Shown here one piece after another: positions 1-64,000 of a stretch of 64,000 bases of DNA. The stretch lies in the NCBI GenBank assembly GCA_965655095.1, contig OZ296656.1, forward strand, positions 1,736,001 through 1,800,000, read 5' to 3'. Source of the DNA: Haplodiscus bocki. Taxonomy: Eukaryota. The position numbers were made by a program, and so were the translations under genes. Numbering within the stretch: position 1 is the first letter of the stretch; each line of letters begins with the position of its first letter. The notes below the pieces were generated by a model that worked only from the letters and a program-made list of their open reading frames with translations, had not been told where the DNA came from and did not search any database.

Positions 1-1784
1 GTGAAATAGTTGACCCTCTTATTCTTGACCTAATGCAGACTTTAGCAAAGATAAAAATCAAACACTTCGATAATCGAAACTTTACCTTGCTATTTGTTTC
101 TTTAAAGACGCAAAGTATGACCTCTTCACTCGATGAATACAAGCACACATTCATGAGATTTGAGTTTGTCAGGCTTAGTACTGTTGATTTGTATTTTGAG
201 ATATCGACAAACAACATCGCCCATAAGTAAAGTTGTACTCGTTTTGATTTCCACGCTCCAGATGAAACATATTGTCGTTGCCTCTGATGGTATTAACAAC
301 ATTCAGGAGCTAGAGTTTAAAAATGCTAACAAAAGCGTTCTTTGTATCAACAGTTGAAGCAAGTGGCTATTAATAAATTGATTACATAGATGCAACTAAA
401 TGTGACTTCTTCGAGTCTTAGCAAGTTTAGCATACTTAAAAAACGTTAACTTGAATGAAGTCGGAGCCCAACCCTCAAATATTAGTTTATGCTCAACCAA
501 AGGGCGGGAAAAACCTAAAAATGTGCTTGAATCAAATTTTTGCCCTAGGTTTTTTGTGTCCCCAAAAAATTATTTACATTTAATTAAAAAAATTGTCTCG
601 GCTGCTCAGTTTTTCACTTCTAAGAATTTTAAAATTAAGCGGATGATGTACAGTGCCTTTAAAATCACTTGCATACTGTAATTTTGATGCATCCCACGTT
701 GCCGTATTTCTTTTGGAACATAGTAATGTTGGTTTGAAGAGACATGCAGGGCATAAAGGAGTTTTCCTTTTGCATTATCCATAACTGAAACTACATAAAC
801 CCTCAATTGTTTTTTTTGGGAAAGTCGTGACACCAATCTAAAATGCTGTAGTAACACAGTAAACAGGATTCTTTTGTCATTCGTACCTTTTGTAGGTAGG
901 AAAAACACCTAACTAAAACAGCACGCGTAAAAGTTCCTGATTTCCTACCAATAAATTTTCTTTGTAGGTTAAGAATCATGTCGCATACTACCGCGATATC
1001 CGCTAAGCGTCTACTTGATGCGCTGAAAATTTAGATGAATCACCAATTAGGTGCAAAACATGTTGTTTTGGGCCTGTGTCTCAACCAATACGTACGTTAT
1101 GGAACAATTATCTCTTGAAATTGACTCTCACCTATTTTGCTTTTTCGCATAATTTTCGAAACAAATAGGCTACTTCTTCAATTGGCTGCTTAAGCCTAAC
1201 ACACATTTGTGGGCCAGCGCCTCAGCTAATTGCTGCGTTAGGGAACAATTACCTTGTTAAAATTGAATGTCAAGTATTCAGCATGTTCTTATTCTTTTTC
1301 TTGAGATTCAGAAGCTACTTTTGACATTGATAAAATTAAAGACGTTTAGCTGGAAAGCAACACCACAATCGATATGTACAACAAAAACCCTGAGCTTTCT
1401 CGTTTTTCATTGGGGATTCGGAGCAAGATGTCCGTTTTTCGAAATATTTTCCCGAAAATAGCGGAATTTTTTTCGCTTGATTATTTCCTTCCATTATCGA
1501 AAGGAAAAACAGAGAAGACTTCTACCATACGAACTGCGCTGCTCGGTTCAACTCGTTTTTTCCCATGGAAATGTTTTTTGCCTCCAGAAATCTTGCGAAC
1601 AGTTCCTCGTAAAAGTAACAGATAACATTTTTACAAAAATAACAAAACATCCTTTGATTTCTTCTCAAAAACTGATTTTTTTTTCGCAGAAAGAATTTTA
1701 CCCCAAAATTTAGCCCAACTTGAAGAATGTTCTGCACTAAAGCATTTTTTCGAAAAAAATCCGACCACAAAAGTATCAGAAACG

Positions 1785-2405
1785 ATTTCTACAAGGAAAA
1801 TTGAGTTTTTTGCTGAAAAATGTTTTTTTTTCGAAAATTTCGTCATAACCGTCATTTCTTTCGGCACTTTGGCCACAAAGTTTTTATCGTCAAAAATTAT
1901 CTGTCAACTTATGGAGTCAATTTCACAATGGAGCCGCTCCAGAACGCAAGCTATGTGGATCAATGTGGGAGATATGAGGAAATGGTCGTTTTTCGGCAAT
2001 TTTTTCGTACTTTGATCCGTCATATCTCCACACTTATGACGAGTTGGCAGAAATTTTTTGGCATGCGTATAGGTCACAGTTAATGTGCTTCTCACAAAAA
2101 GTTTCGGCGAATTGCGTATGGATACTGGTGGAGGCGGCAGGAAAAAACTGCAAATTTATGCCAAAAATAGGAATCATTCCGTCGTAAGTCCTTAAACAAT
2201 TGAACTGGAATGATCTAATCTGCACCATTGTTCTTAGAATTGTAAAGTATGCCTGCATACAAAGTTTGAACCAAATCCTATGGGTGGGAGCTGAGATCGC
2301 TATTTCTACACCCCCGTTTCCACAGATGTAAAACACTAACTAATACGGCTCGGCAAAGGGGCCCCTCCCCCGCCTCGCAAAGGCCTGATATGGGGCAAAA
2401 ATCCC
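1785..2405 (+). repeat. Subterminal non-coding region, variant A (end of a preceding family member, or a left terminal repeat)
   Basis: Colinear homology with 53515-54133 and, more distantly, 18685-19300: CGTCATAACCGTCATT, GTCATATCTCC, TTTTTGGCATG, TGCTTC(T/A)CAC, CAAAGTTT, GAGATCG. The left boundary is approximate. Confidence 0.85.
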
Positions 2406-2448
2406 TGACCACCCAGTGGAGGCAACGGTGCAATTTACTAGAGGGCGG
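2357..2448 (+). other. Junction signal 1: GC block (palindrome AGGGGCCCCT at 2357-2366) plus core TGACCACCCAGTGGAGGCA (2406-2424)
   Basis: The same two blocks recur at all five unit junctions, 47-49 bp apart start to start. Confidence 0.9.
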
Positions 2449-2505
2449 GATTTTTTCCATCCAACTTTCTTTTTCTGCATCAATTCTGGTGATTGGTCTG
2501 CAATT

Positions 2506-4285
2506 CTAAATTAAATTGTTGTTGTTATAAACTGGAAACTGTGGTTTGTTCTTTTTTACGAATCCTTTCTCCAGGCTCAAGATTAGCTCGCACAACGCAG
2601 ATTCAACTGCTTTGTGCACGGTTTGTTTCACACCGTAAATGTAGCTATGTTCTGCAAAACCTATGAAAGTTTCTTTTTTCTTTTGAAATTCGTGACAGCA
2701 GCAACGAAGGATGGCAAACGTACTTTCCGATCGACTTTTTCCCGAAGTCAGCTCACAACGGTGAAGTAACAAATTCTCCATTTTATCAGCTGCAGAATTA
2801 AACTATAACTACACAGACCTACCCCTGACCGGCTTCCATATCAATGGACGTCTTCAGTGGAGCTCCTTTCCATTCATTGAATCCAGATTTTTTGAAGAAA
2901 TCATTTGTTTGCGCAATGAGATGTTCCCGAAGCATTTTTTGCTGTTTCTGGTTGCCTTTCTTTGTGCTTCAGAGGAACAAAATAGGTGTTATGTGCTATT
3001 GCAAATCAGTTTAATTTTTTTGAAACATGAAATTGTACATTTAGGAGTTCTGTACTAGAAAAATTCAACAATAGGAAGTTCTGCGCCAAAACCTTTCATC
3101 CAATATGTAACTATAATATTCATATCTCGTCCAAAACATATATAGACCGTTTCATGCTTCCGGAAAATAACCAGATGAGAAAAAGTTACTGGCCACATTC
3201 ATCATTGAATTGAGACAGTTGTTTTCATCAAATTATCGTAAACCAAGTATTATGACAACATGATGACCAACTTGATGACGGATCAGTACTATGAAGTCGA
3301 TTGAATATGTACCTTTCATTTATCAAGTCGTAAAAGTGGTATTTTCATTCTCTACATTTTCAGCTTTTGTCAACATAAAACTTGGTTAATGGAAGCACTT
3401 TTAACAATATCTGAAGGTTACGTGTACAGTTAAAACGCTGCCCCTTCACTCTTGATGTCTTTTTTGAGTGTTTCCGGTTTTAAAGACTTTTTTTCTTTTA
3501 CATACTGTTCAAAAGTGGTCGCGTTTTTCACAACCACTTTTATCGGAGTTTTTCGAAAGATCATATTTGATTGGTTCTGACGCATAGATATCGGAGTTTT
3601 ACACTTTTTCAAATTAACTTTGAAATGTTGTGTGAAAAAATCTTGTCGTTGTCAGAAAAAATTATCCGCGAACGAGCGATTTATGGGTGTGTTTTATTCC
3701 AAGAAGTCTTGACGAAGTTAGTTTTTGGATAGTGAATTTTTATATCAAATCATAAATTCTTTAAGGTCAGCTCCACATTGCCAATTTCTCATCCCTCATT
3801 GGAACCCTCTGAAGTAGACAGTTTTGGTATGTGATTCGATCGTTTGAACTCTTCATCCTGTGAATCCTGACTCACTGAAGTCTCAACTGATAATGGTCGA
3901 CATCTTTTGATCGCTGTCGATAAATTGTGCTATTTGTTTCGGGTGATTTACTTTACTGACGTTTTTTTGGACGAACAATGCTGGATAATGCTTGTAGAAT
4001 CGTTGACTGACTACTAAGTATTGTTCCAAAATTTCCAATTTACAAGGGGAACTCCACTGTTATCAGCGTACATGAATTGTTATTGTGTTTGATGGAGCAT
4101 GAGACGCGGGAAAAATTTGAAAAGTATACAACATAATCGTAACTTTAAAATCATCCCGATTGATGCCAAAGATGATTGCCGTTGAACGAACAGTGTCAAC
4201 GGGCTCCTCAAAGCTGAGCGTGTCAATGGTTTTGCTCCGGAAGAGAAATTGTTTCCATTTATTTTTTACCCGTCTACTGCCTAGA
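2506..4285 (-). pseudogene. Possible decayed minus-strand gene in the left arm (also at +16,895, +33,790 and 54270-56020)
   Basis: The segment is conserved between the two diverged families. Minus-strand peptide fragments match (FAILRCCC/FAILHCCC, WMKGFGAEL/WMKCFGAEL, FMYADNS/FMYDDNS, KNKWKQF/KSKWKQV) but are interrupted by stops and frameshifts in both. Confidence 0.4.
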
Positions 4286-5884
4286 AGCTACAAAGTGTTT
4301 ACGTGCAAGTTCGCAGACTCACATTACCTATAGTTTTCTAACAAACTTGACAGTTTGTGCTTCATTTCATCGTGTTTTTACTGATATTGAAAGTTCTTCA
4401 TGTTTGTGTTGCCTGTGGGTTTCGTTCTTTTTTCCATGTGTTCAACCATTCAATCGGATTTACCATTTTTGGAAGGAAATTCAGAACCGAATGATCAAAA
4501 CTGAGATCATATTATCGTTAGTTTTGACCACAAAAAATTTGTTTTCCCAACGAAACTGTTTGGATTCGCACGTGTTTTGTAGAGATGTTAGCGAAAAAAC
4601 ATTGCGTGTGGAAAAAAATTATTGACGAAAACTACTGCTTGAACGTTCATAGCAAACTGTGTGTTATCTTTGGCGTTGAAGTACCACGCGTCTGACTGTG
4701 CATCAACTTTGAGACGCACTTGTAAGCAAACGATTTCTGATTTTGTTCTTTAATTGTTCAAATGAAACTTTGACGAGTTAAAAGTGTAATCATGATTTTT
4801 CGCGGGGAGAAGACTGCCCCTCCTTTTTCTTGTTTCAAAGTTTCAAAAATCCAATCTCTTCTGTGCGATCATGAAATTGAATTTTTTATTTTTAGCAAGT
4901 TACATAATCGCCGTCGATATTATAGATCTAAATTTTATTGATCAACCGCTGCTGCAAGCATTTGTTTTGTCAGCTGACTCACTTGGTTCTGACAGCTTCC
5001 ATAACCTCCGTTCCATGGAATGATTTTGGATGCCAGGGTTTTCTGAAGAGAGTGACAGGATTGTGAGAATCTTTCAATCATAGTTACCTAAGTTGTTAGG
5101 TTTTTGGGTTTTTTACAGGAAGATTTTTTTTCCGGAGGGAATTTTCACCTGTTGTCAGACTTCAGTCATAAACTATAGGGCGTAATTTCAGTTTGCCTGA
5201 TTTAGTAGTTGGCTCTGGGAAAAACTTTATTTTTACTCCCTTTCTCTCCTGCTCATTTTTCATGATATGTTATTTTAAGTTAACTAAAGTGATAAAGTGC
5301 GCATTTTCTCAAACAGCTTAGGGAATTCGTATAGGTCGCCTCAACACTCATGCGTTCTCAATTGATTTTTCCAACTCAACATTCTTGGCTTTTAAGAACG
5401 ATTGTGATGGGCAATGTAGTCTGATCCCCTCACAATTGGGCAAAAAAAATTGGGAATTAAGCGAACTCGCCGTGTACACAATACTAATTGACGGCAATCC
5501 GTAACATCGAGATATGTTCCACTTGTATGGGTGAACGGAAAAAAAGTTCATGCATACGATTTTTAAACACGATACAAGAGTCGCAATTAACACTAATTAC
5601 AACGCCGCCTCTCCGAGTAAAAACCTGTTTGTTTTCTTTCTCTGATAATTGCCTTGGTTTTGCTTCGTTACCTGCGCAAAACCAAGGCCCACATTGCATA
5701 TGTTTTTCTGGATACTGATTTCCGAATTAATTAGATGCTTCCCTTAATTGAACAGTTTGAAAGCCGAGCAAAACGATGTCATTTTGTACGTTGGTTCTAT
5801 AATGGCGCCAACTCTTTACAATGTATTCACTATTAAAGATGAGTGATTGATAAACTTTTGCGCGAATTTGCTTGTGAAAGAGTA

Positions 5885-8800
5885 ATGCCATCTGGTAAGA
5901 GTGATTTTAAAAGACGTCGCTGTGCAAAATGTGGACGCTTCAGTGAACGTAATCACTCCTGTCCAAATAACACTGACAATGTTTCTTCTACTAGCGAACC
6001 ATTAGGAATTTTGTACAGCATACCTGACAGTAATTTGCTGGTCTCCTCTGTTGATACCCTGCACTTAGAATCAACGTTGGAAGCGATGGGACTGTCCTGT
6101 TCCCCAACAAGCGGCATAATTGTGAATAAAACTAACATTCGCCTCAGTTCTGTTCAACCCTCGCAGAGTCTTTCTATAACGGGTGATGGTAATTGTCTTT
6201 TCACTGCTCTGGGCGTAGCCGTCGGTTTATCTCATGAAAGTGGTCATGATTTGAGGAAACTTATTGTGAGTAACATGGACTCGGTGACTTTTCCGGAAAA
6301 CAGTTTGCAAACCTCAATCTATTCCGCTGAGTTCCCCAACCAGAACAAACTTCTCACCAGCCCAACTGTCAACCACTACCTGAAGACATCGCGAATGGCA
6401 GAAAATGGAGTTTTTGGCACTTGTGTGGAAATTTATACCTTTTGTCAAATTTTTAAATTGGACGTTTATGTATACCACAGTATTTTGAAAAGTTGGCTCG
6501 TTTACAAATGCGACTGCTCAAATGACAGACAAGGAGTTTTCATTCAACAAACGCGAACCAGAGATCACTTTGAGGTAATTAGTGGCTTGACCGAAACATA
6601 CCACACTTCATTACTCCTATCAGAAGATTTTGCTGGTTCGAGTAGTCAATGTGGAAATTCAGCAATGAATACTCAATGCCCCGGAATCCAGAAGACAGCA
6701 CTTGCAGCACTTGATGAAACTGAGCCCTTGCAGAAGCGCAGACGGACTTCAGATTATCCAGTCGCCAATTATTTGATCGAGAATGGAGAAATTAAAACAA
6801 CTTTGACAACTTTTTGTTTGGCCGAAGCTCTTTGTGCTGGAGGAAATACTACAACGCAAAGTAAAGGCCCTCCTCCAACTGCTCTGCAACATCGACAACA
6901 TCAATTTCACAGATTGCCTGGGGACGAGTTAACTGATGAGATTTTTTTGAAATTAACTGAAAACTTTGTACCATCATCGAAACTACCTGAAGAATCAACC
7001 GTTGAAATTGAGTCAAAATTGGTTGTGACAGATACCGTCAATGGCGCTGACATTTGTTGCAAGTGCATGCGGGAAGCCACGGTTTATTTTCCACTGGACA
7101 TTAAGGCCTACAGCAATGCTGGATTGGTTAATAGAAAGTTCGGTAGGAAGCTGAAAAACGAAGTTGTACATCTGTGTTGTTCCTGTTACAGCTATTGTAC
7201 TGCACCAAAGGTTGACTGGCAAATGGCTTGGCCAGCTGTTTTTTTCACGCTCCTTTCTGATACTTCCAAGACAGAAGCTTGTTTAGTCGCTATTTGCTCG
7301 TTGTTACCGCTGGAAATAAGGCAACATTGGCTGGGGGTAATAACCCTTTTCCCTATCTGCATCCAGTGTGTTTTAAATCGGCCGCGTATTCTTGGCACAT
7401 GTACTGTTGATGGAACACGGAGATTGGAACGTTTCGAGCAATTAATGAAAACAATGAGACAAAAAGAAATGGCTGAAGCTTTGGACTCTGAACCGTATCC
7501 AAACATACGTTGCCCTTTTGGTTGTTGGACGTTTATCGAAGATCCCGGGTACATACCAGCACAGCATTTTATAAACTTGATAGACAGAACTTTCACATCA
7601 TTCCAAGCGTCTGCATTCAAGAAACTCAGAGGCGCTAGACTCGACTTCCTGTGTCCTTTGATGTGCTTAGAGACGTTTCTAGTGGCTGCCACAGTGCGGT
7701 TACATGAGAAAGAAGGTTTGGTTGTGCAAACTTGTTCTGCGCATGACAGGGGATGTGCGTTACAGTTCTTGCATCCCCCCAGGCATCCGGAGCTGGGACG
7801 AATTCCAACTTTGTTTGAGGAACGATTAGCTATTGCATCACCTTCATTGTCGTGTGTGAGTAGCTTAAAGGCTAATTATGCTAGCCACACCTATCAACTG
7901 TTTCGGAGCGTTGGGTCTTATAGTGGTATGAGTACTGTTTCGTTGAGACGTAAACGGCGTTGGAACATCACTAGCAATCGTTTGTTCCAAGCTGAAAGAA
8001 CCGCCACGTTTTTCAGGTCAGATATTCCCATTTTAATTAGACAATGGGTTGTTCAAGGTAAAGTGATTGAAGATGTCGCCACTGATCTCTCTCAATATCA
8101 GCCGAAAAATGAAAAATTGATGGAGCATGTCGGCGTAGATCTTGACACCTGCATTCGATTGACGAAGGTGATGGACAAAAACGAACAAGAACTTTTGAGT
8201 AATGTGAAATTTCTACAGTGCTACGCTTTGGCTCAACCAAACAATGAACATGGTTGCTCACCTCCTCCTCTGATCAATGATACTGGAGATACACTCTGGT
8301 TTCTTCAAGCGGCATGCTGCATATCTCCAATTTTATGTTCATCCATGGTGTCTGGCGTTAATCACGTTTTGGCAAAAAATATGTTTTCACTGTTGCGTCA
8401 TACATTTGCTCGGTTTGGAAAAGAAAGCAAGTTGCAGCGTATTTCAGAAGCTCAAGCTGACATTGACAGTATATTGAATAACGCGGCAACTAACAATGAC
8501 AACCCAATCCTAATTTCAAACTTTTTGCAGGCGGGTGGCGTGGTGTTGCACGCATTATGTGCTGACTTATGCCATCTGCAGTTGAGCCAAAGAATAGAAT
8601 TGACTGAGAAAATTCTGCGCGACGTAAAAGTGGATACGAAACACGTGATTGCTACAACAACTGATGTAAACAATCTGAGGAACAAGGTCAACCCACCTCT
8701 CAACATCGTCCTATTTGATGTCCAATTTGAGCTTGTGGGATGTGGTTGCGGTTCTCGGGGTACAGATGCTGTAATTTTGCTTCGGCATGGTGGTCGCTTC

Positions 8801-11800
8801 TGCAATTTTTGGCGTATACTCAAAGCTAACAAGTTTGCTGAACCTTTGTTGGACTCACCTGAGACCTTAGTAGAAAAAATTCTACGAGGCTACTGGACGT
8901 TTTTAATCTACCGAGGAACTAACTCTAAAAAGGTGTCGACTGTAAAGTGGCACTATCTCAGTAATTTAACCGGCCAAGGAGTTTTCATTTGTGACAAACA
9001 TGATGTTCCGTTAACAAAGGACTTCCGACGTAGTAACTACTTCTGTCGATGTGGAAGGTCATCATTCCTCAGATGTGCCTACTCAAAGTGCAACAGTTGT
9101 GTGTGTAAGAAACACTTCGACGAGGGAATGAAACATCCGAACTTACGAGTTTTAGTTGCACCTCTAGCAGAACGAAAATTAACGCCTGAAGTACCGAACG
9201 CTGAAGCTGCAATCAATCCCACACAGTGTGAACTGAATTCCAACATAGCTAGTGTATGTGATGAGGACAAAAGCTTTGTTGAACCAGATTTATCCACCAA
9301 CTGTTTAAGTCAAAACTCAAGTTCATCGGTAGCTTCTTTTCTGTGCAACAACATGAACGCAAACTCGATCAGCGAAAGTCAATTGGCCATGAATAAATTG
9401 AACGTTTGTTCGGGTGAAAGGGCCATTGTTGCTGTACAAGAGGCTTCCAGAGAAGAAGATTACAATATTCCTCTCCACATACTGTTGAATTCACGATGCA
9501 ACTTACTGCACAGGAAAAGAAGTCATCCCATTTCCCTAACCGTTAAAGAGAAACGTTTTATGGAAAACATAACAGCTTCCTCAACATCATCAACGCCTTT
9601 GCTTCAACCGGAAGGGCTGCTTTTTCCTACTATTTTCTGGTCCCAAAGTTTCGATGGCAGCATTGAAGGTGCAATTCCAATATCCCTGTTCCAATCCGAA
9701 AAATACAACAAACAAGTGGGGTTTGCAGGTTTAGAAAACATGCTGCGAACTCGCATCACTGATGGGTCACTTTTAACCTCCAGTCACGCATCATATCTGC
9801 AGTTCGTTTTTGATTGTCTTCTTAATTTACAACTGAGTAAAACCGATATTCGGATTGTGTTGAACAGAGGCTGGCAGGAATTGGGCAGTAAGCCTACAAA
9901 TTACCAGTACTACTCCGCTGAAACTTTCAAGTTCGATTGTGAAGAATCCCGGAAAAATGTCTGTGAAGTAGCAGCACTTATTAGAGATAAAAACCCCACT
10001 TATTTTGTTACATACACATGTGGGCAATCTACTCACCCCGGCTTGCGCAAAATTTTCGAGGCTATTGACAAACTTTACCCGCCCGATATGACATCCAAAG
10101 AATTGAGATTATCTGTAATACAAAGTGAATTAATGCCTATGCTTAGATGTTGGCATCGCGCCTCACAGTATGTAATGCAATGGTTGAAGTGTTCGGCCGA
10201 GCAACCTCTGGGACCAGTCTCCCACTTATGGATGAGGTACGAGTGGCAAGATGAAACTTCGGCCTTTCCACACATCCATGCACTAGTGTGTACAGGAGAA
10301 AACAAGTTTGGTCCGGAAGTTCAATCCCGAGTCTGCTGTTCTAAAGAAACATTCATGGGCGCCTTGAACGATTGTTGTCCAGCGTTATCGGATAGCGAAC
10401 GGTTCCGGTTGGGAGAACTTTTCCAAAAATACCAACGGCACGATTGTGGCAAGGGCAAAAATAGATGTAAAAAGAAAACTGATTGGTTGGGAAAGCCAGT
10501 GTGTAGAGTACCTAAATATCCTGCATCCGTTGGGTTCTCTTACAAGCAAATACAACCTAATTACTCGGAAGAAACTTGGGACTTGTTGAGAGCCATGAAA
10601 TTGTCCTATATTGACCCTAACTCTTCAACAGACAAAGCTGAGGAAGAACTGAAAGCTGGAAAGCATCACTACCCTGCTGCTTACAACGAGCACATTTCAC
10701 CAACAAATGCAGCTTTGTTTGCCTTCACTGAAAGTAGTACGAACGTCCAAATTTGTGACGACGAAATGTGTTCACGCTACGTTGCAAAGTATGCTGCCGG
10801 CGTGGAAGGTCGGGCGTTCACAAAAATAGTAGCGTCTGCTGGTGAGGATGAAGTGAAAGTCCAAACGGAACCTATTGTGAACGAAAAAATAGCTGGTGTC
10901 CAAACCAGCGTTACCAAAAAACGTCGGGATGATGATAAACGGAAATCTGTAACAGGAAGAATTGTTAGCATAACTGAATGCTTGTGGTGGGCTTTGCAGT
11001 TGCCATACGTTTGCACAAACGTAGATTTCATTCATGTACCAACAGTTCCGAAAGAGTTCAGATCTGGAATAGTGATAGAAAAACAAATTGCGAGGACGAT
11101 GAACTTCAGTGCTGTTTTTGCCGAAGCTGTTCGAATTCGGAAAAACGTTTTGAAGCTTCCAAAACATCGACAATTAACAAGAAATCAAGAATTGTTGTTG
11201 GCAGATGTCGAAGCAAGTTCGATTACGCCTGACAAAGTGACTATTTTTGGCCTTAGACCACCGGAACTTTTGTTTGTCAGCAGTTTGAAAAGTTATTTTA
11301 GTTGGTTCGTTAGATTCAAAATCAACAGCTCGAAAGGGAAAAGTAGTCATGAGATTTTGTTGAGCCGTGCATCGTGTAATGACTTTTGGGTTGATTGTCT
11401 TGGATACGCTATCAAGATACGCCCACCCGCAATTTCTGATTTTCTTGATTTTTGTTCAACGAGAAGTGATAACCGGAGAGACGAAGTTTTGAAACAGGAG
11501 TGCCGCAAACATGTTCTCCCCAAATTGCAAGGAACCAACAGTTGCCCCAGACTGGTGGCGTACAATCATTGTTTTTCAGATCAAAAAGCCATAGTGGTTT
11601 TCACAAATACTCTACCCAGTAGTCCAACAAAGTTCTTGTTGCATTTTGTGCTAACTTTTGGTTCGTTTGACACCGAACTTGACATTCTCGCAGTTTCCTC
11701 TCTCAGGGAATCTTTTATAGCTGCCAAACTGGTGGAGCGTAACAACATTACTGTTGCAGTCGTGCTTCAACTAGCTCGCCGCTATCTATTGCAACAGCTC

Positions 11801-13984
11801 CGGTTTGTGCCGGGATCCTCTAAACTCATTGACAAGTTTTTGTTGATGGCAAATAGCGTTCTGGGAGAGGCACTGTTAGAAAACAACTTATATTTTGCAT
11901 CCGGGGTACCAGCTGTTTTGGATCGCACAATCTCTGCCGACTCCGAAGAAAATGTTGCTGTAGATTTGACAATCAGCAAGAGTAGATTGGTGGAGTTCTT
12001 ACACACATGTCAAACGGGACTTCCAAGCGAAGAAAGTATGATTGATGCTTCCCTAACTGCGCCCGTTGATTGGAAACCGGACTTTGGTAGACATCCTAGC
12101 CAAACAGTGACATCGTACTGTGAACAGAGTAAGATTTTGAAATATTTAGTTGAAATCGTGGACTTGTACAGAGGAGGAACACAAAATTTTGTGAGACATC
12201 AAATCATCGCTGGGGCACCAGGAACGGGAAAAACATTCATCATGTTGAGAGCTCTGAGTTATGCAATATGTCAAGGACTCAATTGCATGGTAACTTCACT
12301 AGCGGCCGAAAGGTCGGCTGCTTTAGGTGGCAAGCATCTAAATGCTCTCATTCCTTTCCCGGTGGAGAAAAATGGAACTGTTAATTCTTTGTCTCGAGTA
12401 GCTTTGTCCAGCTTGCAGAAATCACCGGACAGAAGTCGGTTTCTCCAAAACTTAGATGTATTGTTTGTTGAAGAAATTTCGATGATCTCTAGTGAACTTT
12501 GGGCTGCGACGGACCACGTTTTCCAAATCATCTGCTCAAACTACGTGCCATTCGCTGGCAAACTAATCATTGCAACCGGAGATTTTTTTCAACTCCCTCC
12601 ACCAAAAGGAAGTTGTCTGATCAGTTCTTCATTCCCTCTAACGACTTTTCATTTTAGTTTTCTCCAGCACTTTGTGCGTATGCAAAATGAAACGGGTCAA
12701 AAAGTTTTGTCACTGATGTCAACTTTTCCAAGAACAACTGCCATCGGAAACCAAATTTGGAGTTTGATTGAGCGAAATTGCAATTTCGTAGATTGCTGGG
12801 ATGACGTACCAAATGATACAATTCGAATTTTTGCTACTCGCAAAGCGGAAAGATATGCGACGTTCAAGAAAATTATTCAGGTGAAAGACAGTGGTTCCCA
12901 GTTCTATGAAAGTTCATCGACAGATGAAATGTGTGTGTCAAGTACGGACAACTGGATAGAAGCTTCTGGACCTGCAACAAAGTTTCTAAATAAGAAATGC
13001 TTGGAGTCACAATCATTGTTTCTGTTCCCCGGAGCAATTCTTCGACTCACCGTGAACAAGCCAAATGTGATGGCTTTCCAAGGACAACTGTGTGTTTTGG
13101 TTTCACTGGACTCGTTGGCTGACAACGGAACAGTAACTGTTGCCTTGGCCCCTGCTGGTTGCCGATCCATTCCACCACTCTCTGTAATACGAAGATCCTG
13201 GAGATGCATTGTTCTCGCAAAGGAAATCGGAGTTAACATTCGTCTAAACCACAGAACTATTTGTCGCAGAATCCAATTTCCCCTCAAATTGTACGTAGCG
13301 TCAACTATTCACAAAACTATGGGCGAAACACTCCCAACAGTTGCTACGCAGATTGTTGGAGCTCAAGAGTTTTCTCTTTGGCTGCCGGAGCAACTATACG
13401 TAGTAATGAGTCGTGTTCGATCACTGGCGGATATCACTTTCGTGGGATCGAAGCAGTCCAACGAAGGAGCCATCCTGAGTTTGTTGTGTAAAAAGTCACA
13501 GTGGTCGGAGCTGACTACCGAGATCCTCCAAAAGTGTTCTTCCCGTGACCCAACAATCTTCCATGGCTCTACAGACCCCTTTCCGTCAACCATCAGTATA
13601 CCGCAAGAGAATGTTGGCTACTGTTATGTTATTCAGAGCGTCCCACAAAACAACTTGTTATATATTGGTTCAACAATGTGCCTGAATCGACGAATTCGTG
13701 AACATAATGTTGGCTTGGGAGCTTCATTCACGCATGATCCCTCTCGAAGACCTTGGGTTTTGTGTGCTTACGTGACCGGCTTTCTTGCAAGCAGCTCCAC
13801 GGAGAGAATAAGGTTTTTTGAAAAACAGTGGCTTGGGGCAGTCACTAAAGTGCTTAACTTGAGGAAGAAGAACATCTCCCTCCCGAATGCATTGTCAGCA
13901 GCAGAAAACTTAATCATGAATTGGCCTCATAAAGAAGATGTCCTGAAGTTGGTAATTTGCTGTAATCAGCCCATATTGCATTAG
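5885..13984 (+). CDS. RepHel transposase-like protein: ZnF - OTU protease - Cys-rich regions - HUH Rep - PIF1-like SF1 helicase - GIY-YIG (SLX1-like) endonuclease
   Basis: ORF open from 5843 (GTG); first ATG at 5885 gives 2,699 aa. OTU: GDGNCLF (~6182), GVFGTCVEI, DHFEV (~6563). Rep motif 1 PTYFVTYTC (~9995), motif 2 YEWQDETSAFPHIHALV (HUH at 10271-10279), motif 3 YVAKY (10778-10792). Helicase: GAPGTGKT (~12212), FVEEISM, GDFFQLPP, QFPLKLYVASTIHKTMGETL, QLYVVMSRV. GIY-YIG: GYCYVIQS..LYIGST..RRIREHN..GASFT..RRPW..FFEKQW (~13616-13830). Confidence 0.95.
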   Translation: MPSGKSDFKRRRCAKCGRFSERNHSCPNNTDNVSSTSEPLGILYSIPDSNLLVSSVDTLHLESTLEAMGLSCSPTSGIIVNKTNIRLSSVQPSQSLSITGDGNCLFTALGVAVGLSHESGHDLRKLIVSNMDSVTFPENSLQTSIYSAEFPNQNKLLTSPTVNHYLKTSRMAENGVFGTCVEIYTFCQIFKLDVYVYHSILKSWLVYKCDCSNDRQGVFIQQTRTRDHFEVISGLTETYHTSLLLSEDFAGSSSQCGNSAMNTQCPGIQKTALAALDETEPLQKRRRTSDYPVANYLIENGEIKTTLTTFCLAEALCAGGNTTTQSKGPPPTALQHRQHQFHRLPGDELTDEIFLKLTENFVPSSKLPEESTVEIESKLVVTDTVNGADICCKCMREATVYFPLDIKAYSNAGLVNRKFGRKLKNEVVHLCCSCYSYCTAPKVDWQMAWPAVFFTLLSDTSKTEACLVAICSLLPLEIRQHWLGVITLFPICIQCVLNRPRILGTCTVDGTRRLERFEQLMKTMRQKEMAEALDSEPYPNIRCPFGCWTFIEDPGYIPAQHFINLIDRTFTSFQASAFKKLRGARLDFLCPLMCLETFLVAATVRLHEKEGLVVQTCSAHDRGCALQFLHPPRHPELGRIPTLFEERLAIASPSLSCVSSLKANYASHTYQLFRSVGSYSGMSTVSLRRKRRWNITSNRLFQAERTATFFRSDIPILIRQWVVQGKVIEDVATDLSQYQPKNEKLMEHVGVDLDTCIRLTKVMDKNEQELLSNVKFLQCYALAQPNNEHGCSPPPLINDTGDTLWFLQAACCISPILCSSMVSGVNHVLAKNMFSLLRHTFARFGKESKLQRISEAQADIDSILNNAATNNDNPILISNFLQAGGVVLHALCADLCHLQLSQRIELTEKILRDVKVDTKHVIATTTDVNNLRNKVNPPLNIVLFDVQFELVGCGCGSRGTDAVILLRHGGRFCNFWRILKANKFAEPLLDSPETLVEKILRGYWTFLIYRGTNSKKVSTVKWHYLSNLTGQGVFICDKHDVPLTKDFRRSNYFCRCGRSSFLRCAYSKCNSCVCKKHFDEGMKHPNLRVLVAPLAERKLTPEVPNAEAAINPTQCELNSNIASVCDEDKSFVEPDLSTNCLSQNSSSSVASFLCNNMNANSISESQLAMNKLNVCSGERAIVAVQEASREEDYNIPLHILLNSRCNLLHRKRSHPISLTVKEKRFMENITASSTSSTPLLQPEGLLFPTIFWSQSFDGSIEGAIPISLFQSEKYNKQVGFAGLENMLRTRITDGSLLTSSHASYLQFVFDCLLNLQLSKTDIRIVLNRGWQELGSKPTNYQYYSAETFKFDCEESRKNVCEVAALIRDKNPTYFVTYTCGQSTHPGLRKIFEAIDKLYPPDMTSKELRLSVIQSELMPMLRCWHRASQYVMQWLKCSAEQPLGPVSHLWMRYEWQDETSAFPHIHALVCTGENKFGPEVQSRVCCSKETFMGALNDCCPALSDSERFRLGELFQKYQRHDCGKGKNRCKKKTDWLGKPVCRVPKYPASVGFSYKQIQPNYSEETWDLLRAMKLSYIDPNSSTDKAEEELKAGKHHYPAAYNEHISPTNAALFAFTESSTNVQICDDEMCSRYVAKYAAGVEGRAFTKIVASAGEDEVKVQTEPIVNEKIAGVQTSVTKKRRDDDKRKSVTGRIVSITECLWWALQLPYVCTNVDFIHVPTVPKEFRSGIVIEKQIARTMNFSAVFAEAVRIRKNVLKLPKHRQLTRNQELLLADVEASSITPDKVTIFGLRPPELLFVSSLKSYFSWFVRFKINSSKGKSSHEILLSRASCNDFWVDCLGYAIKIRPPAISDFLDFCSTRSDNRRDEVLKQECRKHVLPKLQGTNSCPRLVAYNHCFSDQKAIVVFTNTLPSSPTKFLLHFVLTFGSFDTELDILAVSSLRESFIAAKLVERNNITVAVVLQLARRYLLQQLRFVPGSSKLIDKFLLMANSVLGEALLENNLYFASGVPAVLDRTISADSEENVAVDLTISKSRLVEFLHTCQTGLPSEESMIDASLTAPVDWKPDFGRHPSQTVTSYCEQSKILKYLVEIVDLYRGGTQNFVRHQIIAGAPGTGKTFIMLRALSYAICQGLNCMVTSLAAERSAALGGKHLNALIPFPVEKNGTVNSLSRVALSSLQKSPDRSRFLQNLDVLFVEEISMISSELWAATDHVFQIICSNYVPFAGKLIIATGDFFQLPPPKGSCLISSSFPLTTFHFSFLQHFVRMQNETGQKVLSLMSTFPRTTAIGNQIWSLIERNCNFVDCWDDVPNDTIRIFATRKAERYATFKKIIQVKDSGSQFYESSSTDEMCVSSTDNWIEASGPATKFLNKKCLESQSLFLFPGAILRLTVNKPNVMAFQGQLCVLVSLDSLADNGTVTVALAPAGCRSIPPLSVIRRSWRCIVLAKEIGVNIRLNHRTICRRIQFPLKLYVASTIHKTMGETLPTVATQIVGAQEFSLWLPEQLYVVMSRVRSLADITFVGSKQSNEGAILSLLCKKSQWSELTTEILQKCSSRDPTIFHGSTDPFPSTISIPQENVGYCYVIQSVPQNNLLYIGSTMCLNRRIREHNVGLGASFTHDPSRRPWVLCAYVTGFLASSSTERIRFFEKQWLGAVTKVLNLRKKNISLPNALSAAENLIMNWPHKEDVLKLVICCNQPILH

Positions 13985-14892
13985 TACGTTAGAAAACACT
14001 GGCAAACTACATTTCAACAGCTTCGCCGACTGTCAAATGTGACGAAGTGAATGCCTTATCCCATAAAAAACATAAAGTTCATAATTTAATCAATACATAA
14101 AGTTTTTTTTAAACGTCCATCTATAGTATATATTCATTTGTCTCCGGTGGTTTCCAAAGCTGCACGTGTAAAGTTTTTAGTCTGTGTGTTTTTGCTTTTC
14201 GCTGTGGTTAAAGATATTTTTGTGAAAGTTTTTTCTTTTACTATTAACAACAATTCAATTGTTCAATTTTTGATGTCTTTGAGAGTAGTCTGCAGACTAT
14301 TTAGCCTACGTACTGTTTTCCAAAGGTTTCGTTGTTTAAGTTAGTTAAACATAAAACTATCCGACAATATTCCTTTGCGGACAAGACTTTGCTGCAATTT
14401 GAACCTGATTTTTGGAACGTTAAAAGGGAGCATCAGGTGTTCATGATTTGCCCCTTAACAATGAACGTTCCTGATTGCCCACCGTATTTAAAGTTGATTG
14501 ATTAGTGATTTTAACTTTTTGCACTGCTTTTTTCCCATATGCTTATGGAACGCTTTGTTTTGTGTATGTCTTAATAACGATGTACACCTACATAGTGTAT
14601 GATAAAAGCCCTGTACTCCTTCCTGTTTCGACCGCAAGGTGGAACACTTGGTAAAACGTTAGTGAAACTTCTATACCAAAAACCAGACACACTCAAATGA
14701 GCAAATTTATATTTAGAGGTTTTTGGAACGATGTTTTTTTCAGCTCTTCCGTTTTATACTATTATATAATATAATGCCAATGACAGTTATCTTCTGTGTT
14801 CCATCGTAGTGTACCTATGCTGTTGGAGTCATTAAATGTCGTTTTTTTGTCGTCACCCCTTGTCGTTGTTTTTCAACGTTCTGCAGATCTAA

Positions 14893-15649
14893 ATGAAACA
14901 TCTTATCATAGCTGATTCCCTTGGGAGAAGACTTGTCATGAAGCACGAAGACCTGGAAGTGAAGTTTTTCCCTGGAGCCACGGCATCTTGCCGTCGGGTA
15001 ATTGAGTGTTTAAGAAACCTAACAACGTTTTATGAATCAATCATTTTGTTCATCGGGGGAAATGGACTTACAGGCCGGGGCACACGACGGGGAAAGACTC
15101 CTGAGCAAGTGAGTAATTTCAACACAATATCAAGTTGGTTGCGACTGAAAACATTTTAGAATTAGACTGGTTGCAACATCAGGGTGCATTGTGTATGAAT
15201 TGATCCGCAGGTGATATTTCCCTGCGAAAATAATTTCCAATTATTAAGCAGAGCTTCAAATGCAACTGAAAATATTTTTTTCCTCCAAATTTTGAAGAAA
15301 GTTCAACAAAATCAAACGAAGTGCATGTTCAGCTCAAAAATTTTTTGTTAACTCTTAGGTGGTTCAAGACATTATGTACCTCGTGCGTCTGGCCATTCCA
15401 AAGTGTTACACAGTATACTGTCTGGCTCTGGTCATGAGATCCAAACCTTGCCTCTTAGATATCAAAAGGGTTAACGATGGACTCAGAAACTCTGTGGGTC
15501 AATACAATTTTGTGTCGGTGGCTAGCAAAATGAGCTCCGAAAGGAATTTGATGGATGGCGTGCATTTATCTCGTCACGGTGTTTCAAACTTGATGTACAT
15601 TCTAAGGAAAAGAGTTTTGGGTACTGTACTACCTTTTTCTGACCTGTGA
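14893..15649 (+). CDS. SGNH/GDSL-family hydrolase (esterase), two exons join(14893..15108,15359..15649), 168 aa
   Basis: Exon 1 is 72 codons ending CAA|GTGAGT. The 250-bp intron ends TTTTTTGTTAACTCTTAG|GTG in phase 0, in frame with the 96-aa ORF. The joined protein has the four SGNH blocks in order: LIIADSL (Ser), FPGA (Gly), FIGGNG (Asn), DGVHL (Asp/His). Confidence 0.88.
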
Positions 15650-16958
15650 TAAGTACAAGTAACAAAGCCTTACTGACGTAGTTGTTGATTAATGAACGCA
15701 GTTTCTAACATGGTACCATGTTTTTGATTTTTTGGTAATCGCGTGTTTGCTCTCTTTCTTCTATGTTTCCTTTAAAGTATCAACGTTCACCGGAAAGTTG
15801 TCGTAATGTGGCCGACAAAATTGTGAACAATTGTAATTGTTTAATGGCCATTGTTTTAACAGAGCGTCGCAGAATACGTACACCTGCTCATCGTCGACTG
15901 GGGTTCTGAAAGCAATCACATTCTGTTCCAGCTGAAAAAGAGATAAAAGTGTGGTATTACGCCTCGACGACCAATGTTATGAAGGCTTCCTTCCGTATAT
16001 TCGATACACCAGTTTTATCATGCAGCAAACAAATAGGAGTTATTGGTTATTTTACTGTGCATACAATTGGAATCGACTGTAAAGTTATCTGAGTGTTTAG
16101 ATCTTGTAAGTTCCGAACAAAATTAAATGATTTTTTCGAATAAATGTCAGTTCAACCTATAAAACCCTTGAATTTGTCACTTTGCGTTGTTTCTTCCTGT
16201 ATGTTAGTTTCCTTCAGTCACGTTTTTCCATAGACTTTGAGTACTGCTAAACCCATGAATGTTGCTCTTTGTTCGGCGCTGTTTTTATGCCTGTTAATTT
16301 TCATTGCTAATTGAACTGCTTATTGAAATAAAGCATTACCAGATTGCTTCCCCTGAAATAACGTTTTATGTAACTTAGATTCAACTTCATTTGTTGAAGT
16401 CAAGAAACTGCCGATTGTTTTATTTCTCTTGAATTGCTATCATTGTCTGTGCACTGATTTGTTTAATTTTGAAAAGGTTTTCTTTCGTGTTAGAGTGGTT
16501 TTCACGAAAGAGAAATTTTTATCCTGAATTAACACGTTTCAATTCCCTATAGTCTTTTCATTTACATTCACAGCCGTTAATGATGCGTGAAAGTTCGTTG
16601 AAAAATGTAATTGTGAGCAAACATAAACGTCATTCACTGATGACTGAACTTTGAAACTGTTGACACGTGAAAAAAAGTTGAAAGAAGTCAGTTCCGCCTT
16701 TTGCGTGGCATCACGTAAAGGAACATGTAACTTTTTTCAATAGAAAACTAGCAAGAAGTTTTTTATCAAACCTTTTAATGTATACTAGCGATTCTCACTG
16801 TGACGTGGAAAATTACTGAAGTTGTATTTGATCATGTTGAACTTCATCTTCCTTGTTTTAATTTTTGAGAGTAATTAGTTCTGCGTCCTGAATAGGTTGA
16901 CGAAATGTCACTGTGTAAACCGCGTTGTATAAGATGATGCTTGAAAAGATTGTTCCAG

Positions 16959-17972
16959 ATGATGACCACCCGTGTAAATACGGCCCAAATAACTGCTCCC
17001 AATTTCTTGCGCAACAGTGAGAACACATATATCCGAGGTGTTGTTTTGGTTTTTAAAAAATTTGATCGTCCCCTACAGTTATTTCGACCGCAAGCTGTAA
17101 AAGCTAAACGAATGAGCCCTGACACAAACTACGATCGCCTAATCATCATCGGCGAAATCGAAACGCGAGAATGTTTTGCAATAATAGCAGATTCTGCGCA
17201 GAAAAGTTCACTCCTTTTTGCTGACCGAAAACTAACTATTGGTGCCATCGTTGATGTGAAAGAAGCTATTTTTTCCAACTCCTGCCTTGGTAACGATCGA
17301 ACTAATCCAATTTTTAATGTGTCTCTTCCTTTAGAGGTAGTTACAGACGACCCGCCAATGGAGCCTATTCCTATCGATTTGAATCCCTCGACGAGTGCAA
17401 TGTTTCACTTCTGTCTCCCAAACCGACCCCTTTCGTTTTTGCACGCAATTCCTGTGTTTCCGACTTGTTCCGGTTTTTTGTGCGACAGAAGAAATAGAAA
17501 AAACGAAAGCATTTGCGCATGTTTGCAAAAATCGACTTTGTCAGCGTGGGTCATGTCAGCAAGGGTAATTAGTCAGGACATATTGAGCGAAGACGATGAT
17601 CCTCTAACAGGGGATGTTCTGCAAAGTTTGTCATTGACCAAACTTTTTTGTGAGGAGGCTATCATTAGATCGGCATACACATCAATTGACAGGGGACTTT
17701 TGAGAGACGCTGTCATGCGTGTTGCTAACCATGTTAATAGCAATGGTGGGTGGAGAGTGTCAGGCTTCTATAAAACTGCTTTAACAGAAGAAAACATTGC
17801 GCAAAATGTTCAAAGGGTAAGAATTTGTCGAATCACTCCAGCGATTGAGATCCCTGTGCACTTGAAATACAATGTGATTCCTTGGATTGGAGACAATACA
17901 AACCAGCCACCACGCCTTCTTCACGCTAACGCAAATTTGCCAGCAACTAACAATGTAAACAACATGAGATGA
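16959..17972 (+). CDS. Hypothetical protein (~337 aa), possible N-terminal OB fold and central Cys cluster
   Basis: A 1-kb ORF in AT-rich DNA (called from TTG at 16941; first ATG at 16959, directly after TTCCAG). Beta-strand-like pattern IRGVVL..RLIIIGE..CFAII..LTIGAIVDVKEA..PIFNV, then CSGFLCDRRNRKNESICAC. The function is inferred only. Confidence 0.8.
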   Translation: MMTTRVNTAQITAPNFLRNSENTYIRGVVLVFKKFDRPLQLFRPQAVKAKRMSPDTNYDRLIIIGEIETRECFAIIADSAQKSSLLFADRKLTIGAIVDVKEAIFSNSCLGNDRTNPIFNVSLPLEVVTDDPPMEPIPIDLNPSTSAMFHFCLPNRPLSFLHAIPVFPTCSGFLCDRRNRKNESICACLQKSTLSAWVMSARVISQDILSEDDDPLTGDVLQSLSLTKLFCEEAIIRSAYTSIDRGLLRDAVMRVANHVNSNGGWRVSGFYKTALTEENIAQNVQRVRICRITPAIEIPVHLKYNVIPWIGDNTNQPPRLLHANANLPATNNVNNMR

Positions 17973-18684
17973 ACGATTAATTGAAGCAACAAAACTCAAA
18001 GAAATGTTATGTCAATCACTGTTGTGACATTTTTTACTACAGCTAAAAATTACCTATAGAATCAAGAGAGGTATTACAGACAAGTAAAACAATGTGCCAG
18101 TAATCATTTAGCAAACTACCGAATGTTGTTTCCATGCAACATCGACTGTTACAAGGCATTCGACCGTAAGGTGTTTGCCCAAAATTAGGAGTTCATTTGG
18201 CGTTAAAGAAAATGAGAGTTGTCGTAAAGTGGATTTATTTTACGTGCATCAAAATGAACTGTCAATTGTTGCTACCATTCATTTGCAGTTAAATTGAGAG
18301 TTTACTTTGTTTCACTGGACATTTTTATTTATCACAGTTTAAATTGTTTTCTGTAGTTGGTACATATAATGTTCATTAAAAATTAAATGGATCATCTAGA
18401 GAAAAGTTTGTGTGCAGCTCCTTACAACTAATTACCTCAAACCTAATTCGTTGTCCACTGAGACAAAAAAGTTGCTACAGTTATGTAACTATAACATAAT
18501 TTTCGCAAATTATTTTACAAATAATTCGGCATTGGAAGAAAAAAAAGATAAGATTTTTTCAAAAATAAATTGGCCCAGAATAAAACTTGTGTCACCAACA
18601 GTTTGCCAGCCCAGTAGTTTACTACGAAATTTCAGCAAAGCTTGATTGCCGCCCCTTCAAAAAGTTGACGGATTTCAGATAGAT

Positions 18685-19300
18685 CAATTAGAAAAACTGA
18701 CTTTTTTAGCAGGTTTTTCTTTTTTCTTCGACAAAAAATCGTCATAACCGTCATTATTTTCGGCAATTTGGCCAAAACATTTTTTCGCTGCAAAATTATT
18801 TTTCTTTTGATACAGGTCCCGTCACGTTGTGACGAATGCTCACATCACTTTTTTAACATCAACCTGGGAGAAATGACAAAATGCTCGATTTTGGCCTCTT
18901 TTTGACAAATTTGAAAGGTCATATCTCCTAGGGCAAAAGGCCCTGGCCAAAAATTTTTGGCATGTAGGTAGTTAACAGCAAATGTGCTTCACACAAAAAA
19001 TTTGGGTCCAATGCTATGGGTAAAGTGTGGAGATAATGCGGGAAAAACATCGAAACCTGCCAAAAAACAGGATCATTGCGTCATATCTCCCCAACCAAAA
19101 GAAAAAAAATGATGTAAGTGCCAAAAATCTTCATACATCGGCGGACTCTATCCACATGCAAAGTTTCATCAAAATCGTATGGTTAGGTTTCGAGATCGTC
19201 TCCTTTTCGGCGGGTTGAGTGTAAGTGTAAACTTGATTTTTGAAACTCGGCACAGGGGCCCCTCCCCCGCCTCGTAACAGTTTTGTGTCGCTAAAAAGCT
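18685..19300 (+). repeat. Subterminal non-coding region, variant B (also at 35580-36195 and 52475-53090)
   Basis: Same motif order and spacing as variants A and A'. Confidence 0.85.
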
Positions 19301-19343
19301 TGACCACCCAGTGGAGGCAACGGTGCAATTTACTAGAGGGCGG
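19254..19343 (+). other. Junction signal 2 (core 19301-19319)
   Basis: AGGGGCCCCTCCCCCGCCTCG followed by TGACCACCCAGTGGAGGCA. Confidence 0.9.
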
Positions 19344-22300
19344 GATTTTTTCCATCCAACTTTCTTTTTCTGCATCAATTCTGGTGATTGGTCTGCAATT
19401 CTAAATTAAATTGTTGTTGTTATAAACTGGAAACTGTGGTTTGTTCTTTTTTACGAATCCTTTCTCCAGGCTCAAGATTAGCTCGCACAACGCAGATTCA
19501 ACTGCTTTGTGCACGGTTTGTTTCACACCGTAAATGTAGCTATGTTCTGCAAAACCTATGAAAGTTTCTTTTTTCTTTTGAAATTCGTGACAGCAGCAAC
19601 GAAGGATGGCAAACGTACTTTCCGATCGACTTTTTCCCGAAGTCAGCTCACAACGGTGAAGTAACAAATTCTCCATTTTATCAGCTGCAGAATTAAACTA
19701 TAACTACACAGACCTACCCCTGACCGGCTTCCATATCAATGGACGTCTTCAGTGGAGCTCCTTTCCATTCATTGAATCCAGATTTTTTGAAGAAATCATT
19801 TGTTTGCGCAATGAGATGTTCCCGAAGCATTTTTTGCTGTTTCTGGTTGCCTTTCTTTGTGCTTCAGAGGAACAAAATAGGTGTTATGTGCTATTGCAAA
19901 TCAGTTTAATTTTTTTGAAACATGAAATTGTACATTTAGGAGTTCTGTACTAGAAAAATTCAACAATAGGAAGTTCTGCGCCAAAACCTTTCATCCAATA
20001 TGTAACTATAATATTCATATCTCGTCCAAAACATATATAGACCGTTTCATGCTTCCGGAAAATAACCAGATGAGAAAAAGTTACTGGCCACATTCATCAT
20101 TGAATTGAGACAGTTGTTTTCATCAAATTATCGTAAACCAAGTATTATGACAACATGATGACCAACTTGATGACGGATCAGTACTATGAAGTCGATTGAA
20201 TATGTACCTTTCATTTATCAAGTCGTAAAAGTGGTATTTTCATTCTCTACATTTTCAGCTTTTGTCAACATAAAACTTGGTTAATGGAAGCACTTTTAAC
20301 AATATCTGAAGGTTACGTGTACAGTTAAAACGCTGCCCCTTCACTCTTGATGTCTTTTTTGAGTGTTTCCGGTTTTAAAGACTTTTTTTCTTTTACATAC
20401 TGTTCAAAAGTGGTCGCGTTTTTCACAACCACTTTTATCGGAGTTTTTCGAAAGATCATATTTGATTGGTTCTGACGCATAGATATCGGAGTTTTACACT
20501 TTTTCAAATTAACTTTGAAATGTTGTGTGAAAAAATCTTGTCGTTGTCAGAAAAAATTATCCGCGAACGAGCGATTTATGGGTGTGTTTTATTCCAAGAA
20601 GTCTTGACGAAGTTAGTTTTTGGATAGTGAATTTTTATATCAAATCATAAATTCTTTAAGGTCAGCTCCACATTGCCAATTTCTCATCCCTCATTGGAAC
20701 CCTCTGAAGTAGACAGTTTTGGTATGTGATTCGATCGTTTGAACTCTTCATCCTGTGAATCCTGACTCACTGAAGTCTCAACTGATAATGGTCGACATCT
20801 TTTGATCGCTGTCGATAAATTGTGCTATTTGTTTCGGGTGATTTACTTTACTGACGTTTTTTTGGACGAACAATGCTGGATAATGCTTGTAGAATCGTTG
20901 ACTGACTACTAAGTATTGTTCCAAAATTTCCAATTTACAAGGGGAACTCCACTGTTATCAGCGTACATGAATTGTTATTGTGTTTGATGGAGCATGAGAC
21001 GCGGGAAAAATTTGAAAAGTATACAACATAATCGTAACTTTAAAATCATCCCGATTGATGCCAAAGATGATTGCCGTTGAACGAACAGTGTCAACGGGCT
21101 CCTCAAAGCTGAGCGTGTCAATGGTTTTGCTCCGGAAGAGAAATTGTTTCCATTTATTTTTTACCCGTCTACTGCCTAGAAGCTACAAAGTGTTTACGTG
21201 CAAGTTCGCAGACTCACATTACCTATAGTTTTCTAACAAACTTGACAGTTTGTGCTTCATTTCATCGTGTTTTTACTGATATTGAAAGTTCTTCATGTTT
21301 GTGTTGCCTGTGGGTTTCGTTCTTTTTTCCATGTGTTCAACCATTCAATCGGATTTACCATTTTTGGAAGGAAATTCAGGACCGAATGATCAAAACTGAG
21401 ATCATATTATCGTTAGTTTTGACCACAAAAAATTTGTTTTCCCAACGAAACTGTTTGGATTCGCACGTGTTTTGTAGAGATGTTAGCGAAAAAACATTGC
21501 GTGTGGAAAAAAATTATTGACGAAAACTACTGCTTGAACGTTCATAGCAAACTGTGTGTTATCTTTGGCGTTGAAGTACCACGCGTCTGACTGTGCATCA
21601 ACTTTGAGACGCACTTGTAAGCAAACGATTTCTGATTTTGTTCTTTAATTGTTCAAATGAAACTTTGACGAGTTAAAAGTGTAATCATGATTTTTCGCGG
21701 GGAGAAGACTGCCCCTCCTTTTTCTTGTTTCAAAGTTTCAAAAATCCAATCTCTTCTGTGCGATCATGAAATTGAATTTTTTATTTTTAGCAAGTTACAT
21801 AATCGCCGTCGATATTATAGATCTAAATTTTATTGATCAACCGCTGCTGCAAGCATTTGTTTTGTCAGCTGACTCACTTGGTTCTGACAGCTTCCATAAC
21901 CTCCGTTCCATGGAATGATTTTGGATGCCAGGGTTTTCTGAAGAGAGTGACAGGATTGTGAGAATCTTTCAATCATAGTTACCTAAGTTGTTAGGTTTTT
22001 GGGTTTTTTACAGGAAGATTTTTTTTCCGGAGGGAATTTTCACCTGTTGTCAGACTTCAGTCATAAACTATAGGGCGTAATTTCAGTTTGCCTGATTTAG
22101 TAGTTGGCTCTGGGAAAAACTTTATTTTTACTCCCTTTCTCTCCTGCTCATTTTTCATGATATGTTATTTTAAGTTAACTAAAGTGATAAAGTGCGCATT
22201 TTCTCAAACAGCTTAGGGAATTCGTATAGGTCGCCTCAACACTCATGCGTTCTCAATTGATTTTTCCAACTCAACATTCTTGGCTTTTAAGAACGATTGT

Positions 22301-22779
22301 GATGGGCAATGTAGTCTGATCCCCTCACAATTGGGCAAAAAAAATTGGGAATTAAGCGAACTCGCCGTGTACACAATACTAATTGACGGCAATCCGTAAC
22401 ATCGAGATATGTTCCACTTGTATGGGTGAACGGAAAAAAAGTTCATGCATACGATTTTTAAACACGATACAAGAGTCGCAATTAACACTAATTACAACGC
22501 CGCCTCTCCGAGTAAAAACCTGTTTGTTTTCTTTCTCTGATAATTGCCTTGGTTTTGCTTCGTTACCTGCGCAAAACCAAGGCCCACATTGCATATGTTT
22601 TTCTGGATACTGATTTCCGAATTAATTAGATGCTTCCCTTAATTGAACAGTTTGAAAGCCGAGCAAAACGATGTCATTTTGTACGTTGGTTCTATAATGG
22701 CGCCAACTCTTTACAATGTATTCACTATTAAAGATGAGTGATTGATAAACTTTTGCGCGAATTTGCTTGTGAAAGAGTA

Positions 22780-25700
22780 ATGCCATCTGGTAAGAGTGAT
22801 TTTAAAAGACGTCGCTGTGCAAAATGTGGACGCTTCACTGAACGTAATCACTCCTGTCCAAATAACACTGACAATGTTTCTTCTACTAGCGAACCATTAG
22901 GAATTTTGTACAGCATACCTGACAGTAATTTGCTGGTCTCCTCTGTTGATACCCTGCACTTAGAATCAACGTTGGAAGCGATGGGACTGTCCTGTTCCCC
23001 AACAAGCGGCATAATTGTGAATAAAACTAACATTCGCCTCAGTTCTGTTCAACCCTCGCAGAGTCTTTCTATAACGGGTGATGGTAATTGTCTTTTCACT
23101 GCTCTGGGCGTAGCCGTCGGTTTATCTCATGAAAGTGGTCATGATTTGAGGAAACTTATTGTGAGTAACATGGACTCGGTGACTTTTCCGGAAAACAGTT
23201 TGCAAACCTCAATCTATTCCGCTGAGTTCCCCAACCAGAACAAACTTCTCACCAGCCCAACTGTCAACCACTACCTGAAGACATCGCGAATGGCAGAAAA
23301 TGGAGTTTTTGGCACTTGTGTGGAAATTTATACCTTTTGTCAAATTTTTAAATTGGACGTTTATGTATACCACAGTATTTTGAAAAGTTGGCTCGTTTAC
23401 AAATGCGACTGCTCAAATGACAGACAAGGAGTTTTCATTCAACAAACGCGAACCAGAGATCACTTTGAGGTAATTAGTGGCTTGACCGAAACATACCACA
23501 CTTCATTACTCCTATCAGAAGATTTTGCTGGTTCGAGTAGTCAATGTGGAAATTCAGCAATGAATACTCAATGCCCCGGAATCCAGAAGACAGCACTTGC
23601 AGCACTTGATGAAACTGAGCCCTTGCAGAAGCGCAGAAGGACTTCAGATTATCCAGTCGCCAATTATTTGATCGAGAATGGAGAAATTAAAACAACTTTG
23701 ACAACTTTTTGTTTGGCCGAAGCTCTTTGTGCTGGAGGAAATACTACAACGCAAAGTAAAGGCCCTCCTCCAACTGCTCTGCAACATCGACAACATCAAT
23801 TTCACAGATTGCCTGGGGACGAGTTAACTGATGAGATTTTTTTGAAATTAACTGAAAACTTTGTACCATCATCGAAACTACCTGAAGAATCAACCGTTGA
23901 AATTGAGTCAAAATTGGTTGTGACAGATACCGTCAATGGCGCTGACATTTGTTGCAAGTGCATGCGGGAAGCCACGGTTTATTTTCCACTGGACATTAAG
24001 GCCTACAGCAATGCTGGATTGGTTAATAGAAAGTTCGGTAGGAAGCTGAAAAACGAAGTTGTACATCTGTGTTGTTCCTGTTACAGCTATTGTACTGCAC
24101 CAAAGGTTGACTGGCAAATGGCTTGGCCAGCTGTTTTTTTCACGCTCCTTTCTGATACTTCCAAGACAGAAGCTTGTTTAGTCGCTATTTGCTCGTTGTT
24201 ACCGCTGGAAATAAGGCAACATTGGCTGGGGGTAATAACCCTTTTCCCTATCTGCATCCAGTGTGTTTTAAATCGGCCGCGTATTCTTGGCACATGTACT
24301 GTTGATGGAACACGGAGATTGGAACGTTTCGAGCAATTAATGAAAACAATGAGACAAAAAGAAATGGCTGAAGCTTTGGACTCTGAACCGTATCCAAACA
24401 TACGTTGCCCTTTTGGTTGTTGGACGTTTATCGAAGATCCCGGGTACATACCAGCACAGCATTTTATAAACTTGATAGACAGAACTTTCACATCATTCCA
24501 AGCGTCTGCATTCAAGAAACTCAGAGGCGCTAGACTCGACTTCCTGTGTCCTTTGATGTGCTTAGAGACGTTTCTAGTGGCTGCCACAGTGCGGTTACAT
24601 GAGAAAGAAGGTTTGGTTGTGCAAACTTGTTCTGCGCATGACAGGGGATGTGCGTTACAGTTCTTGCATCCCCCCAGGCATCCGGAGCTGGGACGAATTC
24701 CAACTTTGTTTGAGGAACGATTAGCTATTGCATCACCTTCATTGTCGTGTGTGAGTAGCTTAAAGGCTAATTATGCTAGCCACACCTATCAACTGTTTCG
24801 GAGCGTTGGGTCTTATAGTGGTATGAGTACTGTTTCGTTGAGACGTAAACGGCGTTGGAACATCACTAGCAATCGTTTGTTCCAAGCTGAAAGAACCGCC
24901 ACGTTTTTCAGGTCAGATATTCCCATTTTAATTAGACAATGGGTTGTTCAAGGTAAAGTGATTGAAGATGTCGCCACTGATCTCTCTCAATATCAGCCGA
25001 AAAATGAAAAATTGATGGAGCATGTCGGCGTAGATCTTGACACCTGCATTCGATTGACGAAGGTGATGGACAAAAACGAACAAGAACTTTTGAGTAATGT
25101 GAAATTTCTACAGTGCTACGCTTTGGCTCAACCAAACAATGAACATGGTTGCTCACCTCCTCCTCTGATCAATGATACTGGAGATACACTCTGGTTTCTT
25201 CAAGCGGCATGCTGCATATCTCCAATTTTATGTTCATCCATGGTGTCTGGCGTTAATCACGTTTTGGCAAAAAATATGTTTTCACTGTTGCGTCATACAT
25301 TTGCTCGGTTTGGAAAAGAAAGCAAGTTGCAGCGTATTTCAGAAGCTCAAGCTGACATTGACAGTATATTGAATAACGCGGCAACTAACAATGACAACCC
25401 AATCCTAATTTCAAACTTTTTGCAGGCGGGTGGCGTGGTGTTGCACGCATTATGTGCTGACTTATGCCATCTGCAGTTGAGCCAAAGAATAGAATTGACT
25501 GAGAAAATTCTGCGCGACGTAAAAGTGGATACGAAACACGTGATTGCTACAACAACTGATGTAAACAATCTGAGGAACAAGGTCAACCCACCTCTCAACA
25601 TCGTCCTATTTGATGTCCAATTTGAGCTTGTGGGATGTGGTTGCGGTTCTCGGGGTACAGATGCTGTAATTTTGCTTCGGCATGGTGGTCGCTTCTGCAA

Positions 25701-28700
25701 TTTTTGGCGTATACTCAAAGCTAACAAGTTTGCTGAACCTTTGTTGGACTCACCTGAGACCTTAGTAGAAAAAATTCTACGAGGCTACTGGACGTTTTTA
25801 ATCTACCGAGGAACTAACTCTAAAAAGGTGTCGACTGTAAAGTGGCACTATCTCAGTAATTTAACCGGCCAAGGAGTTTTCATTTGTGACAAACATGATG
25901 TTCCGTTAACAAAGGACTTCCGACGTAGTAACTACTTCTGTCGATGTGGAAGGTCATCATTCCTCAGATGTGCCTACTCAAAGTGCAACAGTTGTGTGTG
26001 TAAGAAACACTTCGACGAGGGAATGAAACATCCGAACTTACGAGTTTTAGTTGCACCTCTAGCAGAACGAAAATTAACGCCTGAAGTACCGAACGCTGAA
26101 GCTGCAATCAATCCCACACAGTGTGAACTGAATTCCAACATAGCTAGTGTATGTGATGAGGACAAAAGCTTTGTTGAACCAGATTTATCCACCAACTGTT
26201 TAAGTCAAAACTCAAGTTCATCGGTAGCTTCTTTTCTGTGCAACAACATGAACGCAAACTCGATCAGCGAAAGTCAATTGGCCATGAATAAATTGAACGT
26301 TTGTTCGGGTGAAAGGGCCATTGTTGCTGTACAAGAGGCTTCCAGAGAAGAAGATTACAATATTCCTCTCCACATACTGTTGAATTCACGATGCAACTTA
26401 CTGCACAGGAAAAGAAGTCATCCCATTTCCCTAACCGTTAAAGAGAAACGTTTTATGGAAAACATAACAGCTTCCTCAACATCATCAACGCCTTTGCTTC
26501 AACCGGAAGGGCTGCTTTTTCCTACTATTTTCTGGTCCCAAAGTTTCGATGGCAGCATTGAAGGTGCAATTCCAATATCCCTGTTCCAATCCGAAAAATA
26601 CAACAAACAAGTGGGGTTTGCAGGTTTAGAAAACATGCTGCGAACTCGCATCACTGATGGGTCACTTTTAACCTCCAGTCACGCATCATATCTGCAGTTC
26701 GTTTTTGATTGTCTTCTTAATTTACAACTGAGTAAAACCGATATTCGGATTGTGTTGAACAGAGGCTGGCAGGAATTGGGCAGTAAGCCTACAAATTACC
26801 AGTACTACTCCGCTGAAACTTTCAAGTTCGATTGTGAAGAATCCCGGAAAAATGTCTGTGAAGTAGCAGCACTTATTAGAGATAAAAACCCCACTTATTT
26901 TGTTACATACACATGTGGGCAATCTACTCACCCCGGCTTGCGCAAAATTTTCGAGGCTATTGACAAACTTTACCCGCCCGATATGACATCCAAAGAATTG
27001 AGATTATCTGTAATACAAAGTGAATTAATGCCTATGCTTAGATGTTGGCATCGCGCCTCACAGTATGTAATGCAATGGTTGAAGTGTTCGGCCGAGCAAC
27101 CTCTGGGACCAGTCTCCCACTTATGGATGAGGTACGAGTGGCAAGATGAAACTTCGGCCTTTCCACACATCCATGCACTAGTGTGTACAGGAGAAAACAA
27201 GTTTGGTCCGGAAGTTCAATCCCGAGTCTGCTGTTCTAAAGAAACATTCATGGGCGCCTTGAACGATTGTTGTCCAGCGTTATCGGATAGCGAACGGTTC
27301 CGGTTGGGAGAACTTTTCCAAAAATACCAACGGCACGATTGTGGCAAGGGCAAAAATAGATGTAAAAAGAAAACTGATTGGTTGGGAAAGCCAGTGTGTA
27401 GAGTACCTAAATATCCTGCATCCGTTGGGTTCTCTTACAAGCAAATACAACCTAATTACTCGGAAGAAACTTGGGACTTGTTGAGAGCCATGAAATTGTC
27501 CTATATTGACCCTAACTCTTCAACAGACAAAGCTGAGGAAGAACTGAAAGCTGGAAAGCATCACTACCTTGCTGCTTACAACGAGCACATTTCACCAACA
27601 AATGCAGCTTTGTTTGCCTTCACTGAAAGTAGTACGAACGTCCAAATTTGTGACGACGAAATGTGTTCACGCTACGTTGCAAAGTATGCTGCCGGCGTGG
27701 AAGGTCGGGCGTTCACAAAAATAGTAGCGTCTGCTGGTGAGGATGAAGTGAAAGTCCAAACGGAACCTATTGTGAACGAAAAAATAGCTGGTGTCCAAAC
27801 CAGCGTTACCAAAAAACGTCGGGATGATGATAAACGGAAATCTGTAACAGGAAGAATTGTTAGCATAACTGAATGCTTGTGGTGGGCTTTGCAGTTGCCA
27901 TACGTTTGCACAAACGTAGATTTCATTCATGTACCAACAGTTCCGAAAGAGTTCAGATCTGGAATAGTGATAGAAAAACAAATTGCGAGGACGATGAACT
28001 TCAGTGCTGTTTTTGCCGAAGCTGTTCGAATTCGGAAAAACGTTTTGAAGCTTCCAAAACATCGACAATTAACAAGAAATCAAGAATTGTTGTTGGCAGA
28101 TGTCGAAGCAAGTTCGATTACGCCTGACAAAGTGACTATTTTTGGCCTTAGACCACCGGAACTTTTGTTTGTCAGCAGTTTGAAAAGTTATTTTAGTTGG
28201 TTCGTTAGATTCAAAATCAACAGCTCGAAAGGGAAAAGTAGTCATGAGATTTTGTTGAGCCGTGCATCGTGTAATGACTTTTGGGTTGATTGTCTTGGAT
28301 ACGCTATCAAGATACGCCCACCCGCAATTTCTGATTTTCTTGATTTTTGTTCAACGAGAAGTGATAACCGGAGAGACGAAGTTTTGAAACAGGAGTGCCG
28401 CAAACATGTTCTCCCCAAATTGCAAGGAACCAACAGTTGCCCCAGACTGGTGGCGTACAATCATTGTTTTTCAGATCAAAAAGCCATAGTGGTTTTCACA
28501 AATACTCTACCCAGTAGTCCAACAAAGTTCTTGTTGCATTTTGTGCTAACTTTTGGTTCGTTTGACACCGAACTTGACATTCTCGCAGTTTCCTCTCTCA
28601 GGGAATCTTTTATAGCTGCCAAACTGGTGGAGCGTAACAACATTACTGTTGCAGTCGTGCTTCAACTAGCTCGCCGCTATCTATTGCAACAGCTCCGGTT

Positions 28701-30879
28701 TGTGCCGGGATCCTCTAAACTCATTGACAAGTTTTTGTTGATGGCAAATAGCGTTCTGGGAGAGGCACTGTTAGAAAACAACTTATATTTTGCATCCGGG
28801 GTACCAGCTGTTTTGGATCGCACAATCTCTGCCGACTCCGAAGAAAATGTTGCTGTAGATTTGACAATCAGCAAGAGTAGATTGGTGGAGTTCTTACACA
28901 CATGTCAAACGGGACTTCCAAGCGAAGAAAGTATGATTGATGCTTCCCTAACTGCGCCCGTTGATTGGAAACCGGACTTTGGTAGACATCCTAGCCAAAC
29001 AGTGACATCGTACTGTGAACAGAGTAAGATTTTGAAATATTTAGTTGAAATCGTGGACTTGTACAGAGGAGGAACACAAAATTTTGTGAGACATCAAATC
29101 ATCGCTGGGGCACCAGGAACGGGAAAAACATTCATCATGTTGAGAGCTCTGAGTTATGCAATATGTCAAGGACTCAATTGCATGGTAACTTCACTAGCGG
29201 CCGAAAGGTCGGCTGCTTTAGGTGGCAAGCATCTAAATGCTCTCATTCCTTTCCCGGTGGAGAAAAATGGAACTGTTAATTCTTTGTCTCGAGTAGCTTT
29301 GTCCAGCTTGCAGAAATCACCGGACAGAAGTCGGTTTCTCCAAAACTTAGATGTATTGTTTGTTGAAGAAATTTCGATGATCTCTAGTGAACTTTGGGCT
29401 GCGACGGACCACGTTTTCCAAATCATCTGCTCAAACTACGTGCCATTCGCTGGCAAACTAATCATTGCAACCGGAGATTTTTTTCAACTCCCTCCACCAA
29501 AAGGAAGTTGTCTGATCAGTTCTTCATTCCCTCTAACGACTTTTCATTTTAGTTTTCTCCAGCACTTTGTGCGTATGCAAAATGAAACGGGTCAAAAAGT
29601 TTTGTCACTGATGTCAACTTTTCCAAGAACAACTGCCATCGGAAACCAAATTTGGAGTTTGATTGAGCGAAATTGCAATTTCGTAGATTGCTGGGATGAC
29701 GTACCAAATGATACAATTCGAATTTTTGCTACTCGCAAAGCGGAAAGATATGCGACGTTCAAGAAAATTATTCAGGTGAAAGACAGTGGTTCCCAGTTCT
29801 ATGAAAGTTCATCGACAGATGAAATGTGTGTGTCAAGTACGGACAACTGGATAGAAGCTTCTGGACCTGCAACAAAGTTTCTAAATAAGAAATGCTTGGA
29901 GTCACAATCATTGTTTCTGTTCCCCGGAGCAATTCTTCGACTCACCGTGAACAAGCCAAATGTGATGGCTTTCCAAGGACAACTGTGTGTTTTGGTTTCA
30001 CTGGACTCGTTGGCTGACAACGGAACAGTAACTGTTGCCTTGGCCCCTGCTGGTTGCCGATCCATTCCACCACTCTCTGTAATACGAAGATCCTGGAGAT
30101 GCATTGTTCTCGCAAAGGAAATCGGAGTTAACATTCGTCTAAACCACAGAACTATTTGTCGCAGAATCCAATTTCCCCTCAAATTGTACGTAGCGTCAAC
30201 TATTCACAAAACTATGGGCGAAACACTCCCAACAGTTGCTACGCAGATTGTTGGAGCTCAAGAGTTTTCTCTTTGGCTGCCGGAGCAACTATACGTAGTA
30301 ATGAGTCGTGTTCGATCACTGGCGGATATCACTTTCGTGGGATCGAAGCAGTCCAACGAAGGAGCCATCCTGAGTTTGTTGTGTAAAAAGTCACAGTGGT
30401 CGGAGCTGACTACCGAGATCCTCCAAAAGTGTTCTTCCCGTGACCCAACAATCTTCCATGGCTCTACAGACCCCTTTCCGTCAACCATCAGTATACCGCA
30501 AGAGAATGTTGGCTACTGTTATGTTATTCAGAGCGTCCCACAAAACAACTTGTTATATATTGGTTCAACAATGTGCCTGAATCGACGAATTCGTGAACAT
30601 AATGTTGGCTTGGGAGCTTCATTCACGCATGATCCCTCTCGAAGACCTTGGGTTTTGTGTGCTTACGTGACCGGCTTTCTTGCAAGCAGCTCCACGGAGA
30701 GAATAAGGTTTTTTGAAAAACAGTGGCTTGGGGCAGTCACTAAAGTGCTTAACTTGAGGAAGAAGAACATCTCCCTCCCGAATGCATTGTCAGCAGCAGA
30801 AAACTTAATCATGAATTGGCCTCATAAAGAAGATGTCCTGAAGTTGGTAATTTGCTGTAATCAGCCCATATTGCATTAG
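22780..30879 (+). CDS. RepHel-GIY-YIG protein, copy 2
   Basis: Same motifs as copy 1; differs by S34T and P1611L (numbered from the 2713-aa ORF start). Confidence 0.95.
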   Translation: MPSGKSDFKRRRCAKCGRFTERNHSCPNNTDNVSSTSEPLGILYSIPDSNLLVSSVDTLHLESTLEAMGLSCSPTSGIIVNKTNIRLSSVQPSQSLSITGDGNCLFTALGVAVGLSHESGHDLRKLIVSNMDSVTFPENSLQTSIYSAEFPNQNKLLTSPTVNHYLKTSRMAENGVFGTCVEIYTFCQIFKLDVYVYHSILKSWLVYKCDCSNDRQGVFIQQTRTRDHFEVISGLTETYHTSLLLSEDFAGSSSQCGNSAMNTQCPGIQKTALAALDETEPLQKRRRTSDYPVANYLIENGEIKTTLTTFCLAEALCAGGNTTTQSKGPPPTALQHRQHQFHRLPGDELTDEIFLKLTENFVPSSKLPEESTVEIESKLVVTDTVNGADICCKCMREATVYFPLDIKAYSNAGLVNRKFGRKLKNEVVHLCCSCYSYCTAPKVDWQMAWPAVFFTLLSDTSKTEACLVAICSLLPLEIRQHWLGVITLFPICIQCVLNRPRILGTCTVDGTRRLERFEQLMKTMRQKEMAEALDSEPYPNIRCPFGCWTFIEDPGYIPAQHFINLIDRTFTSFQASAFKKLRGARLDFLCPLMCLETFLVAATVRLHEKEGLVVQTCSAHDRGCALQFLHPPRHPELGRIPTLFEERLAIASPSLSCVSSLKANYASHTYQLFRSVGSYSGMSTVSLRRKRRWNITSNRLFQAERTATFFRSDIPILIRQWVVQGKVIEDVATDLSQYQPKNEKLMEHVGVDLDTCIRLTKVMDKNEQELLSNVKFLQCYALAQPNNEHGCSPPPLINDTGDTLWFLQAACCISPILCSSMVSGVNHVLAKNMFSLLRHTFARFGKESKLQRISEAQADIDSILNNAATNNDNPILISNFLQAGGVVLHALCADLCHLQLSQRIELTEKILRDVKVDTKHVIATTTDVNNLRNKVNPPLNIVLFDVQFELVGCGCGSRGTDAVILLRHGGRFCNFWRILKANKFAEPLLDSPETLVEKILRGYWTFLIYRGTNSKKVSTVKWHYLSNLTGQGVFICDKHDVPLTKDFRRSNYFCRCGRSSFLRCAYSKCNSCVCKKHFDEGMKHPNLRVLVAPLAERKLTPEVPNAEAAINPTQCELNSNIASVCDEDKSFVEPDLSTNCLSQNSSSSVASFLCNNMNANSISESQLAMNKLNVCSGERAIVAVQEASREEDYNIPLHILLNSRCNLLHRKRSHPISLTVKEKRFMENITASSTSSTPLLQPEGLLFPTIFWSQSFDGSIEGAIPISLFQSEKYNKQVGFAGLENMLRTRITDGSLLTSSHASYLQFVFDCLLNLQLSKTDIRIVLNRGWQELGSKPTNYQYYSAETFKFDCEESRKNVCEVAALIRDKNPTYFVTYTCGQSTHPGLRKIFEAIDKLYPPDMTSKELRLSVIQSELMPMLRCWHRASQYVMQWLKCSAEQPLGPVSHLWMRYEWQDETSAFPHIHALVCTGENKFGPEVQSRVCCSKETFMGALNDCCPALSDSERFRLGELFQKYQRHDCGKGKNRCKKKTDWLGKPVCRVPKYPASVGFSYKQIQPNYSEETWDLLRAMKLSYIDPNSSTDKAEEELKAGKHHYLAAYNEHISPTNAALFAFTESSTNVQICDDEMCSRYVAKYAAGVEGRAFTKIVASAGEDEVKVQTEPIVNEKIAGVQTSVTKKRRDDDKRKSVTGRIVSITECLWWALQLPYVCTNVDFIHVPTVPKEFRSGIVIEKQIARTMNFSAVFAEAVRIRKNVLKLPKHRQLTRNQELLLADVEASSITPDKVTIFGLRPPELLFVSSLKSYFSWFVRFKINSSKGKSSHEILLSRASCNDFWVDCLGYAIKIRPPAISDFLDFCSTRSDNRRDEVLKQECRKHVLPKLQGTNSCPRLVAYNHCFSDQKAIVVFTNTLPSSPTKFLLHFVLTFGSFDTELDILAVSSLRESFIAAKLVERNNITVAVVLQLARRYLLQQLRFVPGSSKLIDKFLLMANSVLGEALLENNLYFASGVPAVLDRTISADSEENVAVDLTISKSRLVEFLHTCQTGLPSEESMIDASLTAPVDWKPDFGRHPSQTVTSYCEQSKILKYLVEIVDLYRGGTQNFVRHQIIAGAPGTGKTFIMLRALSYAICQGLNCMVTSLAAERSAALGGKHLNALIPFPVEKNGTVNSLSRVALSSLQKSPDRSRFLQNLDVLFVEEISMISSELWAATDHVFQIICSNYVPFAGKLIIATGDFFQLPPPKGSCLISSSFPLTTFHFSFLQHFVRMQNETGQKVLSLMSTFPRTTAIGNQIWSLIERNCNFVDCWDDVPNDTIRIFATRKAERYATFKKIIQVKDSGSQFYESSSTDEMCVSSTDNWIEASGPATKFLNKKCLESQSLFLFPGAILRLTVNKPNVMAFQGQLCVLVSLDSLADNGTVTVALAPAGCRSIPPLSVIRRSWRCIVLAKEIGVNIRLNHRTICRRIQFPLKLYVASTIHKTMGETLPTVATQIVGAQEFSLWLPEQLYVVMSRVRSLADITFVGSKQSNEGAILSLLCKKSQWSELTTEILQKCSSRDPTIFHGSTDPFPSTISIPQENVGYCYVIQSVPQNNLLYIGSTMCLNRRIREHNVGLGASFTHDPSRRPWVLCAYVTGFLASSSTERIRFFEKQWLGAVTKVLNLRKKNISLPNALSAAENLIMNWPHKEDVLKLVICCNQPILH

Positions 30880-31787
30880 TACGTTAGAAAACACTGGCAA
30901 ACTACATTTCAACAGCTTCGCCGACTGTCAAATGTGACGAAGTGAATGCCTTATCCCATAAAAAACATAAAGTTCATAATTTAATCAATACATAAAGTTT
31001 TTTTTAAACGTCCATCTATAGTATATATTCATTTGTCCCCGGCGGTTTCCAAAGCTGCACGTGTAAAGTTTTTAGTCTGTGTGTTTTTGCTTTTCGCTGT
31101 GGTTAAAGATATTTTTGTGAAAGTTTTTTCTTTTACTATTAACAACAATTCAATTGTTCAATTTTTGATGTCTTTGAGAGTAGTCTGCAGACTATTTAGC
31201 CTACGTACTGTTTTCCAAAGGTTTCGTTGTTTAAGTTAGTTAAACATAAAACTATCCGACAATATTCCTTTGCGGACAAGACTTTGCTGCAATTTGAACC
31301 TGATTTTTGGAACGTTAAAAGGGAGCATCAGGTGTTCATGATTTGCCCCTTAACAATGAACGTTCCTGATTGCCCACCGTATTTAAAGTTGATTGATTAG
31401 TGATTTTAACTTTTTGCACTGCTTTTTTCCCATATGCTTATGGAACGCTTTGTTTTGTGTATGTCTTAATAACGATGTACACCTACATAGTGTATGATAA
31501 AAGCCCTGTACTCCTTCCTGTTTCGACCGCAAGGTGGAACACTTGGTAAAACGTTAGTGAAACTTCTATACCAAAAACCAGACACACTCAAATGAGCAAA
31601 TTTATATTTAGAGGTTTTTGGAACGATGTTTTTTTCAGCTCTTCCGTTTTATACTATTATATAATATAATGCCAATGACAGTTATCTTCTGTGTTCCATC
31701 GTAGTGTACCTATGCTGTTGGAGTCATTAAATGTCGTTTTTTTGTCGTCACCCCTTGTCGTTGTTTTTCAACGTTCTGCAGATCTAA

Positions 31788-32544
31788 ATGAAACATCTTA
31801 TCATAGCTGATTCCCTTGGGAGAAGACTTGTCATGAAGCACGAAGACCTGGAAGTGAAGTTTTTCCCTGGAGCCACGGCATCTTGCCGTCGGGTAATTGA
31901 GTGTTTAAGAAACCTAACAACGTTTTATGAATCAATCATTTTGTTCATCGGGGGAAATGGACTTACAGGCCGGGGCACACGACGGGGAAAGACTCCTGAG
32001 CAAGTGAGTAATTTCAACACAATATCAAGTTGGTTGCGACTGAAAACATTTTAGAATTAGACTGGTTGCAACATCAGGGTGCATTGTGTATGAATTGATC
32101 CGCAGGTGATATTTCCCTGCGAAAATAATTTCCAATTATTAAGCAGAGCTTCAAATGCAACTGAAAATATTTTTTTCCTCCAAATTTTGAAGAAAGTTCA
32201 ACAAAATCAAACGAAGTGCATGTTCAGCTCAAAAATTTTTTGTTAACTCTTAGGTGGTTCAAGACATTATGTACCTCGTGCGTCTGGCCATTCCAAAGTG
32301 TTACACAGTATACTGTCTGGCTCTGGTCATGAGATCCAAACCTTGCCTCTTAGATATCAAAAGGGTTAACGATGGACTCAGAAACTCTGTGGGTCAATAC
32401 AATTTTGTGTCGGTGGCTAGCAAAATGAGCTCCGAAAGGAATTTGATGGATGGCGTGCATTTATCTCGTCACGGTGTTTCAAACTTGATGTACATTCTAA
32501 GGAAAAGAGTTTTGGGTACTGTACTACCTTTTTCTGACCTGTGA
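31788..32544 (+). CDS. SGNH hydrolase, copy 2, join(31788..32003,32254..32544)
   Basis: Same sequence and splice sites as copy 1. Confidence 0.88.
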
Positions 32545-33853
32545 TAAGTACAAGTAACAAAGCCTTACTGACGTAGTTGTTGATTAATGAACGCAGTTTC
32601 TAACATGGTACCATGTTTTTGATTTTTTGGTAATCGCGTGTTTGCTCTCTTTCTTCTATGTTTCCTTTAAAGTATCAACGTTCACCGGAAAGTTGTCGTA
32701 ATGTGGCCGACAAAATTGTGAACAATTGTAATTGTTTAATGGCCATTGTTTTAACAGAGCGTCGCAGAATACGTACACCTGCTCATCGTCGACTGGGGTT
32801 CTGAAAGCAATCACATTCTGTTCCAGCTGAAAAAGAGATAAAAGTGTGGTATTACGCCTCGACGACCAATGTTATGAAGGCTTCCTTCCGTATATTCGAT
32901 ACACCAGTTTTATCATGCAGCAAACAAATAGGAGTTATTGGTTATTTTACTGTGCATACAATTGGAATCGACTGTAAAGTTATCTGAGTGTTTAGATCTT
33001 GTAAGTTCCGAACAAAATTAAATGATTTTTTCGAATAAATGTCAGTTCAACCTATAAAACCCTTGAATTTGTCACTTTGCGTTGTTTCTTCCTGTATGTT
33101 AGTTTCCTTCAGTCACGTTTTTCCATAGACTTTGAGTACTGCTAAACCCATGAATGTTGCTCTTTGTTCGGCGCTGTTTTTATGCCTGTTAATTTTCATT
33201 GCTAATTGAACTGCTTATTGAAATAAAGCATTACCAGATTGCTTCCCCTGAAATAACGTTTTATGTAACTTAGATTCAACTTCATTTGTTGAAGTCAAGA
33301 AACTGCCGATTGTTTTATTTCTCTTGAATTGCTATCATTGTCTGTGCACTGATTTGTTTAATTTTGAAAAGGTTTTCTTTCGTGTTAGAGTGGTTTTCAC
33401 GAAAGAGAAATTTTTATCCTGAATTAACACGTTTCAATTCCCTATAGTCTTTTCATTTACATTCACAGCCGTTAATGATGCGTGAAAGTTCGTTGAAAAA
33501 TGTAATTGTGAGCAAACATAAACGTCATTCACTGATGACTGAACTTTGAAACTGTTGACACGTGAAAAAAAGTTGAAAGAAGTCAGTTCCGCCTTTTGCG
33601 TGGCATCACGTAAAGGAACATGTAACTTTTTTCAATAGAAAACTAGCAAGAAGTTTTTTATCAAACCTTTTAATGTATACTAGCGATTCTCACTGTGACG
33701 TGGAAAATTACTGAAGTTGTATTTGATCATGTTGAACTTCATCTTCCTTGTTTTAATTTTTGAGAGTAATTAGTTCTGCGTCCTGAATAGGTTGACGAAA
33801 TGTCACTGTGTAAACCGCGTTGTATAAGATGATGCTTGAAAAGATTGTTCCAG

Positions 33854-34867
33854 ATGATGACCACCCGTGTAAATACGGCCCAAATAACTGCTCCCAATTT
33901 CTTGCGCAACAGTGAGAACACATATATCCGAGGTGTTGTTTTGGTTTTTAAAAAATTTGATCGTCCCCTACAGTTATTTCGACCGCAAGCTGTAAAAGCT
34001 AAACGAATGAGCCCTGACACAAACTACGATCGCCTAATCATCATCGGCGAAATCGAAACGCGAGAATGTTTTGCAATAATAGCAGATTCTGCGCAGAAAA
34101 GTTCACTCCTTTTTGCTGACCGAAAACTAACTATTGGTGCCATCGTTGATGTGAAAGAAGCTATTTTTTCCAACTCCTGCCTTGGTAACGATCGAACTAA
34201 TCCAATTTTTAATGTGTCTCTTCCTTTAGAGGTAGTTACAGACGACCCGCCAATGGAGCCTATTCCTATCGATTTGAATCCCTCGACGAGTGCAATGTTT
34301 CACTTCTGTCTCCCAAACCGACCCCTTTCGTTTTTGCACGCAATTCCTGTGTTTCCGACTTGTTCCGGTTTTTTGTGCGACAGAAGAAATAGAAAAAACG
34401 AAAGCATTTGCGCATGTTTGCAAAAATCGACTTTGTCAGCGTGGGTCATGTCAGCAAGGGTAATTAGTCAGGACATATTGAGCGAAGACGATGATCCTCT
34501 AACAGGGGATGTTCTGCAAAGTTTGTCATTGACCAAACTTTTTTGTGAGGAGGCTATCATTAGATCGGCATACACATCAATTGACAGGGGACTTTTGAGA
34601 GACGCTGTCATGCGTGTTGCTAACCATGTTAATAGCAATGGTGGGTGGAGAGTGTCAGGCTTCTATAAAACTGCTTTAACAGAAGAAAACATTGCGCAAA
34701 ATGTTCAAAGGGTAAGAATTTGTCGAATCACTCCAGCGATTGAGATCCCTGTGCACTTGAAATACAATGTGATTCCTTGGATTGGAGACAATACAAACCA
34801 GCCACCACGCCTTCTTCACGCTAACGCAAATTTGCCAGCAACTAACAATGTAAACAACATGAGATGA
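33854..34867 (+). CDS. Hypothetical protein, copy 2
   Basis: Same translation as copy 1. Confidence 0.8.
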   Translation: MMTTRVNTAQITAPNFLRNSENTYIRGVVLVFKKFDRPLQLFRPQAVKAKRMSPDTNYDRLIIIGEIETRECFAIIADSAQKSSLLFADRKLTIGAIVDVKEAIFSNSCLGNDRTNPIFNVSLPLEVVTDDPPMEPIPIDLNPSTSAMFHFCLPNRPLSFLHAIPVFPTCSGFLCDRRNRKNESICACLQKSTLSAWVMSARVISQDILSEDDDPLTGDVLQSLSLTKLFCEEAIIRSAYTSIDRGLLRDAVMRVANHVNSNGGWRVSGFYKTALTEENIAQNVQRVRICRITPAIEIPVHLKYNVIPWIGDNTNQPPRLLHANANLPATNNVNNMR

Positions 34868-36148
34868 ACGATTAATTGAAGCAACAAAACTCAAAGAAAT
34901 GTTATGTCAATCACTGTTGTGACATTTTTTACTACAGCTAAAAATTACCTATAGAATCAAGAGAGGTATTACAGACAAGTAAAACAATGTGCCAGTAATC
35001 ATTTAGCAAACTACCGAATGTTGTTTCCATGCAACATCGACTGTTACAAGGCATTCGACCGTAAGGTGTTTGCCCAAAATTAGGAGTTCATTTGGCGTTA
35101 AAGAAAATGAGAGTTGTCGTAAAGTGGATTTATTTTACGTGCATCAAAATGAACTGTCAATTGTTGCTACCATTCATTTGCAGTTAAATTGAGAGTTTAC
35201 TTTGTTTCACTGGACATTTTTATTTATCACAGTTTAAATTGTTTTCTGTAGTTGGTACATATAATGTTCATTAAAAATTAAATGGATCATCTAGAGAAAA
35301 GTTTGTGTGCAGCTCCTTACAACTAATTACCTCAAACCTAATTCGTTGTCCACTGAGACAAAAAAGTTGCTACAGTTATGTAACTATAACATAATTTTCG
35401 CAAATTATTTTACAAATAATTCGGCATTGGAAGAAAAAAAAGATAAGATTTTTTCAAAAATAAATTGGCCCAGAATAAAACTTGTGTCACCAACAGTTTG
35501 CCAGCCCAGTAGTTTACTACGAAATTTCAGCAAAGCTTGATTGCCGCCCCTTCAAAAAGTTGACGGATTTCAGATAGATCAATTAGAAAAACTGACTTTT
35601 TTAGCAGGTTTTTCTTTTTTCTTCGACAAAAAATCGTCATAACCGTCATTATTTTCGGCAATTTGGCCAAAACATTTTTTCGCTGCAAAATTATTTTTCT
35701 TTTGATACAGGTCCCGTCACGTTGTGACGAATGCTCACATCACTTTTTTAACATCAACCTGGGAGAAATGACAAAATGCTCGATTTTGGCCTCTTTTTGA
35801 CAAATTTGAAAGGTCATATCTCCTAGGGCAAAAGGCCCTGGCCAAAAATTTTTGGCATGTAGGTAGTTAACAGCAAATGTGCTTCACACAAAAAATTTGG
35901 GTCCAATGCTATGGGTAAAGTGTGGAGATAATGCGGGAAAAACATCGAAACCTGCCAAAAAACAGGATCATTGCGTCATATCTCCCCAACCAAAAGAAAA
36001 AAAATGATGTAAGTGCCAAAAATCTTCATACATCGGCGGACTCTATCCACATGCAAAGTTTCATCAAAATCGTATGGTTAGGTTTCGAGATCGTCTCCTT
36101 TTCGGCGGGTTGAGTGTAAGTGTAAACTTGATTTTTGAAACTCGGCAC

Positions 36149-36238
36149 AGGGGCCCCTCCCCCGCCTCGTAACAGTTTTGTGTCGCTAAAAAGCTTGACC
36201 ACCCAGTGGAGGCAACGGTGCAATTTACTAGAGGGCGG
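36149..36238 (+). other. Junction signal 3 (core 36196-36214)
   Basis: Same sequence as junction 2. Confidence 0.9.
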
Positions 36239-39200
36239 GATTTTTTCCATCCAACTTTCTTTTTCTGCATCAATTCTGGTGATTGGTCTGCAATTCTAAA
36301 TTAAATTGTTGTTGTTATAAACTGGAAACTGTGGTTTGTTCTTTTTTACGAATCCTTTCTCCAGGCTCAAGATTAGCTCGCACAACGCAGATTCAACTGC
36401 TTTGTGCACGGTTTGTTTCACACCGTAAATGTAGCTATGTTCTGCAAAACCTATGAAAGTTTCTTTTTTCTTTTGAAATTCGTGACAGCAGCAACGAAGG
36501 ATGGCAAACGTACTTTCCGATCGACTTTTTCCCGAAGTCAGCTCACAACGGTGAAGTAACAAATTCTCCATTTTATCAGCTGCAGAATTAAACTATAACT
36601 ACACAGACCTACCCCTGACCGGCTTCCATATCAATGGACGTCTTCAGTGGAGCTCCTTTCCATTCATTGAATCCAGATTTTTTGAAGAAATCATTTGTTT
36701 GCGCAATGAGATGTTCCCGAAGCATTTTTTGCTGTTTCTGGTTGCCTTTCTTTGTGCTTCAGAGGAACAAAATAGGTGTTATGTGCTATTGCAAATCAGT
36801 TTAATTTTTTTGAAACATGAAATTGTACATTTAGGAGTTCTGTACTAGAAAAATTCAACAATAGGAAGTTCTGCGCCAAAACCTTTCATCCAATATGTAA
36901 CTATAATATTCATATCTCGTCCAAAACATATATAGACCGTTTCATGCTTCCGGAAAATAACCAGATGAGAAAAAGTTACTGGCCACATTCATCATTGAAT
37001 TGAGACAGTTGTTTTCATCAAATTATCGTAAACCAAGTATTATGACAACATGATGACCAACTTGATGACGGATCAGTACTATGAAGTCGATTGAATATGT
37101 ACCTTTCATTTATCAAGTCGTAAAAGTGGTATTTTCATTCTCTACATTTTCAGCTTTTGTCAACATAAAACTTGGTTAATGGAAGCACTTTTAACAATAT
37201 CTGAAGGTTACGTGTACAGTTAAAACGCTGCCCCTTCACTCTTGATGTCTTTTTTGAGTGTTTCCGGTTTTAAAGACTTTTTTTCTTTTACATACTGTTC
37301 AAAAGTGGTCGCGTTTTTCACAACCACTTTTATCGGAGTTTTTCGAAAGATCATATTTGATTGGTTCTGACGCATAGATATCGGAGTTTTACACTTTTTC
37401 AAATTAACTTTGAAATGTTGTGTGAAAAAATCTTGTCGTTGTCAGAAAAAATTATCCGCGAACGAGCGATTTATGGGTGTGTTTTATTCCAAGAAGTCTT
37501 GACGAAGTTAGTTTTTGGATAGTGAATTTTTATATCAAATCATAAATTCTTTAAGGTCAGCTCCACATTGCCAATTTCTCATCCCTCATTGGAACCCTCT
37601 GAAGTAGACAGTTTTGGTATGTGATTCGATCGTTTGAACTCTTCATCCTGTGAATCCTGACTCACTGAAGTCTCAACTGATAATGGTCGACATCTTTTGA
37701 TCGCTGTCGATAAATTGTGCTATTTGTTTCGGGTGATTTACTTTACTGACGTTTTTTTGGACGAACAATGCTGGATAATGCTTGTAGAATCGTTGACTGA
37801 CTACTAAGTATTGTTCCAAAATTTCCAATTTACAAGGGGAACTCCACTGTTATCAGCGTACATGAATTGTTATTGTGTTTGATGGAGCATGAGACGCGGG
37901 AAAAATTTGAAAAGTATACAACATAATCGTAACTTTAAAATCATCCCGATTGATGCCAAAGATGATTGCCGTTGAACGAACAGTGTCAACGGGCTCCTCA
38001 AAGCTGAGCGTGTCAATGGTTTTGCTCCGGAAGAGAAATTGTTTCCATTTATTTTTTACCCGTCTACTGCCTAGAAGCTACAAAGTGTTTACGTGCAAGT
38101 TCGCAGACTCACATTACCTATAGTTTTCTAACAAACTTGACAGTTTGTGCTTCATTTCATCGTGTTTTTACTGATATTGAAAGTTCTTCATGTTTGTGTT
38201 GCCTGTGGGTTTCGTTCTTTTTTCCATGTGTTCAACCATTCAATCGGATTTACCATTTTTGGAAGGAAATTCAGGACCGAATGATCAAAACTGAGATCAT
38301 ATTATCGTTAGTTTTGACCACAAAAAATTTGTTTTCCCAACGAAACTGTTTGGATTCGCACGTGTTTTGTAGAGATGTTAGCGAAAAAACATTGCGTGTG
38401 GAAAAAAATTATTGACGAAAACTACTGCTTGAACGTTCATAGCAAACTGTGTGTTATCTTTGGCGTTGAAGTACCACGCGTCTGACTGTGCATCAAATTT
38501 GAGACGCACTTGTAAGCAAACGATTTCTGATTTTGTTCTTTAATTGTTCAAATGAAACTTTGACGAGTTAAAAGTGTAATCATGATTTTTCGCGGGGAGA
38601 AGACTGCCCCTCCTTTTTCTTGTTTCAAAGTTTCAAAAATCCAATCTCTTCTGTGCGATCATGAAATTGAATTTTTTATTTTTAGCAAGTTACATAATCG
38701 CCGTCGATATTATAGATCTAAATTTTATTGATCAACCGCTGCTGCAAGCATTTGTTTTGTCAGCTGACTCACTTGGTTCTGACAGCTTCCATAACCTCCG
38801 TTCCATGGAATGATTTTGGATGCCAGGGTTTTCTGAAGAGAGTGACAGGATTGTGAGAATCTTTCAATCATAGTTACCTAAGTTGTTAGGTTTTTGGGTT
38901 TTTTACAGGAAGATTTTTTTTCCGGAGGGAATTTTCACCTGTTGTCAGACTTCAGTCATAAACTATAGGGCGTAATTTCAGTTTGCCTGATTTAGTAGTT
39001 GGCTCTGGGAAAAACTTTATTTTTACTCCCTTTCTCTCCTGCTCATTTTTCATGATATGTTATTTTAAGTTAACTAAAGTGATAAAGTGCGCATTTTCTC
39101 AAACAGCTTAGGGAATTCGTATAGGTCGCCTCAACACTCATGCGTTCTCAATTGATTTTTCCAACTCAACATTCTTGGCTTTTAAGAACGATTGTGATGG

Positions 39201-39674
39201 GCAATGTAGTCTGATCCCCTCACAATTGGGCAAAAAAAATTGGGAATTAAGCGAACTCGCCGTGTACACAATACTAATTGACGGCAATCCGTAACATCGA
39301 GATATGTTCCACTTGTATGGGTGAACGGAAAAAAAGTTCATGCATACGATTTTTAAACACGATACAAGAGTCGCAATTAACACTAATTACAACGCCGCCT
39401 CTCCGAGTAAAAACCTGTTTGTTTTCTTTCTCTGATAATTGCCTTGGTTTTGCTTCGTTACCTGCGCAAAACCAAGGCCCACATTGCATATGTTTTTCTG
39501 GATACTGATTTCCGAATTAATTAGATGCTTCCCTTAATTGAACAGTTTGAAAGCCGAGCAAAACGATGTCATTTTGTACGTTGGTTCTATAATGGCGCCA
39601 ACTCTTTACAATGTATTCACTATTAAAGATGAGTGATTGATAAACTTTTGCGCGAATTTGCTTGTGAAAGAGTA

Positions 39675-42600
39675 ATGCCATCTGGTAAGAGTGATTTTAA
39701 AAGACGTCGCTGTGCAAAATGTGGACGCTTCAGTGAACGTAATCACTCCTGTCCAAATAACACTGACAATGTTTCTTCTACTAGCGAACCATTAGGAATT
39801 TTGTACAGCATACCTGACAGTAATTTGCTGGTCTCCTCTGTTGATACCCTGCACTTAGAATCAACGTTGGAAGCGATGGGACTGTCCTGTTCCCCAACAA
39901 GCGGCATAATTGTGAATAAAACTAACATTCGCCTCAGTTCTGTTCAACCCTCGCAGAGTCTTTCTATAACGGGTGATGGTAATTGTCTTTTCACTGCTCT
40001 GGGCGTAGCCGTCGGTTTATCTCATGAAAGTGGTCATGATTTGAGGAAACTTATTGTGAGTAACATGGACTCGGTGACTTTTCCGGAAAACAGTTTGCAA
40101 ACCTCAATCTATTCCGCTGAGTTCCCCAACCAGAACAAACTTCTCACCAGCCCAACTGTCAACCACTACCTGAAGACATCGCGAATGGCAGAAAATGGAG
40201 TTTTTGGCACTTGTGTGGAAATTTATACCTTTTGTCAAATTTTTAAATTGGACGTTTATGTATACCACAGTATTTTGAAAAGTTGGCTCGTTTACAAATG
40301 CGACTGCTCAAATGACAGACAAGGAGTTTTCATTCAACAAACGCGAACCAGAGATCACTTTGAGGTAATTAGTGGCTTGACCGAAACATACCACACTTCA
40401 TTACTCCTATCAGAAGATTTTGCTGGTTCGAGTAGTCAATGTGGAAATTCAGCAATGAATACTCAATGCCCCGGAATCCAGAAGACAGCACTTGCAGCAC
40501 TTGATGAAACTGAGCCCTTGCAGAAGCGCAGACGGACTTCAGATTATCCAGTCGCCAATTATTTGATCGAGAATGGAGAAATTAAAACAACTTTGACAAC
40601 TTTTTGTTTGGCCGAAGCTCTTTGTGCTGGAGGAAATACTACAACGCAAAGTAAAGGCCCTCCTCCAACTGCTCTGCAACATCGACAACATCAATTTCAC
40701 AGATTGCCTGGGGACGAGTTAACTGATGAGATTTTTTTGAAATTAACTGAAAACTTTGTACCATCATCGAAACTACCTGAAGAATCAACCGTTGAAATTG
40801 AGTCAAAATTGGTTGTGACAGATACCGTCAATGGCGCTGACATTTGTTGCAAGTGCATGCGGGAAGCCACGGTTTATTTTCCACTGGACATTAAGGCCTA
40901 CAGCAATGCTGGATTGGTTAATAGAAAGTTCGGTAGGAAGCTGAAAAACGAAGTTGTACATCTGTGTTGTTCCTGTTACAGCTATTGTACTGCACCAAAG
41001 GTTGACTGGCAAATGGCTTGGCCAGCTGTTTTTTTCACGCTCCTTTCTGATACTTCCAAGACAGAAGCTTGTTTAGTCGCTATTTGCTCGTTGTTACCGC
41101 TGGAAATAAGGCAACATTGGCTGGGGGTAATAACCCTTTTCCCTATCTGCATCCAGTGTGTTTTAAATCGGCCGCGTATTCTTGGCACATGTACTGTTGA
41201 TGGAACACGGAGATTGGAACGTTTCGAGCAATTAATGAAAACAATGAGACAAAAAGAAATGGCTGAAGCTTTGGACTCTGAACCGTATCCAAACATACGT
41301 TGCCCTTTTGGTTGTTGGACGTTTATCGAAGATCCCGGGTACATACCAGCACAGCATTTTATAAACTTGATAGACAGAACTTTCACATCATTCCAAGCGT
41401 CTGCATTCAAGAAACTCAGAGGCGCTAGACTCGACTTCCTGTGTCCTTTGATGTGCTTAGAGACGTTTCTAGTGGCTGCCACAGTGCGGTTACATGAGAA
41501 AGAAGGTTTGGTTGTGCAAACTTGTTCTGCGCATGACAGGGGATGTGCGTTACAGTTCTTGCATCCCCCCAGGCATCCGGAGCTGGGACGAATTCCAACT
41601 TTGTTTGAGGAACGATTAGCTATTGCATCACCTTCATTGTCGTGTGTGAGTAGCTTAAAGGCTAATTATGCTAGCCACACCTATCAACTGTTTCGGAGCG
41701 TTGGGTCTTATAGTGGTATGAGTACTGTTTCGTTGAGACGTAAACGGCGTTGGAACATCACTAGCAATCGTTTGTTCCAAGCTGAAAGAACCGCCACGTT
41801 TTTCAGGTCAGATATTCCCATTTTAATTAGACAATGGGTTGTTCAAGGTAAAGTGATTGAAGATGTCGCCACTGATCTCTCTCAATATCAGCCGAAAAAT
41901 GAAAAATTGATGGAGCATGTCGGCGTAGATCTTGACACCTGCATTCGATTGACGAAGGTGATGGACAAAAACGAACAAGAACTTTTGAGTAATGTGAAAT
42001 TTCTACAGTGCTACGCTTTGGCTCAACCAAACAATGAACATGGTTGCTCACCTCCTCCTCTGATCAATGATACTGGAGATACACTCTGGTTTCTTCAAGC
42101 GGCATGCTGCATATCTCCAATTTTATGTTCATCCATGGTGTCTGGCGTTAATCACGTTTTGGCAAAAAATATGTTTTCACTGTTGCGTCATACATTTGCT
42201 CGGTTTGGAAAAGAAAGCAAGTTGCAGCGTATTTCAGAAGCTCAAGCTGACATTGACAGTATATTGAATAACGCGGCAACTAACAATGACAACCCAATCC
42301 TAATTTCAAACTTTTTGCAGGCGGGTGGCGTGGTGTTGCACGCATTATGTGCTGACTTATGCCATCTGCAGTTGAGCCAAAGAATAGAATTGACTGAGAA
42401 AATTCTGCGCGACGTAAAAGTGGATACGAAACACGTGATTGCTACAACAACTGATGTAAACAATCTGAGGAACAAGGTCAACCCACCTCTCAACATCGTC
42501 CTATTTGATGTCCAATTTGAGCTTGTGGGATGTGGTTGCGGTTCTCGGGGTACAGATGCTGTAATTTTGCTTCGGCATGGTGGTCGCTTCTGCAATTTTT

Positions 42601-45600
42601 GGCGTATACTCAAAGCTAACAAGTTTGCTGAACCTTTGTTGGACTCACCTGAGACCTTAGTAGAAAAAATTCTACGAGGCTACTGGACGTTTTTAATCTA
42701 CCGAGGAACTAACTCTAAAAAGGTGTCGACTGTAAAGTGGCACTATCTCAGTAATTTAACCGGCCAAGGAGTTTTCATTTGTGACAAACATGATGTTCCG
42801 TTAACAAAGGACTTCCGACGTAGTAACTACTTCTGTCGATGTGGAAGGTCATCATTCCTCAGATGTGCCTACTCAAAGTGCAACAGTTGTGTGTGTAAGA
42901 AACACTTCGACGAGGGAATGAAACATCCGAACTTACGAGTTTTAGTTGCACCTCTAGCAGAACGAAAATTAACGCCTGAAGTACCGAACGCTGAAGCTGC
43001 AATCAATCCCACACAGTGTGAACTGAATTCCAACATAGCTAGTGTATGTGATGAGGACAAAAGCTTTGTTGAACCAGATTTATCCACCAACTGTTTAAGT
43101 CAAAACTCAAGTTCATCGGTAGCTTCTTTTCTGTGCAACAACATGAACGCAAACTCGATCAGCGAAAGTCAATTGGCCATGAATAAATTGAACGTTTGTT
43201 CGGGTGAAAGGGCCATTGTTGCTGTACAAGAGGCTTCCAGAGAAGAAGATTACAATATTCCTCTCCACATACTGTTGAATTCACGATGCAACTTACTGCA
43301 CAGGAAAAGAAGTCATCCCATTTCCCTAACCGTTAAAGAGAAACGTTTTATGGAAAACATAACAGCTTCCTCAACATCATCAACGCCTTTGCTTCAACCG
43401 GAAGGGCTGCTTTTTCCTACTATTTTCTGGTCCCAAAGTTTCGATGGCAGCATTGAAGGTGCAATTCCAATATCCCTGTTCCAATCCGAAAAATACAACA
43501 AACAAGTGGGGTTTGCAGGTTTAGAAAACATGCTGCGAACTCGCATCACTGATGGGTCACTTTTAACCTCCAGTCACGCATCATATCTGCAGTTCGTTTT
43601 TGATTGTCTTCTTAATTTACAACTGAGTAAAACCGATATTCGGATTGTGTTGAACAGAGGCTGGCAGGAATTGGGCAGTAAGCCTACAAATTACCAGTAC
43701 TACTCCGCTGAAACTTTCAAGTTCGATTGTGAAGAATCCCGGAAAAATGTCTGTGAAGTAGCAGCACTTATTAGAGATAAAAACCCCACTTATTTTGTTA
43801 CATACACATGTGGGCAATCTACTCACCCCGGCTTGCGCAAAATTTTCGAGGCTATTGACAAACTTTACCCGCCCGATATGACATCCAAAGAATTGAGATT
43901 ATCTGTAATACAAAGTGAATTAATGCCTATGCTTAGATGTTGGCATCGCGCCTCACAGTATGTAATGCAATGGTTGAAGTGTTCGGCCGAGCAACCTCTG
44001 GGACCAGTCTCCCACTTATGGATGAGGTACGAGTGGCAAGATGAAACTTCGGCCTTTCCACACATCCATGCACTAGTGTGTACAGGAGAAAACAAGTTTG
44101 GTCCGGAAGTTCAATCCCGAGTCTGCTGTTCTAAAGAAACATTCATGGGCGCCTTGAACGATTGTTGTCCAGCGTTATCGGATAGCGAACGGTTCCGGTT
44201 GGGAGAACTTTTCCAAAAATACCAACGGCACGATTGTGGCAAGGGCAAAAATAGATGTAAAAAGAAAACTGATTGGTTGGGAAAGCCAGTGTGTAGAGTA
44301 CCTAAATATCCTGCATCCGTTGGGTTCTCTTACAAGCAAATACAACCTAATTACTCGGAAGAAACTTGGGACTTGTTGAGAGCCATGAAATTGTCCTATA
44401 TTGACCCTAACTCTTCAACAGACAAAGCTGAGGAAGAACTGAAAGCTGGAAAGCATCACTACCCTGCTGCTTACAACGAGCACATTTCACCAACAAATGC
44501 AGCTTTGTTTGCCTTCACTGAAAGTAGTACGAACGTCCAAATTTGTGACGACGAAATGTGTTCACGCTACGTTGCAAAGTATGCTGCCGGCGTGGAAGGT
44601 CGGGCGTTCACAAAAATAGTAGCGTCTGCTGGTGAGGATGAAGTGAAAGTCCAAACGGAACCTATTGTGAACGAAAAAATAGCTGGTGTCCAAACCAGCG
44701 TTACCAAAAAACGTCGGGATGATGATAAACGGAAATCTGTAACAGGAAGAATTGTTAGCATAACTGAATGCTTGTGGTGGGCTTTGCAGTTGCCATACGT
44801 TTGCACAAACGTAGATTTCATTCATGTACCAACAGTTCCGAAAGAGTTCAGATCTGGAATAGTGATAGAAAAACAAATTGCGAGGACGATGAACTTCAGT
44901 GCTGTTTTTGCCGAAGCTGTTCGAATTCGGAAAAACGTTTTGAAGCTTCCAAAACATCGACAATTAACAAGAAATCAAGAATTGTTGTTGGCAGATGTCG
45001 AAGCAAGTTCGATTACGCCTGACAAAGTGACTATTTTTGGCCTTAGACCACCGGAACTTTTGTTTGTCAGCAGTTTGAAAAGTTATTTTAGTTGGTTCGT
45101 TAGATTCAAAATCAACAGCTCGAAAGGGAAAAGTAGTCATGAGATTTTGTTGAGCCGTGCATCGTGTAATGACTTTTGGGTTGATTGTCTTGGATACGCT
45201 ATCAAGATACGCCCACCCGCAATTTCTGATTTTCTTGATTTTTGTTCAACGAGAAGTGATAACCGGAGAGACGAAGTTTTGAAACAGGAGTGCCGCAAAC
45301 ATGTTCTCCCCAAATTGCAAGGAACCAACAGTTGCCCCAGACTGGTGGCGTACAATCATTGTTTTTCAGATCAAAAAGCCATAGTGGTTTTCACAAATAC
45401 TCTACCCAGTAGTCCAACAAAGTTCTTGTTGCATTTTGTGCTAACTTTTGGTTCGTTTGACACCGAACTTGACATTCTCGCAGTTTCCTCTCTCAGGGAA
45501 TCTTTTATAGCTGCCAAACTGGTGGAGCGTAACAACATTACTGTTGCAGTCGTGCTTCAACTAGCTCGCCGCTATCTATTGCAACAGCTCCGGTTTGTGC

Positions 45601-47774
45601 CGGGATCCTCTAAACTCATTGACAAGTTTTTGTTGATGGCAAATAGCGTTCTGGGAGAGGCACTGTTAGAAAACAACTTATATTTTGCATCCGGGGTACC
45701 AGCTGTTTTGGATCGCACAATCTCTGCCGACTCCGAAGAAAATGTTGCTGTAGATTTGACAATCAGCAAGAGTAGATTGGTGGAGTTCTTACACACATGT
45801 CAAACGGGACTTCCAAGCGAAGAAAGTATGATTGATGCTTCCCTAACTGCGCCCGTTGATTGGAAACCGGACTTTGGTAGACATCCTAGCCAAACAGTGA
45901 CATCGTACTGTGAACAGAGTAAGATTTTGAAATATTTAGTTGAAATCGTGGACTTGTACAGAGGAGGAACACAAAATTTTGTGAGACATCAAATCATCGC
46001 TGGGGCACCAGGAACGGGAAAAACATTCATCATGTTGAGAGCTCTGAGTTATGCAATATGTCAAGGACTCAATTGCATGGTAACTTCACTAGCGGCCGAA
46101 AGGTCGGCTGCTTTAGGTGGCAAGCATCTAAATGCTCTCATTCCTTTCCCGGTGGAGAAAAATGGAACTGTTAATTCTTTGTCTCGAGTAGCTTTGTCCA
46201 GCTTGCAGAAATCACCGGACAGAAGTCGGTTTCTCCAAAACTTAGATGTATTGTTTGTTGAAGAAATTTCGATGATCTCTAGTGAACTTTGGGCTGCGAC
46301 GGACCACGTTTTCCAAATCATCTGCTCAAACTACGTGCCATTCGCTGGCAAACTAATCATTGCAACCGGAGATTTTTTTCAACTCCCTCCACCAAAAGGA
46401 AGTTGTCTGATCAGTTCTTCATTCCCTCTAACGACTTTTCATTTTAGTTTTCTCCAGCACTTTGTGCGTATGCAAAATGAAACGGGTCAAAAAGTTTTGT
46501 CACTGATGTCAACTTTTCCAAGAACAACTGCCATCGGAAACCAAATTTGGAGTTTGATTGAGCGAAATTGCAATTTCGTAGATTGCTGGGATGACGTACC
46601 AAATGATACAATTCGAATTTTTGCTACTCGCAAAGCGGAAAGATATGCGACGTTCAAGAAAATTATTCAGGTGAAAGACAGTGGTTCCCAGTTCTATGAA
46701 AGTTCATCGACAGATGAAATGTGTGTGTCAAGTACGGACAACTGGATAGAAGCTTCTGGACCTGCAACAAAGTTTCTAAATAAGAAATGCTTGGAGTCAC
46801 AATCATTGTTTCTGTTCCCCGGAGCAATTCTTCGACTCACCGTGAACAAGCCAAATGTGATGGCTTTCCAAGGACAACTGTGTGTTTTGGTTTCACTGGA
46901 CTCGTTGGCTGACAACGGAACAGTAACTGTTGCCTTGGCCCCTGCTGGTTGCCGATCCATTCCACCACTCTCTGTAATACGAAGATCCTGGAGATGCATT
47001 GTTCTCGCAAAGGAAATCGGAGTTAACATTCGTCTAAACCACAGAACTATTTGTCGCAGAATCCAATTTCCCCTCAAATTGTACGTAGCGTCAACTATTC
47101 ACAAAACTATGGGCGAAACACTCCCAACAGTTGCTACGCAGATTGTTGGAGCTCAAGAGTTTTCTCTTTGGCTGCCGGAGCAACTATACGTAGTAATGAG
47201 TCGTGTTCGATCACTGGCGGATATCACTTTCGTGGGATCGAAGCAGTCCAACGAAGGAGCCATCCTGAGTTTGTTGTGTAAAAAGTCACAGTGGTCGGAG
47301 CTGACTACCGAGATCCTCCAAAAGTGTTCTTCCCGTGACCCAACAATCTTCCATGGCTCTACAGACCCCTTTCCGTCAACCATCAGTATACCGCAAGAGA
47401 ATGTTGGCTACTGTTATGTTATTCAGAGCGTCCCACAAAACAACTTGTTATATATTGGTTCAACAATGTGCCTGAATCGACGAATTCGTGAACATAATGT
47501 TGGCTTGGGAGCTTCATTCACGCATGATCCCTCTCGAAGACCTTGGGTTTTGTGTGCTTACGTGACCGGCTTTCTTGCAAGCAGCTCCACGGAGAGAATA
47601 AGGTTTTTTGAAAAACAGTGGCTTGGGGCAGTCACTAAAGTGCTTAACTTGAGGAAGAAGAACATCTCCCTCCCGAATGCATTGTCAGCAGCAGAAAACT
47701 TAATCATGAATTGGCCTCATAAAGAAGATGTCCTGAAGTTGGTAATTTGCTGTAATCAGCCCATATTGCATTAG
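39675..47774 (+). CDS. RepHel-GIY-YIG protein, copy 3
   Basis: Same motifs; I saw no protein difference from copy 1. Confidence 0.95.
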   Translation: MPSGKSDFKRRRCAKCGRFSERNHSCPNNTDNVSSTSEPLGILYSIPDSNLLVSSVDTLHLESTLEAMGLSCSPTSGIIVNKTNIRLSSVQPSQSLSITGDGNCLFTALGVAVGLSHESGHDLRKLIVSNMDSVTFPENSLQTSIYSAEFPNQNKLLTSPTVNHYLKTSRMAENGVFGTCVEIYTFCQIFKLDVYVYHSILKSWLVYKCDCSNDRQGVFIQQTRTRDHFEVISGLTETYHTSLLLSEDFAGSSSQCGNSAMNTQCPGIQKTALAALDETEPLQKRRRTSDYPVANYLIENGEIKTTLTTFCLAEALCAGGNTTTQSKGPPPTALQHRQHQFHRLPGDELTDEIFLKLTENFVPSSKLPEESTVEIESKLVVTDTVNGADICCKCMREATVYFPLDIKAYSNAGLVNRKFGRKLKNEVVHLCCSCYSYCTAPKVDWQMAWPAVFFTLLSDTSKTEACLVAICSLLPLEIRQHWLGVITLFPICIQCVLNRPRILGTCTVDGTRRLERFEQLMKTMRQKEMAEALDSEPYPNIRCPFGCWTFIEDPGYIPAQHFINLIDRTFTSFQASAFKKLRGARLDFLCPLMCLETFLVAATVRLHEKEGLVVQTCSAHDRGCALQFLHPPRHPELGRIPTLFEERLAIASPSLSCVSSLKANYASHTYQLFRSVGSYSGMSTVSLRRKRRWNITSNRLFQAERTATFFRSDIPILIRQWVVQGKVIEDVATDLSQYQPKNEKLMEHVGVDLDTCIRLTKVMDKNEQELLSNVKFLQCYALAQPNNEHGCSPPPLINDTGDTLWFLQAACCISPILCSSMVSGVNHVLAKNMFSLLRHTFARFGKESKLQRISEAQADIDSILNNAATNNDNPILISNFLQAGGVVLHALCADLCHLQLSQRIELTEKILRDVKVDTKHVIATTTDVNNLRNKVNPPLNIVLFDVQFELVGCGCGSRGTDAVILLRHGGRFCNFWRILKANKFAEPLLDSPETLVEKILRGYWTFLIYRGTNSKKVSTVKWHYLSNLTGQGVFICDKHDVPLTKDFRRSNYFCRCGRSSFLRCAYSKCNSCVCKKHFDEGMKHPNLRVLVAPLAERKLTPEVPNAEAAINPTQCELNSNIASVCDEDKSFVEPDLSTNCLSQNSSSSVASFLCNNMNANSISESQLAMNKLNVCSGERAIVAVQEASREEDYNIPLHILLNSRCNLLHRKRSHPISLTVKEKRFMENITASSTSSTPLLQPEGLLFPTIFWSQSFDGSIEGAIPISLFQSEKYNKQVGFAGLENMLRTRITDGSLLTSSHASYLQFVFDCLLNLQLSKTDIRIVLNRGWQELGSKPTNYQYYSAETFKFDCEESRKNVCEVAALIRDKNPTYFVTYTCGQSTHPGLRKIFEAIDKLYPPDMTSKELRLSVIQSELMPMLRCWHRASQYVMQWLKCSAEQPLGPVSHLWMRYEWQDETSAFPHIHALVCTGENKFGPEVQSRVCCSKETFMGALNDCCPALSDSERFRLGELFQKYQRHDCGKGKNRCKKKTDWLGKPVCRVPKYPASVGFSYKQIQPNYSEETWDLLRAMKLSYIDPNSSTDKAEEELKAGKHHYPAAYNEHISPTNAALFAFTESSTNVQICDDEMCSRYVAKYAAGVEGRAFTKIVASAGEDEVKVQTEPIVNEKIAGVQTSVTKKRRDDDKRKSVTGRIVSITECLWWALQLPYVCTNVDFIHVPTVPKEFRSGIVIEKQIARTMNFSAVFAEAVRIRKNVLKLPKHRQLTRNQELLLADVEASSITPDKVTIFGLRPPELLFVSSLKSYFSWFVRFKINSSKGKSSHEILLSRASCNDFWVDCLGYAIKIRPPAISDFLDFCSTRSDNRRDEVLKQECRKHVLPKLQGTNSCPRLVAYNHCFSDQKAIVVFTNTLPSSPTKFLLHFVLTFGSFDTELDILAVSSLRESFIAAKLVERNNITVAVVLQLARRYLLQQLRFVPGSSKLIDKFLLMANSVLGEALLENNLYFASGVPAVLDRTISADSEENVAVDLTISKSRLVEFLHTCQTGLPSEESMIDASLTAPVDWKPDFGRHPSQTVTSYCEQSKILKYLVEIVDLYRGGTQNFVRHQIIAGAPGTGKTFIMLRALSYAICQGLNCMVTSLAAERSAALGGKHLNALIPFPVEKNGTVNSLSRVALSSLQKSPDRSRFLQNLDVLFVEEISMISSELWAATDHVFQIICSNYVPFAGKLIIATGDFFQLPPPKGSCLISSSFPLTTFHFSFLQHFVRMQNETGQKVLSLMSTFPRTTAIGNQIWSLIERNCNFVDCWDDVPNDTIRIFATRKAERYATFKKIIQVKDSGSQFYESSSTDEMCVSSTDNWIEASGPATKFLNKKCLESQSLFLFPGAILRLTVNKPNVMAFQGQLCVLVSLDSLADNGTVTVALAPAGCRSIPPLSVIRRSWRCIVLAKEIGVNIRLNHRTICRRIQFPLKLYVASTIHKTMGETLPTVATQIVGAQEFSLWLPEQLYVVMSRVRSLADITFVGSKQSNEGAILSLLCKKSQWSELTTEILQKCSSRDPTIFHGSTDPFPSTISIPQENVGYCYVIQSVPQNNLLYIGSTMCLNRRIREHNVGLGASFTHDPSRRPWVLCAYVTGFLASSSTERIRFFEKQWLGAVTKVLNLRKKNISLPNALSAAENLIMNWPHKEDVLKLVICCNQPILH

Positions 47775-48682
47775 TACGTTAGAAAACACTGGCAAACTAC
47801 ATTTCAACAGCTTCGCCGACTGTCAAATGTGACGAAGTGAATGCCTTATCCCATAAAAAACATAAAGTTCATAATTTAATCAATACATAAAGTTTTTTTT
47901 AAACGTCCATCTATAGTATATATTCATTTGTCTCCGGTGGTTTCCAAAGCTGCACGTGTAAAGTTTTTAGTCTGTGTGTTTTTGCTTTTCGCTGTGGTTA
48001 AAGATATTTTTGTGAAAGTTTTTTCTTTTACTATTAACAACAATTCAATTGTTCAATTTTTGATGTCTTTGAGAGTAGTCTGCAGACTATTTAGCCTACG
48101 TACTGTTTTCCAAAGGTTTCGTTGTTTAAGTTAGTTAAACATAAAACTATCCGACAATATTCCTTTGCGGACAAGACTTTGCTGCAATTTGAACCTGATT
48201 TTTGGAACGTTAAAAGGGAGCATCAGGTGTTCATGATTTGCCCCTTAACAATGAACGTTCCTGATTGCCCACCGTATTTAAAGTTGATTGATTAGTGATT
48301 TTAACTTTTTGCACTGCTTTTTTCCCATATGCTTATGGAACGCTTTGTTTTGTGTATGTCTTAATAACGATGTACACCTACATAGTGTATGATAAAAGCC
48401 CTGTACTCCTTCCTGTTTCGACCGCAAGGTGGAACTCTTGGTAAAACGTTAGTGAAACTTCTATACCAAAAACCAGACACACTCAAATGAGCAAATTTAT
48501 ATTTAGAGGTTTTTGGAACGATGTTTTTTTCAGCTCTTCCGTTTTATACTATTATATAATATAATGCCAATGACAGTTATCTTCTGTGTTCCATCGTAGT
48601 GTACCTATGCTGTTGGAGTCATTAAATGTCGTTTTTTTGTCGTCACCCCTTGTCGTTGTTTTTCAACGTTCTGCAGATCTAA

Positions 48683-49439
48683 ATGAAACATCTTATCATA
48701 GCTGATTCCCTTGGGAGAAGACTTGTCATGAAGCACGAAGACCTGGAAGTGAAGTTTTTCCCTGGAGCCACGGCATCTTGCCGTCGGGTAATTGAGTGTT
48801 TAAGAAACCTAACAACGTTTTATGAATCAATCATTTTGTTCATCGGGGGAAATGGACTTACAGGCCGGGGCACACGACGGGGAAAGACTCCTGAGCAAGT
48901 GAGTAATTTCAACACAATATCAAGTTGGTTGCGACTGAAAACATTTTAGAATTAGACTGGTTGCAACATCAGGGTGCATTGTGTATGAATTGATCCGCAG
49001 GTGATATTTCCCTGCGAAAATAATTTCCAATTATTAAGCAGAGCTTCAAATGCAACTGAAAATATTTTTTTCCTCCAAATTTTGAAGAAAGTTCAACAAA
49101 ATCAAACGAAGTGCATGTTCAGCTCAAAAATTTTTTGTTAACTCTTAGGTGGTTCAAGACATTATGTACCTCGTGCGTCTGGCCATTCCAAAGTGTTACA
49201 CAGTATACTGTCTGGCTCTGGTCATGAGATCCAAACCTTGCCTCTTAGATATCAAAAGGGTTAACGATGGACTCAGAAACTCTGTGGGTCAATACAATTT
49301 TGTGTCGGTGGCTAGCAAAATGAGCTCCGAAAGGAATTTGATGGATGGCGTGCATTTATCTCGTCACGGTGTTTCAAACTTGATGTACATTCTAAGGAAA
49401 AGAGTTTTGGGTACTGTACTACCTTTTTCTGACCTGTGA
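48683..49439 (+). CDS. SGNH hydrolase, copy 3, join(48683..48898,49149..49439)
   Basis: Same sequence and splice sites as copy 1. Confidence 0.88.
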
Positions 49440-50748
49440 TAAGTACAAGTAACAAAGCCTTACTGACGTAGTTGTTGATTAATGAACGCAGTTTCTAACA
49501 TGGTACCATGTTTTTGATTTTTTGGTAATCGCGTGTTTGCTCTCTTTCTTCTATGTTTCCTTTAAAGTATCAACGTTCACCGGAAAGTTGTCGTAATGTG
49601 GCCGACAAAATTGTGAACAATTGTAATTGTTTAATGGCCATTGTTTTAACAGAGCGTCGCAGAATACGTACACCTGCTCATCGTCGACTGGGGTTCTGAA
49701 AGCAATCACATTCTGTTCCAGCTGAAAAAGAGATAAAAGTGTGGTATTACGCCTCGACGACCAATGTTATGAAGGCTTCCTTCCGTATATTCGATACACC
49801 AGTTTTATCATGCAGCAAACAAATAGGAGTTATTGGTTATTTTACTGTGCATACAATTGGAATCGACTGTAAAGTTATCTGAGTGTTTAGATCTTGTAAG
49901 TTCCGAACAAAATTAAATGATTTTTTCGAATAAATGTCAGTTCAACCTATAAAACCCTTGAATTTGTCACTTTGCGTTGTTTCTTCCTGTATGTTAGTTT
50001 CCTTCAGTCACGTTTTTCCATAGACTTTGAGTACTGCTAAACCCATGAATGTTGCTCTTTGTTCGGCGCTGTTTTTATGCCTGTTAATTTTCATTGCTAA
50101 TTGAACTGCTTATTGAAATAAAGCATTACCAGATTGCTTCCCCTGAAATAACGTTTTATGTAACTTAGATTCAACTTCATTTGTTGAAGTCAAGAAACTG
50201 CCGATTGTTTTATTTCTCTTGAATTGCTATCATTGTCTGTGCACTGATTTGTTTAATTTTGAAAAGGTTTTCTTTCGTGTTAGAGTGGTTTTCACGAAAG
50301 AGAAATTTTTATCCTGAATTAACACGTTTCAATTCCCTATAGTCTTTTCATTTACATTCACAGCCGTTAATGATGCGTGAAAGTTCGTTGAAAAATGTAA
50401 TTGTGAGCAAACATAAACGTCATTCACTGATGACTGAACTTTGAAACTGTTGACACGTGAAAAAAAGTTGAAAGAAGTCAGTTCCGCCTTTTGCGTGGCA
50501 TCACGTAAAGGAACATGTAACTTTTTTCAATAGAAAACTAGCAAGAAGTTTTTTATCAAACCTTTTAATGTATACTAGCGATTCTCACTGTGACGTGGAA
50601 AATTACTGAAGTTGTATTTGATCATGTTGAACTTCATCTTCCTTGTTTTAATTTTTGAGAGTAATTAGTTCTGCGTCCTGAATAGGTTGACGAAATGTCA
50701 CTGTGTAAACCGCGTTGTATAAGATGATGCTTGAAAAGATTGTTCCAG

Positions 50749-51762
50749 ATGATGACCACCCGTGTAAATACGGCCCAAATAACTGCTCCCAATTTCTTGC
50801 GCAACAGTGAGAACACATATATCCGAGGTGTTGTTTTGGTTTTTAAAAAATTTGATCGTCCCCTACAGTTATTTCGACCGCAAGCTGTAAAAGCTAAACG
50901 AATGAGCCCTGACACAAACTACGATCGCCTAATCATCATCGGCGAAATCGAAACGCGAGAATGTTTTGCAATAATAGCAGATTCTGCGCAGAAAAGTTCA
51001 CTCCTTTTTGCTGACCGAAAACTAACTATTGGTGCCATCGTTGATGTGAAAGAAGCTATTTTTTCCAACTCCTGCCTTGGTAACGATCGAACTAATCCAA
51101 TTTTTAATGTGTCTCTTCCTTCAGAGGTAGTTACAGACGACCCGCCAATGGAGCCTATTCCTATCGATTTGAATCCCTCGACGAGTGCAATGTTTCACTT
51201 CTGTCTCCCAAACCGACCCCTTTCGTTTTTGCACGCAATTCCTGTGTTTCCGACTTGTTCCGGTTTTTTGTGCGACAGAAGAAATAGAAAAAACGAAAGC
51301 ATTTGCGCATGTTTGCAAAAATCGACTTTGTCAGCGTGGGTCATGTCAGCAAGGGTAATTAGTCAGGACATATTGAGCGAAGACGATGATCCTCTAACAG
51401 GGGATGTTCTGCAAAGTTTGTCATTGACCAAACTTTTTTGTGAGGAGGCTATCATTAGATCGGCATACACATCAATTGACAGGGGACTTTTGAGAGACGC
51501 TGTCATGCGTGTTGCTAACCATGTTAATAGCAATGGTGGGTGGAGAGTGTCAGGCTTCTATAAAACTGCTTTAACAGAAGAAAACATTGCGCAAAATGTT
51601 CAAAGGGTAAGAATTTGTCGAATCACTCCAGCGATTGAGATCCCTGTGCACTTGAAATACAATGTGATTCCTTGGATTGGAGACAATACAAACCAGCCAC
51701 CACGCCTTCTTCACGCTAACGCAAATTTGCCAGCAACTAACAATGTAAACAACATGAGATGA
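50749..51762 (+). CDS. Hypothetical protein, copy 3
   Basis: One L>S change (51122) relative to copies 1 and 2. Confidence 0.8.
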   Translation: MMTTRVNTAQITAPNFLRNSENTYIRGVVLVFKKFDRPLQLFRPQAVKAKRMSPDTNYDRLIIIGEIETRECFAIIADSAQKSSLLFADRKLTIGAIVDVKEAIFSNSCLGNDRTNPIFNVSLPSEVVTDDPPMEPIPIDLNPSTSAMFHFCLPNRPLSFLHAIPVFPTCSGFLCDRRNRKNESICACLQKSTLSAWVMSARVISQDILSEDDDPLTGDVLQSLSLTKLFCEEAIIRSAYTSIDRGLLRDAVMRVANHVNSNGGWRVSGFYKTALTEENIAQNVQRVRICRITPAIEIPVHLKYNVIPWIGDNTNQPPRLLHANANLPATNNVNNMR

Positions 51763-53043
51763 ACGATTAATTGAAGCAACAAAACTCAAAGAAATGTTAT
51801 GTCAATCACTGTTGTGACATTTTTTACTACAGCTAAAAATTACCTATAGAATCAAGAGAGGTATTACAGACAAGTAAAACAATGTGCCAGTAATCATTTA
51901 GCAAACTACCGAATGTTGTTTCCATGCAACATCGACTGTTACAAGGCATTCGACCGTAAGGTGTTTGCCCAAAATTAGGAGTTCATTTGGCGTTAAAGAA
52001 AATGAGAGTTGTCGTAAAGTGGATTTATTTTACGTGCATCAAAATGAACTGTCAATTGTTGCTACCATTCATTTGCAGTTAAATTGAGAGTTTACTTTGT
52101 TTCACTGGACATTTTTATTTATCACAGTTTAAATTGTTTTCTGTAGTTGGTACATATAATGTTCATTAAAAATTAAATGGATCATCTAGAGAAAAGTTTG
52201 TGTGCAGCTCCTTACAACTAATTACCTCAAACCTAATTCGTTGTCCACTGAGACAAAAAAGTTGCTACAGTTATGTAACTATAACATAATTTTCGCAAAT
52301 TATTTTACAAATAATTCGGCATTGGAAGAAAAAAAAGATAAGATTTTTTCAAAAATAAATTGGCCCAGAATAAAACTTGTGTCACCAACAGTTTGCCAGC
52401 CCAGTAGTTTACTACGAAATTTCAGCAAAGCTTGATTGCCGCCCCTTCAAAAAGTTGACGGATTTCAGATAGATCAATTAGAAAAACTGACTTTTTTAGC
52501 AGGTTTTTCTTTTTTCTTCGACAAAAAATCGTCATAACCGTCATTATTTTCGGCAATTTGGCCAAAACATTTTTTCGCTGCAAAATTATTTTTCTTTTGA
52601 TACAGGTCCCGTCACGTTGTGACGAATGCTCACATCACTTTTTTAACATCAACCTGGGAGAAATGACAAAATGCTCGATTTTGGCCTCTTTTTGACAAAT
52701 TTGAAAGGTCATATCTCCTAGGGCAAAAGGCCCTGGCCAAAAATTTTTGGCATGTAGGTAGTTAACAGCAAATGTGCTTCACACAAAAAATTTGGGTCCA
52801 ATGCTATGGGTAAAGTGTGGAGATAATGCGGGAAAAACATCGAAACCTGCCAAAAAACAGGATCATTGCGTCATATCTCCCCAACCAAAAGAAAAAAAAT
52901 GATGTAAGTGCCAAAAATCTTCATACATCGGCGGACTCTATCCACATGCAAAGTTTCATCAAAATCGTATGGTTAGGTTTCGAGATCGTCTCCTTTTCGG
53001 CGGGTTGAGTGTAAGTGTAAACTTGATTTTTGAAACTCGGCAC

Positions 53044-53140
53044 AGGGGCCCCTCCCCCGCCTCGTAACAGTTTTGTGTCGCTAAAAAGCTTGACCACCCA
53101 GTGGAGGCACCGGTGAAAATCACCAGGTGGCGGTCACTGG
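53044..53140 (+). other. Junction signal 4 (core 53091-53109), overlapping an imperfect hairpin
   Basis: The core is identical to the others. The sequence CCAGTG-GAGG-CACC-GGTGA-AAA-TCACC-A-GGTG-GCGGT-CACTGG can fold back on itself. Confidence 0.88.
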
Positions 53141-54133
53141 AGAAGCACCTCTGAAATAGGATAGTTTACTGATAGTCTTTTCTTCGAACACAGTAATGAG
53201 TTTTGCAAATGCCTGTTTAATACATTGAAATTGAGCCTGTGAAATCTTCATTGAAATCGACAAGACATCGAGGACGAAGCTTGCAAAAAGTTCGGCCCCG
53301 TTGTTTCTCCGTGTCGCTTCGCTAATCTACGAAACAACGGGGCGGGGCAAAAAACAATTTGAATTTCGATTTTTTTTTTCAATTTTGGGCCAAATTATGA
53401 TTGTTTTTCCAGAAAATTTCAATACCTCAACCCACAAAAAAGGTTCAAATTCAAAACAACTATGCAGTAAGAAAAATTTGGGGGAAAAATGGACAAAAAA
53501 ATTGCCAGATATGAATTCTACAATCAAAACTGAGGTTTTGGAAACTTTTAATTTTTTTTCGAAAATTTCGTCATAACCGTCATTTCTTTCGGCAAAGTGG
53601 CCGAAAATTTTTCATCTTCGGAAAATTGCCTTTCAAGTTATGGAGTCGATTTCATACTGGAGCCACTCCAGAGTGCAAACTATGCACTTCAATGTGGGAG
53701 CTATGACGAAATGGTCGATTTTCGGCATTTTTTTCCAAATTTCATCCGTCATATCTCCACACCTATGACGAGTTGGTAGAAAATTTTTTGCATGCGTGTA
53801 GCCCTTAGTTATTCTGCTTCACACGAAAAGTTTCGGCCAAATGCATGTGGTTACTTGCAGGGCTGTCGCTAAGAAACTGCAAAATGAGGCCAAAAAACAG
53901 AATCATCCCGTCATAACTCCCCTACCATTTTTGCTAGAATGATTTAACTTGCACCATTAATCTTAGAATTGAAAGTTATGTCCGCATGCAAAGTTTGATC
54001 CAAATCGTATTGGTGGGAGCTGAGATCGTTATTTTCCTATACCGTATTTGCATAGAGTTATTTCTTATATTTTAACGCGAGGCAAAGGGGCCCCTCCCCC
54101 GCCTCGCCAGGACCTATGAGGGGCGTAATCCCG
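53091..54133 (+). mobile_element. Putative 1,043-bp non-autonomous mini-unit running core to core
   Basis: Begins with the core plus a CGGTG-AA-T-AC-AG--GGCGG motif like the long units, and ends with subterminal region A' and the GC block. No credible ORF. Confidence 0.6.
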
Positions 54134-54176
54134 TGACCACCCAGTGGAGGCGACGGTGAAAATTACCAGAAGGCGG
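54086..54176 (+). other. Junction signal 5 (core 54134-54151, 18 bp)
   Basis: AGGGGCCCCTCCCCCGCCTCG (54086) and TGACCACCCAGTGGAGGC are unchanged although the flanks have diverged. Confidence 0.9.
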
Positions 54177-57100
54177 GATTTTTTGCATCCAATTTTTTTG
54201 CTGCATCATTTCTGGTGATTGGTTCTTTTTTCTAAAGGGTTGTTTTTATAAAAGGAAACTGTTGTTTTTTTATTTACGATACCTTACTCCAGGCTGAAGA
54301 ATAGCTCACACGACGCGGTACAACTGATACATGGATACATGGACAGTTTGTCTCACACCGTAAGATTGCGTTTTTTCCGCAAAAGGTATAGTTTTGTAGA
54401 CTTTTTAAAAGTTGACAACAGCAGCAATGAAGGATGGCAAACATACTTTCTGGTCGATTTTTACACAAACTCAGGTCAAAACGGCGCTAATGTAACAAAT
54501 TTTTAAAGTTGTCAGCTGCAGAAATAATATTTAACTTCACCCATTTACCCGTGACCGACTTACATAACAATGAACGTTTTCATTGAATAACCTTCCCATT
54601 TGTTTAATCCGGAATTTTTCAAAGAAATCATTGGCTTGCAGAATGGGTGATGTACCTGAAGCATTTCTTGGTGGTCCTCCATACCGTTTTTTGTTCTTCA
54701 GAGAAACAATATTGGTGTTGCGGGCTCGTCCACGTCATTTGGCCTTTTTCATACATGAAAAAGTACAGTTAGGTGTTCTGTACCAGAGAAATTCATGAAC
54801 AAAAAGTTCCGCGCCAAAACATTTCATCCATTATGTAACTATTTTATTCATGCACCGTTCAAAACGCATTAAATACGTTTAATGCGTCCAGAAGCAGAAC
54901 AAAAGGATTAATGGTAACTAGCCATTTTCATCATTGACTTGAGACACTTGTCTCCATTGTCTCCATCAAGTCATCGTCAGCCATAGATTATGACAAGTTA
55001 AAGGCCACTTTGATGACGTATCAGTGCTGATAGTAGACTAAATGTGTGTCTTTCTTTTGTCAAGTGGTGAAATTCGTGCTTTGATTTTCCTGATTTTCAG
55101 CTTTTACCAACAATAAACGTGGTTAGTGAAAGGAATCGAAACAGTTTCTGAAGGTATCATGCTCAGTTAAAACGATGCTTCTTTACTATTGATGACTTTC
55201 AAGAGTGGTTTCGATTTTAAGAATTTTTTTCTTCTACAGACCGAACCAGAACTGTCGCGTTTCACAAACGTTTTTGCGTGAGGTTCTTGGAAGAGGCTAT
55301 TCGGTCGGTTCCGACGCATACATAACGGAGTTTTACACTTATTCCAAAATAACTTTTGAATTTTGTGTAAAAAATTACTTGTTGTCAGATAAAATGATCA
55401 GCGAACGAGCATGTTATGGATACGTTTTATTCTTGTGAAGTTTTGTCGAGGTTTCTTTTTGGATATTGCGTTTTTATATCAAATCGTAAATTGTTTTACG
55501 TGAACTCGGCATCGCCAATTTCCAATCCCGCATTTGAACCCTTTCATGTAGATACTTTTTCGTATGTGATAGAAACGTATGAACTGTTCATCCTGTAATT
55601 CCTGACTCACTGAAGTCTCAACTGATTTTGGTGAACAATTTTTGGCTTGTGTCGATAAATTCGGCGCATTAACTTTGGTAAATTACTTTGCTAACGTTTT
55701 CCTGGGAGAAGAGTGCTGTGTAACGCTTGTCAGAATCGCTGGCTGACTACTAATACTTTTCAATAATTTCTAAAACTAAAAGGGGGACTACGCTGTTATC
55801 ATCGTACATGAAATGTTGAAATAGTTAATGGCGCATTGGAGACGTGGGAAATTGAAAAGTAAACAAAATAATCGTTACTTTTAATGTATCCCCTTGGTTG
55901 CCAACGTTGACTGGCATTAGAGGAACAATTTCTACAGGTTCAACAAAGTTGAGCATATTATTGGTTTTGCTTAGGAGGAGAACTTGCTTTCATTTACTTT
56001 TTAACCGTCTGCGGCCTAAACACCGGTCACGTAACATTTAGTGTTCGCCATTCGTTAGCTGGTGAGTTTGGTGTCAGTCATGCGGTAAACTGAAAACAAG
56101 GGATAATTTCTTAGACAAACAGACCGTTTCCGCTGTCAGTGCGGGAATGAAAGATTACGTAACATTCTTGTTTCACGCTTTTGAAATAAGGGTTTTATCT
56201 CTTTTCAACTGAGCAGTAAAACGCTGTAACATGATATCCTACTTTGTTCAACAGTTCAATGTCAGTTTAATTTAAGCTAATTTTTCATGTTCATTGCTTT
56301 AGATATATTTGCTGTTCTTATCGCCAACTACAGGACGGTTAAGTTTCCAGCAGTAAAAAGCAAGCTTCAGATTGATTGCCATTGTAGTCAGCTTGAAGTA
56401 AAGGCAGATAATTGTGTAGTCTGTGTCATTATAGGAAAATTCTTCATGATTTTCGGGTGCTCATTAAAAATAACGTTCGAATATATGAAAGGCAGATTAA
56501 ACTTGAGTATTTTTTTGTTTTTGGTTGTGCTGTGCTGGCAGGGAAGAAAATGATGCAATTTTGCGTGTATCTGCAAAAGTTTATTTTCGTTTTTGTTTGT
56601 GTTTGCCAATTGTCACCATATTGAGTAAATTAATGACAAAAAGTGTGTTTCTCGTGCAGTTGTGTGAATGGTCTCTGTTTCATTCCACGTCAAAAGGGGG
56701 AAGTAATTGGCTGGTACCAATTATCGCAAGTGAAAGTTTTTGGGGAATTTTGACATACGCCTCCTTCCTGTAGGAGTTTGCTGGTTTTTGTTGCAGACCA
56801 AAACTTGCGACCTGAAGCCAAAGATTTTATATCGGCTTCTCTTTCTTGAAGGGTTAATTTGGAAAGTAGTTTATTGCTTCTTGTAAATGTTTAGAGACTT
56901 TCATTGTGTTTTCTATGTGCTTTGCCTGTAGGACTTTTGCTATTTGATGTCGGCACGAGTGAAGCACTATATGTAAAAGGCATCTTCCCAAAGCCTTGGT
57001 TTCGCTCAGAGGCCTTCGCAAAACCAAGGCGCTTCTGTTTTTCATTATTCAATTCGCAATGGAAACTGTAACCGTTATGGAAACAGTCCTTTCCTAAAAA

Positions 57101-60100
57101 CTTCAAAAAGGTTTGAAATGCGGAAAGGAATAAATATCACAGTCTGTATGTCGAATTTATAGCAGCCTCTGGAGCTCTATTTGTCGCAAATGGGTCCTTG
57201 GCGGCTTCAATTATCTGGGGTCTGTAATTTTTTTTGTCTTTCAATTAGGTTTGGTAAATTTTGACATGCTGCTTCCCTTTTTTGTGCAATCAAACCTGCA
57301 ACCAAAAAGCAAAACATGAATCGTCGCCGTTGTACTTCTTGTGGACAATTTGCTGTTGCAAGCCATGTTTGCCTGAAGGACATTGATCGAGAACTGCAAT
57401 TTGATGAGCCGCTGGGCATCTTATACAAAATTCCCGACATTTCAATCTCCGTTTCACCAGTTGCACGAAGTGAAACTCTGAACTGTCTCTCAACTTTAGG
57501 TCTAACTGATTTTTTAGTCTCTCTAGACGTTTCGATCGCAAATGACAGTATCATTTATAATTTGCGTCCGGCGCGTGTAACTGCGATTCTTGGCGATGGT
57601 AATTGCCTTTTCTCATCCTTAGCAGTTGCTCTCGGTTTGTCACAGGATTGTAGTTCAATTCTACGGAATAAAATTGTTAGCAACATGATGTTCATCAACT
57701 TCCCTCCAAACAGCTTACAAACCACAATTTACTCCGCTGATTTTCCAAACCAATACCGTGTTTTGCTTTGTACTTCGATTCAAGAGTACCTCAGTTTGTC
57801 GAAAATGGAAGAAAATGGAGTCTTCGGAACATGCGTTGAAATATACGCGTTTTGTCAGATTTTCCAAATGGACGTATATTTATATCATGTTCCTCTGAAA
57901 TCCTGGTTGGTTTATGAATTCTCTCTGAGCACGAATCGTCGTGGAATTTTCATTCAGCAAACCTGGAATGCAAATCACTTTGAAGTAATCAGTGAGTTGG
58001 TTTCAGTCGCAAATGAAGGAAACGCTGCAGGTTCACAAAGAATTTCCTGTCTTAGTTCCAACGCAATGCATTTCTCTTCGTCAGTTTTGGGAGAGGATAT
58101 TGAATCTTTCAGGTACCCAGAAAACACAACAGGGGTCCCACCAGCGAAAAAAGCAAAACACACTGCGGATCCATCCACCTCGAAGACATGCCTTGAAACT
58201 CACGTCACACACATTCCAAGTCAGAACTCCTGTAACGCAAAGTCAGATCAAAATTTTCCGATGCTACCGTTGTCAGAAAACGCTACCAAATCTGTTCTGA
58301 GCAGAGAAATACCCAAAATCGAGGATCTGTACACTAACACTGCTACGGTTTCACACAGTGATGCAACAATTGAACAAACGACAGATGGTAATTCTAAGTC
58401 TGCTGACGGAGAGTTTTGCGGCAAATGCTTGCGACAATCCACGCTGCAATATCCGTTAAAGCTTACTAAGACAGAAAAGTCAGATTTTATAAACAGAATG
58501 TTTGGTAACCGAATCAAGGACGCTTTTCCCATATTATGCAATCAATGTCTACTTTACTGTACTTCCGAACGCATCGAGTGGAGTCACGCATAGCCATCTG
58601 TTTTTTTCACGCTTTTGAGTGATGAAAAAATGCCCAAGGAGCAGCAGTTGAATGTTTTAACGTTGTTATCTTGGGAACTGAGACAGCAATGGATGGGATG
58701 CTTGGAAAAATTTACTCCATGAGTCCAACAGTTTCTCAATGGAAAAGAAATCAATGGGAAATGTGTCGTTGACGGAACCGCTCGTTTGCATTATTTCCAG
58801 AAACTGATCAAAACTCTTCAACAAGAACAAATAGCAGTAGCTTTGGATAAAGAACCTTACCCGAACGTTCGGTGCCCATTTGGTTGCTGGTGTTTCATTG
58901 AAGAATCCGGTTTAATCAATGCTAAACACTTTTTGAATCTATTCGACCCAGCTTTTACGTCTTTTGGAGCTTCTAGTCATTTGCATCTTAGAGGAATTAG
59001 GTCAGATTTCTTGGTTCCAACGTCATCGTTGCGGAAGTTTTTAATTGCAACAACTGTGCGTGTAGACAAAGTAGAAGGATTGGTTGTTCACGCTTGCCTT
59101 ATGCACTCAAAGGGGTCGTCTGTGCAATACCTTCATCCTCCATCACATCCTGTCCTGTCAAGAACTGCGTTAATTCACGATGAGCGTTTGAGTATGGTGG
59201 CACCAACAATTTCGTGGATAACAAATATTAAAGCAAATTTCGCCAGTCATACCTACCAGTTATTGAAAAGTGTTGGTTCTTATAGTGGAATGAGTACAGT
59301 TCAGTTGCGGCGGCGAACGCGTTGGGACATCACCAGCGATATCTTGTACCACGCTGAAGGCCTCGCGTGCCGTTTTCGGGAAGATGTTAAAACGAAGATT
59401 TGTGAATGGGTGAAAGAAGGTAAAATCGTTGAAGATGTAGCTTTGGGGATTCTTGACTATCCTGCACAGATTGAAAACATATCAGAGTGTTTGTTGCCTG
59501 CCCTTTCTACAGATTTGGAGACTTGTGTAGAAATAGCTAAAGTTCTAGATAAAAATGATAAAGACTATTTAAACAACGTGGAAGCTTTGAGTTGTTATTC
59601 CTTCGCCCACGGAACCGGCGAGTATGGTTGTTCGCCCCCTCCTCTGAATTGTAAAGGCAGCAATGTTTTTTGGCTTGTACAAGCTGCACTGTGTCTGTCA
59701 CCGTTGATGTGTCGTTCTTTAGTAACATCAGGTAAGTATTCTGTGACCTTGAGGCCTTTGATATCTTCGCTGAGGAATGTTTTTATTACCTCAAAGGCAA
59801 TGAAGAAAGCCAGCAATACGCTACTTCTACGGCGCTCGGAAGAAGCAATAAACACCTTGCTAGAGAAAAACCGAACTGAAGAGCAGTTAAAAGGTGTGAA
59901 GTACTGTTGTTGCCATCTCGCCGCACAGTTTTTGGCAACCGTGTCAGAATTTTTGCCACATCCCCTTAACGAATCGAAAAAATATAACTTGTTATACAAA
60001 TCTGCAACTTCCCGTTGAAACAACTCACGCTATATTCACCACCAACTCCCCCAATAATTTGCGGAGCAAAAGCGAACCTCCGCTAAAGTTGGTTATCAGC

Positions 60101-63100
60101 GATATCGGCTATGAACTGATTGCAGTCGGAGCAAAGGATGGAGGCCCGGCCGCCGAGCCAAGGTTGATGGTTCGACATGGAGGTGACTTCCAGAAGTTCT
60201 GGCTTTTGGAGAAAAACTGCAGATACGCTAAGAAGATGACAGAGTCTAGAACTGAGGCTTTGAGTTCAGGTCTTCGTGGATATTGGACAATAGCAATTTA
60301 TGAGAAATCAAGAAATCTTGAATTAGCTGATTTGAAATGGAAATTGCTGAGCACTTTGACTGGTCAGGGCGTCTTCATCTGTGAGTCTCATGACGTTCCT
60401 TTGACAAGAGACTTCAGAAAGAGCAGTTTTCGTTGTAGATGCACCCGTGCTTCTTTTTTGCGTTGCCCTTATTCCCAATGTAACAGTTGCGTATGCAAGC
60501 GTCACTTCAACGAAGGTCTACAGAATCCGAATAGACGTGTTCTTGTTGATCCAATGCCGATGTCGGAAAAGAGGGCAAATACGCATTTCTCTCCTGTTAA
60601 TTCAGAGTCGTCTAGCTTGCGAGTTGTATCCGAAACATCATCTATTGTAGAGTCTATCGAATCAAGCGAGCCTGATGCAGCAGCAATTGCCTTTGGTATG
60701 GTGTCCAACAACAATTTGTCTGTTGTTGGGGATTTTTCTTTGGAAGTTGACAACCATGAACCTCTTGAAGAAAGCATAAATGTATTGGCTAGTCTCCAAA
60801 CTTGCCCTGATAAAAAAGCTCTTTTCATCGATCCACATCGAAATGAAGACCTTTTCAAACTGCCACTTCACATTCTGCTCAATTCTCAATGCAACCTCTT
60901 GTACCGGCATAAAGGGAGTCCAATCAGTTTGTCGCTGAAAGAAAAACGTTTTTTAGAAAACATTGCAGCAACTTCCACGACAGCGCTGCCTCTAATTCAA
61001 CCAGAAGCTCTTTTGTTTCCATCAATTTTCTGGTGTCAAGCTAACAACGGTAGTTTTCATGGAGCAATACCAGCCGCGCTTTACAACAACTCCAAGTACA
61101 ACAGACAACTGGGTTTTGCTGGTTTGGAAGACATGCTTCGTACGAGAATCAAAGATGGTTCGCTGTTGACATCATGCAATCCAACTTATTTGCAGTATGT
61201 GTTTGACAGCCTTTTGAACATGCAGCTTCACAAAACTGATGTTAGATTGGTTTTAAATCGGGGATGGCAGGAAGTGAGTTCCGGCCCTACAAATTGTTCA
61301 TTTGTTTCAACGCAAACATTCAAGTTTGACTGTGCGGAAAGTCGTAAAAATGTCTGTGAACTCGCAGCTTTAATTCGAGATAAAAATCCAACGTACTTTT
61401 TGACATATACTTGCAGCCAGTCGACCCATCCTGGCGTTAGAAAAATTTTTCAGGCACTCTATGAAATGTACCCACCAGAAACTACAAAAAAAGAACTGCT
61501 CTCTGCGGCCATTCAAGCAGAATTGATGCCGATGCTCAGGTGTTGGTATAGAGCTTCACAATACGTAATGGAGTGGGTGAAAAAGTCTCCAGAAAGACCA
61601 CTGGGACCGGTATCCCACATTTGGATGCGGTATGAATGGCAGGAGGAGACAGCTGGGTTCCCTCATTTGCATGTGATACTTTGTACTCCAGAAGACAAGT
61701 TTTCTAATGAGGTGAGATCTCGAGTTTGCTGTTCAAAAGAAACATTTTTGGGTGCATTAGAAAGCAGTTGCCCTCAATTAACGAAAGACGAAAGGTTGCA
61801 TCTCGGTGAGTTATTTCAAAAGTATCAAATTCATAACTGTACCAAAGGGCCTCAGCGATGCCATAAAAAAACAGATCGTCTCAATCAGCCAATTTGTCGT
61901 GTGCCAAGATATCCACCATCGAATGCATTTTCGTTCAAAGAAGTTCCCATTAACTTCTCTTCTGAAACAATGGACTTGTTACAAGCCATGGACTTAGCAG
62001 ACATTGACGTTAACACGTTGTTGCCGAAGGTCAAAGACCCTCTAATTGCCGGGAAGCATCACTATCCGACTGTGTCTAACGAGCATTTCTCGCCAACCAA
62101 TGCAGCTTTGTTTGCACTGACTCAATCAAGCACTAACGTTCAAATTTGCGACGATTACACGGCACCCCGTTACGTTGCGAAGTATGCAGCGGGCATTGAA
62201 TCTCGAGCAGCAGCCACAATTGTTGCAGGTCAGACAGAGAACAGTGTAAAGGTTCTGACAGAACCGATAGAACATGAGAAGATAGCAGGTGTTCGAGCTT
62301 GTTTGAAAAATTTGCGTCAGGAAGAGAAACGACAATCAGTAAAAGGTCGCATTGTCAGTATTACTGAATGTCTTTGGTGGTGCTTACAACTTCCTTACGT
62401 CTGCACAAATGTTGACTTTGTACATGTGCCTACAGTTCCCAAAGAATATCGTTCAGGAATTGTAATTGAGAAACGTTTTCACAAGTCTCCGAATTTCAGC
62501 GCCACTTTCACTGATGGAATCCGTGTGCGAAAAGAATTATTGGAACTCCCAAAACTTCGACAATTTACAAAAAGTCAAACCCTCCTCCTTGCAGATGTTG
62601 AAAACAGTTTCATTTCTCCTGACAAGGTAACTGTTTTTGGACTGAGGCCGCCGGAACTTTTGTTCGTATCGCAGTTAAAAGACTATTACAGCTGGTTTGT
62701 GCGCTGGAAACCCAGAAGAACAAACTGCCTTAGCAATCACGAGAAGTTCTTGAAAAAAGGTTTACGTAAAAGCTGCTGGGTTGATGCACTTGGATATTTG
62801 GTTAAACTGCGCCCATCTGCTGTTAACTCTTTCGTAAGTCTCTGTCAAGAAAAGTTTGGTGAAGAACGGAATCAGATCTTGAAACGCGAAATGAGGAAAC
62901 ACATTGTTCCCATTCTTGAAAACAAGAACAGTTCTCAGTTCGTTGCTCATTGGAAAAACTTGTCAGAAGAAGAGGCCGTTGTTGTTTTAGCAACAGTCTA
63001 CCGAATAACCCAACAAAGTTTTTACTTCATCTGTTACTGACCGTCGGGAAACTTGACACTGAGTTGGACATCTTGAACGTCCAAACTTTCAAAGAAGCTT

Positions 63101-64000
63101 TCATAAAAGCGGGTATTTTGCTAAACTCAACCGTCACTGATGGCGAAGTGAAAGAAATAGCTAAGAAGTATTTGCTGGAACAGCTTCGCTTCACTCCAGG
63201 GTCATCTAAATTGATTGACACTTACTTGGTAATGGCCCATAGTGTCATATCGGAGGCACTGTTGATAAACAATCTCTTTTTTGCTGCTGCTTTACCACCT
63301 GTTCTCGACAAAAGCGTCCTGGAGGAATGCGAAGAAACAGTCACAATTCAACTGGCTATGGAAAAGTGTAAAATGATAGCTTTCCTTCAGACATGTCAGA
63401 CTGAATTACCTGCAGAGCAAACGATGATCGACGCCACTTTCAATACTCCAGTGCCTTGGAAGCCACTTTTACAGAAGAGCCCGGATCAAAGTAAAAACTC
63501 ATATTTAGAGCAACGTCAAGTTTTGGACGAACTCATTAATTCAATAGACATGTATAAACGAGGACATTGCACTTTCATAAGACATCAGATTGTTTTCGGT
63601 CCACCAGGATGCGGCAAAACTTTTGTGATGCTGAAATCTCTTGCTTACGCCTTATGTCAAGGATAGCATTGTGTGGTGACATCCATAGCAGCTGAAAGAT
63701 CTGCTGCTTTAGCTGGAAAACATCTGAATGCTTTGATACCATTTCCAGTTGAAAAATGTTGCTCTGCAGAATCACTTTCGAAGAAGGCTCTGTCCAATTT
63801 ACAACGATCTCCTATCAAAAGCCGAGTTTTACAGCACTTAGACGTAATTTTCGTTGAAGAACTTTCGATGATATCTAGCGAGCTTTGGGCAGCGACAGAT
63901 CATGTTTTGCAAGTTGTCACAGCAAATTATGTTCCTTTCGGCGGAAAACTCGTTGTCGCAACTGGTGACTTCTTTCAACTTCCTCCGCCCTCTGGATCTT
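54134..64000 (+). mobile_element. Diverged, decayed relative of the element (truncated by the window end)
   Basis: Starts at the core. 54134-56020 aligns with 2406-4285, and a homologous RepHel starts at 57316. Confidence 0.9.
57316..64000 (+). pseudogene. RepHel pseudogene (ZnF, OTU, Rep, start of helicase)
   Basis: Retains GDGNCLF, PTYFLTYTC, YEWQEETAGFPHLHVIL, YVAKY, GPPGCGKT, FVEELSM and GDFFQLPP. In-frame stops at 58591 (TAG where the intact copy has Trp), 58720 (TGA) and 63664 (TAG); frameshifts near 59960-60060 and near 62990. Confidence 0.93.

Follow-up and report, generated by a model that had tools for sequence, protein, structure and literature searches.

Helitron-like rolling-circle elements arrayed head to tail at a shared joining motif in Haplodiscus bocki

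Units of the array and their encoded proteins

The window, a stretch of 64,000 nt from contig OZ296656.1 of Haplodiscus bocki, lies within an array in which Helitron-like rolling-circle elements follow one another head to tail with a single polarity. Three near-identical autonomous copies of 16.9 kb represent family A; they are followed by a non-autonomous unit of 1 kb and by a degenerate autonomous unit from another family (family B). All have the same orientation, and each spans one core to the next. A partial end, three 16.9-kb copies, a 1-kb mini-unit and a diverged relative in one orientation had been claimed in a preliminary description of the window, and self-BLAST and the sequence comparisons agreed with it. 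The features, all on the + strand, were as follows.

1733..2405, +, type X 3' tail of an upstream unit; 77-78% identity to the mini-unit tails and 93% to the tail at L012:12064-12665
2358..2377, +, GC block of tail X, GGGGCCCCTCCCCCGCCTCG; identical block at 19255-19274, 36150-36169, 53045-53064 and 54087-54106
2406..19300, +, family A autonomous unit, copy 1, 16,895 bp, delimited by self-BLAST and column-by-column comparison
2406..2423, +, joint 1, 18-mer core; the family-wide 10-mer GACCACCCAG occupies core positions 2-11
2424..2447, +, leader of 24 nt following the core, which travels with the downstream body and not with the upstream tail
5843..13984 (first ATG 5885), +, RepHel ORF, 2,713 aa, OTU / HUH-Rep / PIF1 / GIY-YIG, intact in all three family A copies
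~6182-6482, +, OTU domain in the RepHel ORF of copy 1
~10274 (HUH motif HIH) and ~10778 (YVAKY), +, Rep domain in the same ORF
~12212 (Walker A), +, PIF1 helicase in the same ORF
~13616-13840, +, SLX1-like GIY-YIG domain in the same ORF
16941..17972, +, ORF3, 343 aa, in all related elements at 43-93% identity
18690..19300, +, conserved ~600-bp type Y tail of family A, ending in the GC block and a 26-nt spacer; 65-66% identity to tails X and X'
19301..36195, +, family A copy 2; RepHel ORF 22738-30879 intact, ORF3 33836-34867
36196..53090, +, family A copy 3; RepHel ORF 39633-47774 intact, ORF3 50731-51762
53091..54133, +, mini-unit, 1,043 bp, non-coding, with a type X' tail and a leader of its own that carries a strong hairpin
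54134..64000, +, family B unit clipped by the window end; 95.7% identity to L012:1-7765

Self-BLAST resolved 2349-53115 into a threefold tandem repeat (period 16,895 bp, 99.9% identity), and column-by-column comparison gave nine substitutions and no indels across 3 x 16,895 bp. Judged by this count, the activity of family A is very recent. Tandem Repeats Finder reported no repeat, the period being above its limit. Upstream of tail X, the body of its unit was unrecognisable in 1-1732 and neither head nor core was seen; a search of 1-2405 for a degenerate head or core gave none. The unit beginning at 54134 had 65-74% identity to the 16.9-kb unit, and its RepHel was broken into ORFs 57316-58593 (OTU), 58786-60018, 60059-63040 (Rep) and 62950-63666. 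In two samples, k-mer depth was 10-50 times as high in tails and mini-units as in unit bodies, which is what a site common to many non-autonomous units would predict.

The Rep motifs FVTYT, HIH and YVAKY (YxxKY) were intact and of the two-tyrosine HUH type. The isolated Rep domain scored 30.1 bits against Pfam Helitron_like_N (cut-off 28.9), a family matched by 10 of 10 relatives (best E 9.7e-11); alone and as a profile it matched no solved structure by sequence, Helraiser included. Fused C-terminally to Rep was a PIF1-type SF1B helicase (Pfam PIF1, E 9.3e-12), for which PDB searches returned PIF1 helicases (E 2e-12) and the helicase part of Helraiser (E 1e-5). By their Helitron-type Rep and fused PIF1-type helicase, as read from the sequence, the elements are Helitron-like (Rep-Hel rolling-circle) transposons. 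The GIY-YIG domain (Pfam E 7e-9; SLX1 in PDB) was fused to every RepHel of the clade, and Pfam gave no match to Exo_endo_phos (AP endonuclease) in the window RepHel. ORF3 may be an OB-fold ssDNA-binding protein, Atlas features faintly suggesting POT1/CTC1/RPA; its AlphaFold (AF2) model was unusable (pLDDT 29). A candidate SGNH esterase in two ORF pieces (14893-15646) had no Pfam match.

The joint in the window and at related loci

The 18-mer core TGACCACCCAGTGGAGGC occurred five times on the + strand, at 2406, 19301, 36196, 53091 and 54134, where the preliminary description had placed five junctions on a shared core. It occurred in none of 100 shuffles, and no additional window site was found with up to two mismatches; the five joints were exact, far above chance expectation. 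The 20-nt GC block was exact at all five joints, 46-48 nt upstream of each core. When the joints were aligned, core and GC block were invariant, and the 26-28-nt spacer and the flanks varied. The same joints were present in independent assemblies and in Logan contigs (two samples) and are therefore not an assembly artefact.

A 7-9-bp inverted pair flanked the core at joints 1 and 5, and flanking complementarity was absent at joints 2-4. Joint folds were no more stable than shuffled sequence, the mini-unit excepted (z = -1.9). The GC block was partly palindromic; its role as a general simple hairpin terminator was rejected, a 7-bp stem being present only in tail X'. A host RNA gene as target was also rejected, the joint region having no real Rfam family match.

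For comparison, 12 related loci taken from four public assemblies, each independent of the others, were added to the window; the evidence is comparative throughout and comes from few assemblies with possibly related hosts. All 27 distinct joints in this set had one build (GC-rich block, 26-30 nt, GACCACCYAG, family-specific head) in a single orientation per locus; in RepHel relatives at 51-52% identity, the motif was absent within 10 kb, and the joint trait thus belongs to a subclade. The ends of this 51-52% lineage (L016, L019, L020) were not callable, as only coding parts aligned (66-79%). Across distant families only GACCACC(C/T)AG was invariant. The 18-19-bp core of the preliminary description and the exact GC block held only for the subgroup of the window; beyond it, the invariant part was reduced to the 10-mer. 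In 252 kb the 10-mer was absent outside joints, with 24 found against about one expected by chance. Scanning of IMG/VR for the core gave no match, and scanning of JGI metagenomes gave nine, two of which were related (L001 and L008, from one coral-type sample) and the rest chance bacterial matches.

Tails fell into 14 clusters and heads into 13, in 20 combinations, with at least two heads for five tails and at least two tails for four heads. Heterologous units met base-precisely at the motif, the break point lying within +0 to +18 of its start, and their joints were as precise as homologous ones (27 joints). Where two tails were identical (no mismatch over 40 nt), the joints first diverged between +7 and +18, counted from the start of the motif; such a switch from identical tails to unrelated heads within 7-18 nt indicates that joining is site-specific.

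An ordinary Helitron tandem array would be formed by read-through of the 3' end, yielding concatemers inserted as a block, with mixed neighbours being separate insertions that are adjacent by chance. Passages of PMC11934779, PMC5148889 and PMC7492417 describe homogeneous tandem Helitron arrays in plants, bats, Drosophila and fungi and ascribe them to rolling-circle concatemers, and the near-identity of the three family A copies would fit a single event. This origin is nevertheless quite unlikely: it leaves unexplained the 20 tail-head combinations meeting at the same motif with no intervening bases, as well as an invariant 10-mer common to different families, and base-precise chance adjacency on more than 20 occasions is not credible.

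Arrangements also varied between loci. Three mini-units lay between two family A copies in L010, whereas family A copies abut one another in the window, and related mini-units were in tandem in L010, L017 and L021. A block of mini-unit, family B and family A ([mini][B][A]) was 94-96% alike between the window and L021/L012. Such shared multi-unit blocks mean that block duplication does occur and that the joints are not all independent events. They are in line with homologous recombination or unequal crossing-over between the ~600-bp tails and leaders, or with segmental duplication, the core being conserved on other grounds, for example because Rep binds it solely for excision; so is the 65-93% likeness of tails across ~600 bp. 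Crossovers in tails would, however, produce chimeric tails and not new pairings of 65%-identity tails with unrelated heads, and in all informative pairs the change in similarity came within 7-18 nt of a single point. The invariant joint stretch is moreover only 18-42 bp, less than homologous recombination in eukaryotes needs to be efficient, and we regard recombination as a very unlikely source of the joints. Taken from their sequences, the joints are not accounted for by homologous recombination or read-through alone.

Within the motif, the C/T at position 8 went with the head and not with the tail (L017r, 18673 vs 20739). Whichever variant was present, the pairing partner of this position was a base of the head (CACCC/GGGTG or CCACCT/AGGTGG), and in L015r a compensatory GCAC-CCA-GTGC replaced CCAC-CCA-GTGG. 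Units are joined site-specifically inside the motif, most likely at its first few bases, a placement that depends on single cases (L017r, L015r and L013). One leftward contig walk (L021) was made in search of an array edge, and the array ran on for at least 30 kb. Neither an edge nor an empty site turned up at any of the loci compared. Short Logan contigs yielded alternative neighbours and depth, and among them neither circles nor host flanks were found.

A proposed origin-like site

Helitron-type elements are thought to be scattered through genomes by insertion at targets of two bases, AT or TT. Here, the one-way chain of seamlessly joined units suggests insertion into the elements' own joints rather than at random; no published description of such chained arrays, or of own-joint insertion by any Helitron, was found. 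The joints display an origin-like site composed of the GC-rich tail block, a 26-30-nt spacer, GACCACCYAG and a family-specific leader pairing with part of the motif. On balance, the joint is probably such an origin, nicked and rejoined by the two-tyrosine Rep, with units integrating at existing sites. A nick/join origin had been put forward in the preliminary description; its joining part is borne out by the 27 joints and 20 tail-head combinations, with similarity switching in or at the edge of the motif, and the nick belongs to the mechanism proposed here.

In this mechanism, one strand would be nicked at the motif by the two-tyrosine HUH Rep and the DNA unwound by the PIF1 helicase. Synthesis or transfer would stop at the next downstream motif, so that one or several units could leave as a single piece. 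The excised piece would be inserted by rejoining at a different motif copy already in place, regenerating the joint on both sides, and a duplex target might be nicked by the fused GIY-YIG nuclease. Elements would then land in their own joints and build arrays rather than scatter. The mechanism gives no route for the first copy into a genome without a site.

The nuclease could instead be given the leading part, as in homing: GIY-YIG would cut the duplex joint and repair would copy a unit from another array, Rep-Hel serving for replication only. The fusion of GIY-YIG to every RepHel of the clade and the long recognition sites of GIY-YIG homing enzymes speak for this. Repair copying requires homology on both sides, though, and would therefore reproduce existing neighbour pairs and not new tail-head combinations; SLX1-type domains are, besides, structure-specific and not sequence-specific. 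Homing is accordingly held to be highly improbable.

A linear transposon with its own ends could also take any GACCACCYAG, the 5' end of a resident copy, as its target and insert just upstream, with no need of a circular replicon or a shared origin. IS608, for instance, inserts 3' of TTAC. The IS200/IS605 and IS91 HUH transposons select targets resembling their own end cleavage sites (PMC10288648), and the motif, leader and hairpin arms travel with the head, as expected of a conserved left end. The present data fit integration at an origin-like joint equally well, and the two differ only in the form of the intermediate and the side that owns the motif; the linear form is rated as unlikely.

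If units do integrate at origin-like joints, this would be the first case of origin-like, site-specific integration by a rolling-circle transposon in eukaryotes, and the origin of large one-way arrays of mixed families would be explained. It would provide a natural Rep-helicase-nuclease with a defined DNA site of ~10-40 nt, whose nicking and strand-transfer chemistry is directly testable, and transposon amplification would proceed with little damage to the host. A broader reading, offered tentatively, is that of a cassette system in eukaryotes, operated by an HUH Rep-helicase, in which any DNA between two GACCACCYAG sites could be mobilised: initiation would occur at one site and termination at any site further along, one or several units would be excised, and reintegration would take place only at existing sites. 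Many families and parasites would then share landing arrays that grow without hitting host genes, forming a self-confining transposon community, integron-like in function and based on rolling-circle chemistry.

Comparison with known systems

Integrons likewise hold one-directional arrays of unrelated units bounded by recombination sites, from which single or multiple units move and in which the site is recognised as folded ssDNA. They differ in using a tyrosine recombinase, promoterless gene cassettes and a fixed platform with attI, so that the likeness is one of analogy and not of homology. AAV Rep at AAVS1 and the relaxase TrwC at oriT-like sites are HUH enzymes that integrate DNA at a mimic of their own origin, often as head-to-tail concatemers. 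These are viral and plasmid systems with a host-borne mimic site, whereas the target proposed here is the element's own joint, common to many families. IS91 is known for one-ended transposition and tandem multimers. We know of no long mixed arrays of IS200/IS605 or IS91/ISCR elements at their own joints, and these are prokaryotic and small, with 4-5-nt targets. What they share with the present elements is strand- and orientation-specific insertion beside a short sequence matching their own cleavage site, with hairpins guiding recognition (PMC10288648).

With HLE1 elements such as Helraiser, the array shares a rolling-circle Rep-Hel transposase. Circular Helraiser intermediates with joined ends, and 3'-end read-through mobilising downstream DNA, are shown experimentally in passages of PMC4778049 and PMC5876387. 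The Rep domain of the window was, by contrast, unmatched to Helraiser by sequence or profile, and the 5' TC, 3' hairpin-CTRR and AT target of HLE1 were all absent from the 27 joints. Units started with or within GACCACCYAG, and tails ended in a variable C-rich sequence and mostly T; the T variant of the motif contains CTAG, yet that T follows the head. In line with the preliminary description, neither TC/CTRR nor TT ends were seen at the joints.

Correspondence with HLE2 (Helentron/Helitron2) was judged by the features of the units. Shared features are one giant ORF with a HUH Y2 Rep and a PIF1-type helicase, an upstream OTU and a C-terminal nuclease, an accessory ssDNA-binder-like gene, non-autonomous derivatives with the same ends, and joints without target-site duplications; tandem arrays are also known for the HLE2 group (PMC11417382, PMC4067079, PMC12001565). 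The nuclease is GIY-YIG (SLX1-like) here and an AP endonuclease in HLE2, in which GIY-YIG has been reported once, in a moss family (PMC11417382); the AP endonuclease that lies C-terminal to the helicase in Helentrons sensu stricto is not present. As read from the joints only, the ends show no TT and no consistent short terminal inverted repeats; the 3' side is marked by a GC-rich block, the 5' side by GACCACCYAG with a hairpin. Unlike in HLE2, the units of many families are base-precisely joined at one motif.

Layout of the arrays

The window was searched for the conserved 18-mer found where units meet, TGACCACCCAGTGGAGGC. Five exact matches were obtained, all on the + strand, at precisely the positions claimed in the preliminary description (2406, 19301, 36196, 53091 and 54134), with none in shuffled sequence. 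An exact 20-nt GC block lay 46–48 nt 5′ of every core (5/5). By self-BLAST, a tandem triplication spanned 2349–53115 (period 16,895 bp, 99.9% identity); the three family A copies differed by 9 substitutions and 0 indels, and may represent a concatemer or three successive self-insertions. Family B was 65–74% identical to family A at the DNA level. When the five joints were aligned, core and GC block were invariant, the spacer between them (26–28 nt) varied by tail type, i.e. with the 3′ end of the unit on the left, and the post-core sequence varied by head type, i.e. with the 5′ start of the unit on the right.

Units of the window
1733–2405, tail X of the upstream unit
2406–53090, family A, three copies
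53091–54133, mini-unit, 1,043 bp, non-coding
54134 to window end, family B

Upstream of the first tail, 1–1732 matched neither the rest of the window nor the fetched loci, and neither head nor core was found in it; this stretch may be host DNA flanking a tail that was truncated, or may belong to the body of an unfamiliar non-autonomous unit.

Most public runs containing the sequence came from a single organism, with smaller shares in runs labelled coral or coral-reef metagenome. Copy number was estimated from Logan contigs of two host samples placed on 50500–56000. Depth was ~180 for the family B head in run X1, 240–1,400 for the family A body and 2,200–10,800 for the tail and mini-unit region (52524–54179), any autonomous body thus being tens of times rarer than tails and mini-units. 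The contigs branched at 54175, where another head type followed an identical core and leader.

Homologues of ORF3 and of RepHel (the fused Rep–PIF1 ORF) were found only in ENA assemblies. Related loci comprised the DNA around 11 homologues, one walk on a 1.55-Mb contig (L021) and two JGI contigs from a core scan. In 252 kb of window and loci, the 10-mer GACCACC(C/T)AG occurred 24 times (~1 expected by chance), always 26–30 nt 3′ of a GC-rich block, before a head and on one strand only per locus. The L021 walk, together with two variants differing by one base, brought the number of distinct joints to 27.

Arrays in the related loci
L010, [A][mini'][mini'][mini][A]
L021 plus L012, [element][mini][mini][mini][B][A], at least 30 kb
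L017 and L018, runs of units of 1.0–14 kb
L017 10001–18190 and L018 10001–17557, RepHel antisense to joint polarity

The block [mini][B][A] was common to the window and L021/L012 (94–96% identity). RepHel of L017 and L018 was 40–44% identical to that of the window, which is sense relative to the joints; gene orientation would appear to be free within the unit, which seems to behave as a cassette. In the lineage with 51–52% RepHel identity (L016, L019 and L020), no GACCACCYAG was found within 10 kb. A minisatellite of period ~52 bp was observed just 3′ of RepHel in these three loci (L016:18442–19101, L019:18557–20131 and L020:18126–18629), and inside a degenerate RepHel of L014 a stretch of 1.96 kb was duplicated in tandem (2669–4624 and 4597–6556, 98.8% identity).

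Position and build of the joint

Tails and heads were typed by clustering 45 nt on each side of the joint. Among the 27 joints, 14 types of tail and 13 types of head were distinguished, and 20 different tail–head pairings occurred; more than one partner was found for five of the tails and for four of the heads, in support of the proposal that units join at the core. Its invariance held among families A, B and C and the mini-units; the proposed size of 18–19 bp did not, since in more distant families only GACCACCYAG was kept, followed by TGGAGGC, AAGCGGG, TGCAGGC, CCGGGGA or CGCTGGA.

Where two joints had the same tail, without a mismatch over its final 40 nt (e.g. window 19301 versus 53091, L001 versus L011, and 20627 versus 23699 of reverse-read L018), the first difference fell at +7 to +18 from the 10-mer start. 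The 24-nt post-core leader always travelled with the body on its right. Motif position 8 (C/T) tracked the head; two joints of reverse-read L017 with a common tail differed at this position, one head having C and the other T. Within the motif, CCACC forms pairs with bases specific to the head: CCAC-CCA-GTGG in the families of the window, GCAC-CCA-GTGC in reverse-read L015 (a compensatory change), and CACCC/GGGTG versus CCACCT/AGGTGG in L018. In L013, of a more distant lineage, a homologous tail was followed by TGAC and then by unrelated sequence. Taken together, leader, position 8, CCACC pairing and L013 place the joint within the motif's first few bases, a finer placement that comes from single cases. 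The extent and ownership of the core as first described were corrected, with parts of the motif assigned to the head.

The tail of the mini-unit at L010:10005–11037 (...GGGGGAGGCCC) was without the canonical GC block, yet was joined at the motif, with G replacing the preceding T; the exact block is therefore not required for a joint. Heads B and C shared an identical 24-nt leader (window 54152–54175 versus L011:12659–12682 and L008) and were unrelated from +42 on (GGATTTTTT... versus TGAGGTTTGAATCGG...), which looks like a second modular boundary. Most leaders held a second AC(C/T)AG motif ~27 nt after the first.

Genes of the units

Each of the three family A copies carried an intact 2,713-aa ORF with the order OTU protease, Helitron-type Rep, PIF1 helicase and C-terminal GIY-YIG nuclease. 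The Rep motifs were FVTYT (I), HIH (II) and YVAKY (III, two tyrosines). The isolated Rep domain passed the Pfam Helitron_like_N cut-off, as a match also seen in 10/10 aligned relatives. Helraiser was not retrieved by sequence search with a single Rep domain or its profile, and the window elements are therefore assigned, by sequence, to a distant branch of Helitron-like elements.

Conserved coding features
13616–13840, GIY-YIG domain fused to the helicase C-terminus, also in copies 2 and 3
16941–17972, ORF3, 343 aa, also in L010–L016

The nearest solved relatives of the GIY-YIG domain were SLX1 structure-specific endonucleases, and the domain was present in every RepHel relative of at least 44% identity. 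ORF3 was present in every related element (43–93% identity), without a Pfam match. Its language-model features weakly resembled the OB-fold ssDNA binders POT1, CTC1 and RPA, with low recognition, and its AlphaFold (AF2) model was unusable (pLDDT 29); ORF3 is only weakly predicted to be an OB-fold ssDNA binder. Family B had the gene set of family A, but with RepHel split into four ORFs. Two ORF pieces at 14893–15646, scanned separately, gave no Pfam match.

Joining reaction and known systems

Many unrelated partners are joined base-precisely at one point, which argues for a site-specific reaction and against both chance adjacency of units and read-through concatemers alone. Homologous recombination would be expected to leave chimeric tails and could not pair 65%-alike tails with unrelated heads, and is also argued against. 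Because, of the enzymes shared by these elements, only the Y2 HUH Rep combines cleavage of DNA at a specific sequence with rejoining, the motif is read as a nick-and-join site: motif, flanking block and hairpin would form an origin-like site nicked and joined by this Rep, and units between two such sites would leave and re-enter at them. If termination occurred at a later site, several units would move as one piece, consistent with the shared [mini][B][A] block. The GIY-YIG domain possibly nicks the duplex target. Circles, empty sites and array edges were not seen in the window or fetched loci, and the present data fit a variant reading, a linear element that simply targets resident copies at their 5′ ends, as well as they fit the origin reading.

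In canonical (HLE1) Helitrons the ends are TC...hairpin-CTRR and the target is AT, a pattern not shared by the window elements. Nor was TT, the insertion target of HLE2 elements, seen at the joints. Helentrons carry an AP endonuclease, whereas these elements carry GIY-YIG instead, a domain noted once, in a moss HLE2 (Helentron/Helitron2) family (PMC11417382). Homogeneous Helitron tandem arrays are known and have been ascribed to rolling-circle concatemers (PMC11934779, PMC5148889, PMC7492417, PMC12001565). In full-text searches of open-access literature, neither mixed-family seamless arrays on one invariant joint nor site-specific self-targeting was found. The elements belong to the Helitron-like rolling-circle elements, with arrays on one joint for which this literature gave no description. 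Rep-encoding ssDNA viruses have a conserved nonanucleotide with lineage-specific flanks; by analogy, the joints described here resemble these origins in combining a conserved motif with flanks specific to each lineage.

What the first reader, a model, noticed from the sequence alone, without database searches (positions are those of the whole stretch)
13610..13984. SLX1-like GIY-YIG nuclease fused to the C-terminus of RepHel
Seen: GYCYVIQS..LYIGST..RRIREHN..GASFT..RRPW..VTGF..FFEKQW, in frame after helicase motif VI, with the expected Tyr, Arg and Glu residues present. Known: this motif series resembles SLX1-type GIY-YIG domains, which cut branched DNA. OTU-bearing Helentrons typically carry an apurinic (APE) endonuclease at this position, and GIY-YIG is better known from Penelope-like retroelements and homing endonucleases. 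Inference: the nuclease was swapped in independently, and may resolve flap or Holliday intermediates during integration or nick the target. I do not recall this architecture being described but cannot exclude it.
Basis: partly seen in the sequence, partly recalled or inferred. Interest (0 to 1): 0.85.

Follow-up and report, generated by a model that had tools for sequence, protein, structure and literature searches.

The report
Helitron transposase with SLX1-like GIY-YIG nuclease
A giant rolling-circle transposon gene ends in a real, conserved SLX1-type GIY-YIG DNA-cutting domain where classic Helentrons carry an AP endonuclease, and this marks a large, old and barely described branch of Helitron-like elements.

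Summary
Window 13616-13957 encodes a GIY-YIG domain (Pfam 41.9 bits, cut-off 22.6). It lies in frame at the C-terminus of a 2713-codon OTU-Rep(HUH)-PIF1 open frame that occurs three times in a 16,895-bp tandem array. Its best solved relatives, by sequence and by predicted fold, are all SLX1 nucleases, but the SLX1 RING finger is absent.

This is not a one-off capture. All of the 150 closest domain relatives that are long enough have the helicase directly upstream. The catalytic Tyr, Tyr, Arg, His, Asn and Glu are kept in 94-99% of 175 family sequences. dN/dS is 0.09-0.20, like Rep and Hel. On a RepHel tree the GIY-YIG carriers form one clade (SH-aLRT 100), apart from the AP-endonuclease Helentrons, which also live in this genome.

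The genome holds at least 127 copies in several subfamilies, many of them intact. The diverged fourth copy also carries the domain, just beyond base 64000.

One paper (HELIANO, 2024) mentions a GIY-YIG in a single moss HLE2 family, so this is a new variant of a known kind.

That the domain acts as the element's duplex or branched-DNA nickase is inference. The scan's first readers noted the same architecture on two other pieces of this genome.

The parts
5885..13984 (+). RepHel transposase gene, copy 1 (frame open from 5843; first ATG at 5885; stop TAG at 13982-13984). Domain order is OTU, Rep(HUH), PIF1 helicase, GIY-YIG.
6182..6580 (+). OTU-like cysteine protease region, with the DGNCLF Cys motif at 6185-6211 and DHFEVI at 6563-6580.
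   Evidence: Pfam OTU 22.4 bits, just under the cut-off of 23.3; motifs located
9971..10801 (+). Rep (HUH) nuclease domain, with the H-I-H motif in FPHIHALVC at 10265-10291 and the two-tyrosine motif RYVAKYAAG at 10775-10801.
   Evidence: Pfam Helitron_like_N 27.2 bits, residues 1377-1482; motifs located
12122..13522 (+). PIF1-like SF1B helicase, with Walker A GAPGTGKTF at 12212-12238 and the last helicase motif at 13394-13423.
   Evidence: Pfam PIF1 E 9.3e-12
13616..13981 (+). SLX1-like GIY-YIG nuclease domain of copy 1 (residues 2592-2713). Predicted catalytic residues are Y2595, Y2607, R2617, H2621, N2622 and E2660.
30511..30876 (+). The same GIY-YIG domain in tandem copy 2 (ORF 22738-30879).
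47406..47771 (+). The same GIY-YIG domain in tandem copy 3 (ORF 39633-47774).
16941..17972 (+). Second conserved gene of the element (343 codons, no Pfam match). It is 61% and 40% identical to ORFs lying beside the RepHel genes of two diverged family members.
19245..19345 (.). Head-to-tail junction 'core' between units. It also occurs near 2350-2450, 36140-36240 and 53035-53135. It holds a GGGGCCCC palindrome and a CCACCCAGTGG mini-hairpin, and is shared with the flanking diverged elements.
57316..64000 (+). Fourth, diverged and broken RepHel copy (frames of 425, 410, 993 and 238 codons). Its complete GIY-YIG domain lies just past the window end, at genome C9:1800426-1801358.

Best explanation
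Shown: the stretch encodes a catalytically complete GIY-YIG nuclease domain of the SLX1/URI type. It is permanently fused to the C-terminus of the OTU-Rep(HUH)-PIF1 transposase of a Helitron-like rolling-circle transposon. The domain was present at the base of a large, old RepHel clade that is distinct from the AP-endonuclease Helentrons. It has been kept under purifying selection as strong as that on Rep and Hel, so it is a working part of the transposition machinery and not cargo. Inferred: it supplies the DNA-cutting activity that the HUH domain lacks, because HUH cuts single-stranded DNA only. It would nick duplex or branched DNA, either at the target or at the element's own hairpin- and palindrome-bearing ends. 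That would create the 3'-OH or single-stranded entry point for the helicase, for Rep strand transfer and for new-strand synthesis. This would be the same job the APE domain is thought to do in canonical Helentrons, and it parallels APE in LINEs versus GIY-YIG in Penelope elements. Because the SLX1 RING finger (which docks SLX4 and autoinhibits) is missing, control would come from the RepHel body and not from SLX4. My odds: identity, fusion, ancient origin and selection about 0.9; nickase role about 0.45, with structure-specific processing of intermediates the main alternative.
For: Domain call: Pfam PF01541 at 41.9 bits against a cut-off of 22.6. The best PDB sequence hits are all SLX1. The AlphaFold2 core has pLDDT above 90, and the top 11 Foldseek PDB hits are SLX1 or HIGLE at probability 1.00. 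Fusion: a single open frame. More than 30 full-length relatives of 2270-3100 aa have PIF1 followed by GIY-YIG. An independent coral-metagenome contig of 961 nt spans the helicase-to-domain junction. Family-wide: 496 cluster representatives match the domain at E <= 1e-3, and every one of the best 150 that is long enough has the helicase C-terminus directly upstream. Catalytic residues across 175 sequences: Tyr 173, Tyr 172, Arg 167, His 171, Asn 165, and Glu 160 of 163 ungapped. Selection: dN/dS of the domain is 0.15, 0.09 and 0.17-0.20 in three subfamily comparisons, against Rep 0.05-0.19, Hel 0.06-0.16 and the OTU region 0.18-0.60. Phylogeny: the GIY-YIG clade and the APE clade each have SH-aLRT 100, with a 2.05 stem, and the nuclease label maps onto the clades. 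Same position as APE: zebrafish Helentron Exo_endo_phos at about residues 2134-2320 of 2334, and this genome's own Helentron L016 at 1999-2194 of 2203.
Against: No biochemical or expression data exist; no RNA run was on record. Canonical Helitrons (HLE1) transpose with no extra nuclease, so a second nuclease is not strictly needed for rolling-circle transposition. Some nested lineages (P0012, P0024, and probably P0026, whose tail was not compared) keep the domain but have lost the YIG, Arg and His residues. Catalysis is therefore dispensable in some lineages, or those lineages are dying or are served in trans. SLX1 alone is autoinhibited and needs SLX4, and how a RING-less version is controlled is unknown. 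The element's true termini and target site could not be resolved from the tandem junctions, so no cleavage site can be proposed.
Confidence: 0.8

Rival explanations
1. The domain is a structure-specific processing nuclease and not a target nickase. Like SLX1, it would cut 5' flaps, forks, hairpins or four-way junctions that arise during rolling-circle transposition. Examples are trimming the displaced strand, cutting the hairpin or cruciform formed by the palindromic junction core, or resolving concatemers. Its activity or failure could shape the head-to-tail arrays.
For: The closest solved relatives are SLX1 enzymes crystallised with branched or 5'-flap DNA (6sei, 7cq4). The unit junctions carry a GGGGCCCC palindrome and a short hairpin. 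Elements sit in long head-to-tail arrays of 15-17 kb units.
Against: Sister Helentrons carry an APE, which is a plain nickase and not a structure-specific enzyme, at the same position. That argues for a generic nicking role. Substrate preference cannot be read from sequence.
Confidence: 0.3
2. The domain is passenger cargo: a fragment of a host SLX1 gene captured by a Helitron, translated by chance and irrelevant to transposition.
For: Helitron-like elements capture host gene fragments often. HELIANO describes the Sphagnum GIY-YIG as 'captured'. The domain is closest to eukaryotic SLX1.
Against: dN/dS is 0.09-0.20, equal to Rep and Hel. The catalytic residues are kept in 94-99% of 175 diverged sequences. 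The position is fixed in a clade whose RepHel has diverged to about 30% identity. All nearest relatives of the domain are helicase-fused, not host SLX1.
Confidence: 0.04
3. The nuclease acts like a homing endonuclease. It would cut the conserved junction core of resident elements so that incoming copies integrate next to or into existing arrays.
For: Different subfamilies (100, 95, 65 and 48% identity) lie interleaved at 15-17 kb spacing in the same arrays on several chromosomes. All share the same junction core. Many GIY-YIG enzymes are homing endonucleases (general knowledge).
Against: The Rep HUH domain itself recognises element ends, so it could explain end-to-end insertion without a second nuclease. 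The fold is SLX1-like and not I-TevI-like. No DNA-binding or recognition module follows the catalytic core; the tail is 47 residues.
Confidence: 0.1

Closest known systems
Helentrons (HLE2 elements encoding Rep-Hel-AP endonuclease, often with OTU; Poulter 2003; Thomas & Pritham 2015, as cited in PMC11417382 and PMC6431247)
   Same: Both have one giant ORF in the order OTU-like protease, HUH Rep with two tyrosines, PIF1-like helicase, then a nuclease at the extreme C-terminus. Both form head-to-tail arrays. A canonical example (L016: DUF6570-OTU-Rep-PIF1-APE) lives in this same genome.
   Different: The nuclease is GIY-YIG and not Exo_endo_phos. There is no DUF6570 hit. Rep matches Pfam Helitron_like_N only weakly and partially (27-43 bits, against about 115-120 bits for the APE Helentrons). 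RepHel forms a separate clade with a very long stem.
HelenSM92, an HLE2 family of Sphagnum magellanicum reported by HELIANO (PMC11417382)
   Same: It is an HLE2-type element reported to carry a GIY-YIG domain besides RepHel. It is the only literature precedent found.
   Different: It is described in one sentence as a captured domain in one moss family. No SLX1 assignment, position, conservation, selection or clade-wide distribution is given. Its sequence and supplementary figure were not available here, so homology with this clade is untested.
SLX1 structure-specific endonuclease (PDB 4xlg, 6sei, 7cq2-4; plant homologue HIGLE, 7wme)
   Same: SLX1 is the best sequence and fold match to the nuclease core. 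The GIY, YIG, Arg, His-Asn, RPW and Glu motifs align. The match extends over about 120-134 residues, including the helical extension.
   Different: There is no C-terminal RING/PHD finger and so no recognisable SLX4-binding or autoinhibition module. It is not a stand-alone host repair gene. Identity to SLX1 is only 21-30%.
GIY-YIG endonuclease of Penelope-like retroelements
   Same: Both are mobile elements that use a C-terminal GIY-YIG nuclease where related elements use an APE. That gives the same APE versus GIY-YIG dichotomy.
   Different: This element has no reverse transcriptase. It has a different transposition chemistry (HUH rolling circle). The domain here is SLX1-like and is not closest to the UvrC or I-TevI type.

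Membership tests
GIY-YIG nuclease superfamily (Pfam PF01541) | Profile match above the curated threshold | tested here: met
   41.9 bits against a cut-off of 22.6, E 1.2e-10
GIY-YIG nuclease superfamily (Pfam PF01541) | Catalytic motifs: Tyr of GIY, Tyr-x-Gly of YIG, Arg, His/Asn, Glu | tested here: met
   Y2595, Y2607-I-G2609, R2617, H2621, N2622 and E2660 are present. They are invariant in 11 homologues and kept in 94-99% of 175 sequences.
GIY-YIG nuclease superfamily (Pfam PF01541) | Beta-beta-alpha-beta-alpha core fold | tested here: met
   The AlphaFold2 model has strands at 74-80, 87-92 and 119-126 with helices between them, and pLDDT above 90. It matches solved GIY-YIG domains.
SLX1 (structure-specific endonuclease subunit) | Nuclease domain of the SLX1/URI subtype | tested here: met
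   The top PDB hits by sequence and the top 11 by fold are SLX1 or HIGLE
SLX1 (structure-specific endonuclease subunit) | C-terminal RING/PHD-type zinc finger that binds SLX4 | tested here: not met
   Only 47 residues follow the core, with 2 Cys and 2 His and no Pfam hit
SLX1 (structure-specific endonuclease subunit) | Activity on 5' flaps, forks and Holliday junctions, dependent on SLX4 | not testable with these tools
   Needs biochemistry
Helitron-like elements (RepHel rolling-circle transposons) | HUH motif and two-tyrosine motif in Rep, upstream of a PIF1-like helicase in one protein | tested here: met
   H-I-H at residues 1477-1479, Y1646 and Y1650, Walker A at 2124-2132, Pfam PIF1 E 9e-12
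Helentron sensu stricto (HLE2 with AP endonuclease) | C-terminal apurinic/apyrimidinic (Exo_endo_phos) endonuclease | tested here: not met
   No PF03372 hit in the 2713-residue frame or in the six plus-strand ORFs of 77-343 aa that were scanned in the unit. It is present in the reference Helentrons.
Helentron sensu stricto (HLE2 with AP endonuclease) | RepHel falls inside the Helentron clade | tested here: not met
   A separate clade with SH-aLRT 100 and a stem of 2.05 substitutions per site. Only one HLE1 sequence and no Helitron2 sequence were available, so its position relative to HLE2 as a whole is open.
HLE2 (Helitron2/Helentron group) | Short asymmetric terminal inverted repeats, hairpins at the ends, insertion between T and T | tested here: inconclusive
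   Only head-to-tail junctions were seen. A palindrome and a mini-hairpin lie in the junction core, but the exact ends and the target site cannot be read.
Penelope-like retroelements | Reverse transcriptase joined to GIY-YIG | tested here: not met
   No RT domain in the ORF

The most novel reading that the evidence does not exclude
The GIY-YIG carriers are a third deep lineage of eukaryotic Helitron-like elements and not a side branch of HLE2. They would be present from cnidarian-type animals to diatoms and perhaps mosses. Their transposition would depend on a structure-specific SLX1-type nuclease acting on the palindromic junction core. That dependence would explain why different subfamilies pile up head-to-tail in the same 15-17 kb-period arrays.
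Probability: 0.2. Interest if true: 0.75.

Novelty: new variant of a known kind. Interest (0 to 1): 0.55.

Why it matters
Textbook accounts of Helitron-like elements list RPA, OTU and an AP endonuclease as the accessory domains. They split HLE2 into forms with that endonuclease (Helentron) and forms without it (Helitron2).

This finding shows a whole clade that recruited a different nuclease fold to the same C-terminal position and has kept it under strong selection. That makes two independent solutions to one problem, as with APE in LINEs and GIY-YIG in Penelope elements. It argues that a second, non-HUH nuclease does real work in HLE2-type transposition.

It also gives a compact, RING-less SLX1-type nuclease that must act without SLX4. 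That is of interest for SLX1 regulation, and possibly as a fused helicase-nickase module.

Practically, annotation pipelines that look for Rep, Hel and APE will misclassify these abundant 17-kb elements. This genome holds at least 127 copies.

Tried and rejected
1. Supplementary files of the HELIANO paper, wanted in order to compare the Sphagnum HelenSM92 GIY-YIG, are not held. Homology with that family is therefore untested.

2. Literature searches for Helitron or Helentron with GIY-YIG, SLX1, PIF1 or rolling-circle found only the HELIANO sentence. Fanzor, Penelope and Terminon papers mention GIY-YIG in other elements.

3. Host identity: run and organism names are coded. The only lead is that a 'coral metagenome' run carries a copy about 95% identical. 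No RNA run was on record, so expression is unknown.

4. An AlphaFold2 model of the conserved 343-codon second ORF failed (mean pLDDT 30.5 with 3 sequences), so no fold search was made. Pfam gave nothing for it.

5. The 'GIY-less' relatives P0012, P0024 and P0026 were first read as losses of the domain. hhalign shows that the tails of P0024 and P0012 are degenerate GIY-YIG domains (probability 94% and 91%). The P0026 tail had no Pfam hit and was not compared by hhalign. P0011, P0021, P0023 and P0025 simply end at or shortly after the helicase.

6. Assembly artefact was rejected. The fused frame is found in independent ENA, JGI and Logan assemblies and in contigs of another study.

7. Rooting: only one HLE1 sequence (two frames joined with X) and no Helitron2 or prokaryotic outgroup were to hand. 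The trees therefore show two nuclease-specific clades but not their order of origin. Both trees used the 'quick' method (SH-aLRT only).

8. The first fetch of the 95% copy took the wrong side of a minus-strand hit (L004) and was repeated as L012.
Full report
**What is at the coordinates.** The motifs lie at residues 2592-2663 of a frame that is open from 5843 to 13984 (2713 codons; first ATG at 5885). Pfam finds four domains in this one frame:
- an OTU-like protease (residues 114-213; 22.4 bits, just under the cut-off, but with the DGNCLF motif);
- Helitron_like_N (1377-1482);
- a PIF1 helicase (2094-2253, E 9e-12);
- GIY-YIG (2592-2666).

Scanned alone, the last 144 residues score 41.9 bits against a curated cut-off of 22.6 (E 1.2e-10). 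Rep has an H-I-H motif (1477-1479) and a YxxxY motif (1646, 1650). The helicase has Walker A at 2124-2132.

**Which kind of GIY-YIG.**
- By sequence, the five best solved-structure hits are all SLX1 (4xlg E 5e-7; 7cq2; 6seh; 7cq4; plant SLX1 homologue 7wme). Bacterial UPF0213/YhbQ proteins come next.
- An AlphaFold2 model built on 11 homologues has pLDDT above 90 over the nuclease core.
- Foldseek against the PDB returns SLX1 or HIGLE chains as ranks 1-11 (E 3e-6 to 8e-5, probability 1.00, 121-134 aligned columns). UPF0213, UvrC and I-TevI appear only at E > 0.1.

'SLX1-like' is thus supported by two lines of evidence. It is not an SLX1 orthologue. Only 47 residues follow the core, with two Cys and two His and no Pfam hit, so the RING finger through which SLX1 binds SLX4 is absent.

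**It is a fixed part of a large family, not a local accident.**
- A word-indexed search with the C-terminal 314 residues found full-length proteins of 2614-2853 aa, 29-65% identical, annotated Helitron_like_N + PIF1 + GIY-YIG.
- A search with the Rep-Hel part found more, down to 32% identity.
- An exhaustive phmmer search of the 154-residue domain against 1.84 billion cluster representatives gave 496 hits at E <= 1e-3 and 66 at E <= 1e-10.
- I scored the best 150 against pieces of the window protein. Every one long enough to show upstream sequence has the helicase C-terminus directly before the domain, and the domain lies at or near the C-terminus.
- One lineage (P0105/P0181) adds a Ulp1 protease after it.
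- Some JGI/IMG records auto-name these proteins 'predicted GIY-YIG superfamily endonuclease'.
- The ESM Atlas holds PIF1 + GIY-YIG clusters whose few taxon labels are eukaryotic, most often diatoms.

**Conservation and selection.** The catalytic positions are invariant in an 11-sequence alignment. Across 175 family sequences the counts are Tyr(GIY) 173, Tyr(YIG) 172, Gly 172, Arg2617 167, His2621 171, Asn2622 165, and Glu2660 160 of 163 ungapped.

I took intact copies from the window's own genome and computed Nei-Gojobori dN/dS by region:

| Region | dN/dS |
|---|---|
| GIY-YIG, window vs the 95% subfamily | 0.15 |
| GIY-YIG, between two 65%-type subfamilies | 0.09 |
| GIY-YIG, within the 48%-type subfamily | 0.17-0.20 |
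| Rep | 0.05-0.19 |
| Hel | 0.06-0.16 |
| N-terminal OTU region | 0.18-0.60 |

The nuclease is therefore as constrained as the core transposase domains.

**Relation to AP-endonuclease Helentrons.**
- The zebrafish Helentron P0029 and about 100 fish relatives carry Exo_endo_phos after PIF1.
- This genome also holds a canonical Helentron (L016: DUF6570-OTU-Rep-PIF1-APE, 2203 aa), a UCH-bearing one (L017) and an HLE1 Helitron (L019).
- No APE is found in the window ORF or in the six other plus-strand ORFs of 77-343 aa that were scanned in the unit.
- ML trees of the Rep-Hel region (IQ-TREE, LG+C20, quick search) put all APE carriers in one clade (SH-aLRT 100). All GIY-YIG carriers fall in another (SH-aLRT 100, stem 2.05 substitutions per site), and GIY-YIG is present in every sub-clade.
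- The few 'GIY-less' rows are nested inside the GIY-YIG clade. They are either truncated proteins or, for P0012 and P0024, degenerate domains that hhalign still recognises (probability 91-94%) but that have lost the YIG, Arg and His residues.

The simplest reading is one old acquisition at the base of the clade, independent of the APE acquisition, with later decay in a few lineages. Rooting and the position relative to Helitron2 remain open.

**Genomic setting.**
- The window holds three head-to-tail units of 16,895 bp, with boundaries near 2395, 19290, 36185 and 53080. Copies 2 and 3 differ at 7 positions.
- The units are flanked by diverged elements that share a junction core containing a GGGGCCCC palindrome and a CCACCCAGTGG mini-hairpin.
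It does. Genome C9:1800426-1801358 encodes a complete domain with all motifs, in a 569-codon frame, although the gene is broken upstream.
- Genome-wide there are at least 127 matches to the C-terminal 314 residues, at about 100, 95, 65 and 48% identity. Many lie in open frames of 2684-2780 codons.
- The matches cluster in arrays with 15-17 kb spacing in which subfamilies are interleaved.
- Contigs of a separate 'coral metagenome' study carry a copy about 95% identical across the helicase-nuclease junction. This also hints that the host is a coral or something living with one.

**Mechanism (inference).** HUH nucleases cut single-stranded DNA only. Two unrelated nucleases that leave 3'-OH nicks (APE and GIY-YIG) have been fixed at the same C-terminal place in sister RepHel clades. 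The same pair of folds serves as the target nickase in LINEs and Penelope elements.

I therefore think the domain most likely nicks duplex or branched DNA, at the target or at the element's structured ends. That would open DNA for the helicase and Rep and provide a primer end (about 0.45). The SLX1-like fold and the palindromic junction core make structure-specific processing of flaps, hairpins or concatemer junctions the main alternative (about 0.3). A homing-type cut of resident cores (about 0.1) and pure cargo (under 0.05) are less likely. None of this is tested.

**Novelty.** Reviews and recent surveys list RPA, OTU and APE as the accessory domains, and define Helentrons by the APE. The only precedent found is one sentence in HELIANO (PMC11417382) reporting a captured GIY-YIG domain in the Sphagnum HLE2 family HelenSM92. 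The clade-wide distribution, the SLX1 affinity, the selection and the separation from APE Helentrons are not described there.

I rate this a new variant of a known kind, of moderate interest. First readers of this scan noted the same architecture on two other pieces of this genome. Those notes are unchecked and are not counted as evidence.

Noticed in passing
window 2395-53080; genome C3:133.76-134.31 Mb, C4:117.5-117.8 Mb, C11:74.9-75.1 Mb, C9:18.6-18.98 Mb, C23:0.1-0.31 Mb: The elements form long head-to-tail arrays with 15-17 kb spacing. Subfamilies of 100, 95, 65 and 48% identity are interleaved in them, several near contig ends. This suggests end-to-end insertion at a shared site, or rolling-circle concatemers.
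   Followed up: partly
window 2350-2450, 19245-19345, 36140-36240, 53035-53135: A conserved junction core (GGGGCCCC palindrome, then TGACCACCCAGTGGAGGCA) is shared by the identical units and by the diverged neighbours on both sides. The switch between subfamilies falls inside it.
   Followed up: partly
window 16941-17972 (also 33836-34867 and 50731-51762): A 343-codon second ORF has no Pfam hit but is 61% and 40% identical to ORFs next to the RepHel genes in L001 and L002. It carries a Cys-rich CSGFLCDRR...CAC motif. The AlphaFold2 model failed (pLDDT 30).
   Followed up: partly
P0012, P0024, P0026 (metagenome proteins): In nested lineages the C-terminal domain is still recognisable by profile comparison (P0012 and P0024 were tested; P0026 is the sister of P0024 on the tree) but has lost the YIG, Arg and His catalytic residues. 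These are possible pseudo-nucleases or decaying lineages.
   Followed up: partly
L003:2118-11423 (P0181, 3101 aa): One lineage carries a Ulp1-type Peptidase_C48 domain after the GIY-YIG domain, so the nuclease is internal there.
   Followed up: no
L016 (C1:147366000-147375000), L017 (C6:63143000-63152500), L019 (C3:17409000-17418000), L020 (C1:21163000-21172000): The same genome also holds a canonical DUF6570-OTU-Rep-PIF1-APE Helentron, a UCH-bearing Helentron with the APE in a shifted frame, an HLE1 Helitron, and a further 2369-aa GIY-YIG lineage.
   Followed up: partly
fish Helentrons P0227, P0229, P0239: Some vertebrate Helentron proteins carry a GDSL/SGNH lipase domain (PF13472).
   Followed up: no
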